Assembly: GCA_008632985.1 (NCBI GenBank)
Contig: QPGO01000057.1
Span: forward strand, 1-64,000
Length of the DNA: 64,000 bases
Direction of reading: 5' to 3'
DNA from: Psammoneis japonica
Taxonomy: Eukaryota
In this document: positions 1 to 64,000 of the stretch, one piece after another
How the letters are laid out: every line of letters starts with the position of its first letter
How positions within the stretch are numbered: the stretch's first letter is position 1
Notes under the pieces: model-generated
Database searches by the model: none
Told to the model about the DNA's origin: nothing
The model's input: the letters and a program-made list of their open reading frames with translations, nothing else
Position numbers and translations under genes: made by a program

Positions 1-388
1 GCAGGTTTCCAGATCCGATTTGGAGCGAAATGAACAGCGAACAGCGGCAGCAACAACTGAGAGAACGCACAAAAACAGATAGACCCTCCCAACGCGAGCG
101 GTTCTCTATGATCCCAACCACATATTGAACTGACAAGCTACAAAAGCACTGCTGACTCTTCAGAATCATCAACAATCGATTTGATCTGATTGCTCGCTCC
201 CTCTGAATCTCGGACTGCGGACTGTACCCGCCGTGTGTGCGTGACTGTGGTTCAACGCGATCTAATTATCGGAGCGAAGCAGCATTACCAACAAAATTCA
301 AACGCGCCACAAAACGCGAGGAAACTCAAAGGGTTGCGATACGGAAATCGTTCTCACTGAATACCACTCTCTCATTGTCACTATAGAG

Positions 389-2095
389 ATGATGTGGAAG
401 CTAAGTCGCGTTGTTTGCGTGGCACTTTCGGTGCTTTCCACCTCCGTCTTGGACGCCTGGGCTGACTTTGACGACGAGGGGCTGGATGACTGGTTGTTAC
501 AAGCACGGGGAATTGATCTGACAAGTGTAATAAACGACGATATTCTATCAGATTTTGTGCAAAACCCGGGTCACAATCAGCACCTATTGTTGGTTCCGCG
601 GGGAAGTGACAATTCTCGAGTATTGCGACTGACACGAGCGGTGACGGATCGATTGCGATACGCTCAATCAACACATTACTCTACTGCTATTGATTTGATG
701 CAAAAGCCTTCGTGGGAACAGGAACACGAGGCGCAACAGCTTCTTGAGGAAGTCCTGCAATTGCAAAAGCGACGGGGAACTGAGAATGCTTCCCAACGTA
801 TGAGAGATATCGAAGACGACCATGTTGTTGCGCTTGAACTACAATCGCACCCTGGATGCTATATTGCACCCTTGACAAAGAATCCAAAGGATGCTGGTTT
901 CATGATGCTGAATCATGATAATTACGTTGAATTAGGTATTTCTTCCAACCCACAGGAAGCCGTGCGAGTCTTACTACAACCCGCCGCAGAAATGGACGCT
1001 ATGGAGCGTCTTGCTGATTTCATTGGACTGCCGAATCCAGGGCGTCGCTACGTGCTGGAAACGAGCAATCGCATGGTTCTTTCTGTAGGCGCTGATGTTT
1101 TCACGGGAGCACCGGTGATTGGGACAATGCTGGCGGAAAAGTCGGGGTCATTTGGGATGGAGCAAGATCTGTTCACTGCTGACTTTGACGTTGATGAACA
1201 CTGCCAGTTTGCTGTGAACGAGGACGGCAGTTTATCCCCAGTCACGCAACCTGATTTGGCCATTGGTATTGCTGCTATTCCATCTGTACATTTGGTCCCA
1301 CGCGACAGTTCAAACCGACTGCTTTTCGCCCGCGCCCCGCAGGATTGGACACTGAAGTCCCACCCAGGCCTTGCCATGGTTGCCACGAGGCGCTACACTT
1401 CGTCGAAAATTCTGCTACTCCAAAGCATAGGAATAGGCCATGTCGCTCACCATGAAATGCTTACTCTCCACCCACTCGATAATCGCCGTCACGGTGAGGT
1501 TTTGCTCATGAGCAGACCGACTCTGCAGGAAGATGGCTCGGCGGTTTTGGTGGGGATGGATTTGCTCCTAGAGGAAGGGGCTCCTGTAATGTTGTTGGCA
1601 TACAAACGGGAAGAATTCAGATCGAATATGGTTGCGGATGTGTTGCGAGAAGCAATTTCTACCAGCAGGAACGCGACCTGGATCATCAATCAAGAAGATG
1701 GAAGTATATCTCCGTTAAATGCTCCATGGCTTGCTCTAGGCTGCGAACAGCTGGCGGGTATCAGTCAAACCGATTCGCTCGTTAGCAAAGAAAAACAAAA
1801 ACTGGTTTCGATGATTGCTTGTCAGGTCTTTGCTAATAAGGCCATCGACGACGATGATGTGATGTCTCCTGAGGATCGTCGAATTTTGCATGTGGCTGTT
1901 GTCATTTTGTTTGTACACGGCTTTAGCCCGTACATTGCCTTTGTTTGCGGATTGCTGGCACTGATCTTACTCAAGAGCACCCCGTGGAAACTATGCTTGG
2001 TGGGTCTTGCTGGTTTGTGCTTTGGGAGCTCCACCGCGTTGCTCTGTCTGTTCTTAATGGCTGTCCAAGCGTTTTTGGCGGGGTTGCGCAAGTGA
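389..2095 (+). CDS. Secreted/membrane-anchored hypothetical protein with an internally duplicated domain (possibly beta-trefoil/lectin-like)
   Basis: 568 aa ORF with a hydrophobic N-terminal signal peptide and C-terminal TM helices. Paired motifs LLVPRGSDN/HLVPRDSSN, LQSHPG/LKSHPG and NEDGSLSP...LAIG/QEDGSISP...LALG. Confidence 0.75.
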   Translation: MMWKLSRVVCVALSVLSTSVLDAWADFDDEGLDDWLLQARGIDLTSVINDDILSDFVQNPGHNQHLLLVPRGSDNSRVLRLTRAVTDRLRYAQSTHYSTAIDLMQKPSWEQEHEAQQLLEEVLQLQKRRGTENASQRMRDIEDDHVVALELQSHPGCYIAPLTKNPKDAGFMMLNHDNYVELGISSNPQEAVRVLLQPAAEMDAMERLADFIGLPNPGRRYVLETSNRMVLSVGADVFTGAPVIGTMLAEKSGSFGMEQDLFTADFDVDEHCQFAVNEDGSLSPVTQPDLAIGIAAIPSVHLVPRDSSNRLLFARAPQDWTLKSHPGLAMVATRRYTSSKILLLQSIGIGHVAHHEMLTLHPLDNRRHGEVLLMSRPTLQEDGSAVLVGMDLLLEEGAPVMLLAYKREEFRSNMVADVLREAISTSRNATWIINQEDGSISPLNAPWLALGCEQLAGISQTDSLVSKEKQKLVSMIACQVFANKAIDDDDVMSPEDRRILHVAVVILFVHGFSPYIAFVCGLLALILLKSTPWKLCLVGLAGLCFGSSTALLCLFLMAVQAFLAGLRK

Positions 2096-2988
2096 TGGCT
2101 CCTATGAGCAAACGGTAATTCGGGCCTTGACGCTCGCCCGATCGCGAACGACTAGAGTGTCATTTCGTAGTAGACTAAGTCTTGTCAACTTTTAGGATAA
2201 AATCTTGCTATCACCGATACTTCGACGTTATTAATCCGCAATTTGGTGAGCTACGACTAGAGTAGATCCGGCAACAAAATATCTTCTTTACCCTCCTCAC
2301 TGCGCTGCGCACTATTTCATCATCGCGCTAATTGCGGAGAGTACGGCAGCTATTTTGAATTCCGTCCTTTCTGTCTTCTTTATGGTGCAAGCTCACTACA
2401 CTCGATGTGCTGTGAAATTCGATACGGTTGCGATGGCGTGACTTGGATTCTTCATCGCGTCCGCAACAAAAGAGAAGGCGTTGACGCCAAAACTGCTGCA
2501 TTCTGTTGACACCTTCGTCAGGCTCTTACCGGACACAAGAGCTTCCGCGAACGCTTCTGCCGTGCGGATTTCTTAAACTGACGTGGGATCAATAGTAGAA
2601 GCCAACCAAGGTGCGCCAGCATTGGGCCAGAAACTGGAAGTCAAGGCCATGCTGAATGAACGTATGATGTGGCAACTGTTCTCTTGCAAGGACCGAGTTG
2701 GAGTCGTTCGTCGGATCGTAGCCTGCACCAGCAGTCACAGATTCCTGGGCTGCGAGTTGGCAGCACGTTCTGTTGGAAGAACCCGCGTTATGATTGCTTG
2801 ATGGATGGAAGTAAGAACACTTCATTTTGGACAGTAGTCGAGTACGAAGAAAGCCGCAGCCCACCTGCTACTCCATTTTGCGCACCCTTACAGCTAGCCG
2901 CCACTGTGCCCATCTAATCTTTACACTTCAGAGCTGAATTGCTGGTCACCAATTCATTTTCGAACCATTCAAATTAATGTGGAATTAT

Positions 2989-4250
2989 TCACTTCACCCC
3001 CTCACCACAGTCTTCTGGCAAGGGACAACACTCATGGCAACAGACACATTCAATCTTTCCGTTTTCGGAACAGTCAGCCGCAGTGCAGGTCAGTTGGTGC
3101 TCAGTTCCTAAACAACACACTTCTGTTGGGACGTCTCCGGACAAGTCATTGTTGTAAAATGTAAACTCGTGCAGCTCCAACAGCTCACCAACCTTGGAAG
3201 GAACGCTTCCCATTAACTTGTTTTTGTGGATTCACAGTTCTTTCAGTGACACCAAATTGCCAATGGCATGAGGCAATGATCCCGAAAGTTAAAAATTGGT
3301 TTCCAGCTAGATTCATCTGTTGGAGGGAGGAGATCTCACTGCAGAGGGGTGGGATGGTGGATTCAAACTGATTTCCGACCAGATGCAAGCTTTCCAACGA
3401 GCTGAGCAGCTCCGTGTGTGGAAGAGACGAATGGAACTGGTTGTTGCTCAGCTGGACCCCTTTGAGTTCACGCAATTCATCAAACTTGTCAAGGACGGTT
3501 CCGGCAAAGTTGTTTCCAGCCAATGAAAACGTCTCCAAAAAAGAGCAAATAAAAATTGTCATCAGAACAGCTGAGTTGAGGCAGTTGTTTGACAAGTCAA
3601 GGTGCTTGAGCTCTGCAAGATGCCCAATGCTGGATGTGGTGTGAAGGAGACATGTGCAAGGAAAGAACAGGGAGAAGTGAGCGCAGGACAAGCACGCATT
3701 ATTTTAAGATGTGAAAGAACGAGGCATGGCTTGCCACGTTGATCGCGCACCTGAAAAATGGAACATCCTGTCACCTTGTGTTGAAAAGATGTCATTTGGG
3801 TCAAACGCTGAGCTCAGTGGGCATTTGGGTGCACCTTAACGCCACAGACAGGGCTTTCAAAGCATGGCGAAAAGCCCAGTTGGAAGGATTCATGTAGTCA
3901 GAAATCACACCGACCACAAAAGAGCTGGAAAAAGCTTCATCCACTGTTCGTTTTGAGCACCACTTAGAGCAACATCCAACAGATCGCACCTTGGTGATTG
4001 CGTGTCTGCGACGAGATGATGAGATTTCACAAACACATGCGTTCATGTTGTCACCGCTGCAGCAACACTCTCCAGTGAATCGTTCCGCAACAACATGCAA
4101 GAGCCAATGTGATGATGCCATGAACCCAATGACAAACAAAATTGCTCCCAAAAACACAGCGTTTGACTTGAGTGCTGGTCTAGTCTCCTGCGTGAAACGT
4201 TGGCTTGGCGCGGATGCAAAGCGACAGCTGCTTGCTCTCCACATTGCTCG
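2989..4250 (-). pseudogene. Decayed leucine-rich-repeat receptor-like gene (diatom LRR family)
   Basis: Fragments in several frames: LKHLDLSNN, FSLAGNNFAGT, LHLVGNQFESTIP and NNDLSGDVPTEVC, plus the C-terminal AADC...IECVCCHECC. Broken by frameshifts and stops; lies inside a TpA/CpG-depleted block. Confidence 0.75.
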
Positions 4251-5680
4251 TGTTTTTGTTTTCGATTCTTTTTAGGATTTCCATTTGCGCCAATGTTTCC
4301 TTTTTGGTTTTTTACAAGATCTTTCCCCTTTCATCCCAAGTGAGGACTGTGGCAACAGATTGCTCTGCCGGATGTCCTTGTGCATGCTCACCGTGAGTCA
4401 CTCGCTTTTTCCAGGCAGTGCATGTCCACCCATTTGTTTTGTTGTTGTGAATTTGTCTCACACAGAAATGTTCAAATCTAAGAATCATCAATCCAATCAC
4501 AGAAACAACTGCTCCAGGACTGTGCTGCACAAGTGAAGTGCAGCGGCCCAGCCCTTTTGCTTTGTTGTGGTTTGTGGTTGTCATCACTTCCTTCTTTCTT
4601 CGGCACAACATGAAAAGATTTTCGAAACTCCGGAGCTCATCGTTGGCATCATGCAGGCTTTTTTGCATTTCGGACCATTGCCGTAGAGATGCACAGGAAT
4701 TGGCAACAATTTGGAAAGTGCCAGTGCCCACCAACTTTCTGCACATGAAATCATGGTGACAGTTCTACAAAGACACACAAAAATGACAGTGATTGACAAA
4801 TTTAGCAATGGTCATGACTCAAAATCTCTGAGAATCCACACTCGTTTTTCACTCACAACTCGTCGTCTCGCACCATGTGCTTGTTGTTTGCCAAGCCGGA
4901 ATGCCATCATTGCCAAAGGATGGCTCGCCCTTCCTCTGGATTGAGACCTTGCATTTGTTTGGCATTCCACAACTCATTTTGCTTGATGGCATGTTGTCTC
5001 TCTTTTTTGACTCATCGTTTGCGGCACGACGTGTTTGTTGTTTGCCAAGCCGGAGCGCAGCAACACCCAAGGATGGCTCGCCCTTCCTCTGGCTCTGATT
5101 GCTTTCTCTTGTTTGGTGTTGCACAACATGTTTTGCTTGCATGAAGTGTTGTCTCCAGGCAGCGCAGGTGTTGCCAGTTGAGTCCGGAGGTCGGGGCAAA
5201 TCAAGTGCGTGTCTCCGGCCTGGAGTCCATGTTGCTCCTGTGTCTTTGACCGCAGGAAGTTGCCTGTTTGCTTGACCCGTCAGGTCATGGCTGTTGAAAC
5301 AGACAGCAGCGTTCGTCTGCGAAGCAGCAAAAGCTCGCCAAGCAGATCACACCGTTGACGGAACGCGGGGTTTGGGGTTCCGTCGCATCAGTGACATGAC
5401 ACGGCAAGTCTTCACTCGCAGGGAGTGTTGATTTAGCACGCGGTTGACTCGCAAGTTTCTCTTGCTGTCTCCGCAGTGCGTCCCCCCTTTTTCTTTTTTT
5501 TTGGGGTGGTTTTCCACCCCGAAAATAGGAAAAAGCTTGAGCTCCATTTTTTGATGGCGCTCTTGAGGCAATGTCACCCTGCGCGACCGATTTCTATCAA
5601 CTTTTGACATTGGCGTGTTTCAAATGTTCGAAACACACTTTGAACATTTGCAACAGAGAAGCAGAAAGACTAAAAGCACC
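2990..5680. repeat. TpA/CpG-depleted (TG/CA-rich) degenerate block 1
   Basis: TA is strongly depleted and CG reduced. Spurious Cys/His-rich ORFs. Contains a ~70 bp imperfect direct repeat (4871-4939 vs 5024-5092). Confidence 0.75.
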
Positions 5681-6093
5681 AGATGGCAATCTACATTTGT
5701 GCGCAATTTATTCCGTGCGCATGTCAATGGACTGCGATGGCGGTCGTAGCATGTTCTCGTTCTCGGCCCTCGTGCTCCATCGTCACGTCAAACACAAGGA
5801 TTGTGGCGTACAGTGCAGCGTACACCGGAGATTTTCAGTCACGTCGCGCTTGTGTACCTTGTAAGATAAGGTGTTGCCAGAAAGCTTTGTTTCGACAGAG
5901 TCTGTCAGAAGTAATTTGTCCGAAGAATGGACAGGTGTATTATCCTCGATTGGATAGAGTGGTTGACCGTTCATATAGCAAAACACAACACAACCTAGAA
6001 ATTAATTGTATGTATCCGAAGCCTTCATTCTACTAAGCAAGTAGAGGTGCCAATCAGGACTCTTAACTCATGAGCGCGTGTGCAAAACTGCCC

Positions 6094-7764
6094 CTACTTG
6101 GACTCTTGTGGTTTGTCCACCCACCCAATAGACCGGTCAATTGCCTTGCCCCACGAATGCTTGAGCTCCGTTCGAGTGTCATCCGATATGTCAGAAGAAA
6201 AGGTACAGTCGTCTTCCCAAAGTTCCTTGATATCATCTAGCGAGTCCCAGACACCGGCTGATAAACCAGCGGCGTAGGCGGCTCCGGCAGCGGTAGTTTC
6301 GAGACTACTTGGGCGAAGGACTTTGGCTCCCAAGATATTGGCCAAGAATTGCGCAAATTCAGAGTTGGCGGCCATGCCGCCATCTACACGAAGTTCCGAA
6401 ACAGGAACTCCCGAGTCAGCGGCCATGGCGTCAAACACCTCGGAGCACTGAAATGCTGCCGCCTCGATTGCTGCTCTTGCAATGTGTGCCTTGGTATGAT
6501 AGGCGGTGAGTCCAGCAATAATTCCACGTGCACTCTCCTCCCAGTGCGGAGCCAGTAAGCCAGCAAAGGCGGGGACAAACCGCACCCCGCCAGCGTCATC
6601 GACGGAAGATGCCAAATCTGCAATATCTTTGGCGCTGTCACCGAACTGCAAGTTATCGCGGAGCCATTGAACAAGTGATCCTGCCATGGCAACAGCACCT
6701 TCAAGAGCGTAAACCGGTGGTTCTCCCTTGATTTGGTAAAAGGGAGTTGCCAGGAGTCCACGTTTTGAAATTTGCGGTTTCTCCTGCGCACCCATATTCA
6801 TCATGAGAAAGGCTCCAGTTCCGAACGTAGCCTTAGCTTCTCCCACTTGAAAGCACGCTTGACCAAACATTGCAGCATGTTGGTCCCCAAGAATAGCTCC
6901 AATGGGAACACCCTCCAACTCTGGGCACGATACTACAGTCCCAAAGTCGCCGCCAACGGAAGGTTCAATGGCTGGCAGCATGGATCTGGGAATATCAAAG
7001 GTGGCGAGAAGCTCGTTGTCCCACTCGAGCGTCGTCAAGTTGCAAAGCAAAGTCCTCGCCGCATTTGTCACATCTGTCACGTGCTTTTCTCCACCCGTGA
7101 GCTTGTACAAGAGCCAAGAATCGATCGTTCCAAAGAGCGCTTGACCGTCACGGGCCTTGCCCTCTAAGCCGTCCACATTGTCAAACATCCAACGCAACTT
7201 GGTCGCCGAAAAGTAGGTAGAAACGGGAAGCCCCGTTTTGGAAAGTAAAGCATCTTTTCCTCCCAGTCTCTTACAGTAGTCATCAACAAGTCCCGCAGTT
7301 CGTCCACAATTCCAAACAACAGCCGGACACAGTGGCTCTCCTGAATCCTTGTCCCACACGACGGTTGTCTCCCTCTGATTGGTAATTCCAATGGACGCGA
7401 CAGAACTGCTCGTAACGTTTGCTTTAGCGAGTGCATCCGAAATACACCGTGCAGAATTGTCCCAGATCTCGGAGGCGTCGTGTTCGACCCATCCAGACTG
7501 AGGATAATACTGTTTGTGCTCGCTCTGAGAAGAGGAGACGGCCTTGCCAAACCTGTCGTACAGAATAAAGCGCGTCGACGAAGTCCCTTGATCAAGGGAT
7601 CCGACGTATTGCTCTGACGAGCCAGCAGAAAAAGATCTCTGCCACTTCGAGCGAAACGTACCAAGACCCCTACCACTGATGAGAGCACGAGCAGCAAGCC
7701 GATTAGACCCGCGAGAAGTCGGGGCTACAAAAAGAGTGTCAGCCAAGAAGAAGGCGGATCGCAT
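6094..7764 (-). CDS. glpK: Glycerol kinase (FGGY family) with probable mitochondrial presequence
   Basis: Motifs DQGTSSTRF, ITNQRET, YFSATKLRW, TDVTNAART, GDQHAAMFGQ, KATFGTG, FVPAFAGL and RVDGG. First ATG at 7764; Arg/Ser-rich N-terminus. Confidence 0.97.
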   Translation of the reverse strand: MRSAFFLADTLFVAPTSRGSNRLAARALISGRGLGTFRSKWQRSFSAGSSEQYVGSLDQGTSSTRFILYDRFGKAVSSSQSEHKQYYPQSGWVEHDASEIWDNSARCISDALAKANVTSSSVASIGITNQRETTVVWDKDSGEPLCPAVVWNCGRTAGLVDDYCKRLGGKDALLSKTGLPVSTYFSATKLRWMFDNVDGLEGKARDGQALFGTIDSWLLYKLTGGEKHVTDVTNAARTLLCNLTTLEWDNELLATFDIPRSMLPAIEPSVGGDFGTVVSCPELEGVPIGAILGDQHAAMFGQACFQVGEAKATFGTGAFLMMNMGAQEKPQISKRGLLATPFYQIKGEPPVYALEGAVAMAGSLVQWLRDNLQFGDSAKDIADLASSVDDAGGVRFVPAFAGLLAPHWEESARGIIAGLTAYHTKAHIARAAIEAAAFQCSEVFDAMAADSGVPVSELRVDGGMAANSEFAQFLANILGAKVLRPSSLETTAAGAAYAAGLSAGVWDSLDDIKELWEDDCTFSSDISDDTRTELKHSWGKAIDRSIGWVDKPQESK

Positions 7765-7994
7765 ACTGAACACTGGAGCCAGCGTTATGTTCTTTGTAAA
7801 AAAACTGTATGGTAATACGGTATTACAGAAGTGTTATGAACAGCAGCAACGACACAACAAATTAGAGTCACCCGCGACACAATAACACAAACAACAAACA
7901 ACACTAACAATAAAAGCAAACACGACGCTCGACGCTGCGGATCGCTATGACGAATCGCCAAAAAATGAGCCGGAATCTTTGAATCCTTCGACTG

Positions 7995-8230
7995 CTACTC
8001 TCGTCTCTGCTCTCTCTCTCTCTCTTGAGTAGAGAGTAGAGAAAGAGAGCTATAGAGTAGAGAGTACTGAAGCTAAAATAGAGGTCTAGCTAGTAGCGAG
8101 AGCGCAGCTGAAGGTAGTAGGCAGGCCTCTCTCTCTACTCTCTCTACTCTCTCTAGAGTAGCTAGCTAGCTAGAGTAGAGCTAGAGTAGTATGCAATTTA
8201 AGTGATTACGTAAACTACTCTAGAGTAGAG
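7995..8230. repeat. Low-complexity (CT)n/(AG)n and CTAG/TAG-rich intergenic island
   Basis: ctctctctc, tagagagtagaga and tagctagctagctagagtag runs. Confidence 0.8.
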
Positions 8231-8539
8231 GCGAAGCAAAGTCTAGCGATTTGGTAAGAATAATGAATGAATATGATAGATTCCAATCAGTTCTAATTAT
8301 TTAGAGAGATGGAGAGCGAACCGAGAAGAGTTTTTGCTGTCTACAAACGAGAGTTCGACTCGGCTCTTCCCACCACCAATCTACAAAGATTGTGCTTGAT
8401 CCAACCAACCGTTGGCACAAAAGGACGAAGTTTTGCTACAAGAAACGATGACGCACTCAGTGATGTTGTAGAGTACAGCAGAGATAAAGTCTCGTACGGA
8501 CTCAAATCCTAGAAGAGGCGGGTTTCCACATCACACTAA

Positions 8540-11310
8540 TCACCATCTTTTAGAGTCGCTGCCACCTGAAACTTCCTGTGAAACATTATGTGATGCATTC
8601 GATTCAGTCAAAGAGTTCAGTATATCTTGACTGCGGCTGTTGCTGCCAGTTGACGTCGGGATCCCAGTCACGTGGACACCTCCTGTGCCGTTGCCTCTTG
8701 ATCTTGAGGACTGGGACAAATTAACAAAATGGTGGTTGTACACCTTGGGGCCAATGATCAAGCACATATTTGACATGGCAAACACCCAGATGAGTAAAAC
8801 ATATACGATATACCTTGCCTCTGACGATTGCGAATACATGATATATATCACGGGTATCGACACGAAGAGAACCTGGAGATGCAACATAATCAAAGCAAAA
8901 ATCCAAGAGGACTCCGAATACTTGCTCTCCACATCTTTTGTTTTCCACGCCATGTATGCCGTGAGGATAGTGGGGATGGCAACAAGAATCAAGAGGGGAA
9001 TCGTTATTCCTAGAATTTTCTCGTGGGTGTGGCACTGACCAATCGACTCCCCTGTAAAGTCATCTATATAATGGCGATCCCAGTCCAAACCACCCATGGC
9101 AGTCCATACCGATAGCAAGATGACAGTTGATAATACGATTGCAATAGACGGCCAAACGACGTGCTTGTACTGTACTCGGGTCCTTCGAAACTGAAGTACC
9201 TTGTTGATACGCCAGAGCTAGGCAAGAAACGAAAACCATATCGTAAGATGTTTCCAACAGCACATTGCGTTGCACGCATATACTTCCTCATACCTTTGTG
9301 AACAGCGCACTGTAGTTTGTGACGTGCCCCATGACCAGAAGCCAAACTACTGCCGTGCAGGCCTTTCCCAAAGCTTCTGTATCCCACCCATAGCTTTCGT
9401 CGTACGACATCATCAGAATTGCCAGCGTCTGAACAAAGCTTCCGAAAGCCAGCAGATACAAAAAAACGGGTTGCGATGCCACCACGACCGATGATTTCCG
9501 ATACAGAAAAACCCAGACAAAAGATGAAAGTATGACAAATTGAGCAATTGCCATAAACGTGAGACCAAATATTCTAACTCCTCTGTCAAGGTAGTTTTGT
9601 TCTGGAATATCGCGCAACAGTATGGGGGGCTGAGGGGTGCCATTTGCGTATACAAACGGGGCGACCTCGATCCAAGAACCGAAATAATCGTCATTGCTTT
9701 CTCGACTTGAAACCATGGACAAAACGAATCTGAATTTCGCAGACGTAAACGCCGGTTAGAGATGGTCAAGCAGTAGCCAAACACAAACAGTGTGGTTGTG
9801 CAGCATTCCCTTACCTGTCAGCGTCATCATCTAGACTCGGAAATAAATTGAATGCACCAATAGTCAAACTGTGAATCGCCCGGCTACCTGGAACATCCAA
9901 TTCATTTCCTCCAAAGATCATATGTCCGGTTGCTCCAGTGAAGTCGACCAATCGCACGCCATCGTTATGGGATTTACCAGAACTGTTTGTTTCGTCATAA
10001 GTAGCATTTCCTAAGCACAGACCCATACCAATAGACATTACGGCATCGTATACGAAACCAGAACCGGCCAAAGGATCGTGGGTCTGGAAATAATCCTTCT
10101 CTGCGAAAAAATATCCTGCGAAACCTTTCGCAATTGGATTGAATGAGTTAACTTGTGCAACAAAAGATTCATTTTGTGCCCTCCATGCTTTCAGAAATCT
10201 ATCTTTTTCAGGATCAAAAGTGAATCCATCCAAATCGCGAAACACAACAGAACCGCGAAGCAACTTTCTCATGTTGGAATTACCAAGTGAAGCCTCATTC
10301 TCAAAGAAGTGAAGTGAATTGGTACCAACGAATGCCCACACGTATTCACCGTTATTCATACCCAGCTCTTCCGCTACGTCTGCTACAATTGGCAACTCAG
10401 TCTCTATTGAGCTGATAACATGGACGATTGTTCTGAAGCCGTTCTGATGCAGCGTCTCCAAGCTACTTCTTATTGATGTGGCAAGATCTCTCGTCACGCT
10501 TTCAATCGGATAAGCGGAACTTTCTATTCTCGCTCCGAGCAAAAGTCCATCAAAAAGAAGCCCTTCTTTTATATGAAGCCCCGTGTCACTCAAGGCGTAC
10601 AGAACCGAAATAAAATGGTGTCTTCCAATGTGTAGCAAGAAGCTGATAACCGCGGACGAAACACTGATCGAAAACCCGGTCACTATGCTTGTGTATGGAG
10701 TATAATAGTCTGCTGCAAGCCGAAAGTCCATCCCACCGTATGCCACAAGCGGTATTTCAGCACTGGAAGCCATCGCACTAAGATCCAAAGCCGGTATATC
10801 ATTTTGCGGCCCAGCGATTGCACAGGGGAACCTACCGCTCTCATCCTTAAGCACATCGAAAACGGACCGGATCGCATTAGCTCCAAAAGTCTGGGTATCA
10901 AAGACTAAAGTCGCAGAGGTATTAAAACGGGATTTGCAATTCTCGTATCTGAAAACCTCGTCGCCTAGTTCTGGAACGACGGAGGTGTCTCTTGCATTAA
11001 AGTGGTTCATCGCCAACTGAGCTGCGGCCATGTGTGAATAGCCCAAACTATTATCGGGATTGTCGATGTATAACGGGTCGTCAACCCCCCTAGAGAGTGC
11101 CACGAATGTCATGAAAAACGGATAAGCAACGTGTCTGGGAACAAGGAACTTGGTTACCAACATCCATCAGCTCTACCAAGACACATACCAAATTGTAAAG
11201 GGGAAAAAATTCCAGAGCGTGCATGAGAATTCTTCCGCAGTTGCTCTCGTGAACCAACACCCATTAAGAATAGCATAGGCCACCAGCGATAGAAATAATA
11301 TTGCAGTCAT
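8540..11310 (-). CDS. Class C (GABA-B-like) GPCR: signal peptide + periplasmic-binding/ANF-type domain + 7TM
   Basis: Four exons join in frame via GT-AG introns at 11090-11188, 9730-9814 and 9218-9293. Motifs DFTGATG, VVASQPVFL, YSALFTK/LWRINKV, KYSESSWI and LIIGPK. Confidence 0.88.
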
Positions 11311-11994
11311 TGTAATGTACTTCGTCTATTCTAACAGAAGTGCGTATGATGCCTTATGTTATTGCACGGGCAGTTTCAAGTTGCATTATTGTAGTCTTGC
11401 CACTTTTCAATGTTTTCTCGTATTTGAGAATGGAGGCAGTTTTGTTGGTACAAGTTCTACAGACTTCTACGCGATTTTGATTTTTTGGCTGCGATGGACA
11501 GACCGCACGTTTTGGCGCAGAAAAAATCGCTCGCGCGGAATCAATCTTGGGATCTGAGCCTGTGGAATCCGCGATCTGGATCGCTTGCTGAGTTTTGAGC
11601 ATCATGACTGAAGTTTTTGCATGAGGCTTGCTGTTGCGAATGAAAGAGAGGCGAGGAGTGGACAGCCCGATAGCATAAATGGAACAAGCTGCTGTACGCA
11701 ACAGTCTCTACTTCTTGAAAAAAGGGCTAGATGAATAACAGGTTGGCTAATATCATAACTCCTTACCTCAACCTGCTGGCCACGGAATCACATCAATCAA
11801 AGCAGTCAAAGCAACAACAAAATCTATTAGAGGGTTCAGGGTGCCCATCAGCCATCAGACCGCGCATCTATTAACATCCGCGTTCATAATGAGTCCCGAG
11901 TCCCGCGCGGGTACATGATGGCACCTCACAGCTCACAGAATGCGACTCACTGCTTCTTATTGTACGTATACCCGCAACTCAAGAGGACATCACG

Positions 11995-12696
11995 ATGCCC
12001 GGACCTTTGCGCATTAAGCTTGAACCAAGGCTTCTCATGAGAACCGCGATGGGCATTTCTGAAGCCTCTGATTGTTCCCGTTTCAAACGAGAAAGGAAAA
12101 GGCAAATTGATGAGGAAGCATCGAAGTCCGTCAGCACGGAGCCACTTGCGGAGCCAGACATTTGCGTTTGGATCAACCCCATTGGGATCAACCAGCGTCA
12201 CACCCATCTCAACAACTGTTCGCTGACAGATCACATGTGTGGGCCACCTCGTTCCTTGGACATTGATGCTTGGGTATGGTTTCGATTTTATTGTCGAATG
12301 AAACATGCCGAAAAGGAAAGAATTCAGGATCCATACTTCGTCATTAGCCTCCTCCTCTCTATTCTGTGGCTCGTCAACTTAGGAATTGCGTACTACTTCT
12401 ACAAAGAGAGCACTGTGTGGGAGGATTTTCTGTTGTGGGTTTTTGTCGTGTCATTCTGTTTGTTGACTGTCCTTCTAGGAATTGCAGAGAAACGAGGAGA
12501 AGCCAGGGTGAAATTGGCTTTGGAAAACGCGGTCAACAAAATGAAGCGAACCTTTGAGGTTCAGGGATACTATGTTTCACTTGGATTTGAATGCCATTGT
12601 TTACAAAGACTGAGTTCTACGTTCTTTTTCATCCAACCGGACTCGACCAGTGTCCTAAATTCTCCATCGCCGCCATGCCGACTTGAAAACCTTTGA
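11995..12696 (+). CDS. Hypothetical protein with two TM helices
   Basis: 233 aa ORF with two clear hydrophobic segments. Start and exon structure are uncertain. Confidence 0.5.
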   Translation: MPGPLRIKLEPRLLMRTAMGISEASDCSRFKRERKRQIDEEASKSVSTEPLAEPDICVWINPIGINQRHTHLNNCSLTDHMCGPPRSLDIDAWVWFRFYCRMKHAEKERIQDPYFVISLLLSILWLVNLGIAYYFYKESTVWEDFLLWVFVVSFCLLTVLLGIAEKRGEARVKLALENAVNKMKRTFEVQGYYVSLGFECHCLQRLSSTFFFIQPDSTSVLNSPSPPCRLENL

Positions 12697-13680
12697 TTCC
12701 ACATGTGGGCCTCGCTTGAAGGGCTATGGACACGCGTGGATAACGCCTCACACAAAACGAAAGATGGCTCACAAACATGCTTAGAACTCTCAGTACCATT
12801 AAGATCACGGGAACATGGAGCAAAGAAACTTTGAGGTATCGTAGGCATGATAGGATACGTTTTTGCTTTGGGCTTTGTGGTTGTACTTCCCAAACAGACG
12901 GCAGTGTTAATGGGAACACGCTCATCCTGGATGTGTTTTTAGGATTTAAATCTGATAAAACATATACAAAATGAGAAAGTACATCGAAGCAGATTCGACG
13001 GCCGATGACATTCCAGAGAGAATGCGTCCAACTCCTCCAACTGCTTGACAACTTGAAGGATGATGCACCTTTTATCCTCTAGGAAGCAGTCGCAGTGGAG
13101 CCTGTGTTTACTTTCGTAGCAAGAGTGGTGGGACCGTATGGAGAGTTCAAGGATCTAAACTGACGATCTATGGTGATTTATGGGATGATTATCTTACGGA
13201 CGTCGAGATTTCAATGGTGCACTTGAAGGGACCGGGACACAATACGAACGAGACGTGGAAGAGTTCGAAAAGCTGCACCAATGAGGGGACTACCAAACAT
13301 CCTTTGAAAGCCACTTATGAGAAAACAACGGTGTTGAACGAGTCGTTGTTTCTTCCTCTTGGTGGAACCACGGTCAACACCACCTAGATACGATTCACGT
13401 TGTTGCTCGAGAAACGCTATATTTTTTCATACATGGGATTGAAATTTGTTTCAATTCATGCTGGAATTGTAAAGGAGAGCAGAATGCATGCCTGCTAGAA
13501 TATCTTGCATGCGGATGGTTGTTGCGAATGAAACAGAGAAAGTATCTAATAGCCCGATATACAGTATAAACGGAACACGCTACGTAACAGTATCTATTTT
13601 TTGACAAAAACGGGCTAAATGAACAATATAAACGTATAATACGTACTAGTTGTAGAGCTTCATTCTGTTTCGTTTCCCAA

Positions 13681-14728
13681 CTAGAATTTGTTCCCCGACA
13701 AAAGTGTTCTAGCATCAAGTTTGGCATTAGGAACAGTGTTCATAGCTTGAGTAGGCGGTTTCCGTCCTCGACCTCCCCGTTTTTTAGGCGAAATATCCTC
13801 ATCGTCTTCCTTATCATCTTGTTGTTGCCACTCTTGTTCGACCGCTTGAGCCCCCTTTTGCCTTTCCTGCTTGTTGCGCAATACGCCTTGACTTGCGCCG
13901 AAGTTTTGGTACCAACCGACTTGGCAATAGCGTCTGGATCAGTCTTTCCAACTTTCATGGCATCTTGGCACTTCTAACTTCCTCTTCTGTCCACGCCACG
14001 CCCGTCGATGCCTTTCCGGGAGAACCCGCAGCAGCCGGTGGCTTTGTGTCGCTTGCAGGATTCGAGGTACTAATGTTGAGAAGTGGTGGCGGTGAGGCAA
14101 TATCGCTCTGAATTCTTCGACCGGTTCGCTGGTGGTGCAATTCCATGGCGGCACGAGCCAAGTGCTCCATCATGGCAGAGTCCATCTCGATATTAGAAGG
14201 AATAAGCTTTGCAAGCTCCTGCACCGACTTGTTGGCGCCTTCTGCGTCTCCCTGTCCGTCTGGTGTATCCGTACTTGGAGCAGGACTATCCTTTGTACTT
14301 CCATCAGGCGATTTAGCTTTGACGGGTGAGTCATCGACCGTTCGAGCTCGATCAAAGCGCTTGCCCAAGCCAACTAATCGCGCGTGAAGCAAGAGCTGGT
14401 ATGCACTCGCCATTTTGAGTCTCCCAAGAGCCTGAGCTTCCATGGCAGCACCCATGAGATCTTCTGCTTCTCCCAAGACAGCATCATAGACATTGACGGG
14501 CTTGTTCGCAGTCTCTGTTGTAGTGGTCGTTGTGGACTTTTCGTCCTTTTTCGACTTGCGCCTCTTTGTTCCCTTTTTGGAGGCCGTGCCTGGAAGCGCT
14601 CGTTTTGCAGACGTTTTAGGAGCCTTGGCAGCCGCGGCATTCATAGCAGTGATCTGCGCTGCAGTGAATTTCTTTGGAAGAGGCGGTTTTGATAAGGACG
14701 GGGGTAGATTGGGCGGTGGTGGTACCAT
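13681..14728 (-). pseudogene. SANT/Myb-domain nuclear protein, split by two apparent 1-nt frameshifts (pseudogene or assembly error)
   Basis: WTEEEV / KCQDAMKVGKTDPDAIAKSVGTKTSAQVKAY / LRNKQERQK lies across three consecutive frames, with shifts near 13975 and 13881. Lys-rich NLS-like tracts; ATG at 14728. Confidence 0.7.
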
Positions 14729-15175
14729 GGTTGCTTTGCGTTGAGCCTTTTGCTTTTCTATCCTCTCATCGCTCACGCTCTCTGGCGCGGAAAGGAGTCG
14801 TCGGAGTATGCGTAGCTTTTAACGTCTGCTAACGTTGCCACTAAATCTCGTTTTGGCGCGAAAACTTTGAATTGAAACTATTCATGTCCTTTGAAAGTAT
14901 ATCGGGCAGTGACATCGTCTGAAAGTCGGAACTCTCAAAAACGAAAACTGATGACTATTCTGCGTTGACCGCATTATTGTCAGGAAAAGAATTCGTGCCA
15001 AGTGGCATCAATACCGTCGCATTGCTCGTCACCGTTGAGTTCCAATTGATTGAAAAGCTGTTCTCTAGGGTGGTTCCATACACAGAAGCCCTTTGCAGCA
15101 GAAGCTAGGATCGAAAAGGCTCGATTAATTTCCTGACACGGTATCTTTCTCATTTCGCAAGTCAAGACCGAACAG

Positions 15176-16889
15176 ATGCGTCTTGTTAGCCCCAGGGTGA
15201 GAATTTCCTTTTGTATAGATTGCTTTCCTACAATTTACGAACTTTGTTCTTATCTACTTTTTTCTTGTATTCTTTCAGCTTCTTTCGGCCCAAAAATATG
15301 CTATTCAGTGTCGCCGACGTTTGGTAAAGGTACCGGTGCGGTACTTGGCAGTTTTAGACGACGCTCGCATGTGTCAGGAATCACACCCAATTTCTTTCTG
15401 TCGGAACAAGCAGACGCGGAGATTCGTATCAAGTACTCGTCCCCTGTTATCATCGGTTGCTGTTGATGACGATCACCAGGACAAGAAAGTTATTCCGTTT
15501 CTCCTTGCGGACATTGGAGAAGGCATTGCTGAGGTTGAGCTGATGCAGTGGTTTGTGGCACCAGGAGATTCTGTATCTCAATTCGATCGCATTTGTGAAG
15601 TTCAGAGTGATAAGGCTACTGTCGAAATTACCTCTCGCTATGACGGTGTCGTCGAATCGCTCAACGGTCAAGTAGGAGACATGATTGCGGTGGGGTCGCC
15701 CCTCTTGCATATTGCTGTGACGGACGATGGCGGCGGCGATGCTGATGCATCCACAGAGTTTCATGCTGCACCGACGCTAAACAACGTGGACGACGAACAA
15801 GACAAATTACATATACCTCGTGTGGCGTCTACCTTTCAAATAGAAGGAGACGAAGAATCAGGCGCAGCTCCAAAACAAAAAGTTGCTGCGACTCCTGCTG
15901 TACGAAAGCTGGGAATGGATTATAATATTGATTTGAGCACAATTGTTGGAACTGGTCCGGGTGGACGGGTCCTCAAGTCGGACGTGCTCCAATTACTGAA
16001 GGACCGGGGTCTTTACAAGGAAGAAACTCCTCAACAAGAGCCAACCACTCAAGCCGCAAGCGACACTCGCCCTCCAAAACCAGATATTGAGGTACCCTCG
16101 GGTCAAGATACTACCGTACCGATCCGTGGTTACAACCGACTCATGGTGAAATCAATGACGGCATCACTACAAGTTCCTCAAATGGTCTATTCAGACGAGA
16201 TCAATATGAATACGGTTCGACAATGCCGCGAGGAACTCAAACCCCTAGCCGAATCGCATGGCGTCAAGCTGTCCTTTTTACCTTTTGCAGTCAAGGCAGC
16301 TTCCTTGGCATTGAAAGAGTACCCTGTTCTTAATGCTAGTATCAACACTGAGGAATCAACACTCACATATCACGGCAATCATAACATTGGGGTAGCCATG
16401 GACACCGCTCGGGGATTGGCCGTGCCGGTTATAAAGAATTGTCAGGATCTCTCTGTTTTAGATATTGCAAAGGAGCTCGGTCGTCTTCAACAAGCAGCGT
16501 CAGATGGGAATCTATCCGAAGATGATATAAGTGGGCCCACGTTTAGTCTCAGCAACATTGGCGCCATTGGTGGGACCTGTAAGTGCTTTCTGACCATGTT
16601 CTCTGCGATTCAATGTGAGGCTCGTCGCTGACACTTTTATTCTGTCGGTTTGATGCTTCCAATAGATATGTCTCCTGTTGTCACGCCACCCCAGGTAGCA
16701 ATTGGAGCAATGGGGAGAGTTCAACGGCTTCCTCGCTTTGTTGGTGACAGTGTGGAAGAAGTTCACATTATGCAAATTTCATGGGGAGGCGACCACCGTG
16801 TCATTGACGGCGCGTCCATGGCAAGATTTAGCAACCAATGGAAGGCGTACATGGAATCGCCAATGTCCATGGTCTTTTCGCTAAAGTGA
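15176..16889 (+). CDS. DBT: Branched-chain 2-oxoacid dehydrogenase E2 (dihydrolipoamide branched-chain acyltransferase), mitochondrial
   Basis: Lipoyl domain EVQSDKATVEITSRYDG, E3-binding ATPAVRK...GTGPGGRVLKSD and catalytic SWGGDHRVIDG. Introns 15197-15278 and 16579-16665 restore the frame. Confidence 0.95.
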
Positions 16890-17059
16890 GATTTTTTGTA
16901 GATAGATAGAAATCTTACCTTTACCGTGCAGTATTCGTATTCAACAGGCTAGAAGCATCAGTCAGCAGGTGGTACTGCAGCTGTGAGAGAGACGAAGTCA
17001 CGAAAACAATAAAAAAAATTGAAGGGCGGAAGCGGACAACCGACGCCTTCCTTGCGACA

Positions 17060-17150
17060 TTCGCCTTACTCTACTACAGTGATAGGAGAATGCAGTAGCT
17101 ATTAGCTCTCTCTCTCTCTAGAGAGAGAGTTAGTAGAGTAAAGAGAATAG
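17060..17150. repeat. CT/AG island with a perfect 20-bp palindrome
   Basis: ctctctctctagagagagag at 17110-17129. Confidence 0.8.
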
Positions 17151-17484
17151 TCGAAGTCTTGGTTCTACACTAGAGATAACATCCGGGTCATCTAAATTAT
17201 AAACTTCTAGAAACCTGTATACCACATGAATTGGAACAACGAGGAAGCCACATCAGCACAAATTTGACACTCTTTTCTCTCTTTTTGGTCCTTCTTCTCT
17301 GTTCCTCTCATGCAGTCGGCAAACGCACTGGCGCATCGTCAGAAATCTTGCCTCACATTTTGCAAACAGGTAAGTTTTCACAAGACCGAAGAAAGGTTCT
17401 ATCCATTCATTCCTGTTGATCTTGCATGTTCTCACAGCGAGTGGTCTTTGTTTCATACGACAAGCAGTGAGAAGTTGCGTGAAA

Positions 17485-18960
17485 ATGACTCTTACAGTGT
17501 GCGTAGGATCTTCGGGATCAGGCAAAACTACTTTTTTGAATGATGTGCACCGGAGTCACAAGTGCACCTACATTCGCCAATACCATTCTATGAGGCCTTA
17601 CATCAAGGTCTCGAAGATTCCAAACTTCGATCCGACGTCGTTACCCTACTGGAAGGTGTACGAAGAGGAAGGGAAAGCTGATTCGATTCAAGTTGGAGGA
17701 ACCATGGCCGGTGAATTCACGGCGGGGCTTTCCGGAGGACAACGCAAGTTGCTGCTGTTTGAGCTCATCTACCAGCGAACGGTTCAACAGAAGAGTCTAC
17801 TGATTTGCCTAGACGAACCTTTCGCAGGAGTGACGGATGACTTTGTTCCATTCATTGTGGAGCGCTTGAATGAGATGCGCAAGAATCACAACATCTTGCT
17901 TGTGACCAACGATCACGTTCAGACTCTTACGGATATGAGTGACAACACCATTACGGTCTCTGCGATTGATCGGACGAAGGTCAAGATCAATGACCACGAA
18001 GAGGTTGATAGGGAAAAGGCTCTTCTCGCAATGTCTCTGGGTGATGACTACGTCTACAACGCGTCGAGTGACGATCTTCGCTTCTTCTTTGACGTTGAAG
18101 TTTTCGGAAACAAGGCCCTCTTCGGTATCGGTGCATTCACCGTCTTTTCCTTTGCATTGTTTCTTGCAACCTTTTGGGACAGTGACCCAGACAATGCTGC
18201 CTTGGTGTTGATTGGAGGGGGGATTGTTGCGTATTTCTGCCTCAACCCGTATCTTCTTGCTTTGGTTGACTGGCGAAACTTCATGACAGAAGAAGCGGAA
18301 GCGTTGATGCACAGTTCCAAGGGTCTGAACAAGAATCTCAAGTCGACCGTGGCAGTTGTACTGATTCTCATAATTGCACTCATCGAATACGGGTGTGTGA
18401 ATGCGGTCACGACTGGACTTGAAGATCCTTATTACCTTGCTGCGATATTCTTTGATTCGGGTTCCATGACGTTTCCATTCATTTGCTTGGGCATATACTC
18501 GCCCCTGCCATTTCAAGCGGTTGAGCTACTTGGAAGTCTTCCGTTCCTGATGATGATCTTCTTTAGTACTACTTTCAGTCCTGGTGCAGGAGTTGAGTTC
18601 TTCAAGGAGTTCCGCTACTTGTTCTCAAGGTTCTATTTCTGGTGTCGCGTTCCAGTGGTTGAAGACGACATGGAAGGCTGCCCATCGGATGACATCAACC
18701 TTTTGTATCTTATCTTGAGCGCGCTGTTGGGTCTCTTCCTTTTCGCATGTGTCAAGGTTTTCATGACGATGAGAAAGAAATCCAGGAAAGCGAAAGAGGA
18801 GATTCGAGCAGAGTCTTTCAAGGATGGACAGTTCCACCAGCTACAAAAGGAACTGTACGGAGAAAGAGCTTTTCGCAAATTGCAGCACATGGACAGTGAC
18901 TCGAAGCTAAGTACCGCGAACACCGACATGAGCGTTGAACAAGGAGAAGAAAGTGTTTGA
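17485..18960 (+). CDS. ABC transporter, NBD-TMD (ABCG-like half-transporter topology)
   Basis: Walker A GSSGSGKTT, signature LSGGQRK, Walker B ICLDEPF and H-loop region TNDH, followed by about 6 TM helices. Confidence 0.88.
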   Translation: MTLTVCVGSSGSGKTTFLNDVHRSHKCTYIRQYHSMRPYIKVSKIPNFDPTSLPYWKVYEEEGKADSIQVGGTMAGEFTAGLSGGQRKLLLFELIYQRTVQQKSLLICLDEPFAGVTDDFVPFIVERLNEMRKNHNILLVTNDHVQTLTDMSDNTITVSAIDRTKVKINDHEEVDREKALLAMSLGDDYVYNASSDDLRFFFDVEVFGNKALFGIGAFTVFSFALFLATFWDSDPDNAALVLIGGGIVAYFCLNPYLLALVDWRNFMTEEAEALMHSSKGLNKNLKSTVAVVLILIIALIEYGCVNAVTTGLEDPYYLAAIFFDSGSMTFPFICLGIYSPLPFQAVELLGSLPFLMMIFFSTTFSPGAGVEFFKEFRYLFSRFYFWCRVPVVEDDMEGCPSDDINLLYLILSALLGLFLFACVKVFMTMRKKSRKAKEEIRAESFKDGQFHQLQKELYGERAFRKLQHMDSDSKLSTANTDMSVEQGEESV

Positions 18961-19070
18961 AGCAGGATACAAGTAATATCACAGTAATACGGCCGTTCTC
19001 TCTCGATCTCTCCCTAGAGTAGAGCCAAAGGGATACCTAGAAATTCTTCAAAATCATATATCTTTCTAAC

Positions 19071-20372
19071 TTATGCACGTATTGGGGCAGGACTCACGCT
19101 ATCCCGCCATCTCCCCGCCATCCTATAGTCTTGTCTCTCGTGTTTCTTCGTTGGAGCATTTAGACTTTTTCGTAGAGGCGAGACAGACCGGTCGCCCCCA
19201 CGACGCGGCGCGGGAGCAATGTCCAGCTTCTTCTCTTGGTATCTCACCTCATACTTGATGGCTCTTTGAATCTCTTTCATTGGAGGTCGGAGACATGGGT
19301 TACGAAGCCAACCCCATTTCATAACATTGCATAAGTGTGTCGACCACGAAGGATCAAGCTTTGGGCGGCCGTGACCTTTGACAATTAGGTCCAAATGGTC
19401 TTTCTTGGTCATGCCGCTGAAGGGCTCTTTCAAGGCGCAAATCTGCCACAACATGATTGAAAAGCTGTAAGTGTCCGCGCTAAGGCCATATGGTTCACTC
19501 AGTGCAACCTCGGGTGCCATGTATCGACGAGACCCAGTCTTGCCAGACATGTCGTACATATCATTTGCTTTCAATTCCCTCGGATTCAGCTCCTTAGCAA
19601 GGCCAAAATCGAATATTTTGACTGTGCCTTTTGCATCGAATCCTACATTGTCTGGCTTCATATCACGGAATACAATACTCATTTTGTGCATATGACGCAG
19701 CGCCGATGCCAAATCGTAGGCGACACGAATGCGATCTAGAAACAAGGTTCGAATCTTGGCCTGAGTCGCATCCCTTTGCGGCCCCATCTCAAGGACTTCC
19801 TGTCTTCCTCTCCAGGCATCAATTCTCTTGTCCAAGGTGTCGAATAGTCTGTCAACAAGCAGGAAGTACCCGCCCTCTACTCCTTGAGCAAACCCTTGAG
19901 CACCTGCAGCCGCCAACCCCCGTAATCGAATGATGTTAGGATGAGGCTTCATACTTGCAAGCAGTTTGGTCTCTACCATGAGATCTGCTGCACCGTTGCA
20001 GTAGTCTTCCGGATTATTCATGACCTCTCTGTTGAGAAACTTGACAGCATACCGGTTGCGTGAAGCCCTAACGCAGACATGTTTTCGGGCATGTAGTTGT
20101 TGCTCATCCAAGTCCATGCTCGTGATACTCAACAGGTTCATACGCTTTAACTCATACACGCTGTTGAAACCACCACTTCCCAAAAAGCCACCCAGCACAA
20201 TCTCTTCAAGCTCAAATCTAGGAATCGCTGCCTCTACCTTGGGGTCGATGATTTGTGAGTACTTTTCCAATTCTTCTCCTATCCTTGTTGCACAGGTCAT
20301 TGCCATTCGGCAGATCATTGGATCTGCACCATTTGCTATAGAGTCTTGTGCCTTTGGACTCATGTTGGGCAT
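19071..20372 (-). CDS. Ser/Thr protein kinase (diatom-expanded type)
   Basis: Motifs GSGGFNSV, AVK, HPNII, FRDMKPDN, DFGLAK, YMAPE and DTYSF. Confidence 0.95.
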   Translation of the reverse strand: MPNMSPKAQDSIANGADPMICRMAMTCATRIGEELEKYSQIIDPKVEAAIPRFELEEIVLGGFLGSGGFNSVYELKRMNLLSITSMDLDEQQLHARKHVCVRASRNRYAVKFLNREVMNNPEDYCNGAADLMVETKLLASMKPHPNIIRLRGLAAAGAQGFAQGVEGGYFLLVDRLFDTLDKRIDAWRGRQEVLEMGPQRDATQAKIRTLFLDRIRVAYDLASALRHMHKMSIVFRDMKPDNVGFDAKGTVKIFDFGLAKELNPRELKANDMYDMSGKTGSRRYMAPEVALSEPYGLSADTYSFSIMLWQICALKEPFSGMTKKDHLDLIVKGHGRPKLDPSWSTHLCNVMKWGWLRNPCLRPPMKEIQRAIKYEVRYQEKKLDIAPAPRRGGDRSVSPLRKSLNAPTKKHERQDYRMAGRWRDSVSPAPIRA

Positions 20373-20694
20373 TTACAATAGTTGGTGTGAAACAAAGAAC
20401 TTCCCTCTGGATGGTATTCCAACAACACCGTCACGCACACGACACCCGCTTCCACGCACAACCCACCACCTTTCCCCGCAATGTCCCAGTCATTATGGGC
20501 ATTAGCGAGCTTACTTAAAAGGGGTTTTCATTATTTCTCCAGGCTAGCTCGCACGTACGTTGCACGAAATGACTTCAGCCTGGCTGAATGACATTGTCAC
20601 ATAATTTGTATTTGTCCGATCGACATACGGGACTGTGCCGTTCACACCATCGTACAGCACTACTTCGTACAGTACTCGTACAGTAGTATGGTGC

Positions 20695-22975
20695 TTCAGA
20701 GAGGAGTCATTTTGGAGAAATCATTAATGACCGAGACAATGTCTGCACTCATCTGAACCGCCGACTGCTTGCAACAACAAATAGAGAAGTGTTGCAAGGG
20801 TGCGCCAAGCAGCTGCTCCTTGGATGTGCGGCAAGCCCCCCAGCTGCCTTTGGGCAGGAGCTCACAGAGGGGATTGTGACAACTTGCATTTTTTGATGTC
20901 CAGGCCTTGTCCAGGCACAAAACTCATGCACATTTTTCAGCGCAACTCCACTTGACAACTTTCAACATTTGTTGCGCAGATGTCTGCAGAGAGCAGCCAT
21001 GCCAAGCAGATCATCCAAGAGGAGCTCCAAACATGAAAAGGATCAGCAGAACAGCAAAAGCAGCTGTGCTTGTTTTGATGCCAAAGATGAGCATGTTCAT
21101 TGCCCACATGCACAAGCTCTGTGGATGAGCTCACCACACGGAATCTCATGGAAGACAAGTGCCCAAAACATTTCCACCTGGAGCTGCAAAAAGCACTGTC
21201 TTGTGTTGTGTGGCAGCGCGCCATTGTTGATGCCCCCTTCTCAGACTCACTCTCAGCAAAAATGTTGTCATGTCCAACAGAGCACAGCATGTCAAGCTGT
21301 GTCCTTGGCACTCGCCAAGAGCTGTTTGCCCCTCACCTTGTTGCTGCTTGCTTCTGGACAACAAGGGCGCACAAAGCCAAAGCTTGTGTTGATTCCTCCA
21401 GCCACAGACACACACTCTTTTCATGTTTTGCATGCCCCCAGCAGAGTTGGAGTGCAACACATCAAGCTGTGTCTTCACCAAGAGCTGTGTGTCCCTCATG
21501 TCACTCTGACAAGTTTGAGCACACACACGCCTGCACTGCGCAGTTCAAACCTGTGGCCCACAAAACCACGACCCAGCTAAAAAGGCTGTGTGATGTTTGC
21601 AGACCTGCATGTCAACAATGAATGGAGCACATCAGTGTGCAAATGTTGTGAATGTGCTGCACCTTTGAATTTTGCAGCCAACGCACATCCACAAATGCTG
21701 TTGACTGGGAGGTCTGTTTGCAGCTGGGCCAGGTGACATGTGAATCAACCTTTTTTAAGCAGTCACTTTTGCACCTGATGTCTGCCTGGCTTCCTGGTCA
21801 ATCAATGAAAAAAACCTCTTGGGGGAGCTTGGATCCTTGACCAGCAAACACACACATGATGTCACACCACCGCCGCCAATGCTGCAAACTTTGGCGCAGA
21901 TGCAACCTGGGCATTGGAGTTTTGATTGGATGCATGACAGAGCTTCAAAGCTCTGAAGCTTGGCTGGAGTGACACAAACCCTTTTTGGATCCCTGCTGAT
22001 TTTGCCATGCTTGGCAAACAGCACTGGCGGCTTTGAGAGGGAAAAATTCAATGGCGCACATCATCGGAAGTGGGGAAACAAAAGAAAAATGCAAACGGCT
22101 TTCTTGGTGCAGCAGAAAGAGCTGCTCAAAAGCCAGAATGACATGAGTGCTGAGCAAGCATCAAAGATGCATGTCAGTCAAAGAGCACTCTGCCCCGGCA
22201 CAATCTGCCTCACTTCAAACAACACTGGCTCCTCTGGCCAGCCAGTGGCCGCGGCTGTCAGGAGCCAAAGAAAGTTAAAAACACGTCCCAGCTCTGGGCA
22301 AAATCTTGCAGTGCTGGATGTGGACAGCAGTTTTTTGTCATGCACTGCACAAAAGTCAGTCACACTTTGAAGCACGCAACTTGACAACAAATCAAAGTGG
22401 CTCGCAGCACACTCTTGTTCCAGCTGTGTGCAGCAGCACAGTCATCAACCCAGCGAGTGGACACTGTGACAGCCAAAAGATCTGCAAAAGCACACTCTGC
22501 AGTGTCTGATGAATGTGCTGGGGAGCACATCTCATTGTCCTGCAAATGAGCATTTTTCTTGCACTGGTGTCGGTTCACTGCAAAAACAACTTCTTTGAGA
22601 CAAGGCAATTTTCTCGTTGTGCGGAGGAGCTGTCGTGTGCAAATTTGCACCAGCCACACATGTTTGTTTGAAAATGTCTTGCCCTGTCATGTTGAAGTCT
22701 CACCTGGGGCCAGAGTTTGCCCAAATGCCCTTGACACACAATTTGACAAAGTTGTTGGGGTCACGCGTTTGAGCTGTGCCAAAGCCACTTCTTGTGCACC
22801 TGTTGCCATCCCCGAGCACAACACACACAGAACTCACCAGACAGCAGAGACGTGCCCTTTGTGACAGTCTTGCAGTGGACCACTGAGCCATGCTGCGACT
22901 GCAGTGCTGTTGTCAGTGTTGAATCTCAAAAGAAAATGAGAACAAACTGTGAAGGCAACAGCTGATGACCGAAAG
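20695..22975. repeat. TpA/CpG-depleted degenerate block 2 (probable TE relic, family not identifiable)
   Basis: Hand count at 21001-21300: 0 TA and 3 CG in 300 bp. No intact ORF. Confidence 0.75.
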
Positions 22976-23210
22976 CCATGTAGAGAAAGATCTATCCACG
23001 TTCAACGTGCGTGCGTGGTCGAACGGGTATGCTCGGTCAAACATCATCATGACGTCAAATTGACACAGAACAGGTGATGCCGAATGATGAGAATGCATTT
23101 TCTTCACACAATGGGAGAGGAAGAAAACGATTCCTCATCCGTTCGCTCCTCTCCTCCCCTCCCCTACCCGTTTTTACAGGAGGATACGCTCCACTGCCAC
23201 ATCTCAAAGC

Positions 23211-23711
23211 ATGAACTCGAGAGAGGTGATAGAAAAAGGCGATGATGGAACCCCTTTAGAAAAGAGTTCTCCGGGAGACAGCTCGGTAGGGTTCGCATCC
23301 TCCGACTGTTCCACTTCTTCCAGTACGTCGACCCAAAAGTCTGTTTCGTTCGACAGTGTACAAATCAGAGAGTTCCCTCGTGTTTTGGGAGACCACCCCG
23401 CTTGTATCGGGCCAGCTTTAGCCCTCTCAAACACGTGTGTGTGTTTCGAAGAACGAAGCGTTGACGAGTTTGAAGCCCGCCGCAAACGAACCAAAGATGT
23501 CTCAAAAATATCCTATATGCGGAGGTGGAACATACTAGAGAACAGTTGCGGATATACTATGGAAGAAATCAACTCAGCCGAGAACGAGGCCTCACGGATT
23601 CGACGACAACGCGAACGAACGAATCAACTATTGTATCTGAGCAAGATCGAGTACGGCTTCGAGTCTCTCGGTCGGAAACTACGAAGACGTTTCGGTCGCA
23701 GTGCGGCTTAA
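23211..23711 (+). CDS. Diatom-type hypothetical protein (KSVSF..VQIRE...LGDHP motif family)
   Basis: 166 aa ORF with an RVxF-like KSVSF motif followed by GDHPAC.GPALAL and SVDEFEARR, a pattern I recognise from expanded diatom families. Confidence 0.75.
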   Translation: MNSREVIEKGDDGTPLEKSSPGDSSVGFASSDCSTSSSTSTQKSVSFDSVQIREFPRVLGDHPACIGPALALSNTCVCFEERSVDEFEARRKRTKDVSKISYMRRWNILENSCGYTMEEINSAENEASRIRRQRERTNQLLYLSKIEYGFESLGRKLRRRFGRSAA

Positions 23712-25236
23712 ACCCGTCGTTTTTCTTCGTGCCGTATGTCCATCATATCGTGCGAGAATACTGCCCAGTTTTTGTTTTTGATTGTTTCAAGTTCTTTAGA
23801 GGGACCATTGAAGTCTAACGTCTATTGTATTTCCGACCAAATGCAGGCGCCGGCATTATTGGTCTTGGCGATATGATGCTGGAAAAATGGATCACAGACG
23901 AGACCATGGCGCTATTTCTGTGAAAGGGCCGAAGCAAGCAGCTGCTCTTGAATGTGAAACGCCGGCTTTGTCCGAAACCTGGCTGCCAACATATGCAGGT
24001 TATGGTGTGTCCGCAGTGTGTTGATCGCAACAGTTTGAAGTTGAGAACAAAGTATACTTTCATAAACATAAATAAAAACATAATGAATACAATCTTGTAC
24101 TGCAAAGCCAGTAAGTCTAAAGACGACGAAGAAGATTTTTCGGTGGGACGATGCGCCGCAGTCACCAAAGCCCAAACCGATCGCCTTCTTGCCTGTTCCG
24201 GTCACACCTGTAGTTTCGTCGTTAGGTCCAATTGCACGAGATATCATTTTTGTTCGCTCACTAATCTCGCCATGTTGTCTGACTTCTATCGCCACGAGGC
24301 TTTCTGCGTTGAGGAAGGAACGGAATTGGCAGGCAACCTAGAATAATAGGTACTCGAAGATGCTTTATGGAGTCTTATCACTTTGATTCGTTTCGTTTCT
24401 TGTTTGTGTTATCGGACTTCCATCGCCAAGACCGGAGTTCGCAACTGGAGTTCATCAAAAGGAGTACTGGAACGCTTGTGTTGCGTTCATCTATATACTT
24501 TTTAAGTGCAGCATCGGGAAGCATGGACGGTCGCCTCAATTTGGTCCCACTCGCTCTCTAAGGATGCCCATCTCTCAAAATCTTTCTATCGGCATGCCAC
24601 TGAATCATGACTCTTTCCCTAATGCCGTGACCAGAAACGAGGTCGACAGATACACAGTCTTCTCCTTTGTCCTGTGTTCTTGGAGTTCATTCGTTTCTTT
24701 GGCCTTCGCCTACTTCTGCCGTATGATTCAACCAGCTGCACCGACGTCTGCGTGCCGCTTATAACCAACACCACCAACACACCTCCAATACCTACTACGA
24801 TGAGACGAAGCATCATTATCCGGGTCGCTCCTGGTTAGAGAGTCGCGGTTGCATTTCAACATCGAGCGGAAAAAGAATCTTGGTCAATCTACTTCTTTCA
24901 AGTTTACCGAGTTGTATTGCGCGGACAACTCTAGAGAGAATTTCACAAGACAGCGAGCTGATAATTGCAGTGTCTTTCAAATAATAGGTATTGGGTTGCA
25001 CCTTTCAAACAAAGAGGCATACGCCGACATGAATGAATTTTAGATGTAGGAAAGAGCCGGACATAGCGAGAAGATGGAAGCTCATAGTAGCAGAAATGAA
25101 AGAGTACCACTCGCGAGCATAGAATCTGCATTTGTTCTGGTAACAAAGTGTTGCGAGCATGCTTACCCACAATTCCGCCATCCACTCCAACAGAAATCCC
25201 CTTCACGCGCCCTGTCCAAAACTTCATTTGTCGCCT

Positions 25237-26070
25237 TTACGACGTAATTTCATCGGTCGCCCAAGTTCCACGAAAGATTGCAGTGGCGAACCACCTAAAC
25301 AGCGATTGCTTTTGTACAAACTCCAAGATTGTGTCTGCGTCAGGCTTCAGCTTAATGTCGAACGCCTCGATCGATTGCCACTGTGCCGAGTGACTTAAGT
25401 AGGCCGCGACAATGGCTCGTTTCCCCTCTTCGTCCACATCGAGCCACTTGCGAATAGCTTTTGTTTTGAAGTAACGATTTCCAAAGACAATCAGTGCCAC
25501 TCCACCGGGACGAAGGACCCGGTGAATATCTTGAAAGACCTCCTTGGGCCTTACGAGATAGTCTACGGACAGGGCCAGTGTCACAACATCAAACGATGCA
25601 TCCTCAAACATGCCGAGAGACGGATCCTTATTTAAATCTTGTACAAAGTACTCATTCAACCTGGGGTTGGCTTGAAGTTCCTCTTGATTCATCCCGACAC
25701 CCACGACGCGGCCCAGCTCGAGTTGCGGAGGATAGTGCGAGATCCAACTGGAACACAAGTCCAGAACGTCCACTGACGGAGATATCTCTTGATTGTAAAA
25801 AGCCGTAAGTGACAATAATGCCCACTCATCAATATGTTTGACCAAACGAGGTGCCTCATAAAAGTCAGCATCGTCCGATTCGTCTAATCTAGAAAGATCC
25901 GACGGCGAAAATGGCCATTCTTCGTCCGCATCCGTGTCGTAACTTTGAATGAGACGTGCTGAGGCCAGACAATGACAAAACCGGTGACGCCAAAGAGCTG
26001 GAATAGTTACAAAGGATGCACAAGGGACCGCCAGAGTGGCAATGAGAAGAACAATGCTTGCTGTCCTCAT
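25237..26070 (-). CDS. Class I SAM-dependent methyltransferase, probably plastid-targeted; C-terminus apparently frameshifted
   Basis: Signal peptide ending CASF. Motifs DESDDADFYEAPRLVKHID, LDLCSSWISH, GMNQEELQAN, SVDYL and VLRPGG. Confidence 0.85.
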   Translation of the reverse strand: MRTASIVLLIATLAVPCASFVTIPALWRHRFCHCLASARLIQSYDTDADEEWPFSPSDLSRLDESDDADFYEAPRLVKHIDEWALLSLTAFYNQEISPSVDVLDLCSSWISHYPPQLELGRVVGVGMNQEELQANPRLNEYFVQDLNKDPSLGMFEDASFDVVTLALSVDYLVRPKEVFQDIHRVLRPGGVALIVFGNRYFKTKAIRKWLDVDEEGKRAIVAAYLSHSAQWQSIEAFDIKLKPDADTILEFVQKQSLFRWFATAIFRGTWATDEITS

Positions 26071-26506
26071 GGTTGGGGGACGAGACGACGACGACGACTC
26101 TTTCACTCTTTCACTTGCTAGTAGAGTACGGTAGCTTGTATTTTGTATTCCGAAAGAAAGCGGGTGCGATTTATTTTGGAATTTCAATGGTGTATACGGG
26201 CTTTAAGATTTTCTATGAAAATGCATCTGAAATCAATCACGCTCTCTTTTTACCACCTCCCACCTCCCATGTTGAATGTTGAACAAGCTATGGACTGCGT
26301 TTCATCCTCCTGTTAGCTCAACAGCTCAACAGTCAAATCATAACACGGCTTCGTCTCTCTCTCTCTCTTTCAAAAAGAAAAAAAGATCACCACGGCTAGC
26401 GGCTTTCGTACTAACCCTAATCTCAACAATCGCGACCACTCTAATCACCGATCGCGCGGTGCAGCGCTGGTTGAGCGCATGCCGACATCGATTATCAGGT
26501 CAGGCA

Positions 26507-28297
26507 ATGTCAGATTTAATTCCATTAACGACGCAACCATCGGATAGAAACAGAGGGGGGTTTCGAGGGAGGGGAAGAGGCGGTGGTGGTAGAAGAGGTG
26601 GGTATGGTAGAGGTAGGGGTGGTGGACGACGAGGACCAGGCGGGCGACGCTTTCATTCGCAACCGCGACCTCAACATGATTTCAAAGACGAATTAGAAGA
26701 GCTGGGAGCTCGTTCCGAAGACGCGCTAACAATCGCTATTCAAGGCTGTTGCCATGGTCAGCTGGATGCTATTTACGATCGATTAAGGCGACATGAAGAG
26801 CAACCCGGGGCAAAAAAGGTTGATCTACTGCTTTGCTGCGGAGACTTTCAGTCCTTACGCAATCCTGCCGATTTTCACTCGTTTGCAGTCCCTCCAAAAT
26901 ACCGCGAGATGGGATCCTTTTATCAATACTACTCGGGGGAGAAGAAGGCTCCAGTCACAACCCTATTCATTGGAGGCAATCACTAGGCTTCGCAACCTTT
27001 ACAGGAACTCTCGTATGGTGGCTGGGTGGCACCCAACATCTACTACATGGGCGCTGCTGGAGTACTCAATGTGTGCGGCGTCAAAATTGGTGGTATCAGT
27101 GGTATTTACAAATCGTTTGATCACACTCAGGGGAGATACGAACGTCCACCTTACGACCGTTCCACTGTCCGTAGTGTCTATCACGTTCGAAATATCGACG
27201 TTTATCGAATGAAATGCTTATCGTCTAGTCCAGACATCTTCTTATCACACGATTGGCCACAAGGAATTGAACAATACGGAAATACGTCCGAGCTACTTCG
27301 ACAGAAGCCCTTTTTTCGAGACGAAGTTGCGAGGAACGACTTGGGTAGTCCCTGCAATCGCGAATTGCTTGCCACGCTTAAGCCCAAATGGTGGTTCTCG
27401 GCTCATTTACACGTCAAATTTCGAGCTACCGTGCAGCATCTATCAGGTACCACTGATGCTGAGAAGGAAAGGATGGACAAGGAAGCTGTCAAGCAATTAG
27501 TTCCCTCCCAAGTGAAGAATCAATCGCACTCAAAATCTCCTGAAGCAGAAGCAAGCAACATGGCCGAGCAGACAGAGACGACAACTGAACCAAAGCGTCA
27601 GGAAACGCAATTTCACTCGGTAGAATCGCAGAAATGCATTGACAGTGTGCCGGATTTGACGGATCAAATGACTCAATTTCTTTCTTTGGATAAATGCTTG
27701 CCTCGGCGCCAGCACTTATCAATCCTTCATATTCCTGCAAAGAATACAAATCCAAACTCGGATAAGAAAGTACAACTGGAGTACGACTTGGAATGGCTGG
27801 CAATACTGAAGAAAACGCACAATTTGACAGAAACTAGACGTAGACGCGCTCATGTCCCAGGTCAAGTCACGCGCGTTTCAGAAGAGGAATTGCATTGGGT
27901 CAGGAATAAAGTTGGCAACAGCCTCATCATTCCCGAGAACTTTGAACAAACTGTGCGACCCTTTCAGCCAAATCGTGACCCACCTGGATTTGTGCCTCCT
28001 CCTTTGATGCAAATGGGGAATCCTCAGACAGACTCACTGTTGGAAATGCTTGAGTTGGACCATATCAATACCGTTCCATTCAACCGCAACTTCGAGGTTG
28101 CGTCCGACGACAACGAAATCGATTTAGACGGGGACGAAGCGGCAGAGATTTTTAAGGTCCCACACGATGATAATGCAATAGACCTGGATGACAGTGACGA
28201 GAATGAAATTGACTTGGATGGTAACGAAATTGAGTTGGACGATTCGACGAAAGACTCTGAACAAGGGCAAGACGCTAAGAAACTTCGCATGGAGTAA
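26507..28297 (+). pseudogene. DBR1: RNA lariat debranching enzyme with an in-frame TAG at 26984-26986
   Basis: [41 protein letters not shown] and LDKCLPRR all lie in one frame. RGG-rich N-terminus and acidic NEIDLD-repeat tail. Confidence 0.9.
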
Positions 28298-28458
28298 GTA
28301 AGGTTACCCGGCTTAAAGTTCTCATTTATCAATGGCCTTTGAAGATACTTCTTGCTACAGAATCATGGCGTGTTCATACCAGAACCGAATAGTCACTCAA
28401 TGCTGCCAGGAAACAACAAATACATCTAGCTATTCAGACCTTCGCGGATTCATTCTTT

Positions 28459-31400
28459 TCAAAATGATGTCGATCGACTTCGCCCACTCCAATCTGGCTT
28501 TTCAGATGACCGCGACACGTTCCGATGCAACATACCGCGATCTGCTGCTGTCTGACTGTATTCCACCTTCACGGCGCAACCTGAAAGCGATATCACATTA
28601 TAAACTTGTGATTTGTATACGCGTCCACCGGACTCTGCTGGTACTGCACGATATGCAATCATTGCATTTCCGCCCAGCGATGCAACGTGTGCTCTCGCAA
28701 TTGCATTGCATTCCGTGACAAACCGGTGGAATTCCGCTGCCTCGCCACCTCTTGACTCGCGAATGAAATGCATAGATACCGTTCCGAGGTATTCCGTTAT
28801 TGTACCTTTTGTAAGGTGGTGCCTAACACAAATATTAGCGCGGTTGGTGAGAAAATGCTACCAGGGAAAGGGAAATTGTTTCGAGGATCATTAGGAATAT
28901 CACCGTTGGCTTACAGAGGAGTAAGTTCCACAGGAACATCGGTGACGAAGAAACCTTGTCTTTCCGAAGCCATTCGTCGAGAGAAGGACCCAACCGAGTC
29001 ACCCGAGTACGCCTGCGTCGAGGCTCTTTTCCCTAAAAGAGGCGGTGGGAACTCAATTGGAGGCACAGGAGGAGACTTTCCGCCACTTTTCGGATAATCA
29101 AATGGCGGGGCAGGTGGTGACAAGCGGGTTTTAGGGGACGAGGATGACTTCAGAGTAGCCAACAAGGGAGACAAAAGCTTGGATGCCCTTGGCGATTCTT
29201 TCACTGGAGTTGAGCAAAGAGCTGAGTCATCCGGGTCGGAGGGTCCTTCACCAACTATTAACCCCAGATGAAGACGTTTCATTTCATCACTCAGAGAATC
29301 ATCAATTACTGTGGACTGGAAATTATTTGGCGCAACAAGCAGCTTCGCTACTCCTGCTTCAACCTCAGCCAGCAGCCGGCTTTGCTCCTCATCCTCTCTG
29401 CGTCTGATCTCACTCTCCTCTAGTGCCGCACCGATAGAACCGTTTTCCTCCTCTTCTTTTATGCGAGGCGTGCGTTCAGAACGTCGTTCCATGACAACCT
29501 TTCCAATGCAGATCAGTTCGATTTGGTCATCAGGTGTGATGTTCACCTGCGTGCGCAGACCGCAAATAACCACTGGCTTGATATCCTGCAAATGTTCCAA
29601 ACACAACTTTGCAAACACTTCTTGAAATAAACTGGAAAAGAACTGATTACTGCGTGTTCCTCGGGACGACGGGTTCCACCGATACCTAAGCATTGACATG
29701 ATGATTTGGCCATTTGCATCCTCGGATTTGATTCCTCCTTTGCCGGTTCCAAAGTCAGGCATGTGCTGACACGTACAAAGGCGAATGCCATCCGGAAGCT
29801 TTCTGTCGAGTAACACACTAAGAATGTCCTCGTCCGTCTCGTCATCTATGATTGAAGGTACACAGTTTAGATAAACGTCGAGAACTTGCGAGAAAACTTC
29901 GTTGCAACGTACCGATTTCAAGCACGAACGGCGCCTTGTCATCACGGTACATGCGGCGGCGGCGTCTTCGCACTGGTCCCCGTCCATCCTCTGATATTAT
30001 CTGCTCGGCATTGACATTTTCCTCAAGCTCATCCAAATCTTTCATAATCATTGGGAAAGGGAAAAGAACCGTCAGAACCCGTTAGTTGATGGCAGCCACT
30101 CGAAGTGACAAGCGATGATAAGGTCTCAGATTGTACGAGAGGCTGACTCACCTTCGAGGTCGGGCCCGCGTGAAATTTCCTCCATGCCACTTTGATCTCG
30201 TTCAAAATCCGTTCCCGAGGGCTCGTATTCATCATAGTCGAGATCGGAAATATTTCCACTGCCACCGTTAGCAGTAATTGACGACACCGCGCTCTGTTTC
30301 CGTGGACTTTCCTTATCGCTCTCGCTCTCGTCACCCGAGCTCGTTGACGATGAACTAGAGCTGGAACTAGAGCTTGTCGTAGATGAAGAGGAGCTGGAAG
30401 GAAAAGATTCTCCATCGTCGTCATTTTCAGGAAGACTTGGACTCCTCTGTCTTCGTGCTGCGTCACCACTATGCGTATTCCCTTCTTCTAAGCTCAACCG
30501 CCCATTTGACTTTAGACTTGTTGGTTTATCCTTCATTTTTCGTGCTTCCCGAAGACGCCTTGACTCCGCTTTTGCGACAGCCTTCTTCATCTGAGATTCC
30601 CTAATCCGGTTAGCATATTTTCTTCTTACCTTCTCTGCGTGACGATGGGCCGCTTCGGCGAGCCTCTGCCGATTAAGAGCTGAAATCTTTTCAATCTGCT
30701 GCTGTAACTTAACGAGTTGGTGGTCTTCCTCATCTTGGACATCGATAGTTCTTGAGATTTCCAGTGCACGTGGAGGAGGTATTGCGGTGCAGTAAACAGC
30801 AGTCGCAGTTGCAGTCGCCACAAGCAACTGCCTTCCCACATCCACTTCACTCTTTAGTCCGAACGCCGCATTTCTCCCCAACACCTTCAGTTTGAGCATG
30901 AGCTGACGCGCTAGGTCGTACTCCACAAATGGAAGTACTTCGCTGACGGCAAGTGCACCAGTTTCACCCGATGCTTTCGACCGCGACCGACACACGCGAG
31001 CTTGAATGAAAACTCCAGACCCGCGAACTGGAAGACGTGATGGGGGTTCAACGGTCGCAAGAATGACCTCTGGCACCCATTTTTTCCCGCAAAGTAAACA
31101 AGGCACTAGCTTCATGTTCGAAAAGGGTGCCAGTCGGTGATGGTAGGGAACATGGCAGTACGAACATGGCTTCGCTGGACGGGCTTTCAACATGCCCGTT
31201 CCTGAAAGAAACCCACTATTATGTCGCCGGCGATTGAAATTTCCAATATCACTACTGGTTTGAGTTACAGCGAGCGAATCCTCAATGCTGCTATTCTCGT
31301 TCTCTCCTTTCTTGCTGTTGACAGCGCGGCGCATTCGCTTGACTATGCCATCCGCTTGCTTTTGTCGCTTCCCCTGCTTTTTTGAACTGCCCATGGCACT

Positions 31401-33004
31401 GTCAGTAAGCTTGCCTCCTCCATGAACATTGTCCGGCGCTGTGTTACCAGCTTGATTAACTTCCCACTGATTCCAAATCCGATTCGACTCAGTCAGATCT
31501 GGTAAGCCCCGAACTGTGGCAGCCGTACCGGTAATTGACAAGACACAAATGTCGTCGTGAATGGTGGACGCCTCTTGATAACCAATTACATGCGAACAGC
31601 ACAAGGTTCTCGCATGAGACTTCACTTCATCACGGAGCTCACTCCACCAGCTGTCTCGGGTTTCTTGATCCGATATTTTAGAAGCAAGATTTCCTAAATA
31701 TTTGACACCGCGAGCCGTCACTAATCCTCCTATTCGTACCCTAACACGGGAGTCAAATTCTCTAAGCGTAAGCAGCTGAACTTCATCCTCTCTGTGACGG
31801 GCGGCTGCGGCTGCCGTTTCCGACAGAATTCCTCTCCGCGACCGAGACGATGGATCGCGCAGTTTGTCAGAGTCTTTTGGCGATAGTTCATTGTTGGTGA
31901 AAGTGCTACGTTGGCTTCCATTCAGCACATCGTCTGTGTTAATGCCAACTTTCCCATCCAAGGCTCCAGCCCTGTGTCTCTCAAGCAAAACGCAGGTGCC
32001 ATACGAGCGAGCGACTATTCCGCTATCGCCCTCAACGTCGAAGTTCTGCAAATATCCCAGAACAGCATTTCCACCCATCTGTTGTGCAGATAATCTAAAG
32101 AGTGAGTCATTTACTCTTTGGATATAAACGTGAGTCAAGACACACACTAACGACCAACCTCCAGAACCTTTTTGCACATTCTTCTTCGCACCGATGCGTC
32201 GAGTAAATACATCAGGGTCTGCCTTGTTTCGTGTGACGATCTAGCCTGACGGAAGTTTTCGTTCCATTCAAATTCTGGATCATCTGCGACTACTAGTTCC
32301 TCGACAAAGCCAAAGACATGAGCGATTGTGTATCCACTAGCAGTGTCCAACCTGGAAAAGGGGAACAGCTGTACTCCAGCCGAAGAATCACGAAACGGAT
32401 TCACGTCTCCAATAAAGGTAAGTTTTACAGACAGCCCAAGTTCCCCCCGCACGCCGCCCAGTGTGTCGTACAAAGGAAACCATCCATCGATTGTTCCAGT
32501 GGATAGACCGCCCATCTTTTGGTTGGTACTCCCTCCTTCATCAGTTGCAAACTCGTCATCGCGGGCCGTCTGTGTCAAGAGAGGATTCAAATCTATGTAC
32601 ACTAAGCCAATCGATTCATCTGCGCCAATTGCATCCGAATCACAGACCTTGAAAATTAAAGGTTCGTCTTGAAGTAAGGTGTCGTCAGCGACTTCGAAAC
32701 GAAAATCTTCTTCCCAGATTGGATTGAGAGATCGCCGTGCGACCTTGGTTTTCGCGGTGTAACACTTCTGCTTGTTGCTGGTATTCTCTCCACTGCGTCC
32801 CCACGATCGAAAAGACGAGCGGGCAAAGGGGATGGACTCCTCGTAATTGGCCACAATTCCCGAATGCCCACCAAGAGAAACTGTAACATACGCATCAGCA
32901 CCGCTTCGATAGATCGGGTCGCCTTTCTGCAGTTGATCTGTGCGCGAGTTCGCCGGAGGAATGTTTCGGGCTCCCTTTACTCGAACCTTTACGGTAGACG
33001 GCAT
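28459..33004 (-). CDS. C2-domain-containing protein (C2CD5-like, with YbjQ/heavy-metal-binding-like repeats)
   Basis: N-terminal C2 domain ([10 protein letters not shown]...[20 protein letters not shown]) and repeated GGNAV/LGRNAA/GGNAMI motifs. Five exons joined by GT-AG introns (32079-32158, ~30040-30152, ~29846-29912, ~28823-28914). Confidence 0.85.
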
Positions 33005-33209
33005 TATTAACTACACTTCGTTGCTGTACTGTACTCAAGCCCGCTTTTCCGAAGTATTTTAGGCTACATGATCGCGTGCTGCGCTCCCAGTTCCCAGTGG
33101 CAAAACGGGGCAACGGACAACGCGCTTGCGGGCAAAACGAAGAAGCAGAGCGCGCTGCGCGGCTACCGCCCGGTACTTGCTAAAACCGGTCTGTCAGTCT
33201 ATCACGTCA

Positions 33210-36200
33210 TTGACTTTCTTCTTTCTTTCGTTCCTCGTTCCGTCTCATGCTGCCGGCACTCAATCATCAAAATCCAACATGCTTGGGTTCAGTTTGTAAC
33301 ACAACATCACCGTTTCTTTTTCATCTCTCATCTTCCTTTGTTCTCTCATCTTTTGCGCTTTTCCCGTTGATGCCAACAGCACCATCATGAAATGTCATCT
33401 TTGTGCTGGCTTTTTAAAAAGAATTTGCCATCATCTCACCATCATCTGTCTTTTCCCAGTTGGAGCAGATTCTCCATCATCCCACTGCAACAAACAATGT
33501 GCAAAAACTTTTGAGCCCCACCTTTTGGCAACAGAGAAAAGGCTGAGAAAGGCAGATCAAATGCACAGCACAGTGACAATGGAAAGCATCAGAAGAGGTG
33601 TCATTGTGTTGTGCAGCTGCTGTTTTGAATGTTGTGTGTCTGTGCATGTCACCTTTGTGCTGCACCATGGTCACAAACGCATGTTTTTGTGTGCCAATGA
33701 TGGAAGCTGTGTCACTTGAAGATCAAGTCATGACCGCCAATGTTTGTGTGCATTGTCAATCATCAAAGTTTCCATTTCAATTTTTTGTTTCTGCACCATC
33801 ATCTGTGGGTGACTGCTTTTGTGGCCCCATGACCCCACTCTTTCTTGTCAGAGCTTTTCTTGCCTCTCTGGTTGTGGCAGAGTGGTTCTTCTTTGCCTCC
33901 ACTCACATCATTCCCTGATTCCCATCATCTCACTCCTTGATTTGGGATGGCACCTGAAACACCCAGCAAACCAAGAGAACGGAGCTGGGGTTGGAGTTGG
34001 AACCCTGCTGGGGCCCACGGACAGCAATCGCATTCCGTGCCAGCCCAATTGCTGATTTCACCGAGCGGCAAGAGGGGAACAACTAACATTTTGGGGTTTT
34101 CACCATCAATGAGGTGTTTCTGTTGCGTGAGATGCAGCCGATTGCTTGCAAAGTGAAGCACACCTTTGAATTCGAAGCACGGCGTTTGTCGCTGCAATTG
34201 GGATTCTTGCACCCATGGGTGGCTTTGAGCTTTGTCGTGACATCACAGTTGCTGTAATCTAAACCCAGTGCAGCACCACCATTTCAAAATCAGTCCACGC
34301 AATCACTTTTCCCAGCCGGCAAGAGATGAGCACCTTCCGCATGCTCGTCGATGGCATTTCCGGCAGCATCTCTTGGCCATGTTTTTTGTTTTGCATCAAA
34401 TGCAGCTGTTGATGATCGCAACAATGTGACAGTGATGCTCTCTAGGTTGTTGTTCTTGGCATGCTCCTTGGTCATCTTGCAACGCGCAGCCCTCTTTTTG
34501 AGCTTCGTCATTGCAAGGCAGTCAAAATCGACAGTTTGACGAACACAAGCTTGCACCAATTGTCGGTGAAAAAACATCCTGATGGTTCACGATCTATGTT
34601 GCAAAAAACTGATTTCCACACCCTCTTTGTAGCGGCAAAATGCTTGCCTTCCCAGACAGAAAGCTTCATTGACCTCAACTCCTCTCTCGCACTCAAATGG
34701 GCTTCTGTTTTGTGTTGAAGCTCTTGCTGTTTCCCTGTGAGGTCCAAAAAGAGCTCCTCAGATGATGCACTGCCTTGCTTGCAAACCATTGACCTCGTCT
34801 TTCAAGGCATCCATTTCCTTTTCCAAGGAAGTGGCATTGTTGTGGAGGGAGTTGAGAATGTCAGTTGTGGATGACACCATGGTCACATGTGGAGCGAGGG
34901 GGGCTGATGACAGAGGTTGATTGCACGACACGAGCAACAACAATGATGAAATGAGAAAAGCAAGAAAAGAAGCGGAGCTTCATCATTCAGCACCTCGTCA
35001 TCCATCCAAGCCACCGTGCCAAGCACCAATGTGGCCGGCCAGCTGGCCAGCTGAGCCACTCTATCATGAGTCTATGCGTCGACCGTTGCATCCAAGCGGG
35101 AGGCAGGGGCGAGGAAGAGGGGAGGCAGAAGGACGCAGGAACAGTTGGGCAGGATCCCGCGGGAAGAGGAAGAGGACAGGAGGATGGTGGGTGATGGTGC
35201 AGGAAGGATTGAAAAGCAGAGAGATGATCAGAAAGGGTGATGCCAAAATTTGGGCTGAGAAGTTGGGGTGGCCCAGGACAGGAGGGCGGGTGGAAGAGTT
35301 GTGAGTCCTCCAACGTGATTGACTTTCTTTCTTGTGACAATCTTGCTCCATCTCATGCCAGTTCTCAAAGTCCAACACATTGAAACTGCAAGCACAATCT
35401 GTCAAGCTTGGATTCACAATTCTGCGGCAGCTGCCCACTTGAAACATCTGTGTGTGTTTCTCACAGGCTCAGACACCAATGTCGCCCTTTTCAGATGGCA
35501 TGTTGCTGGTTCTCTCAAGACCATTCTGGCCATTGGCATCAATGGCACGCCCCTGTTTTGGCGTGTCAAACAATGTCACCAAGTGGAAAATGACTGGCAT
35601 CAACTCCTTGTGGGTTGCATGCTTGTTGATTTTTTTCATCATTTTGTGCGCAGAGCCAAGAAATTTTCTGCATGGGGTGAAAGTGCTGCTTCAGTTGTGG
35701 CACCAACGAGTGTGAGCATGAGCCCTTCTTCAGCATCAATTGACTGTTTTCCATTTGCTGTGTGCATCGGCATTTCCACACAAGATCTGGCATGGTTTCT
35801 GCATGTGGAAAATGTCACTCCAGATGACTGACCCATCATGTCATCAAGTGCTCCTGTTTCTAATCTCCCAGTCATGGACAACCCCTCCCTTGCTTTCTGG
35901 CAAACCAAGCTTCCTGTTGCATGCAGTGATCTTTCTGTCTCAGACACATTTCTTGGAGGTTGGAACAAGGTTCCCTTCTTGATGAGTGAAGGCCAGTGGT
36001 TTGGAATCTATTTTTTGACTTGCTTCCCTTTGTTTGTTCCCAAACCCAAACCCGCAAGCCATTGTTCTTTTCTGTGCTGGTGTGGCAGATGTGTCTCCAG
36101 TCCAAGTGAAAGCAATGAGCTCCCCAATGTGTCACTTTGTTGCCCCCATCTGTCTCAGGTGAGCGTCCTTTTTGGAGGGCGCCGCACCAGGCCAATCGAA

Positions 36201-36840
36201 TCCGCTTCTGTCACACCCTTCTTAGACGAGGGGGTGCACTGGAGGTGTGGGTCAGCCGGCGCCGGTGTTGCTGGGCAACGGTGCACAATGGCACTTAAAA
36301 TCAGGTTTGAGTTTTTTTGTCAAGCTTGGATTCACAAAATGCTGGTGAATGTCCTTCTAGAGAGGCAATCAGGTGTCCTTGCAATCTTGTCAGATGATTT
36401 TTTGTCCTCTTGGTGCAAGCCCTCTCACCCACACAGCGTGCCTTCTTCTCTGTGCTGCCAACATTTTCAAGGGGTCTTTTGCTTGCTCTTGGTGTCTTTG
36501 ACTGGTGCCTCTTCAATGCTGCTGCTCTCATTTGTCTCATGGCTCTTGCTCTGATGATGCCCACCCCCCAGCATTCCTTTGCTCTCTGCCTCCGAGCTCT
36601 CTTTGCTTTTTTTTTTCTCGTCCCTTGCTGGGTGAGTCTTGTGTGATGCAGCCAGGGACATGCATGCAACAAAAAAGGGTCAAAGCCAATTGTCTGATGC
36701 AAAGCTCATGCAGAAAAATTTCACAAAATGTCTTCTTGCTCATCAAGGTTTTCCTCTGTGTTTTTTGCATGCAACCTCAAAGGGTCAATTTCAAGTGCAG
36801 TGGTTGGCACCACCACGCACTTGTGCTCGGTGATGCGCGC
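33210..36840. repeat. TpA/CpG-depleted degenerate block 3
   Basis: Near absence of TA and low CG. Contains decayed coding relics. Confidence 0.75.
33930..34940 (-). pseudogene. Decayed HNH-like nuclease-domain gene (tentative)
   Basis: Fragments AEGAHLLP and GVLHFASNRLHLTQQKHLID...LVVPLL across broken frames, preceded by a coiled-coil segment. Confidence 0.35.
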
Positions 36841-37188
36841 CATACAGTAAACGAATGAATGAATGACGTGGCAGTCGTGGCATCTGGTGGCGGCATCGGC
36901 TCTCGCAAACAACTCGTAGATAACATTTATCGTCCGATTCTTATCAAGAAAAAGCTCGATGATCTTCGCTTTTCTGTTCCACTGACGCATCGCTTCTCGT
37001 TTCGCGCTCCCCCCCACAGTAATACATGTGTCAACCTGACGGCAACCCGATAAATCGCCTCCCTCGCTTTGTCGCTGACGCAGTTTCCCTCTCTATAGTA
37101 GTCTGTGTCAGTCACATCATGATGCTTCTCACGTCTCAGACTTCCACCACTTCTCTCACAACCCGCAGAATATCCCTTTTCTTCTACC

Positions 37189-37752
37189 ATGAAAGCCAAT
37201 CAGTCCGCTCTACTTGCAAGCACTTGCTGTATGCTCGTGACAGCAGCTGCGCTCAAGAAGAGGAAGAAGCATTTTGCATCTGCTGACGCCATACTCAATA
37301 CGGATGAGTCGTTGCCTCATGAGGAAATTATCACTGCGAACGAAGAAAGCTCTGTTGAAACATCCAGGAATGCAACTGACGATGAATCTTCTCTGGGTGA
37401 CACTAGTTTTGATCATGGAGATCAACAAATCAAACTTAGGGGACTACCATTTCCGGATAGCCCGATGTCGAGTGAATCTAGCGATGACGAGTCTTCAACC
37501 TTCTCGCGGAATTCAGTTGAGTCCCCTCAATCTGCCGAATTCAATGAGCGAAATGACTTTGCCTCGGTTGTGTTTCGTCTCTTGGTGATCTTGTTGTTGG
37601 TTGCCGGTATTGTGGCCATAACTGAATCGGATGGATTCGATGGCGTCCTTGGTGAAGCCGACCATGCGGAAGAAAAGTTCGCTTCTCTCACACCGACGAG
37701 CAGGCCAGCTGTTGAGTGGCAAGTGCTGCCTTTACATTTGGGATCAAAATGA
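37189..37752 (+). CDS. Hypothetical acidic/Ser-rich membrane protein
   Basis: 187 aa ORF with N-terminal and C-terminal hydrophobic segments and normal dinucleotide composition. Confidence 0.55.
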   Translation: MKANQSALLASTCCMLVTAAALKKRKKHFASADAILNTDESLPHEEIITANEESSVETSRNATDDESSLGDTSFDHGDQQIKLRGLPFPDSPMSSESSDDESSTFSRNSVESPQSAEFNERNDFASVVFRLLVILLLVAGIVAITESDGFDGVLGEADHAEEKFASLTPTSRPAVEWQVLPLHLGSK

Positions 37753-38372
37753 GTGTATGAGAGCATTATTTTTCGGAGGGGAAGAAAGTATGCAACGTAC
37801 CGGTAGACTCGACAGGGGCTGTTTTAGCCCTAGGTAGTTATGTATATGAAAAATGTTTGACATACATTCTTTTTGCGGAAGCTTATCGATTAGCAGGTCG
37901 TTTCTTTTTTTTTCGTTCATATTAAAGGATTTCGCCGTGGGCTTTTTCAAAAGCTTTTCTGATTTTTTGAATGTAGGGTTGTTTTTAACTACACATTGCC
38001 TGCCCTTCCCGAATGCAGTTGTGGTACAGTAGACAACTCAACAAGGAAGGACAGTGTGGGTAACCGCAGTCGCAAAATCGTATCGCTGCTCCTTTAACGC
38101 AATTCTAGTTTTCCTTCGGTGGACTGATTTTCACCGGCTCATCTACAAAAACAACTCGTTTCTCTTTCGTCGACGAATCATCAAAACATAAACTGCGGTG
38201 GGCGATCATTATCCCAGCCACTCTGGAACTGGTGAGATAAGACAGATTCCGGTTTCCAACGCGAGAGGCAAGGCGACGGAAGCTTGCTGAAAGGATCTAG
38301 TAATCGTCGTCTATTCTCTAGAGATGCGGTCTCCCACCACGGGCAGATATAGGGTGGTGATATGCCGTGAAA

Positions 38373-39295
38373 CTACGTCCAAGAAAGCATTCCCTGAACA
38401 TCCTTGAGCCACTGAACGTACTGCGTCTGTTCTTTGTAGTCCGAATACATTGAAATAAAAGCTGCCATGTCACTGTCTACTCCGCACTCAGTCTGCACGT
38501 ACGCTGAGAAGGTCTCCTGGAGATCCTCTGCCAACTCTGTAAATTCCGGTCCCTGTCCGATGTACCACAGTCGGCCATCATGTTTGGTGAATAAGGATGC
38601 AAAAACGAGAACAAAAAGCCTGAATACCTTTTTCTCGTCAGTGTACTCACCTGGTAGTCTTCGCTGCCAATACCACTCGAGATAACAGTTTCGATCTCAT
38701 CATCCGTAAGGGCAACTCCTTCAACTCGCGCCTCTGCATCCTCAGAAATACAAGTCAAGACCATGGTCTTACCCGCCTTGGTAATCAAAACGGTAAAGCG
38801 AACAGCAACAGCCGGTTCTTCTTCGTCGTCAATTTCTTCCTCCTCCTCTACAGTGTCTTGACAATGAAACACCACTGTCACTTTTCCACCACCGATTGGA
38901 TCCTTTTTGAACAGCCTGGTTGTCGCTCCACCGCTTCCCATGGTGTCATCCACAATTCGCCAATTCTCCTCCAATTGGCTCTTGAGCCCAACCAAGTCAG
39001 CTGGCATCACGGCCGATCCAGCCTCGTCTTCCTCGGCTAATTCTCTTGTCACCAAATCCAATAAGATTTGCGAGGCTAATTCCTCATCATCGTCCGATGA
39101 GGAAAAAGAGCGTACACCGCTTACCACGAAAGTGGGGTACGGTGGCGAGGAGAGCAACGAGGACTGATGAACACCCAGCTTGTCCGCTCTAGTTACAGCA
39201 GAGGCGTAGCCGTTGAGACTACTGACAGATCTCCATGCAAGTCCTTTGAGAGAAATGGGTCGTCGCAACACGGAGCGGACGACTTGAGTATTCAT
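38373..39295 (-). CDS. Mitochondrial acidic matrix protein (MAM33/p32/C1QBP family)
   Basis: Mitochondrial presequence (RSFSS) and acidic body. Intron 38553-38650 joins to GPEFTELAEDLQETF...YKEQTQYVQWL. Confidence 0.9.
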
Positions 39296-39438
39296 GTTTG
39301 TTCGACGCTAGCTTATCGACAATCGTCAAGTGCAAAGTGCTACTGAAGTGTGAAGTGCAATGCCATCGCAAGACGAAAGACGAAAGATCGCGGTGACGGT
39401 TTTTTTTTTGTGGCGGAAGCAGAAAGATCGAAAAAATG

Positions 39439-39450
39439 GATGACGTCATC
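39439..39450. promoter_or_regulatory. Palindromic CRE/ATF-type bZIP site in a bidirectional promoter
   Basis: GATGACGTCATC between the divergent MAM33-like and NASP-like genes (~240 bp apart). Confidence 0.45.
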
Positions 39451-39531
39451 CGTCTGACCTTCCATCATCCGTGATTCAATTCATCATGAGCCATGAGCCC
39501 ACGCAGAAAATTGCCGTCGTTCGACATCACC

Positions 39532-40700
39532 ATGACCGACCAAGAGCTAGTTTGTCCACCGGTAACTCAAGACCCTCGGTTTCGTGCAGGACGCACTCTC
39601 ATTGAGACAGGAAGAGCTAGTGAAGGCGCCATTGATATGTTTGAGACGCTTGTGCAGGTGAGAAAAGGAGTGTTTTCTTAATCTTTGTGAAGGATGGAGG
39701 TCGCGGTTTTCTATCTATCCAAAGCTTTACCTTAGGTGGAATCATAATCATGCATCCACATCTAATGTGCTGTATGTTTAATTTGACAGGAATGTCGAAG
39801 AACTTTTGGAGAAGAAAGTGTGGAGGCAGCAGCATGCTATTTTGAGTACGGCAACGCACTGTTTCGGGCCGCAGCACGTCTTTCAGCAGAAGAAGAAAAC
39901 AAAGACGCGGCTGAGCAAACAAAAGAACCAGAGGAGGACGATAAAAAACCTGCAGCGTCAAAAGAGAAAGATAGCAATGATTCAAACGTAGGAGGAAATG
40001 ATGATGTTGATTTAGCTTTGGAAATGATGGAGACAGCGTGGAGTATTCTGGACAAGTACGTTGCAGAGCAGTCAAGCGATCAAGCGACGTACTCCAATTG
40101 GGCGTGTGATCAGTTGCCCCGTGCTCTTTTGGGTATCGGGGATGTGTTGTCGTTTCTAAATCGACATGCAGATGCAGCGGATGCTTATTCACGTGCAATT
40201 CCACATCGAGAGCAAGTCCTGAAACAATATAAGAACGAAGACATGGAATTAGATCATTTGAAAAAGCGGCGTCTGTTGGTTGAAGCGAACGTGCTCGTCG
40301 CTGAAGAACTGTTGGCTTGTCCACAGAATGAAGATGTGGTCACGACCGAGACAAAAGACTTACTAGTTGGGGCTTCCGAACGAGTGGAATATGCAAGGGG
40401 ATACTACGACAAGGCAAGAGACGAGCTACAGGAGACTGGTAAGTAGCTACTTCTGTGTATTGATGTTTTGTCTCCGGACTCTTTGGAATGCATCAAACTT
40501 ACGCTGTTTCTCCCTTCGGAAAAGTTTACCTTATGGGAAAGATTGCAGCTTCGGGGATGGATATCGAATCAGAGAAGGAGGACGTGTGCTACATATCGAC
40601 AATGGTAATGGGGGTAGGAACGACACTCGCAGCGCTTGACGAACAAGAACAAACTGAAGCAGACGATTCAAAGCCCGCAGCCAAGAAACAAAAGACCTAG
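39532..40700 (+). CDS. Histone chaperone NASP/Sim3/Hif1 family (SHNi-TPR)
   Basis: YFEYGNALF...acidic insertion...DVDLALEMMETAW, TPR helices and C-terminal NLS AKKQKT. Introns 39658-39789 and 40439-40524. Confidence 0.85.
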
Positions 40701-40727
40701 TCTATGTAACTTGAACTAAGGTCACAC

Positions 40728-41521
40728 TCAACGGGATTTGTCAGTATCCGCGTCCGCATCTTTCTGTTGCTGGGCTCTTTCCATTCGTGCAAGCGCAGCC
40801 ATGCGTGCCCTTTCCCTCCGATCACTCAATTCATCTTGCCGCGGAGTGGATTTGGCAAAGAATTTGCTACCCAGTCCGCCTCCCTCGTCGCCTCCGAGTC
40901 GTGACCCTGCGCCTGAAAAACTTTGGATTTGTGGAGCAACAGGTGCACGCATATAGACACTACCGCCTTGACTTGATGAAGCATTCGGGTCTCCTACTGG
41001 TGCTGATTCTAGGAGCTTTTTGGGTAATAAACAAGAGCAGCACATGCCAATATCAGCCAGTCGATTCACGTGACCTGGAATGGATCTCCCCAGTAACTTC
41101 CAAACGAGTGCGTTGGCGAAGTGATTGCAGTTTTTGCGAATCAAATTATAGTCGTCAGGCCCAAAGTTACTTCGAAGTTCTGATATAGCTCTTTGCACTT
41201 CTGATTGGCCTCCGTCCAGCATGCCCATTTCAAGTGCCTCCCGGAACTTTGCTCCGGGTGCTTCTTTTGGTGCACTTTCAAAAACTCCCCCACCACTTGC
41301 AAAGCTATACTCGGTACCCATAATCTCTACTCCACTATGATGTAAGCCAAAACCAATGACATACAAAGCGTCGTTCGCCGGTGACAAGTCGTATATATTG
41401 AGAATTACTTTTGTGCCCTGTGAAACACATTGCATCACGTTCAAAAATTCAAAAGATGAAGCTGAGCTGCGCAGAAATTCAAATTGTCTTGCATTGGTTT
41501 CGATTCTCCCTACCGTACCAT
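40728..41521 (-). CDS. PPPDE/DeSI deubiquitinating/deSUMOylating peptidase
   Basis: VILNIYDL, GLHHSGVE (catalytic His) and YNLIRKNCNHF (catalytic Cys). Probable ATG-only first exon with intron 41418-41518. Confidence 0.92.
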
Positions 41522-41565
41522 GCGGGTCCTCCCTCCCTGATAACCACCTCCGAAACTCATTGTCT
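41093..41565. repeat. Direct repeat copy A (5' half of DeSI plus leader)
   Basis: Matches 51241-51713 at offset 10148 with only about 7 substitutions seen. Confidence 0.95.
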
Positions 41566-41744
41566 AGTAGAGAGTAGAGTCCGTCGATGCAGCGATGCAC
41601 ATTGAACATGTGCTTTTGACGCGCCGCTTCGCTGCGTTGCCGCTTCCTGCGCCGCCCAGCAATGCGCTGCGCGCCGCGGCTCGCGTTGTGGTAGGTGTCG
41701 ATCGTCGCGTCGTACTGTACGTTGTTGGGAGGTAGGTGGGGGGA

Positions 41745-44700
41745 GTTGACAGGGCGCAGAAAAAGACAGCAAACAGCAATTGCCCTCTTCCTCTCGCGAG
41801 ACTGAAGTTCCTTGGCCCTTCCACTTCCTCCACTGATGGATCCCTTGTTGTTGCTTTGCTCAACAATGATGGCATCTTCCTTCTTCCTTTTGCTGTTGAT
41901 CACCTTGGTGGTCTCGGATTCTTTGCTCGCTGCCTTCTCTTCGGCTCTGCATTCTCCTCAATCCGATCTCAAAACCCAAGCCTCTCTGGCCCTCTTCTTC
42001 TGACCTTCTGCACTCTCACGCTTCCTGCTCTGCCTTTCTCCATGCCTTGTCCTCTCTGTCTGCCCTTCTCCCACCTGTTCTCTGACCGCTTTGGCAGCAC
42101 TTGTCACACTGCCCCCCCCCCCCTCCCAATGGGCCCTTTGAGCTCTCAGCTGCACAATGTGGCTCTTCATCCATCCGTGCATGCCCTCTGATTTGCTTCC
42201 TCTCTTCCTGCTCCTTCATCTCCTGTGCCATCGACCAAATGCCCCACATCCAGTGTTTTCACCCCGCTCCACTCTGCCACCACTGCAGCCACCTTCGTGC
42301 CTCCCTCGGCTGTTCCCCTCCGTTCTGCACAGGCTCTTCATGACTCTGTGCTTGAAGTGCAGCAAACACACATGGTTGGGGGTGGTTGACAGTGCACTGA
42401 CAAAAAAAAACAGATGGGCACTGGAACCAAATGTGAGGTTGCCGCCAGCTCCAGCCGGAAGAGAAAAGCTTGCATCACTTTGCCCGCAGTCAATTGTGCT
42501 CGTCCCCATCACATGCTTTTTGACATTTTCCGCCACATCTGCAAGACTTTGCATGACATTGTTTTCAGTGCTTCAACCAGCATCTGTCATGGCAGGTTGC
42601 AGCTTGACTCAATTTAACTGAACCTTAAAAACCACACAGCCCTTGCAGGCGGCTGCCTTTCACAGGCTTTTGCAATGCCCAATGTTCTGTTCAATCCAAA
42701 ACCATGGACAGGGGTCTGAGCACATGTGCATGACAAAAAACAAGCATGTCGCAGCATTTTTGGTTGTGGATGGAGACCATGCACAACTGACATTTCCGAC
42801 AGAAATCTCAATCAGTGTTGAGAGAAGCAATGGCCATTTTTGCCACCAACACTGCTGCTTCCAGCCATTGTCATGTGTGATCCTGATCTTCCTCCAGAAC
42901 TTCTTCCATTGGCCTGGTGAACCACCGTGCGATTTGATGGTGTGTGAGGTGGGGTGGTTGCAAAAAAAACGTGCTCCTCTTTGATGCTGTCATCCAAAAT
43001 GCCACAAGTTTGAAGAAGGTTTTTGGAATCTGCTGACTCATCTGCATGCATCTGATGATGATGCCACATGTCCCACAGACGAGCAACCAAACTGGGTGCC
43101 CATCTCAATCTTGTGTTGCATTGCTCCAGGCAGTTGTGTGACAATGCCCCCATTTTGCTCAAGCCCACTCAACAGTCAGAAAGCTGTGGGCCAGCAAACT
43201 GTCTCCAATTGTCTGCTGCACCACAAAGGTCTCCACCACATGTTGACATTTTGGTTGAAGCATTGGTGTGGAGTGGTCTGTTCACACCATGATGCAAGGA
43301 GTCAGGCGACACCAACCTTGGTGTCAGAATGAGCATGTTGCTTTGTCAGCCATTCCTGGATTGCTTCCAGTTTTGCAACCACAGCTCTTGGGCAGAAAAG
43401 GATTTGCAGCTTGGGACATGATGAGTGCCTGCTTTCAATCTCCCTGCATCTTGGGCACACAGGACTTTCTGTTTTTCCCCACCTGCAAAGGTCGTCCTTC
43501 TTTGCAGGAATCAGCAAGCCGGCCCCCTGGTGGACCACTTCAGTTGCCACAGATGACAGAAATTGGGGCATCTTTGCACTGCTCTTCCCAACACCATCCA
43601 GATCTCAGCATGGTTGGGTTCTGCTCTGAATTTTTCTGTCCAGTGCTGAAAGCTGGGAGGGCCACAGGAGATGTGGTCAAGTCATAACTTGTCTGCTGTG
43701 TTGCTGGAGCTCCTTGAAGATTTGCTCCTCAAGTCTCTTGAGACATGTTAAATGGTCCCCAGTTTGGAATGCTTGACAGAGCTTCCCAATGTGCTTTGGC
43801 CAACAAGCTCATTTCCACATTCAACACCTTCAAGACAAGTGAGTTGACTGAGGTTTAACTCCTGATCTCTGTGCCCTTTGATCTGCGCAGGTGTGCCATG
43901 ACAATCAGAATCTCCTGAACCATGCCTCTGATTAGACAGATGAGATTGCAGTTGGTTTGTCTGGGGTTCTTGGTCCTTGCACTTGTTGAAGAAGCAAGTC
44001 CACAGCACAGAATTGCAGTCACACCCCAGAACATTTTTTTCCTCTTGTGATGCAATGGATCTTGCATGGCTGTTGGAGTTTCTGCAGAATTTCACAGATG
44101 CTGCTGAGCTCTCCATGGTGCAATTGTTCATGGCCTGGTGTTTGATTCACACCTCAACATCTGTGAGAGTGGTGTCCCTCTGATGGAACAAGTGTTGTTG
44201 TGGCTGTTGCCATTGCATCCTCAAAGGATCTGTCCACAATGCTTGTGACCATTCCTGATTGAATCCCTTCCACCAGTGCTGTTTCCACTGGTTGTGGCTT
44301 GTGGGATGCAAATGACCTTTCACCGGCTTCCTCCACCTCTTCCAAATGAACATGCTGTTGCACTGCCCCAGCGGGGTTTGCCTCAATGCCATCGCCAATC
44401 ACCTGAGTCAGGAGCACATCTGAAGGGGCCATTGCAGTCCACCCCATCATGTGACAAAACGGCTTCCTCCAGCTGTGTCTTTGAGGTGCAATCTGGTGGA
44501 GTGGCACTCAAGTCCTTGGCCTGATGACTTGTGGAGTCTGTCATCTGATTTAGAGTGTTGCCATGAAATGGCTGGTTTGCGCCACTGCTTTCTGTCACAG
44601 AGTCAGATGTGGGTTTCGACCTTTGGAAAGATGGCATGTCATCAGTGCCACACCAATGCTGGGGAAGCATCCTGTTCCCTTCTCCATTTGTGGTGTCAGA

Positions 44701-46710
44701 GATGCATGTGCCGTGTTCAGCCACATCCAGCAAATGTTGATTTTCCACAACTGTTTGCCTTTGCAGCCAGACGCTGTGAACTGCTCCACAAGAAAGGCAT
44801 CATTGCCTCAGCATGGGTGCAGAGTTTGAGTGGGAGCCTGCAGTTTGACATCTCATCAGCAGCAGAAGTGCCACAGCAATTTGATCCAAGACTTCACAGC
44901 CAAGCAAGTTCCTGAACGTGTGGGGGTGCACCTTGAAAAGTTGCTCTGGAAGGCCCAGTTCCAACATGGTGATCTCATGTGCCAGTGGCATCTCTTTGCC
45001 TGTCATTGATGGTGAGTCAATCTGCTGCAGGAAGGCACCTCCAATTTTAAGAGACCTTGTGCAACATGCAGCAGCTCTCCAATTCCCAGCCTGCTGCACT
45101 TGTGGGGGGAACACCCAGCCTTCTTCTGAAATGATCTTGGATGTCCAAGGTGTGGCAGGGCTGCCCTGGAAGGGGTTTTCAATCTCCAAACAACATTCTT
45201 TTCTTGCAAGAAATGCAGCTGTCAGTGGGTGCTCAACAGACCACATTGTTCCTCCTGTCAGTGACATCCATGAATCGTCCGCACAGTTGAGATGTCCGCT
45301 CCTGAATTGATCTGCCCATTTCTCAACTTTCTTCTTGCATGCATTGCAGGCACCTGTGCATCAGAGGATCCGTCCATTGCAACCCATGCTCTCCCAAGGT
45401 TTCCCAAGCTTCAGCAACTTCAAGATGATCAACAATCACCCAGTTTCTTTTGTGGCCCAAGATGGAGATGTTCCCTGGTGTGTCCTCAACAGTTTGGTTG
45501 TGCCATCAATCATTTTTCCAATCAAATGCTGCCAGCATCTAGAAGCTTTTTTCTGGGCAAGAGCACCTCCCGTGGCACAAATTCCACCTTCCCAGCAGCA
45601 ATCAGACATGTCTTGAAGACCTGAGACTGCTGCTTTGCAAGTTGCACCCTTGTCCTGGAAAACGCATGGCAGATCTGGATTGTCAACAAACATGTGGCAC
45701 ACATGGTGGAAAACTCCTTGCATGGAAATTAGAGTTTCCACATGAGTGCCACACCCTTCAGCTCTTGGCATGTTGACAACTTGAATGCTCACAATCAAGC
45801 AGCCAGATGGCAGGTGCTGCACCGTGTTGTCCTTGGAAGATGCATTGGGGCAGGATTTTGACAGCTGACACAATGCTGGATCTGCTGCTGAAAAAGCTCT
45901 GATCATTGCATGGACCATGTCCTCTCCTGCTCCATGAAATCTCAAGCAGATGGCTGCAATGGCACACAGAATCCTGACACCACAGTGCATGACTTTGCAT
46001 CTGCACTGTTGATGCCCCCTGGTCTGTGCACTTGATGAAACACATGTCTCCTGTCAAAAACCTTGTTCAAGGCACAAAAATTTGCTTTGTGATGTTTCCA
46101 ACTGCCACACACTTCCCATTGAACAGCCTGGCAGATTTCTGCTTGATTCATGACAAGTGCTCTCCTGCAGTGCTTGTTCATCTGATTGAACATTGCATCA
46201 AACAGAACTGTCATCTGCAGTTTCTTGACATGAGCAGCAGAGCCCATCTTCTTTGGCGTCATTGCATTGATGGCTTTCATCCAGCAGCTCCTCAGGGCAC
46301 ATCTGTGCTTTGCAGGCATGGCTGCCATGCTTTGCAATCAGCAAAGGATGGTCCAAAAGAACTGCTTGATGCCCCTCCTGACCCTGCGGCTCATGCCCAC
46401 CTGAGTTTTTGTTTTGTGTCATGTTGTCCACATCACATCTCTGACAACTGTGCCAGCTTCACAGCTGTTGTTTAGACTTGCCATCTTTTTTCCAGCACCA
46501 GAGCTGGAGTTTTCCCGCGACAGTCAAGATCCATGACTTTCTGCATTTTCCATCTTTTGCCATGAGATCTTGGATCTCCCAAGATTTTTCAACAGCCAAT
46601 GATGTCAGCTGCACTCACAGCCATTGAAAATCTTTTTTTGATCTTTTTGGCTTGGAAAAAACAGCCTGTGGCACTGATGAGCGAAAGGGATGGCTCACAT
46701 CAAAAGCACC
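41745..46710 (-). mobile_element. Decayed non-LTR retrotransposon (RT + RNase H + C-terminal Zn-knuckle; Ambal-like), TpA/CpG-depleted block 4
   Basis: Minus-strand relics in the expected order: SADAKSC, QGQHGAAPAIWL, MFVDNPDL, RLGIGELLHVAQG, LELGLP, VDRSF, IKGHRD, WGKTESPVCPRC and RWAPSLVARLWDMW. Confidence 0.75.
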
Positions 46711-46877
46711 CCTACAATTTCATTTCCGCTCGCATCCACAACATTGTTTCTACAGAAAACACAAAAAAATCGATATTTTGAGAACTTAAGTAGTTTGAGG
46801 TACACCATGCAACTCGCCTCGGGTGGGTGGGCACTTACGGACAGAGGCAACCTTGACGATGTCAACAATTTCAAATT

Positions 46878-49800
46878 TTAACGCCCAGCAAAGGTTGTGA
46901 GGGAACAGACAAGAGGCACTACCTTCGTCGACATTGTTTCTACGATCTTGCGTCCGTTCAAGTCCGGAAGCTCCAGGACGCATCCAAAACCCGTGACGGA
47001 CCCTCCTTGGCGTTGTACAAGCTTGAGGATAGCTCCCGCGGTGGCACCCGTGGCGAGGCAGTCGTCAATAATTACCACTCGAGAATTCGGGAGAACGGAA
47101 CCAGCCACCATTTGGAACGAAGAGGAAGAGTCGTCAGATGGATCACGAATGGTGGCGATGTTGTCCTCATTCCGGGTGTTGCCACGGCCTTCTTTCTCCA
47201 GTCGGCTCATGTTGGAGCCCTCGTAGTCAACTTCCACAACGCGACCTGGTATCTTGCCAGCTTTGCGCACGTGCACCAGAGGAATCTCAAGCAAACTTGC
47301 CACGGGACTGGCAAAGGCAAATCCCAATGCCTCGGGGGCGACAATCGCGTCGGCCGCAATCTTGTGGCGTCGAATCCAATCTACAAAAAGACGTGTGCAC
47401 AATGGCAGCCCAAACGGTTGTAGCAATAGACCACCAACAAGGTCTTTGTACACAATACCAGGCGTGGGTGTATCGTGAATCTGGCGAACACTTAGCTTCA
47501 AAAGCGCAGGTAAAAGATTTTCCTTTACGCATTCCTTGGCCGAACTGATAGTGGAATCGGAGTCGTTCTGGTATACAAAGTCCCAAAAGCAAGCCTCCTG
47601 GCGGTCCGCGTGGCCCTCTCCCGTAGATTTGTCGATTGTCAGGTTTGGGATCCAACCACGAGAACGCTTTGATTCCTCTGTTGCGTCAACCTTGACGAGA
47701 ATGACAAGACGACCCGGCACCTGCCGGGCGTATTCCAGACCGTCACGCATGCCGGTCAAGAGTACAATACCTTGTTTGCATGTTTGAACAGTTTCCAAAA
47801 AGCAATTGGCATCGTAGGAAGGATTGGATGTTTTCTTGGCTTCGTAGAAGTTGGTGAGAGCGACGCGGTGAGATTCCTTGTAGGGGCGGTCTTGCATCAG
47901 CAGTTTGAGATCAACGCCAGGAGTTTCGGCCGCAAAGGCACGCTTCGTTGCGTCACTAATGGAGACGATACAGGCCGCCGTCTTGTCACCAACAAGTTCT
48001 CGGATAGTTTCTTCTGCGACGCGAGCTAGCCAGTCCTTGCCCACAAAACGCCGGCCGCAAAAGATGACAAGCGCACCTCGATTCGCAACCGGTGCATCTT
48101 TGGTGTTATCTGCGCCAGGTCCGCCCAAAAGGGGGCAGCCACAGCTAAGAACATTCATTGGATCACGTTGCCGCTTCATCTTGGCGAGCAGGGAACGTTG
48201 CTCACCAAAGGCCAATTTAGCCAACCGGTGGTCGGAAGGACCTAAATCCGATCCATAGACCCCAGACGAGTACGGCAGAAGCTGGTTCGTGGTCATGTCA
48301 ACCCATCGTGATGTTGCTGACGCGAGATCGAGGTCGCCGTCCGGATAACGGCCAGTAATCACGGCAGCAAACTCCCAGTTGCGGCATCCAAAGGCAGTTT
48401 CTGCGGAAGCGACTTTCTTCACAGCGCCGCCCCCATGAAGAAAGTGAACGTACGACGTTTTGGTTGGCGCAGAGCGCATGGCACTCACGAAGATAGAACC
48501 GCAACGCTTGTCCAGTGAAGGGAACAACAGGCAGCGCTTGACTGATCTCAGCTTCTTGGGGACTTTGGTGCCGGGGGCTACAGTTCGTTCTGCCTCGAAG
48601 TGGCGAGTCATGTACAGCTCTCGGTCGAACAGCTCTGACGGCGTGTACAAACTTGGTTCTTGCTGAAGAGGGGGGTCGGGAGACGCGCAAAGTGCGGGAG
48701 ACGCAACGACAACGTTCTCGACTGCATCGCCAGAAGTATCGAAGAGACTGGTGCCAAAAGCGAGGTCTTTGCAGCTCGACCAAAACAGATATCCGTCCAG
48801 ACACGCCGTGTCGGGTAACAAACAAGCTCCTTCGGCATAGCTTGGTAGAACAAGCCCTTCAGTTTCGGTCATGTTGGAGAATTTGTACAAGGTATCTTTC
48901 GCCGCAATTACCTCAAGCTTGTGGGCCGTCAAAGTTACCTCGAGTACCACTCCAAAATTCGTCCCAGCACCACGAAACGGCAGAAGCTCATCGAGAGTCT
49001 CGGCAACTTGAAGCTCACCGGTGGGACTAATGTACTTAACCCGAATTATGTTGTCGCATGCCAGGCCGTACCTGCGCATAAGATGGTTCAATCCGCCTTG
49101 AAGAATAAGGCCCATACCGACACCTGGACGGTCACCGAGAGGCACCACTAAATTGTATTTCTCGCATTCTTGAGTAATATCTCCCAAGGTCGCTCCTCCA
49201 CCAACCTCAACTGTAGAGGTGTCAGGGTTGACCTTGACGTATTTCCAAAGTCCCATGTCGATGGCAATCGCATCGTTGGCAATGCAGAAAGCTTTGTGTC
49301 CGCCACCGACGACAGAGACTTGCCCGCACCCAAGCGAGCGACGACATGCAGCCTTCAACCCTGCCTTAATCCCGGCGATGGAGTTCGGTTTTAACACAGC
49401 TGCAGGACGCTTATCCCTGACTGCGAAGTTCACTTTGCGCTGACAGTCACCCGTTCCACGAGGTTCGATGGCGATGCAGCCCATGGTCCGCTTGAAGCTG
49501 CGACATTCGCCATGTTCCGGTACCTCACCTCCAGTGTATCGGGAAAGGCGAACCCGTTCTTCGGAGCTAATCTGACTCAAGTCCAGGTCGACATCGAAAA
49601 GCTGGAAGTCATAAAGGATGGACGAAGACTCGAGAAAGTTGCAAAGCTCTCTCAGTGTTCCACCTTTGCTCCATCGATGAATGACAATGAGAATTCCTCC
49701 GGCAGCGACAAAGTTGAGAGAATTACGAAGGAGTTCCTCTTTTGATGCATTGCCATACAGTGAATGACTTCAGAGAACGATGTCGGCCTGGCAACAGGTT

Positions 49801-50912
49801 TCGTCTGGGCGGGTGCTTGTCGAGAAGGCGTGATCTCGGATGGATGAGTTTCCTTCATGCAATCCCAAGCTCGAGGCCGTCGTTTTGAGCCCTTCACACA
49901 GTTCTTTATCTTGCTCAAACGCCGTATAATTGGAAACTGTTTGTTTCGAGCACAATCGTTTCAGGAGTGCACCGTTACCGGCCCCAATATCCAAAATTGA
50001 AACGCCGCCTTTCTTGCGGGCCAATGGTCCGTCTATGTAGTCCTGAATGACACCGGTGATGGCAGAGAATTCCTCTTCAGCGCAAGACTGGTAAAGTATG
50101 TAGTCTTGGGCCTCAGAGGGAGCTGGGACGGACGTTTCAGTCGTTTTGAGTGAAGGTGGAAGGCTCTTCGTCGAAGCGACCCCTGTTGCAGTTTTCTCAC
50201 AGGCTGCACAGAAGTTCTCGTAGTCTGTCAGCTTTGATGGATTCCTACGAAAGGCCTGAAGCTGAAAGTTGTGCCATTCATAGGGGTCGGTTAGAAAGAT
50301 GCCGCATTTTGCGGTCGTTACTGTCTCAGCTTCCGTCTTTTGAACCCCTCGCATCGCCATGCACAAGTGTGTACATTCCATGATGACGGCCACACCTCTT
50401 GGGTCTAAAACTGTTTGGATCCCTTCCATGATTTCCCTTGTCAGCCTCTCTTGCACCTGCAGCCGACGCGCGAAAAGATCCACAATGCGCCCAAGTTTGG
50501 ATAGTCCAATGACTCTGCTGCTCTTGGGAACGTACGCGATGTGCACCTTTCCATAGAAGGGTACGGTGTGATGCTCGCAAAGGGAATGCACGGCAATATT
50601 CCGCTCAACGACCATCTCATCAGACACAGTGTCATCGGGAAAGACTGCATCACCTACCACTTGTTGCACTATTTGATCGTAGCCTTGTGTGAAGAAGGAA
50701 AAGGCCCTAGCAAACCGTTTGGGCGTGTCGACGAGTCCTGGGCGGCGGAAGTCTTCCCCGGGAAGAGTTTCCAAGATCGTGGAGAAGGCTGCGGCGCGAC
50801 GGCTTTCTTCCGGCGACAGGGACGAAGGGTCGCCATCACCATCACTGAAGCCGTCACAAAAACTTGAAGAGGCGTTGCGACGGGAGAAAGCCTCTGAAGC
50901 GTCGATCGGCAT
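46878..50912 (-). CDS. Five-domain fusion enzyme: GTP cyclohydrolase I - SAM methyltransferase - FAD/BBE oxidoreductase - phosphomevalonate-kinase-like - APRT-type PRTase, with in-frame TGA at 49770-49772
   Basis: GCH1: SLCEHH, GLSK, RLQVQERLT, HLCMAMRG. MTase: ILDIGAGNG, DIVL*SHSLY. FAD: VVGGGH, GLACDNI, RGAGTNFGVV, KRQRDPMNVL. P-loop: GRRFVGKDW, DRPYKESHR. PRT: VRKAGKIPG, IIDDCLATGAT. The two predicted ORFs are in the same frame with 63 open codons between them. Confidence 0.88.
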
Positions 50913-51240
50913 GCTGTTAAAATAAAATGATGTGGTACAAAAAATCGAAGAAGATGAATGAATGGGATCTGCTCCGTCCTCGACCAATCAAGCTTCACCT
51001 GAAAATTTGCAAGTACGTGGACATTTTTACTATTCCCGCCACATACTCGGTTCAAAAGCGCAACTTGAAACTGGATCGAACCAACATAGTGCGGCGGCAG
51101 CGCGCTGCTCCCACATCTCACGTATCGGCTGGATGTAGCCGCAACGTGTCCCAGCAACTCCCATACTTGTCGGAGTCCTGTCACGAACTAGAGCAATCGA
51201 ATGATGAGCTTTGCATAGAAAGTAGAAAGGGTGGCCGCCG

Positions 51241-51713
51241 GTAGCTTCCAAACGAGTGCGTTGGCAAAGTGATTGCAGTTTTTGCGAATCAAATTATAGT
51301 CGTCAGGCCCAAAGTCACTTCGAAGTTCTGATATAGCTCTTTGCACTTCTGATTGGCCTCCGTCCAGCATGCCCATTTCAAGTGCCTCCCGGAACTTTGC
51401 TCCGGGTGCTTCTTTTGGTGCACTTTCAAAAACTCCCCCACCACTTGCAAAGCTATATTCGGTACCCATAATCTCTACTCCACTATGATGTAAGCCAAAA
51501 CCAATGACATACAAAGCGTCGTTCGCTGGTGACAAGTCGTATATATTGAGAATTACTTTTGTACCCTGTGAAACACATTGCATCACGTTCAAAAATTCAA
51601 AAGATGAAGCTGAGCTGCGCAGAAATTCAAATTGTCTTGCATCGGTTTCGATTCTCCCTACCGTACCATGCGGGTCCTCCCTCCCTGATAACCACCTCCG
51701 AAACTCATTGTCT
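51241..51713 (-). pseudogene. Truncated duplicate of DeSI (direct repeat copy B)
   Basis: Near-identical to 41093-41565. Identity stops after NCNHFANALVWKL, and the frame runs into unrelated sequence (stop at 51188). Confidence 0.92.
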
Positions 51714-52119
51714 CTATCGATAGGCCGTCGATGCAAGTGTTATGTCGATCGCTTCCTGCCGCTTCTTATTGCCGCTCGCATTGAGCATGGCTCGTCGCTC
51801 GCGTCATTGTGCGTTGTCATGCGCATTGCGCATCAGAGACAGCAAACAGACAGGCACCCGGAGCGGAGCCGGATGCTGATCACAAGCTTGGGATTCCACA
51901 GCACCTTGAAACTGTCGCTCTCTATCATAGGACCCCACTCTCTAGTAGCTCTAGAGAGTATGTTAGCAGAGGGGCCTATTAGTTTCAGTCAATATTGTGT
52001 TCGTCCGCATGTTTTTTTAAATACTTTCTACTCTATCTGCAAGAGTTTACAAGCGTTCTTTTCAATTACTGCGGTAGGTTGTTGGGGATCCCTCCTCACG
52101 TAGCAGAATCAGAGGTGCG

Positions 52120-53715
52120 CTACAGCCCAAGCCAACTGCCAACAAATACGCGGGAATTCCACATTGCATGGATTAAGATAGTGACAAGCAAGTTCCCGCT
52201 CTTGCCATAAATGGCAGCCCAGATCCACCCCAGAAATGCAAGGGGAATGGCGGAAATGACACTCTGGTGATGGATCGAAAAGACAATGCCACTCCCAAGC
52301 ACCGCCAGCCAATACGGGAGAAAGAGACACATAGCAGGGAGCAAGAATCCTCTGTACAACACTTCCTCCCACCAAGGTGCAGTTAGGCAGGGGGCTATAA
52401 AGCCAACCAAACTCGCTGGCACGTCGTTGTTTTCGGGATTGACGAGCTGCGACACTACCCCCTCGGCAGGTTCTTCAAAGAGAATCGGTGGTAACACACT
52501 TTGGTTGATAAAATCCGAAATGTTGTAAAGCCAAGAGCTGACGAAGTATCCACCAATAACCCACCATAGCCAATATGTATCCCATTTGGACGTGAACCAC
52601 TTGTACCGCGTCTTTCTTATTGTTTTGCCGACATCATCATTGCCATCAGAATCAGTGGCATAGCCACCTCCAAAGAAGGGCTGCGGACGCGGAAACAGCT
52701 TCAAAATGAGTCCCCCCAAGCCAATCCACGTCAGGTGACCCAACAAGACACAGAGAGACCGGTGCATGGCTTTGGTCATGGTGAAGCCAACACCAGCAGC
52801 AGCGTAAAGTGCGTCTTCCCACATCACCCCAAAGAGACCCGAGTAAAAGTAAGTTCGCACCAAAAGAAGAAGGGCAGCAATCGAAGTGCCTTTTGGTCCG
52901 GGCACCTCTCGTGCTCTCTTTGACATCCGTAGTTTTCCATTGACGTTTGAGGAGGAATCCGCATGGTGTGCTTTTCTCATTCTTTGCTTTGCGAGTTTTC
53001 TCCATTTACCCAATATCCCTTTCGAATCTTTATTTTTCATTCTAGCTGTATACATAAGTCGCTTTGGAAGTCGCCATGGCGCCTCTTGTTTTGTCGGACC
53101 TCTCCAAAGCGGATAAACGGCCGGCGTTGGTTTGTCACGTGTCGACCGCTGCAGATACATGCACCCCAGCAAAGACAAAATACCGGCAGCTCTATTGATA
53201 ATTGCGAAAATTTATAACAGAGATGTAAGAATCAATAGGTGAACCGAAACGAAAATCGTATTTTCAACTTACGAGTCCAAACCGATGCTTTGAAAATGCC
53301 CCCGATCATTTGGAATCAATTGAAAGGGAAACGCAATCATGTGTTGCGTCAGTACCTTGAGATGAAATACGTAAATCGCAAAACCTACTAAAAGCTGGAG
53401 AGCTGGCCTCATGGTAATAAGCCATGTAGGCATCCAATCACAAGCCCAATCAGGTCGTTCGCTGTCTTTGTCCTTGGATTCCACTGGAAACGACGACTGC
53501 AGTCGGACGCGAGTATGATCAGTCAAGCGGTTTGCGTTTCGGTTTGGTGTGCGATCGACATGTCGAAGGTGCACAAATCGAGACTCCTTAAAGGATGAAG
53601 GATTTGTGAAAGCTGAAACAGCAACGTAGTCACGTAATGATACTGACACAACCAACAAAAAAAGTACGACGTTTTTTGACTTTGACCCGCTATCGCACCA
53701 TCCTGACAAACTCAT
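52120..53715 (-). CDS. CAAX prenyl protease 2/CPBP (Abi) family intramembrane metalloprotease, probably plastid-targeted
   Basis: Motifs APWWEEVLYRG, FSIHH and IHAMWN. Signal peptide with VSAF; intron 53192-53272 restores the frame. Confidence 0.9.
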
Positions 53716-54039
53716 GACGGGGGACGAGAGATGTTTCAGGGATCAGATTCGTTCCTTCTTGTGTGATCCCTTTCCTCCCGCTTATCTTCTGTCTAGCACT
53801 ACCGGTATCATCTATCGGTGCAGGTTCAATCTGCCGTGTGGTGTGGTGAGGTGTGGTAGTAGATGGAGGTTCTCAGTTCATGGTGGTGACGGTGGGTTGC
53901 GGTGCGCAATCGTCGTCGCAGTCGAAGCCAACACGAAAATCCTTCTCCTACACAGTTCCCAGTACAAATTCTACATGAAAAAACCCGGATGTGGACACTT
54001 TTTGGACACTCCTGGACACAAGGTTAGCTAACTACTTTA

Positions 54040-54425
54040 CACTTGAAACAGTCACAGCTCCTTGCTCTCGTCATCCAACTCAAAAGATGACACAGCAAAG
54101 CATTGTGGCGAGGTCAAGTTGGCAAAAAGTTTGCATCCCACATGGTGAAAAAGCACACATGTCTTTGAGCCACAGGAAGCAGGCGCACTTTCCACTTCAA
54201 TCAAAGCTTTGTTCAGTCCGTGGAAATCTGGTGCCCAGAGCGCTCAACTGCCCTTCATCACAGCAGGGGCTGCAAAGGTTCCAGCCATCTGCTCAGCTGG
54301 CCCACACAGTTGCCACACACCTGCACCCTCCAAAAGCTTCAGAGCTTCTGCTTGAGCACCTCCTTGTGAGAAACAGAGTGACGAGGTTTTGAGGGGCGGC
54401 AAGGAACAGCACTTTCTCCAGCCCC
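54040..54425 (-). mobile_element. Ty3/Gypsy reverse transcriptase fragment, copy 1 (decayed)
   Basis: Minus-strand relics HKEVLKQKL, DFHGLNKAL and KLFA(N/K)LDL...(E)LDDESKEL, matching the Gypsy RT N-terminal DFRxLN and KLDxxxxYY motifs. Confidence 0.65.
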
Positions 54426-55619
54426 CAAATGAGTGCGCCTTTTTCTGCCGTGTGGTGTGGTGGAAGATGGAGGTTCATGGTGGTGGTGGCGGTGGTGGTG
54501 AGCAGCGCAGCTGTTCTTGTCATGGTGGTCCAATGAAGACAGGCCCTTTTTGCGTGAAACAAAAATGCGCGTCGGCGACGTGACACAAAAATTGACTTTT
54601 TTTGTCACACATGCACCCAGCCAATCGACGATGCAAATGAGAAAGCAACTCGCCATCAACGAGGTTGCTGCCAACAATGCACATCATCAAAAGACTGTGC
54701 TGCATGCATTGCATGGACTTGTGGGGTCTTTCGTTTGAGGAAATTGGTGCGGTGTTCACGACAAAAAGTGTGGATTTGCACGCATTTTGTTGGCTTGAAA
54801 AAAAAAAACAATGGCACGCTGTTGACAAATTGGTTGCCGTTGTCATCAATGAGTGCCACCTCACATGTCATTTGCTTCAAATCCATTCTTTGTTTGGTCC
54901 ACCCACCAGATGTCAATTTTGTGGAGGTAGAATCACATTTCAGGGGACTGTGGGTTGACAATGATTTTTGAAACAATTGCAGGAACATCTTCGACAATCG
55001 TGTTGATTCAGAGACATTTGCAACAGTGACATCAAGAAATGGAAACAACTTGTCCATGAGGCAATGGGCATTTTGGGGGATGACACATGTCTGCATGCCA
55101 ATGGCAAAAGTTGGAAAGCTGTGCCCTGCTTGCACCACCTGTGACGCTGACATTCCGTGCCGCTGGACATTCTGTGGCTGGCTCCTTTGCTGCCTTCAAT
55201 TTGGAGAGACCAAGTCGGAAATTTGAAGGAGAATGAGGGCTGTCATGAGGAGAGCTGGATTGAGAGGAGGAGATGGCAAATGTGCCACTTTTTCAAGGGC
55301 TGATGACAAGGCATTGATCAATTTGTTGAAGCACGACAAACTGTGGTCATGTCCAAATGAAATCCAGCTCTGTTCATGAGACAGAAACTTGGCAAAGTCT
55401 GGCATGCAAGCACAATTTGACACAGGATTTGTCATCTTAGACACACTTTGTAGAGTTTGGTTTTGTGAGCAGCAAACACATTTAGAAAAAATTGCACGCA
55501 ATGCATGTCAACTGGCAGACATGAATGATTGGGCATGCATTGACTGCTGCAGCATGCGCATGTCAGAAACCCACAGCCCAGAAGCACAGCACACTGATGA
55601 TGTCCCCCAAAGCCCATGC

Positions 55620-56000
55620 TGAAGCCTCGTCCCCTTGTTGTGAGCCAAAGCCAACACCTGGGCTGACACCTCATCCTGCCCCCAAGCCAATGCCCTGCCC
55701 TGCCCATGCCCCACACCCAGGCTGATGCCATGCACTCCCAAGCCAACACCATGCTCCACACCTGAGCTGACACCACACCCGATGCCTCACACCTCACACC
55801 ACCCCCAAGCTGACACCATCCCCTGCACCAGGGCTGTTGCCACATTCCCAACACCTTGCACCACTCCCAAGCCAATGTCATGCCCCACACCTGAGACACC
55901 TGAGCTGGCACCACATGCTTCACACCACTCCTGAGCTGGCACCATGCCCCACACCCAAGCCAACACCACACCCAATGCTTCACACTGCTCCCAAGCCAAC
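55620..56000 (+). repeat. Degenerate minisatellite encoding Pro/Thr repeats (PTPKPTP.. / PTPELTP..)
   Basis: Recurring cccaagccaacacc, cacacctgagctg and ccatgccccacacc units. Confidence 0.8.
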
Positions 56001-57039
56001 ATTTTTTGATGGTGGGTGGGGGGCAACTCACAATCAGCCTTCAACATGTGCTCATTGATGGCTTTGACAACTTCGTTGAACTCTGAATCAATGGTGAGAA
56101 GCATGGTGTCAAAGAGGCTTTCATCTTGAGTGCAAATGGAAGTGCTGAATTTGGGTGTGGAATCCCATGAAACCTGTCACAAACAAAGGAAAGACACAGA
56201 TGCCTCTGCCAGTTGTTCTTTTGTGTGCTTGAGACCACAGATTTCTTGGCTGTTGCTGTTGGATGGGGCATTGGAGTTGCAAGATGCATGTGCAGACCAG
56301 CCAAGAGGTTTCTTGAGGTGTTTTCATCCTCTCTTCTTTTCAAGCACTCAGACAATTCCTTGCTGGAAATGGAGGACACAGACAAGACAGTCAAGTTGTC
56401 ATGCAAATGAGATTGAGGCTGATTGCTCTCACTGGTGCTGCAAGATGCAGACTGAGCCTTGTGCTTCTTGGAAGCAGCTTGTGCTGCTTTCTCATTTTTG
56501 TCCCCCAACATCTTTGCTTCACTTGGATGACTGGCACATTTGCTTTGTTTCTTTGGAGGCAATTCAGGCACTTGTGTGTCAACTTTCCATGCAAACACAG
56601 AACAGATCCAGTGCACACAATGAGTGAGGCTGCACTTGTTGTGATGGCAACAACCAATTTGTCAGCACCATGCCTCCAATTCCAAGCCAAAACACAATCC
56701 ATGAAAATCCACACTTTTCTTTGTAAATGTGGCACCGCTTTTGTCAAACAAAGAACCCCACAAGTCCAGATGACAGCCGCGGACTTACAATTTACAATGG
56801 CGCGCATCATTCACAGCAGTGGTGTTTGTGAAGGTGCTGTTTATTGTCTCATTTGTAAGGTCATGTGTCTTCAACAAAAAATCATTTTTTGTGTGAAGAC
56901 ACAGCCACACATTTTGATGTTGTTTTGCAGAAAAATCTGCATCCTTTGTGTGTTGTGTGTTGTTTGTCATGCTTTTGTGCACATGCACATGCTGTGCACT
57001 GTGCTGGCTGCTCTGCTGGTGGTGGCAGACTGCCTTTGC

Positions 57040-57430
57040 ACTTGAAAGAGTTGCAGCTCCTTGCTTCATCTCATCATCAAACTCAAAGATGACACAGCAA
57101 AGCATTGTGGTGAGGTCAAGTTTGGCAAAAAGTTTGCAGCCCACATGGTGAAAAAGCAAACATGCTGTTGAGCCACAGGAAGCAGGTGCACTTGCAGCTC
57201 AATCAAAGCTTTGCTCATCCCACATGCCCAGTGTGCTCAACTGCCCTGTCTCCTTCATCACAGGGGTTGCAAAGGTTCCAGCCATTCACTCAGTTGGGCC
57301 ACACAGTTGCAGCACACTTGCACCCTCCAATTGCTTCAGAGCTTCTGCTCTCCTCTTGAATGCTTCTTGGCTTGCTTGTGAGAAACAGAGTGAGGTTTTG
57401 AGTGGCACGGGACAGCACTTTCTTCAGCTT
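57040..57430 (-). mobile_element. Ty3/Gypsy reverse transcriptase fragment, copy 2 (decayed)
   Basis: Homologous to 54040-54425. Reads GCKLFAKLDLTTMLCCVIFEFDDE. Confidence 0.65.
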
Positions 57431-60400
57431 TCAACTGCACCTTTTTGTGTGGACAGTGTGGCCCAGTGTGCCATTGAACAGTGCACTGTGCTTCTCCAGA
57501 GCAGCTCTCAGCTGCTTCTCTTTCTCTGCTCCTCTGTCAGATGGCCCAAACTCTTGGCTGCATTTTCAGTGCCACACACCAGCTGTGGGACTTGGGCCAG
57601 TGGCTTGGCTCCTTCATTGGAGTCACCTTGTCCAAAAACCAGGCAGAGAGGTTGAGAGTTTTGCAGTTGACATTTGAAGCAATTTTGCCAAAGAAATTGG
57701 ACCCCAAAATTGCATTGTGGACAAAGAGCAAATCAAAAAAACATTTTCTGTGATTCCATCAATCTGTCATGGCTTGTCAATTCTGGCAGGGCAACATCAC
57801 TGAGTGACACCCAGCATTCTGACAGGGACTCTCCCTTGACTGTTTGAAAGCAATGAGTTTCTTCTTCACTGATCCATGAAGCTGCACCATGTTGTGTGAC
57901 ACATTGTTGGAACTGACAGCAGTGTGTGCAAAGTGCCAGAGTCAAGTGCTGCATGTGTTGGGTTTAAGATGATTCTTGAAGCTGACCAGCTCTCTCCACT
58001 GGCAGCAAAGCACAGATGATGCAAAACAGCACAGTCAAGAAACCTGTTGCCCCCCCCCCCCCCTGTCATTTTCACAAAACTGGCTGCAGCTTCTTTCAAA
58101 GTGGGTCAGCAGCAGAGTCATGACACAAATTTTTGTCACACAATTTGCCAGCAGATTGCTTGGAAAAGCAGCTCAAAGCAGGCTTTAAAACAGACAGACA
58201 ACTTTCTGTGTCCTCCAAACCTGCACCTGCCCCTGTCACCATGACCTCCTTGGCCACTGCTGCCATGACCACTGATTTCCACACGGCCTTCATTTTCACA
58301 CCTCAACAGTTTGGATCATTTGGACAGCTGCATTGCACCCCCACACATGACATCCTTTTGTCACCCAGACATTTTCCAGAGGCTGTCCTTGGCTGAACTC
58401 ACAATGCAGAAAATGAAAAGCACACTGTTTTGTGGTTTCCCTTTGGTCTGGCAGCAAACCCCCACTTGCATGCAGGCAAGACTTTGCTGACTGGTTGGTG
58501 TTGGATCTGCAAACCCACATGGGCATCAAGAAGAGACATCTTTGCCAGTGTGTGGCAAAAACAAGCAAAAAAGGAGCCATGAGAGCAACAACAGCCCAAC
58601 ACTGGAATTGGCAATGGCAGTGGGCAAAGCAAGCATGGTGAACATGGACAAGGCAAGAGAGGAGCAGCAAGGTCAGCCCAAACCAGATGACTTTCCATGC
58701 AATCAACAATGCAAGCAGCAGTTGTGGTTCAACGGGGCTCCTCCTGCAGAGTGCACTCAATGCAACATTCAACCATTTTGGTTCAACAAGTGTTGTGCAA
58801 ACTGTCTTCAAAATTGCCAAACAACAACTCTGGACAGTGGTTGTGAACTGTGGTTCGTGCAAAAAGCAACCTTGCAAAACCAGTTTTCAACATGCAGCAA
58901 TGCTTCAACTCCAGGTTGGCCTGCAAAAATTGGACAAGGGCAAGTGTGGTCATGTGCAACCCATTGTCATGCCCCCCCCCACCTTGGCTTGCATTCTCAA
59001 GCAAAAAAAATTGAGCATTTCATCTTGTGCTCAAAGCAAGTGGTCTCCAAGGCAGCCTGTGGTGCATGACTCACATTGTACAAGTGCTGTTTGGCAATCA
59101 ACAACAAAGACAAATGCAGAAACTGTTTCACTCCAAGGAAGCTGCACACATGGCTGGCAGCCAAATCAAGAATTTGAGTTCAAGAGCTGCAGCATTGCAA
59201 GTTTTGAGACCAAACAAGTGCTGCTCTTTGTCGCCAATGTCGCGGGCACAATTGCAAATTTCTTGTCCTCTTCTTTGGGCCCAGCTTTCAACCGGAGTCT
59301 CAGCCCACAATCTTGCCAACTGGCAAGTGGCTAAATCTCACAATGATGCCTGATGGACAAGCCCTCAATGCTCATTTCCCAGGGTGCTGGTTCCTCAATG
59401 AGGGTGCTTGCTTTCAACAATCTCAGGCCTGCGCCAGAGCGGCACAAATCCAAGAACAAGAGAAACCCCAGCTGGAGGGTTCAAACAGGCACATGTGTGC
59501 ATGTGTGTGTGTTCAGAAATCTGCTTGGCCTCAGAATGTGAGTGCAAGAAAGCTGGCACATTGGAGGTCATTGGCCAAAGCAAAGCTTGTGCCAGCCATT
59601 TGTGAGCACATGCAGGAAGTGCTTGGCAACAAACAGGGGCCATCATTTGTTGTGCAAAAAACTGTTGTGACAAGCATTTTGCCTGTTCCACAACTTCAAG
59701 AGCACGCAGTTAGCTTTTGATTGCAAGACCAGCAGCACGCTCAAATCAAGCACCCCGCAAATGTCGCAAGGTGTGCAAGCCACTCTCCAAGTCATTTCAG
59801 GCAGCACCAGCAGCACACAGTGGTGCCGAGACAGGCTGGTTGTTCTTGAGATTGCTTTGGCCACACTGCCAGTGTTGCTGGACAGAGGCAAGTGGTGCGG
59901 CAGTGCTGAAATGATCAGTTTTGCCCCTGAATCTGAGTCAACTGATTTTCTCTCTTCAACAGCTTCGCTCCAATCTGAGTCAACCACTTTTCTCTTTTGG
60001 GCAGTTTGTGCTTTGAAGGTGTCACAAACAATGATGAAAGGAACAAGCCACTGCAATGACCGCAGTTGCAGTGCAAGGTCTGGCTTGGCAAAGACTGGAC
60101 ACTAAAGAGAATTTTGTGAGGAGAGAGGATGGATCGCTGATGAACCCTTCCAACGTATCCGTTACATTGTTGCAATGTAATCGCGGCTGACTGCCGGCAT
60201 ATGTATGTACAGACACTACAGCAGACTACTGTATGGTCGGCCAATCGGCGAGAATCGAATTATTGAGGGAATTTTCAGAAATCTATATGCAATGTGACAT
60301 TCCGTATGTTAACAACGTGTCGCAACTTTCCGTGCCGGCGACTTCGTCGTCATTGTTCCTGCAGTTATTGCACCAATGGTTCAACTCCATTTCCTCATGT

Positions 60401-60773
60401 CCATAGGTTATTTTATTTAGACAACCGGTACAAGATTGTGTTTTTTTTAACGGTAGTCGCAGAATAGCGGCGAACGCGTGAATAATATTCAACACAAGAC
60501 ATAAAGAGTACAACATAGGTACCGTTACCAGTAGTCTAATACAATCAAGAAAAAGTGGATGGGATCAACTATTCCACACTCCTCCGTTCGAGACAAGCCC
60601 CGCACACTGCATGTACTTGGGTGCTATCGATTTCGTTCATTTGGATCTGAAAGTAAGTCACGACTTTCTGTGTCTGGCTTTCACCACGATCCCGCTTTCG
60701 GTTTACGTCATTAATAGCTCATTTCGTCGTGTTTCGTTTTGCCGTTGTGACAGAGCAAGTTCGACTTGCCAAT

Positions 60774-62351
60774 ATGGACAGGGAGAACGCCGCTGCAGAC
60801 AGAGCCGCGGCAAGATCTCGTCTTGAGCAAGAAAAAGCCGAGGCCGAGAATGAAGAAAGGCGCGCTCGCTGCGAAGGAAGTTCCGCTGTGTTATCGGGAT
60901 TAGAGTCGATGGAGCGGGGTGGCATCGAATCGGAGTCCGACGATGATGAAGAAGAAAGGAAGTCTCCTGCTACCGATACTGCCAGTGGTCATGTGACATC
61001 CCGCATAAACGCCGAGAGCCGAAAGGCCCACTCCATAGAGGAAGGCATAATGCCTGGTGCGCAAGCTGTAGCCGGGATCAATAGCACAGCACGTGTCGCA
61101 ACCGTCGAAGCTAATGCCGAAATGGCAAGTACGTCCGGTGTCACAAGAGGAGAAGTAACCACACCCGTTGCCACGAGCGTCGAGTCTAGGCCAAATCTCA
61201 TAGCTGCTGAACTTGTGGACGACAAAGAGGAGGATCAAGAGCTTCGCCAGTTTCGTGAGATGCCAACCGCTAAAGCCGAAGCTTTGAGCTCACAGGAAGA
61301 TTGCATCGATGCTGCTTTTATGAAGATGTGTTGCTGCTTCCCAGAGTCTAACAAGGCTTCCCGATCCATCAAGATCTTTTGTGTGGTTGCCATCCCGCTG
61401 ATCATTGTGATTGGAGCTGTTGTCGGTGTTATCGTTGGCACGAGTTCATCGTCTTCCGCATCGGAGACAGTAGCGCCCACGCCCAAGGAGGATCAGACGG
61501 CTCTTCTGATGATTGACATCCAAGATTGCTTTATGGACGACCCATCCGTCACAGGAACGGGCGAACCGGGGACCTTGGCTGTCAATGACGCCGCAAAGCT
61601 CATCCCAATCCTCAATGTGATTAGATCGCAACGCGGCTGCCTCTTTGACCATATCGTTCGGTCACAAGACTTTCATCCTCATCTCCATATTTCATTTGGT
61701 CCAACTTATGGTTTGCCGCCATTCGCGCACCTTGTTGGCAAGGGCGGATTGCCCGTGGCATGCACGAGCTCAAAAACAGGGTCTTGTTGCCCGTCCTACT
61801 TTGTCGAGGACGGGCCTCATGATTGCGATAATACGTTGTGCCCCGTGACGGAGAACATGACGCAAGAGGCCTTGGACCATGTCTTGACTAGTCCTGCCTG
61901 TAACATATGCAAAGATAATCCTGGAGATTGCTTTACGGATAGGCAACCCATGTGGCCAGAGCATTGTCTGCAAGACGGCGACACCGTTTTCCCTGCCCAG
62001 CTTGACGTGGAGGATACGGACATCGTGTTCCAGAAGGGAGACAATGACTTTGTTGATGGATACAGTCCGTTCATGGATAACACTCGCCGAATCCGGACGG
62101 AACTCGATTCTATTCTGAAGGAGAGAAATGTGAAAACGGTGTACATTGCGGGTATTGCAACCGACTTTGGTGTGTTTTTTACAGCGTCGCATTCTATTTT
62201 CTTAGGGTACAAAACCTACGTTATCCTTGATGCGACGGTTGGTATAGCTCAGGATACGACCGATGCTGCCATTGCGGCAATGGAAGCGGAAGGAGCCATT
62301 ATTATCAACACATCAGACCTTCTGGCCATGAAATGCTCTTTTACGGAATGA
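60774..62351 (+). CDS. Membrane-anchored nicotinamidase/pyrazinamidase-like protein (isochorismatase family) with a Cys-rich insertion
   Basis: Motifs IDIQDCF, PGTLAV, QDFHPHLHISF, WPEHCLQ, QKG...GYSPF and GIATDFGV. Disordered N-terminus followed by one TM helix. Confidence 0.85.
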   Translation: MDRENAAADRAAARSRLEQEKAEAENEERRARCEGSSAVLSGLESMERGGIESESDDDEEERKSPATDTASGHVTSRINAESRKAHSIEEGIMPGAQAVAGINSTARVATVEANAEMASTSGVTRGEVTTPVATSVESRPNLIAAELVDDKEEDQELRQFREMPTAKAEALSSQEDCIDAAFMKMCCCFPESNKASRSIKIFCVVAIPLIIVIGAVVGVIVGTSSSSSASETVAPTPKEDQTALLMIDIQDCFMDDPSVTGTGEPGTLAVNDAAKLIPILNVIRSQRGCLFDHIVRSQDFHPHLHISFGPTYGLPPFAHLVGKGGLPVACTSSKTGSCCPSYFVEDGPHDCDNTLCPVTENMTQEALDHVLTSPACNICKDNPGDCFTDRQPMWPEHCLQDGDTVFPAQLDVEDTDIVFQKGDNDFVDGYSPFMDNTRRIRTELDSILKERNVKTVYIAGIATDFGVFFTASHSIFLGYKTYVILDATVGIAQDTTDAAIAAMEAEGAIIINTSDLLAMKCSFTE

Positions 62352-62489
62352 GCAGCTATATTCGGCATCAAGCCTTTTCTTGTTTTCTCACAGAACCGGG
62401 TATTTCTTTAGGAGTGAGTGATTGCGAGCACACAATTTAATGATTGACTTTATAGCGTTTCTTTCATTAAAAAAAACTACTACGACTCA

Positions 62490-64000
62490 TGTTGTCTTCA
62501 GAATTACCTCCCTCACCGTCATCATTTGAAACATCTCTGCGCAAAAAGAAAAACACAAGTTTGCCGCCGGGGCAGACGGGCCAGTTTTGGTCATTGGTCA
62601 CATGCGCTCTGACATGGCGTGCTTTTGGTGGCATGGAGCCCAAAGAAGTGAGAGCTGCTCAAACTCATTTCAAAAAATGAGAGCAGAGTGCTTGCAGCTG
62701 TTGTGTGTGCTGCCATCATGATGACACAACTCACCAGCAGATTTGCTTGACCCATTCAACCACTGACTGCACACTCAAAAATCAACAACAACAAAATCAA
62801 CAACAACAAGTGGTGGTGACCATGTCATTGAGCACCTTGACAGAAAACCTCCCTGACCCCACCACAACCACCAAAGTGGAACATGTCAACTGGACAAATG
62901 CTGCTGTTGCACCATTTTGGCTGAGCAGCCTCTGGGAGTGTTCTTGTGTGTAACATCATTGTTTTGTGATGTGGTCATGACAAATTGTCAACCATGTTGT
63001 TTGGCACTCACTGGTGTGTTGATCTTCATTTTAGCAACAGCAGCCATGATGAATCTGAAGACAATGGGCTGTGGAGATCTGAAAAAATGGTGGCACTCAC
63101 TCAGCCTGTCCTTCCATCAGATGATGTGTCAAAAATCCCAAAACGCAATGGCGCTGTTGTGACACACACCATTCATCAGACAGACATGTCCCTTGTGATG
63201 GACAATGGCAGTGCAGGGCTTGTTGACTGTCACAGTGAGTGTGATGCCCACTTGTGTGGTTGTCAGAACTGAGCTGAGGGCAAAGGTTAGCACAGCTTTG
63301 ATCCTTTGCCCAGTTGCTTGAAGCAGAGGCAAAAACAGCTTGACCATGGAGCTGTTCTCTGCACTGCATGATGTTGAAAAGGATGGAAATGACACCACTG
63401 CATTGTTGTTGTCATGCAACAACTTGTGCAGGCTTTGCTCCACTTGTGATGCTTGTGCTGAGCGGCAGCTTGTGAGCCACACTGTGACATTTCAGGGAAC
63501 TTGCTGTTGGGCATGCTTGGAGCAGATTCATGTGATTCAAGTCTGAAACAAAAACAACAACAACAATGACAACAACCAAAACCACAGCAACAACAATGAC
63601 ACAACAAGCAGCTCTTTGCAAGTTGCCATGGCATGCTTTTCTCTGGTGTGCTCTTGTGCTGCAATGAAATTTGCTGCTTTTTTGTGTTCATGTTGGGGTC
63701 ATGTGTCTTTTGCTCAGCATGGCATTCACATGACACAAGTTGCTGGTGCCCTTGGATTGCTCCATCTTGCCACCCCATGTGGAGCAGCAGATTTGTTTGA
63801 ATCATGGAAGTTGTGATGCTTTTTCAACATCATCTTTTTGCAGGGGGCACAGTGCTCAACTGGCTGGACATTGGCAAGGATTTTGCCCATGTTTTGGAAA
63901 GAGATCATTTCACACCCTGTCAATGCTTCCATGTTCTGGTCCAGGCATGTGCATGATGAGCAGAGCAGCACCATTCTTGGAGGCCACAAGTCCATGAATG
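62490..64000. repeat. TpA/CpG-depleted degenerate block 6 with (CAA)n tracts; runs off the window end
   Basis: Almost no TA or CG. caacaacaa tracts near 62783-62808 and 63548-63607. Confidence 0.75.

Follow-up and report, generated by a model that had tools for sequence, protein, structure and literature searches.

Six sharply bounded blocks of a diatom contig have lost almost all of their TpA and much of their CpG, both to TG/CA, without a change in G+C. This erosion is mutational, directional and recent; it follows context rules, lacks strand coherence and proceeds faster at TpA than at CpG. Its probable cause, in our view, is an enzyme-driven hypermutation that is restricted to domains and changes A:T to G:C at TpA, combined with a slower decay of CpG.

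Blocks depleted of TpA and CpG

The window analyzed here is the 64,000-nt stretch at positions 1 to 64,000 of contig QPGO01000057.1 from the diatom Psammoneis japonica. A two-state dinucleotide HMM assigned 20,343 nt, or 31.8% of the window, to six eroded segments (Table 1). The original prediction had described six blocks losing both CpG and TpA, and the HMM segments lie within about 100-370 nt of its coordinates; its hand counts (0 TA and 3 CG at 21001-21300, 14 TA and 16 CG at 15901-16200) are exact.

Table 1. Eroded blocks, young tract and repeats in the window.
Feature	Position	Strand	Remarks
Block 1 (partly eroded)	3169..5309	-	HMM
Block 2	20787..22966	.	3 TA and 36 CG in 2180 nt
Block 3	33246..36826	.	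15 TA and 75 CG in 3581 nt
0.5-kb direct duplication, left copy	41090..41591	+	part of PPPDE peptidase gene
Block 4	41756..46712	.	11 TA and 51 CG in 4957 nt
Gene carrying young tract	46878..50987	-	multidomain fusion; adjoins block 4
Young hypermutation tract	47457..50320	.	differences between window and other copy in sample S1
0.5-kb direct duplication, right copy	51238..51735	+	
Block 5	54040..60102	.	14 TA and 62 CG in 6063 nt; internal repeats
390-nt direct repeat, copy A (block 5)	54035..54422	+	79% identical to copy B
Degenerate tandem units of about 64 nt (block 5)	55645..56003	+	
390-nt direct repeat, copy B (block 5)	57034..57428	+	pair of copy A
Block 6	62580..64000	.	3 TA and 5 CG in 1421 nt; runs off window end

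Counted over provisional bounds (20,670 nt in blocks, 43,330 nt outside), the pooled blocks contain 64 TA (observed/expected, o/e, 0.05) and 326 CG (o/e 0.27), together with 2284 TG (o/e 1.77) and 2306 CA (o/e 1.79). The corresponding ratios outside the blocks are 0.59 for TA, 0.99 for CG and 1.13 for TG/CA, and G+C is 0.488 in the blocks versus 0.483 outside. The CG ratio ranges from 0.12 to 0.36 across blocks 2-6. Block 1 is more weakly eroded than the others, with most TA gone and only about a third of CG lost (TA o/e 0.12 and CG o/e 0.63 over 2990-5500). At the block edges, TA and CG return within about 10-60 nt. The longest run without TA measures 1241 nt (P about 4e-22 given the TA density outside the blocks), and three blocks contain 39, 62 and 76 TA plus CG, compared with 271+/-14, 611+/-19 and 757+/-22 after mononucleotide shuffling (200 shuffles per block, none of which approached the observed count). 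General non-coding drift is not the cause, since ordinary non-block DNA without long ORFs (7.5 kb) keeps a TA o/e of 0.69 and a CG o/e of 1.01.

Survival within the blocks depends on the flanking bases. About 0.5% of TA remain in RTAY, 4% in RTAR/YTAY and 22% in YTAR, so that RTAY is the preferred context of TpA loss and TTAA the least affected; for CG, about 14% survive in WCGW and 38% in SCGS. AA and TT are not depleted (o/e 1.26 and 1.24 in blocks versus 1.15 and 1.16 outside), and there is no TpC effect (TC o/e 0.96, CC o/e 0.91). TG and CA are balanced and randomly interleaved in every block (runs z between -1.6 and +0.2), an order consistent with a duplex palindrome that is attacked on either strand. 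When ordinary DNA of the window was altered in silico, with random conversion of 95% of its TA and 78% of its CG to TG/CA, the correlation with the 256 tetranucleotide frequencies of the blocks rose from 0.67 to 0.96, or from 0.54 to 0.89 for the 164 words free of TA and CG only. The converted DNA contains 110 TG and 114 CA per kb, compared with 113 and 114 in the blocks.

We compared the window with contigs from a public DNA run (X1) and an RNA-type run (X2), both from sample S1; the assembly may itself have been built from X1, which therefore supports the reads rather than representing an independent sample. X1 k-mer contigs reproduce the blocks at a depth of 61-70, versus 47-55 over genes. 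One of them (record 7) matches 53998-58057 (4060 nt) with two differences, and another (record 8) runs from block 5 across its right boundary into normal DNA. The reproduction of the blocks by short-read contigs at gene-like depth indicates real DNA and no base-calling artefact. Inside the blocks, X1 and the window differ at residual TA (three places) and at CG against TG/CA (seven places), and eight of ten substitutions in block 4 are transitions at CG, TA, TG or CA steps. Sample contigs depart from the window into unlike DNA at 42338 and 46701, near the edges of block 4.

A young tract in the gene beside block 4

The gene adjoining block 4 encodes GTP cyclohydrolase I, methyltransferase, FAD_binding_4, phosphomevalonate kinase and phosphoribosyltransferase domains, and its relatives are about 1300 aa long. 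Between 47272 and 50320, contigs of X1 and X2 show 23 differences from the window, including 18 changes of TA to TG/CA and two of CG to TG; the location of 18 of 23 differences on TpA positions has a P of 6e-19. The tract spans 2.9 kb, in which 18 of 79 TpA are changed, either to TG (10, A>G) or to CA (8, T>C), with the two classes interleaved. Changes affect 18/168 A/T positions inside TpA versus 1/1279 elsewhere (P 1e-16). The same contigs also cover the two flanks, where 0/20 and 0/27 TpA are changed, and three other contigs show three differences in 9176 nt. The contig-level difference counts are fully explained by the places listed.

Eleven of the 18 TpA differences alter amino acids, several at conserved residues. 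At seven of these 11 sites, 25 homologues clearly favor one state, and it is always the TA state of the window: Tyr505 is conserved in all 25, and positions 327 and 733 are Tyr/Phe. The residue of the other copy is missing from all homologues at six sites and nowhere outnumbers that of the window. As judged from these protein sequences, TA is the ancestral state in the tract. Positions 49175 and 49178 are C in X1 and T in X2, i.e. both states are found in one sample. The mutated copy, the only young tract seen, may be the other allele or a paralogue, and one of its contigs continues for a further 1254 nt that do not resemble block 4. Every TA loss listed affects the X1 copy, whereas the window copy has none; this would be compatible with an episodic local event, although the sample is small. 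The window copy is also damaged (in-frame TGA at 49770-49772, W747C, L833H), and this locus may be decaying for other reasons.

The tract and its polarity bear out the original proposal that CpG decay is accompanied by another process, which changes A:T to G:C only at TpA, on either strand, and yields TG/CA; its direction is opposite to that of fungal RIP, as also proposed. The accompanying idea of a double erosion holds in that both dinucleotides are lost, but they are not equal partners. TpA loss is fast and dominant, as seen in block 1 and in the young tract, where 18/84 TpA versus 2/213 CpG sites changed (P 4e-9), a roughly 23-fold faster loss per site.

Block content and explanations of the erosion

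Coding periodicity is mostly absent from block DNA. Block 1 contains four consecutive minus-strand ORFs, the first of which is the relic of an LRR protein with one Tyr in 647 aa, compared with 2.2% Tyr in the other proteins of the window, and with doubled Cys and His. Block 2 has no purine/pyrimidine period-3 signal and no Pfam domain in the ORFs searched. Block 3 may be former coding DNA at 33301-35700, where a weak period-3 signal is seen, the left 0.6 kb of block 4 is low-complexity, CT-rich and multi-copy, and an ORF of block 6 (63415-63687, minus strand) has a weak, sub-threshold synaptobrevin-like match. No transposon domain, including reverse transcriptase, integrase and transposase, was found in 162 block ORFs of at least 70 aa (150 searched at E<=0.01, and the remaining 12 at E<=0.5 together with 23 searched again), nor were terminal repeats or target-site duplications found at the six block bounds; the blocks may contain non-autonomous or indel-ridden elements. 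They are mutually unlike, even in purine/pyrimidine coding, and their read depth is close to single copy, with many partial contigs at 85-95% identity. Loci of relatives from metagenomes (four, 29 kb in all, and a fifth short one) showed no such block.

Repeated sequences are found both inside and outside the blocks. The 390-nt pair in block 5 shows CA/TG double differences and a transition:transversion ratio of 34:32, so ordinary divergence is mixed in, and in one 143-column pair of the approximately 64-nt units, 30 transitions stand against 7 transversions, with 10 CA/TG double differences. Adjacent CA/TG double transitions number 3, 3, 2 and 10 in the paralogous stretches of the blocks, and such differences are expected if each copy independently resolved an ancestral TA or CG. 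The linked duplication outside the blocks, 98.3% identical over 476 nt, is uneroded, with 21 TA in each copy and 21 CG in the left one. All eight differences in its first 476 nt are transitions, six of them at CG/TA to TG/CA steps. The original prediction had silenced repeats as the targets. Neither these nor transposons are upheld as targets by the blocks, one of which contains an LRR relic, and the lack of recognizable transposon content, the near single-copy depth and a duplication that keeps all its TA do not point to a repeat trigger.

Under our preferred reading, the process would act on nuclear DNA in discrete 2-6 kb domains, where a putative enzyme would convert the A:T pairs of palindromic TpA to G:C, RTAY best and TTAA worst, almost to completion. 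Either strand would be attacked at random, and TA would therefore become TG or CA. CpG in the same domains would be lost to TG/CA at a lower rate; the simplest route would be 5-methylcytosine deamination in chromatin that is silenced and methylated. What finally remains would be DNA without TA, nearly without CG and with unchanged G+C, which could encode neither tyrosine nor TAA/TAG stops, so that any gene inside would be destroyed. As one candidate among several, we tentatively favor a chemistry in which adenine or N6-methyladenine at TpA is deaminated to hypoxanthine and read as G. We infer both the silenced or methylated state of the domains and a RIP-like role in genome defense. It is conceivable, with the balance tipping somewhat against it, that diatoms possess a duplex-DNA editor that is the mirror image of RIP, changing A:T to G:C at TpA in marked chromatin domains, whether through adenine or N6-methyladenine deamination or through thymine oxidation, with 5mC decay in addition. 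This could constitute a G+C-neutral system of genome defense or gene extinction, invisible to RIP and isochore scans, and its product would be TG/CA-only DNA without tyrosine codons, TAA/TAG stops or TA-containing signals.

The main alternative chemistry is oxidation of the thymine of TpA by a TET/JBP-type dioxygenase to 5-hydroxymethyl- or 5-formyluracil, which would pair with G and cause T to C changes; read from the opposite strand, this gives the same conversion of TA to CA/TG. 5-Hydroxymethyluracil is enriched at TpA and TpC in dinoflagellates, 5-formyluracil pairs with G, and at a palindrome the sequence cannot separate A to G from T to C. Without a TpC effect in the blocks, this seems unlikely, and to our knowledge no TET/JBP-type thymine-oxidizing enzyme or base is known in diatoms. 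A side effect of repair, in which deamination of 5mC at CpG leads to patch repair and an error-prone, Pol eta-like polymerase or Vsr-like repair biased from T:G to C:G alters nearby TA, would provide one cause for both erosions and explain why CpG outlasts TA. We nevertheless give it little credence. The specificity of the tract is too sharp (18/168 TpA positions versus 1/1279 other A/T), and 18 TA changes are accompanied there by only two CpG changes; the WA motif of a Pol eta-like polymerase includes AA, yet AA/TT are undepleted; and biased repair of T:G mismatches, one of the candidates originally named, is weak, since CpG is lost although such repair should protect it.

The sharp bounds, and the contigs leaving the window near the edges of block 4, which suggest presence/absence variation, could also indicate that the blocks are mobile or foreign insertions that already had this composition, for instance through A-to-I editing of RNA at UA before reverse transcription. 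However, the same TA change occurs in place within a resident gene, a copy made through edited RNA should carry a single class of change, not TG and CA interleaved without strand bias, no hallmark of mobile elements was found in the 162 block ORFs or at the six bounds, and block 1 is the relic of a host-type LRR gene, making insertion a slim prospect. Selection against TA and CG because something reads them (a nuclease, UpA/CpG RNA decay or a DNA-binding protein) has a precedent in cytoplasmic RNAs and RNA viruses, where selection moderately suppresses both CpG and UpA (PMC3829696). Here the depletion is near-total over kilobases mostly lacking coding periodicity, and the amino acid changes in the tract are the opposite of fitness-preserving; we regard selection as very improbable. 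Sequencing or assembly artefacts, either misread modified bases or polishing errors, are the hardest to credit, even though X1 may have been used to build or polish the assembly. Contigs at approximately 60x show a fixed TG or CA per site, whereas strand-specific misreading would give mixtures, and the TA states of the window in the tract correspond to conserved residues and are therefore not errors.

If our reading is correct, it would add a second, chemically different programmed point-mutation defense to those of eukaryotes, in a major phytoplankton group, and orphan enzymes, among them diatom DNMT4, deaminases and dioxygenases, would gain a function to search for. Base-editing technology would have a direct interest in a natural activity that changes A:T to G:C specifically at TpA in chromosomal DNA. 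Block DNA, a third of the window, is G+C-neutral and largely unique; it evades repeat maskers and RIP indices and can mislead gene prediction. Lacking TAA/TAG stops, it yields long spurious ORFs. The partly hit gene indicates that the process can destroy resident genes and could thus be a force in diatom genome evolution and allelic divergence.

Comparison with known systems

As the original prediction supposed, a TpA-directed process of this kind appears to lack a mechanistic description; we found none in the literature searched. RIP in Neurospora and other ascomycetes (RID, DIM-2) is similar in that its context-specific transitions are regional and sharply bounded, wreck coding content and saturate at an end point marked by a diagnostic dinucleotide signature. 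It also hits neighboring genes, as does the tract beside block 4 in the other copy. RIP is triggered by duplicated DNA above about 0.4-1 kb, requires a RID/DNMT4-type enzyme, takes place before meiosis and changes C:G to T:A, mainly at CpA, making TpA from CpA/TpG and lowering G+C. In the blocks, TpA is destroyed, TG/CA are gained and G+C is constant; the mutated pair is A:T, not C:G. The RIP indices of the blocks (TpA/ApT 0.06, (CpA+TpG)/(ApC+GpT) 1.96) are inverted relative to the usual thresholds. Among 60 diatoms, 23 centric and 8 pennate species are reported to carry DNMT4, a RID-related gene of unknown function (PMC9998398). A further difference from RIP is that the blocks contain no strand-coordinated run of changes.

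CpG decay in methylated DNA occurs in vertebrates and plants, and DNMT5-maintained methylation occurs in Cryptococcus and algae. The blocks resemble this in the change of CG to TG/CA in presumably silent domains, stronger at A/T-flanked CpG, but it accounts for no more than the slower half of the erosion, and we know of no 5mC pathway that removes TpA. Vsr repair in E. coli reportedly erodes CTAG to CCAG/CTGG (Bhagwat and McClelland 1992), i.e. it also turns TA words into CA/TG, as a side effect of handling 5mC deamination. The Vsr effect is genome-wide, mild and limited to one pentanucleotide context, whereas the blocks show losses in all TpA contexts (RTAY most), in domains only and near completion, with CpG unprotected.

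Editing-type hypermutation of retroelements and Pol eta likewise produce clustered, enzyme-made transitions: APOBEC converts C to U, ADAR converts A to I with a preference for 5' U, and Pol eta mutates WA motifs in immunoglobulin genes. A further similarity is the preference of ADAR and TadA-type deaminases for A that follows U/T. We rejected hypermutation derived from RNA editing on the basis of the interleaved 10 A>G and 8 T>C changes in the tract, the balance of TG and CA in the blocks and the lack of reverse transcriptase, and WA mutagenesis of the Pol eta type on the basis of undepleted AA/TT and the confinement of changes to TpA. Those systems work strand-specifically, on RNA, on cDNA or on single strands, whereas the changes described here affect both strands alternately, in place in chromosomal DNA, and spare AA.

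Composition, bounds and content of the blocks

Six stretches of the window have observed/expected (o/e) ratios of 0-0.18 for TA, 0-0.8 for CG and 1.5-2.6 for TG/CA in a 500-nt sliding dinucleotide table, while their G+C stays near 0.48. A two-state dinucleotide HMM was used to set their bounds, and the resulting blocks together make up 31.8% of the window. The original prediction had described six such blocks, poor in both TA and CG, by eye; they are present by both methods, and its two hand counts of TA and CG were exact on recount. Pooled over 20,670 nt, the blocks contain 64 TA (o/e 0.05), 326 CG (0.27), 2284 TG (1.77) and 2306 CA (1.79), and the 43,330 nt outside contain 1694 TA (0.59), 2509 CG (0.99), 2982 TG (1.13) and 3139 CA (1.13). 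The largest TA-to-TA gaps in the window are 1241, 1109 and 1059 nt, the first having P ~4e-22 given the TA density of 0.0389 per site in the rest of the window. Shuffling three of the blocks gave 7-10 times the observed TA+CG. In 16 non-block pieces that lack long ORFs (7531 nt in all), TA has an o/e of 0.69 and CG of 1.01, so the blocks do not simply reflect local non-coding composition. The constant sum of TA, CG, TG and CA (241 vs 238 per kb) was dropped as an argument, because about 50% purines always give ~250 per kb.

Coordinates of blocks and other features in the window
Feature	Position (strand)	Remarks
Block 1	3169-5309	HMM bounds
Block 2	20787-22966	HMM bounds
Block 3	33246-36826	HMM bounds
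Block 4	41756-46712	HMM bounds
Block 5	54040-60102	HMM bounds
Block 6	62580-64000	HMM bounds
Glycerol kinase gene	6094-7833 (-)	
Period-3 stretch in block 3	33301-35700	
Direct duplication, 0.5 kb	41090-41591, 51238-51735	Part of PPPDE-peptidase gene; 96.6% over 502 nt, ~10.1 kb apart
Its 476-nt part	41090-41565, 51238-51713	
CT-rich left end of block 4	41800-42340	
Fusion gene	46878-50987 (-)	GTP cyclohydrolase I, SAM methyltransferase, FAD_binding_4, phosphomevalonate kinase, phosphoribosyltransferase
Young tract	47457-50320	In the fusion gene
Intron	53192-53272 (-)	GT-AG, 81 nt
ORF in block 6	63415-63687 (-)	

No transposon domain was identified in any of the 162 stop-to-stop block ORFs of at least 70 aa, 150 of which were scanned at E<=0.01 and the remaining 12, plus 23 repeated, at E<=0.5. 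The only domain matches were to leucine-rich repeats (LRR) in block 1 and, below threshold, to a synaptobrevin-like domain in block 6. Long ORFs are expected by chance in the blocks because TAA and TAG cannot occur. BLASTN found no likeness between blocks, and a self-BLAST recoded as purines and pyrimidines, which would unmask copies differing only by transitions, returned just known repeats and the 0.5-kb gene duplication. Neither terminal inverted or direct repeats nor target duplications were found at block ends, searches for Rfam families and tRNA genes found none, and a tandem-repeat search yielded nothing new except a 154-nt repeat in block 1. With no transposon domain and with blocks that are mutually unlike, the proposal that the targets are repeats or transposons is unproven.

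Block 1 has lost most of its TA (o/e 0.12) and only about one-third of its CG (o/e 0.63). It carries four successive minus-strand ORFs, the first of which encodes a clear LRR protein (Pfam LRR_1, LRR_4 and LRR_8). These ORFs have one tyrosine in 647 residues, vs 2.2% in the other proteins of the window, and their Cys and His content is roughly double the normal level, the effect expected from TAY -> TGY/CAY (Y, pyrimidine). The LRR content indicates that this block, at least, is a ruined gene of host type. A search for homologues with which to polarise the block 1 changes gave no match at 94-301 aa, and the best 150 matches offered nothing closer than generic LRR proteins (28-37% identity).

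Recoded as purines and pyrimidines, blocks 2, 4, 5 and 6 show no period-3 power, and block 3 shows a weak signal. The latter, 4-7 times background and without a Pfam match, hints at former coding DNA. The synaptobrevin-like C-terminus in block 6 (E 3e-4, 21 bits, below the Pfam cut-off of 26.4) may be another gene relic in a block. The left end of block 4 is a CT-rich, low-complexity sequence matched by a great number of partial contigs, with a summed depth of 1056 vs ~60 and many internal skips, and represents a sequence family that is either multi-copy or variable in length. Contigs from the same sample depart from the window at 42338 and 46701, near the block 4 edges, into unlike DNA (containing TA beyond 42338), which suggests that copies differ structurally here. 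One metagenome scan for blocks in relatives found none at 5 loci totaling 29,112 nt, too little to judge distribution.

Host genes and read support

The intervals between blocks contain eukaryotic genes with almost no introns. The glycerol kinase is most similar to its counterparts in the diatoms Odontella aurita (67%) and Eucampia antarctica (61%). Beyond a few sequences from diatoms, which match at 58-68% identity, its best matches are bacterial GlpK (51-57%); a bacterial source for the diatom gene is possible.

Public reads comprise three runs from one sample. One run, X1, behaves as DNA, as its contigs pass through an intron and through blocks, with a depth of 61-70 in blocks vs 47-55 over genes. 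A single X1 contig follows block 5 for 4060 nt and departs from it at two positions, and a second one spans the right-hand boundary of that block. A second run, X2, behaves as RNA, since one of its contigs skips an intron, among the few evident in this gene-dense window. All listed X2 pieces map to genes rather than to block interiors, where missing cover says nothing about expression. Former TA/CG sites appear as fixed TG or CA in k-mer contigs of ~60x, ruling out strand-specific misreading of modified bases. X1 is possibly the source data of the assembly, so its support for the pattern covers the reads and does not extend to a second isolate.

Direction and recency of the TpA changes

The clearest view of the process comes from the fusion gene that adjoins block 4. 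Its relatives, of ~1300 aa, are diatom-like metagenome or transcriptome proteins and one Mesostigma protein. Between 47272 and 50320, the window differs from X1 and X2 contigs at 23 places, 18 of which are transitions at TpA where the window has TA and the other copy TG (10) or CA (8), interleaved. The other five are two CG -> TG changes and three of other kinds; the letters by which two of the contigs concerned (records 4 and 5) depart from the window, 8 and 16, are fully explained by the listed places. Positions within TpA account for 5.5% of the tract (P 6e-19 for 18 of 23). Per site, 18/84 TpA vs 2/213 CpG are changed (23-fold, P 4e-9), and among A/T positions 18/168 within TpA vs 1/1279 elsewhere (P 1e-16, odds ratio 153). 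The tract is bounded: 18/79 TpA are changed in its core, and 0/20 (P 6e-3) and 0/27 (P 9e-4) in the flanks that these contigs also span. In 9176 nt of three further contigs there are 3 differences.

The mutated copy is a second allele or a paralogue; one of its contigs continues for 1254 nt, unlike block 4, from 46701, the edge of the block. In the window copy itself, an in-frame TGA (49770-49772) interrupts the gene; relatives read through at this point and the other copy in the sample has TGG. The window copy also carries W747C and L833H. None of these defects, including the TGA, lies at TpA.

Polarity was assessed by aligning the fusion gene with 25 homologues and examining the 11 TpA differences that change an amino acid. 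At 7 of these sites the homologues show a clear preference, in every case for the residue encoded by TA in the window: position 505 is Tyr in 25/25, 327 and 733 have Tyr or Phe, and Thr199, Ser248, Ile198 and Asn338 are likewise favoured. At 6 sites no homologue has the residue of the other copy, and at none is that residue commoner than the one in the window. TA is thus ancestral and TG/CA derived. With 11 replacements vs 7 synonymous changes, the protein was not spared, and differing letters in the DNA and RNA runs at 49175 and 49178 imply that both states coexist in the sample. The erosion is therefore a recent mutational process running from TA to TG/CA. The second, TpA-directed process that had been proposed is borne out as real and directional by the 18 of 23 tract differences and by the homologues; the parts of that interpretation placing it on repeats or transposons (0/162 ORFs with a transposon domain) and invoking silencing are unproven.

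Flanking bases govern which sites survive in blocks 2-6 (R, purine; W, A/T; S, G/C). TpA survival is ~0.5% in RTAY, ~4% in RTAR/YTAY and ~22% in YTAR (38% in TTAA), and CpG survival ~14% in WCGW and ~38% in SCGS (56% in GCGC). The tract changes agree, with 10 in RTAY, 6 in half-sites, 2 in YTAR and none in TTAA. Half-site asymmetry among the 18 (4 vs 3, hand count) gave no clue to the target base. In block 1, as in the tract, TpA has been lost ahead of CpG.

Further traces occur within the blocks. X1 and the window differ at residual TA at 43749, 45049 and 56843, and at CG against TG/CA in 7 places, in both directions. Within-block repeats contain adjacent CA/TG double transitions, as expected where two copies resolve one ancestral TA or CG differently. 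A 143-column pair of tandem units, with 30 transitions and 7 transversions overall, has 10 of them; the 390-nt pair (54035/57034) and the block 1 repeat of 154 nt have 3 each, and an inverted pair has 2. A forward model that randomly converted 95% of TA and 78% of CG in ordinary DNA of the window supports in-place conversion. It gave TG/CA of 110/114 per kb vs 113/114 in blocks, and raised the tetranucleotide correlation with blocks from 0.67 to 0.96, or from 0.54 to 0.89 for words without TA or CG.

The PPPDE-gene duplication brackets block 4 and the fusion gene, and X1 merges both copies in one contig at double depth (102). Its 476-nt part has 8 differences, all transitions and 6 of them at CG/TA -> TG/CA steps, and 21 TA and 21 CG are kept in both copies. 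Either a short linked duplicate is an insufficient trigger or these copies are too young.

Candidate mechanism and relation to known processes

The window records in-place, domain-bounded, highly TpA-specific A:T -> G:C transitions on both strands, with slower CpG -> TpG/CpA decay in the same domains. CpG decay alone would account for the second component and was rejected, because TpA is also lost, and faster. WA-motif mutagenesis would also change A after A, but AA/TT is not depleted in the blocks and the tract changes concentrate at TpA (18/168 positions vs 1/1279 others). An RNA-editing origin was rejected on strand grounds: each block has TG and CA in balance and in random order (runs z -1.6 to +0.2), the 10 TG and 8 CA changes of the tract alternate, and the runs test detected no strand-coordinated clusters.

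The 150-fold TpA preference, together with the faster loss of TpA than of CpG, argues for an enzyme that reads a duplex palindrome and against spontaneous chemistry or polymerase error. We favour a chemistry in which adenine, or N6-methyladenine deposited at TpA as a counterpart of 5mC at CpG, would be deaminated to hypoxanthine. The main alternative is that the thymine of TpA would be oxidised instead, and sequence alone fits both chemistries. Alongside the favoured adenine deamination, the CpG decay would most simply be 5mC deamination in methylated silent chromatin, which fits the faster loss of A/T-flanked CpG. Sharp bounds and a tract confined inside one gene suggest that the domain signal is based on homology, transcripts or chromatin units rather than on diffuse spreading. 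An obvious candidate partner would be diatom DNMT4, which is related to fungal RID and has no known function (PMC9998398).

No published description of genomic blocks eroded at both TpA and CpG was found in the literature covered, which is incomplete, so that an earlier description is possible. There is a fair chance that this targeted point-mutation of DNA is categorically new in its chemistry. It resembles fungal repeat-induced point mutation (RIP) in being a regional, saturating and context-specific set of transitions that extinguishes genes. RIP, APOBEC and RNA editing leave strand-coordinated clusters, whereas the blocks and the tract are without them. The chemistry that defines RIP is also absent: TpA/ApT is 0.06 in blocks vs 0.63 outside and (CpA+TpG)/(ApC+GpT) is 1.96 vs 1.22, making the process in the window the mirror image of RIP.

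Follow-up and report, generated by a model that had tools for sequence, protein, structure and literature searches.

The closest described systems include bacterial ones. In azacitidine biosynthesis, GTP cyclohydrolase I (GCH I) acts together with a phosphoribosyltransferase (PRTase) that re-ribosylates a GTP-derived base; toyocamycin is also cited there (PMC13749301, accessible part of the article). According to the same part of that source, the aza cluster (AzaE GCH I, AzaD PRTase, AzaG phosphatase) and the toyocamycin/sangivamycin pathway, with ToyD, start from GTP by means of a GCH I in which the zinc- and GTP-binding residues are retained, and the free heterocyclic base is later re-attached to PRPP by a PRTase. 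AzaE, in which these residues are conserved, releases free triaminopyrimidine (PMC13749301, same part). Both systems are multi-gene clusters with ring remodelling by a cupin dioxygenase and a TPP decarboxylase, or by QueD/E/C. Eukaryotic pterin-pathway fusions include P0020, a GCH1–PTPS–short-chain reductase protein whose GCH1 is 53% identical to the one described below, and the folate enzyme FolB–FolK–FolP; in these, the fused enzymes catalyse known successive steps on the way to biopterin or folate. Asperopterin is a 6-hydroxymethylpterin, N8-methylated and C7-oxidised, with a ribofuranose. Asperopterins A and B were described from Aspergillus oryzae as a pteridine (isoxanthopterin) glycoside (PMC6208954); the accessible part of that article gives no biosynthetic genes for them.

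The window, a stretch of 64,000 nucleotides from Psammoneis japonica, contains a single-exon nuclear gene of this diatom on the minus strand at 46878..50912; it encodes about 1344 residues with five domains, and all features of this gene listed below lie on the same strand. The coding region extends from a first ATG at 50912 to a TAA at 46878-46880, comprises 1344 codons without an intron and is colinear with 12 homologues in the alignment. A TGA at codon 381 (49770..49772) is the sole in-frame stop between these ends, and the open reading frames 49770-50987 and 46878-49580 on either side of it share one frame. The first-pass annotation had proposed a single gene with five domains, read across the TGA, in an algal host. 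The five domains are borne out by the Pfam scan and the AlphaFold model, and a profile search of the read-through translation finds GTP_cyclohydroI, FAD_binding_4, P-mevalo_kinase and Pribosyltran, all above their gathering scores. The two halves are indeed in the same frame, but that annotation needs correcting in one respect: the TGA does not separate domains, it interrupts the methyltransferase domain where a Leu is conserved. An algal host agrees with the neighbouring glycerol kinase, which is closest to those of the diatoms Odontella (67% identity) and Eucampia (61%). That the five-domain architecture is real can be held with great confidence; the protein is apparently cytosolic.

The GTP cyclohydrolase I (GCH1) domain occupies residues 41-212 (50277..50792; Pfam GTP_cyclohydroI, E 1e-60) and matches PDB GCH1 chains at E 1e-54. 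Its score lies above the NCBIfam folE equivalog cut-off TIGR00063 (208.4 bits vs 181.6). The catalytic motifs are intact, as had been stated initially for CEHH and H-L-C: CEHH is found at residues 112-115 (50568-50579), QERLT at residues 151-158 (50439-50462) and THLCMAMRGV, including H-L-C at residues 182-184, at 50343-50372. The zinc-ligand Cys/His/His…Cys and the guanine-binding Glu are present and align column for column with solved GCH1; the roles of these residues are as given for AzaE (PMC13749301, accessible part).

A class I SAM-dependent methyltransferase domain follows at about residues 267-482 (49467..50114), with the glycine-rich motif I, LDIGAGNG, at residues 307-314 (49971-49994). 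Pfam class I methyltransferase models match residues of about 300-424 below the gathering score (best 4e-5), and the top family, Methyltransf_31, reaches 23.8 bits vs a gathering score of 27, which falls short of membership; since no Pfam methyltransferase family exceeds its gathering score, a substrate class is not assignable. The AlphaFold (AF2) model of residues 255-500 has a methyltransferase fold (pLDDT 90), and its top PDB neighbours are all methyltransferases. Among solved structures, human histamine N-methyltransferase comes closest (Z 19.1, rmsd 3.7, 218 residues aligned; next best 17.9), but it leads other small-molecule methyltransferases by only about 1 Z unit.

The third domain, at residues 491-922 (48147..49442), is a BBE/VAO-type FAD-linked oxidase, assigned by Pfam FAD_binding_4 (residues 503-635; E 2e-17, 64 bits vs gathering 26.4) and by a phmmer search of the PDB. 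In the latter, residues 491-922 match residues 33-453 of EncM (6e-20), and 6-hydroxy-D-nicotine oxidase is matched as well (7e-19). The His of the GGGH(S/D) motif is the site of covalent 8-alpha-histidyl FAD in such enzymes; GGGH is present at residues 536-539 (49293-49307) and is invariant in all 13 rows of the homologue alignment. The C-terminal BBE motif (PF08031) was not reported in the window protein at E <= 0.1; it is present in the homologue P0017 and weak in several core proteins.

Residues 942-1119 (47556..48089) form a P-loop kinase domain resembling phosphomevalonate kinase (PMVK). P-mevalo_kinase (PF04275) matches residues 951-1058 (E 6e-15, 55.7 bits vs gathering 33.8), and the P-loop reads CGRRFVGKDW (48030-48059). 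The domain shares the P-loop with animal-type PMVK and matches the human enzyme 3ch4 at 5e-9, but scores far under the NCBIfam PMVK equivalog cut-off TIGR01223 (57.1 bits vs 188.15). It is predicted to be a PMVK-like kinase and not a PMVK orthologue.

The C-terminal domain, at residues 1137-1335 (46908..47504), is an APRT-like type I phosphoribosyltransferase (PRT), identified by Pfam Pribosyltran (residues 1176-1314; E 6e-10, above the gathering score) and by AF2 modelling with Foldseek. Its PRPP loop, VVIIDDCLATGAT, occupies residues 1279-1291 (47040-47078). In the AF2 model of the kinase–PRT didomain (pLDDT 92, pTM 0.89), the top Foldseek matches of the PRT domain are APRTs, with a target-normalised TM of 0.91-0.94, an rmsd of about 2 Å and 26-28% identity. 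The type I fold and the PRPP-binding loop are thus those of adenine phosphoribosyltransferase. The differences are an insertion at about residues 1237-1265, a conserved Y-x-G-S-N loop which, with this insertion, replaces the APRT loop, and scores below the APRT equivalog cut-offs (NF002636, the best, 111.5 bits vs 125; TIGR01090, 100.6 vs 185.85).

Contrary to the initial belief that GCH1 and a methyltransferase are joined in no other fusion of this kind, GCH1, FAD, PMVK and PRT domains are found on one protein in 7 of 19 homologue matches (1257-1348 aa, 39-48% identity). These seven full-length five-domain homologues are accompanied by metagenome open reading frames, so the architecture recurs outside the window and the domains are fused in homologues. 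One of the seven carries an automatic name from JGI; none appears to be characterised, and a literature search found no paper on the architecture. The window protein and its seven full-length five-domain homologues, eight sequences in all, keep every motif compared: CEHH, H-x-C-M-x-MRG, QERL, methyltransferase motif I, GGGH, the P-loop G-x-R-x-x-GKD and the PRPP loop DD-x-LA-x-G-x-T. The metagenome loci L001 and L003 have uninterrupted reading frames of 1321 and 1348 aa, the former with all five Pfam domains, and a transcriptome-derived Odontella peptide (P0012, 956 aa) spans four domains, from GCH1 through to the kinase P-loop. As the gene is intron-less and the protein apparently stays in the cytosol, the intact homologues should be directly expressible.

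A smaller unit is more widespread. FAD_binding_4, P-mevalo_kinase and Pribosyltran occur together (E <= 1e-4) in 21 of 27 representative matches scanned, several of which also have a methyltransferase at the N-terminus; in Pyropia (P0019), a red alga, the core is not joined to GCH1. Judged from these domain assignments, the methyltransferase–FAD–kinase–PRT core is a recurrent module in its own right, which is newly described here. In the locus L004, a separate 228-aa GCH1 gene (4263-4949, minus strand), 51% identical to the GCH1 domain of the window, stands head-to-head with the core gene (5560-8703, plus strand), 610 bp away. In the tree, this split form is nested in the GCH1-fused clade of 14 rows (SH-aLRT 99); within one clade of the module, GCH1 is accordingly found either as an N-terminal fusion or as a separate divergent gene. 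A distant member, P0172 (1342 aa), has a predicted N-terminal dihydroneopterin aldolase, FolB, at residues 113-195 (E 2e-10, above the gathering score), followed by FAD, PMVK and PRT domains. This FolB fusion is represented by one cluster (three member sequences, one contig), and a word-index search with P0172 for a second one returned P0172 alone. The core is tied to the dihydroneopterin pathway in three ways, by GCH1 fusion, by a divergent adjoining GCH1 gene and by FolB fusion, a connection also newly reported here. Together, these links make a Rosetta-stone argument; by genomic association, pterin-linked chemistry is somewhat favoured. The architecture, the reading of the TGA given below and the pterin link have about an even chance of all being correct.

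The five domain families are each textbook enzymes; their combination has no described product. The first-pass annotation had envisaged a GTP-derived metabolite that is methylated, oxidised and ribosylated; the genomic associations narrow this candidate towards a pterin. The sequence suggests that this product is probably a modified pterin nucleotide. In the proposed scheme, the GCH1 domain would convert GTP to 7,8-dihydroneopterin triphosphate. The side chain would be processed by enzymes outside this protein, and the methyltransferase domain would then N-methylate the pterin-type base. The flavin domain would oxidise the methylated base at a C–N or C–OH position, and the APRT-like domain would attach it to the ribose 5-phosphate of PRPP. 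In PMVK and NMP kinases, the phosphoryl acceptor is itself a phosphate group; the PMVK-like domain would, in the last step, take the resulting phosphomonoester to the diphosphate. PTPS, FolB, QueD and phosphatase domains were absent from the polypeptide in the Pfam scan, and the pathway as drawn is not self-contained, because the polypeptide has no enzyme that removes the triphosphate or the side chain of dihydroneopterin triphosphate. This particular order of steps, leading to the ribotide or riboside of an isoxanthopterin-like pterin that has been methylated and oxidised, is put forward as rather unlikely in its full detail.

The proposed scheme has parallels in the known systems. GCH I and a PRTase predicted to accept a base are both found on the diatom polypeptide, a pairing that the first-pass annotation had likened to bacterial pathways and for which azacitidine is a precedent (PMC13749301, accessible part). 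Read by the logic of these GTP-derived nucleoside pathways, the three links to dihydroneopterin enzymes point to a tailored, re-ribosylated pterin-type base as a candidate product. Unlike the bacterial clusters, the diatom protein combines the GCH1 and PRT domains with a methyltransferase, a BBE-type flavin oxidase and a PMVK-like kinase on one eukaryotic polypeptide. P0020 and FolB–FolK–FolP likewise differ in their partners, since the four domains downstream of GCH1 here occur in no described pterin pathway. The three tailoring chemistries of asperopterin, acting on the product of FolB, are those of the methyltransferase, flavin oxidase and PRT domains, although a type I PRTase would not usually be expected to ribosylate an oxygen; to our knowledge, asperopterin has not been reported from diatoms. 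A tentative and broader proposal, about which there is considerable doubt, is that the core is an undescribed eukaryotic synthase, of red algae, diatoms and probably fungi, for new pterin (isoxanthopterin-type) ribotides or nucleotide-like cofactors, with GCH1 welded on in diatoms so that one polypeptide commits GTP. Through the Rosetta-stone argument, an anonymous four-domain family of several eukaryote lineages becomes a testable hypothesis on how major marine primary producers metabolise pterins.

The TGA at codon 381 (context gac atc gtt ctc TGA agt cat) falls in methyltransferase motif II, DIVL*SHSLY. The initial annotation had simply read through it. At the corresponding position, 12 of 12 aligned homologues have Leu, and contigs of the public runs X1 and X2 have C at 49770, which gives TGG. 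These runs come from one sample and count as one source; they are the only public reads covering the locus, and their contigs are mosaics from which minor variants have been dropped. A search of 45000-52000 for SECIS or other RNA elements gave no Rfam matches at E <= 1, and an intron around the TGA was ruled out by the colinear homologue alignment, which has no insertion there. DBR1, the second conserved gene in the window, also has a nonsense codon, a TAG that stands precisely where its GGNH-E motif has the Glu. On these grounds (Leu in the homologues, TGG in the reads, no SECIS, a further nonsense codon in DBR1), the TGA is a one-base variant of this assembly, either a null allele or a base error, and not a read-through, selenocysteine or variant-code codon; that it is programmed is almost certainly wrong. 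With two conserved genes interrupted in the 64 kb of the window, in-frame stops of this assembly should be taken for variants or errors rather than for recoding.

A separate, unexplained observation is that the window and the reads differ in a way specific to TpA. Comparison with homologues indicates that the TpA state of the window is the conserved one. Bisulfite-type conversion and RIP were rejected as causes, the direction being wrong given this conserved state; RNA editing was rejected because the contigs cross intergenic DNA and the run has a 315-kb contig. As for base modification, literature on 5-hydroxymethyluracil and diatoms, as far as its accessible parts go, yields dinoflagellate papers only.

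The window copy of the five-domain gene may be non-functional. A more general form of this reading, in which the family is real but the locus is decaying here, as a pseudogene or null alleles, with neither copy yielding a working five-domain enzyme, is somewhat unlikely. Besides the TGA, the window copy has W1128C, where 9 of 9 homologues have Trp, and L1214H, where 5 of 9 have Leu. One read-derived bubble arm, which accounts for roughly half of the depth (24.4 of 52.6 in X1, 3.8 of 7.7 in X2), lacks 1 bp of an A5 run at 47797, causing a frameshift near codon 1039. The read version also has residues absent from all homologues at 9 of 14 nonsynonymous TpA-class sites, including the change of the invariant Tyr886 to His, and the synonymous share of TpA-class differences (12 of 26) does not depart from the 32% expected under neutrality (p 0.14). 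However, the 4035 bases of the window copy contain no indels, none of the catalytic motifs in its five domains is disrupted, and, should the T be a base error, the window-like haplotype of the sequenced strain may have TGG; the mosaic nature of the read contigs also tells against decay.

Another explanation dispenses with a linear pathway: the fusion would co-regulate GCH1 (folate/biopterin) with salvage by an APRT and an NMP-type kinase (adenine to AMP to ADP), and whatever the methyltransferase and oxidase act on would be unrelated. The PRT domain may simply salvage adenine, as it is closest to true adenine PRTs both in sequence, where it scores 111.5 bits vs a cut-off of 125, and in fold; a stand-alone kinase–PRT didomain exists (P0251, 392 aa). 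PMVK is a member of the NMP-kinase fold, and kinase–PRT salvage fusions such as uridine kinase–UPRT are known, which also counts in favour. Against these points stand the four-domain order, kept across deep lineages, the three different genomic arrangements that tie the core to dihydroneopterin enzymes, and the failure of the PRT to reach any APRT equivalog cut-off, together with its substituted loop. Such a housekeeping role is judged quite improbable.

A non-pterin GTP-derived nucleoside of the 7-deazapurine or triazine type (cf. toyocamycin and azacitidine), for which GCH1 would supply a ring-opened or rearranged base, is very unlikely. GCH I with a PRTase is the signature of such pathways, but QueD, QueE, QueC, cupin dioxygenase and decarboxylase domains are missing from the polypeptide, and none of these ring-remodelling enzymes was found among the 29 large open reading frames of the window. 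The FolB fusion points to dihydroneopterin itself as the intermediate, and the score of the GCH1 domain is above the cut-off of the canonical folE equivalog model.

Decoding of the TGA, by programmed read-through, selenocysteine or a nuclear code with sense TGA, is scarcely credible: 963 codons past it are open and colinear with homologues, but those homologues have Leu rather than Cys or Trp, the reads give TGG, no SECIS or other Rfam match was obtained, and a single codon reassignment cannot explain both genes, since DBR1 uses TAG at a Glu position. When TGA is ignored, open reading frames of 200 aa or more rise from 34 to 146 in the window. A variant code was rejected as the source of this jump, which is due to TpA depletion (observed/expected 0.41) making TAA (386) and TAG (401) rare next to TGA (1299). 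A further same-frame pair split by TGA, at 55432-56661, is of low complexity, has no Pfam match and is probably not coding.

The window is eukaryotic nuclear DNA, and its further large ORFs include those for a lariat debranching enzyme, a family-3 GPCR, C2CD5-like proteins and a protein kinase. A neighbouring glycerol kinase has its best relatives among diatoms, with 67% identity to Odontella aurita and 61% to Eucampia antarctica, so the host is a diatom without a near relative in the protein collection. The fusion gene lies on the minus strand, where the ORFs at 49770-50987 and 46878-49580 share a common reading frame. It comprises 1344 codons, from an ATG at 50912, the first after the upstream stop, to a TAA at 46878-46880, and contains a single internal stop, the TGA at 49770-49772 (codon 381; context gac atc gtt ctc TGA agt cat).

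The five-domain fusion is real. A whole-length search returned 19 proteins, seven of which (P0002-P0007 and P0014; 1257-1348 aa, 39-48% identity to the fusion protein) combine the GTP cyclohydrolase I (GCH1), FAD, PMVK and phosphoribosyltransferase (PRT) domains; one of the seven carries a JGI automatic name. The fusion protein and its homologues align colinearly throughout, and each of the five domains keeps its catalytic motifs in 8/8 full-length sequences, that of the window included. At the DNA level, the ORF is uninterrupted in the metagenome loci L001 (1321 aa) and L003 (1348 aa). In the diatom Odontella, the transcriptome-derived peptide P0012 spans the region from GCH1 to the P-loop of the kinase; at least four domains are therefore present on one mRNA in this diatom. 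The joining of the two ORF halves into one gene, proposed in the first-pass annotation, is thus borne out by seven homologues, two intact loci and the Odontella peptide.

Four of the domains exceed the Pfam gathering score: GTP cyclohydrolase I (residues 41-212, E = 1e-60), FAD_binding_4 (503-635), P-mevalo_kinase (951-1058) and Pribosyltran (1176-1314). A class I methyltransferase is matched at about residues 300-424 by Pfam models under the gathering score. An AlphaFold model of residues 255-500, built on a 26-row alignment, has a methyltransferase fold (pLDDT 90); together with the four Pfam domains, it supports the initial description of five domains in a single frame. Among solved structures, human histamine N-methyltransferase lies closest to this model (Foldseek E = 5e-11; Z 19.1, with 17.9 for the runner-up entry; RMSD 3.7 over 218 residues). 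The GCH1 domain clears the NCBIfam folE equivalog cut-off (208.4 vs 181.6) and matches solved GCH1 chains with E = 1e-54; the CEHH, QERLT and H-x-C-M-x-MRG motifs are in register, and the zinc-binding motifs CEHH and HLC are intact, as had been read from the sequence. The flavin domain (residues 491-922) matches EncM from end to end and also 6-hydroxy-D-nicotine oxidase. Residues 940-1344 are modelled, on 43 alignment rows, as a compact kinase-PRT didomain (pLDDT 92, pTM 0.89), which is most similar to adenine PRTs (target-normalised TM 0.91-0.94, 26-28% identity). In NCBIfam, the PRT domain scores under the APRT equivalog cut-off (111.5 vs 125) and the kinase domain under the PMVK one (57 vs 188); therefore, both are regarded as "-like" domains and not as orthologues.

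The fusion protein belongs to a wider family. With residues 382-1344 as the query, HMMER matched 9663 proteins at E ≤ 0.001, chiefly BBE-like oxidases, and 96 at E ≤ 1e-30. FAD_binding_4, P-mevalo_kinase and Pribosyltran occur together in 21 of 27 Pfam-scanned proteins (E ≤ 1e-4). The scanned proteins with this core are typically 1040-1190 aa long, and several have an N-terminal methyltransferase; P0019 of the red alga Pyropia has the core without GCH1, and P0251 is a stand-alone kinase-PRT protein. The N-terminal addition to the core varies. It is GCH1 in the clade of the window; in the partial protein P0194, it is the C-terminal half of a ribokinase-like PfkB kinase. In P0172 (1342 aa, an ENA metagenome protein), FolB, i.e. 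dihydroneopterin aldolase (E = 2e-10, exceeding the gathering score), replaces GCH1 before the methyltransferase-FAD-kinase-PRT core; P0172 is a distant relative representing one cluster only. The metagenome locus L004 has a core gene (5560-8703, plus strand) without a GCH1 domain and, head-to-head and 610 bp upstream of it, a separate 228 aa GCH1 gene (4263-4949, minus strand) with 51% identity to the GCH1 domain of the window. This pair is a split version of the fusion. In a quick IQ-TREE analysis (32 rows picked from the hits, LG+G4, SH-aLRT only, midpoint root; P0194 and the L004 ORF are the only fragments included, and five of the 27 scanned proteins were omitted), all GCH1-fused rows and the L004 split form constitute one 14-row clade with a support of 99, and the split form is nested amid fused rows. 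P0172 is on a long branch and its placement is unsure. Another GCH1 fusion, the Logan protein P0020 (765 aa; GCH1 53% identical to that of the window), also contains 6-pyruvoyl-tetrahydropterin synthase and a short-chain reductase and looks like the whole tetrahydrobiopterin pathway on one protein.

The substrate of the core is most likely a GTP-derived pterin-type base, as suggested by three different genomic arrangements in which the core is associated with dihydroneopterin-branch enzymes. The first step would be N-methylation, proposed because the methyltransferase resembles histamine N-methyltransferase. It would be followed by flavin-dependent oxidation at a C-N or C-OH position, a suggestion based on the nearest relatives of the flavin domain (EncM, 6-hydroxy-D-nicotine oxidase and BBE). 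The PRT would then move a phosphoribosyl group from PRPP, and the kinase might phosphorylate the phosphomonoester. A self-contained pathway is disfavoured because Pfam finds no enzyme in the fusion protein that processes the side-chain triphosphate of the GCH1 product, and because the PRT domain may be no more than an adenine PRT. Asperopterin A of Aspergillus oryzae is 6-hydroxymethylpterin that has been methylated, ring-oxidised and ribosylated, and is, to our knowledge, the one natural product with all three modifications; the likeness may serve as a lead and is not a test. A review describes asperopterin as an isoxanthopterin glycoside of A. oryzae (PMC6208954). In bacteria, azacitidine biosynthesis sets a precedent for pairing a GCH I with a later PRTase that ribosylates a GTP-derived base anew: AzaE (GCH I) acts ahead of the PRTase AzaD, and the paper also cites ToyD as the GCH I of the toyocamycin pathway (PMC13749301). 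A literature search covering GCH/PMVK/PRT fusions, PMVK-like (PF04275) proteins, diatom pterins, asperopterin, isoxanthopterin clusters and FolB/berberine bridge found no paper on the five-domain architecture.

The TGA at codon 381 falls within methyltransferase motif II (DIVL*SHSLY), at a position occupied by Leu in 12/12 homologues. The contigs of X1 and X2, the sole public runs with the locus, have C at 49770 and thus a TGG codon; these are Logan contigs of data presumed to be DNA, and the runs, coming from the same sample, represent one source. The DBR1 gene (26276-28297, plus strand), for the lariat debranching enzyme, has an in-frame TAG at 26984-26986, exactly at the Glu of its metallophosphoesterase motif GGNH-E. 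Since the gene aligns colinearly with solved DBR1 (E = 8e-64), the TAG reflects a nonsense substitution rather than an intron. With two such substitutions at conserved residues within 64 kb, null alleles or base errors of the assembly are favoured over recoding. A serious, if rather unlikely, rival is that the locus is decaying in this species. It draws on Cys at 1128, an invariant Trp in homologues, and His at 1214, a position mostly occupied by Leu, in the window copy, as well as on an allele frameshifted within the kinase domain. The latter has a 1-bp deletion at 47797 (A5 run, about codon 1039): both runs show a bubble in which one arm, at about half depth, is an A short and has three T>C changes, and the other arm is the window sequence. 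Decoding of the TGA is disfavoured by the Leu in all homologues, the TGG in the runs, the DBR1 TAG and the result of an Rfam scan of 45000-52000, which found neither SECIS nor another family. A variant code, considered on account of the longer ORFs obtained with TGA ignored, is rejected, as the strong depletion of TpA (observed/expected 0.41 for the whole window, with CpA/TpG enriched at 1.34) makes TAA and TAG rare everywhere, about one third as frequent as TGA, and so inflates ORF lengths in every frame.

TpA also distinguishes the window from the reads. Over 46700-51200, the window and the run contigs differ at 34 bases, 26 of which have TpA in the window and CpA or TpG in the reads: the T in 5′-TA-3′ of either strand appears as C in the reads, and the reverse direction is found at 0 sites (2^-26 under symmetry). 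Such changes affect 26 of the 208 bases in 104 coding-region TpA dinucleotides (about 1/8), compared with 7 of 3827 other bases, a 68-fold rate; the difference at codon 381 is outside this class. X1 and X2 themselves are discordant at nine sites, eight of them of the TpA class. Of the 14 nonsynonymous sites in the TpA class, 13 have a window residue that also occurs in homologues and five a read residue that does, indicating that the reads, not the window, hold the derived state; in the reads, the invariant Tyr886 is His and three conserved Tyr/Phe positions are Cys. The synonymous share, 12/26, is no different from neutral (p = 0.14). Hypermutation of a single haplotype or paralogue, base modification and an artefact are possible causes.

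Elsewhere in the window, at 55432-56661 (minus strand), a single frame contains two ORFs of about 200 aa with one TGA between them; they are low-complexity, Trp/Gly/Cys-rich and without a Pfam match, and are probably not a gene. The X1 contig over the 3′ end of the fusion gene runs on, below 46701, into sequence absent from the window; just downstream of the gene there is therefore a structural difference, or else a flank that is paralogous or specific to one haplotype.
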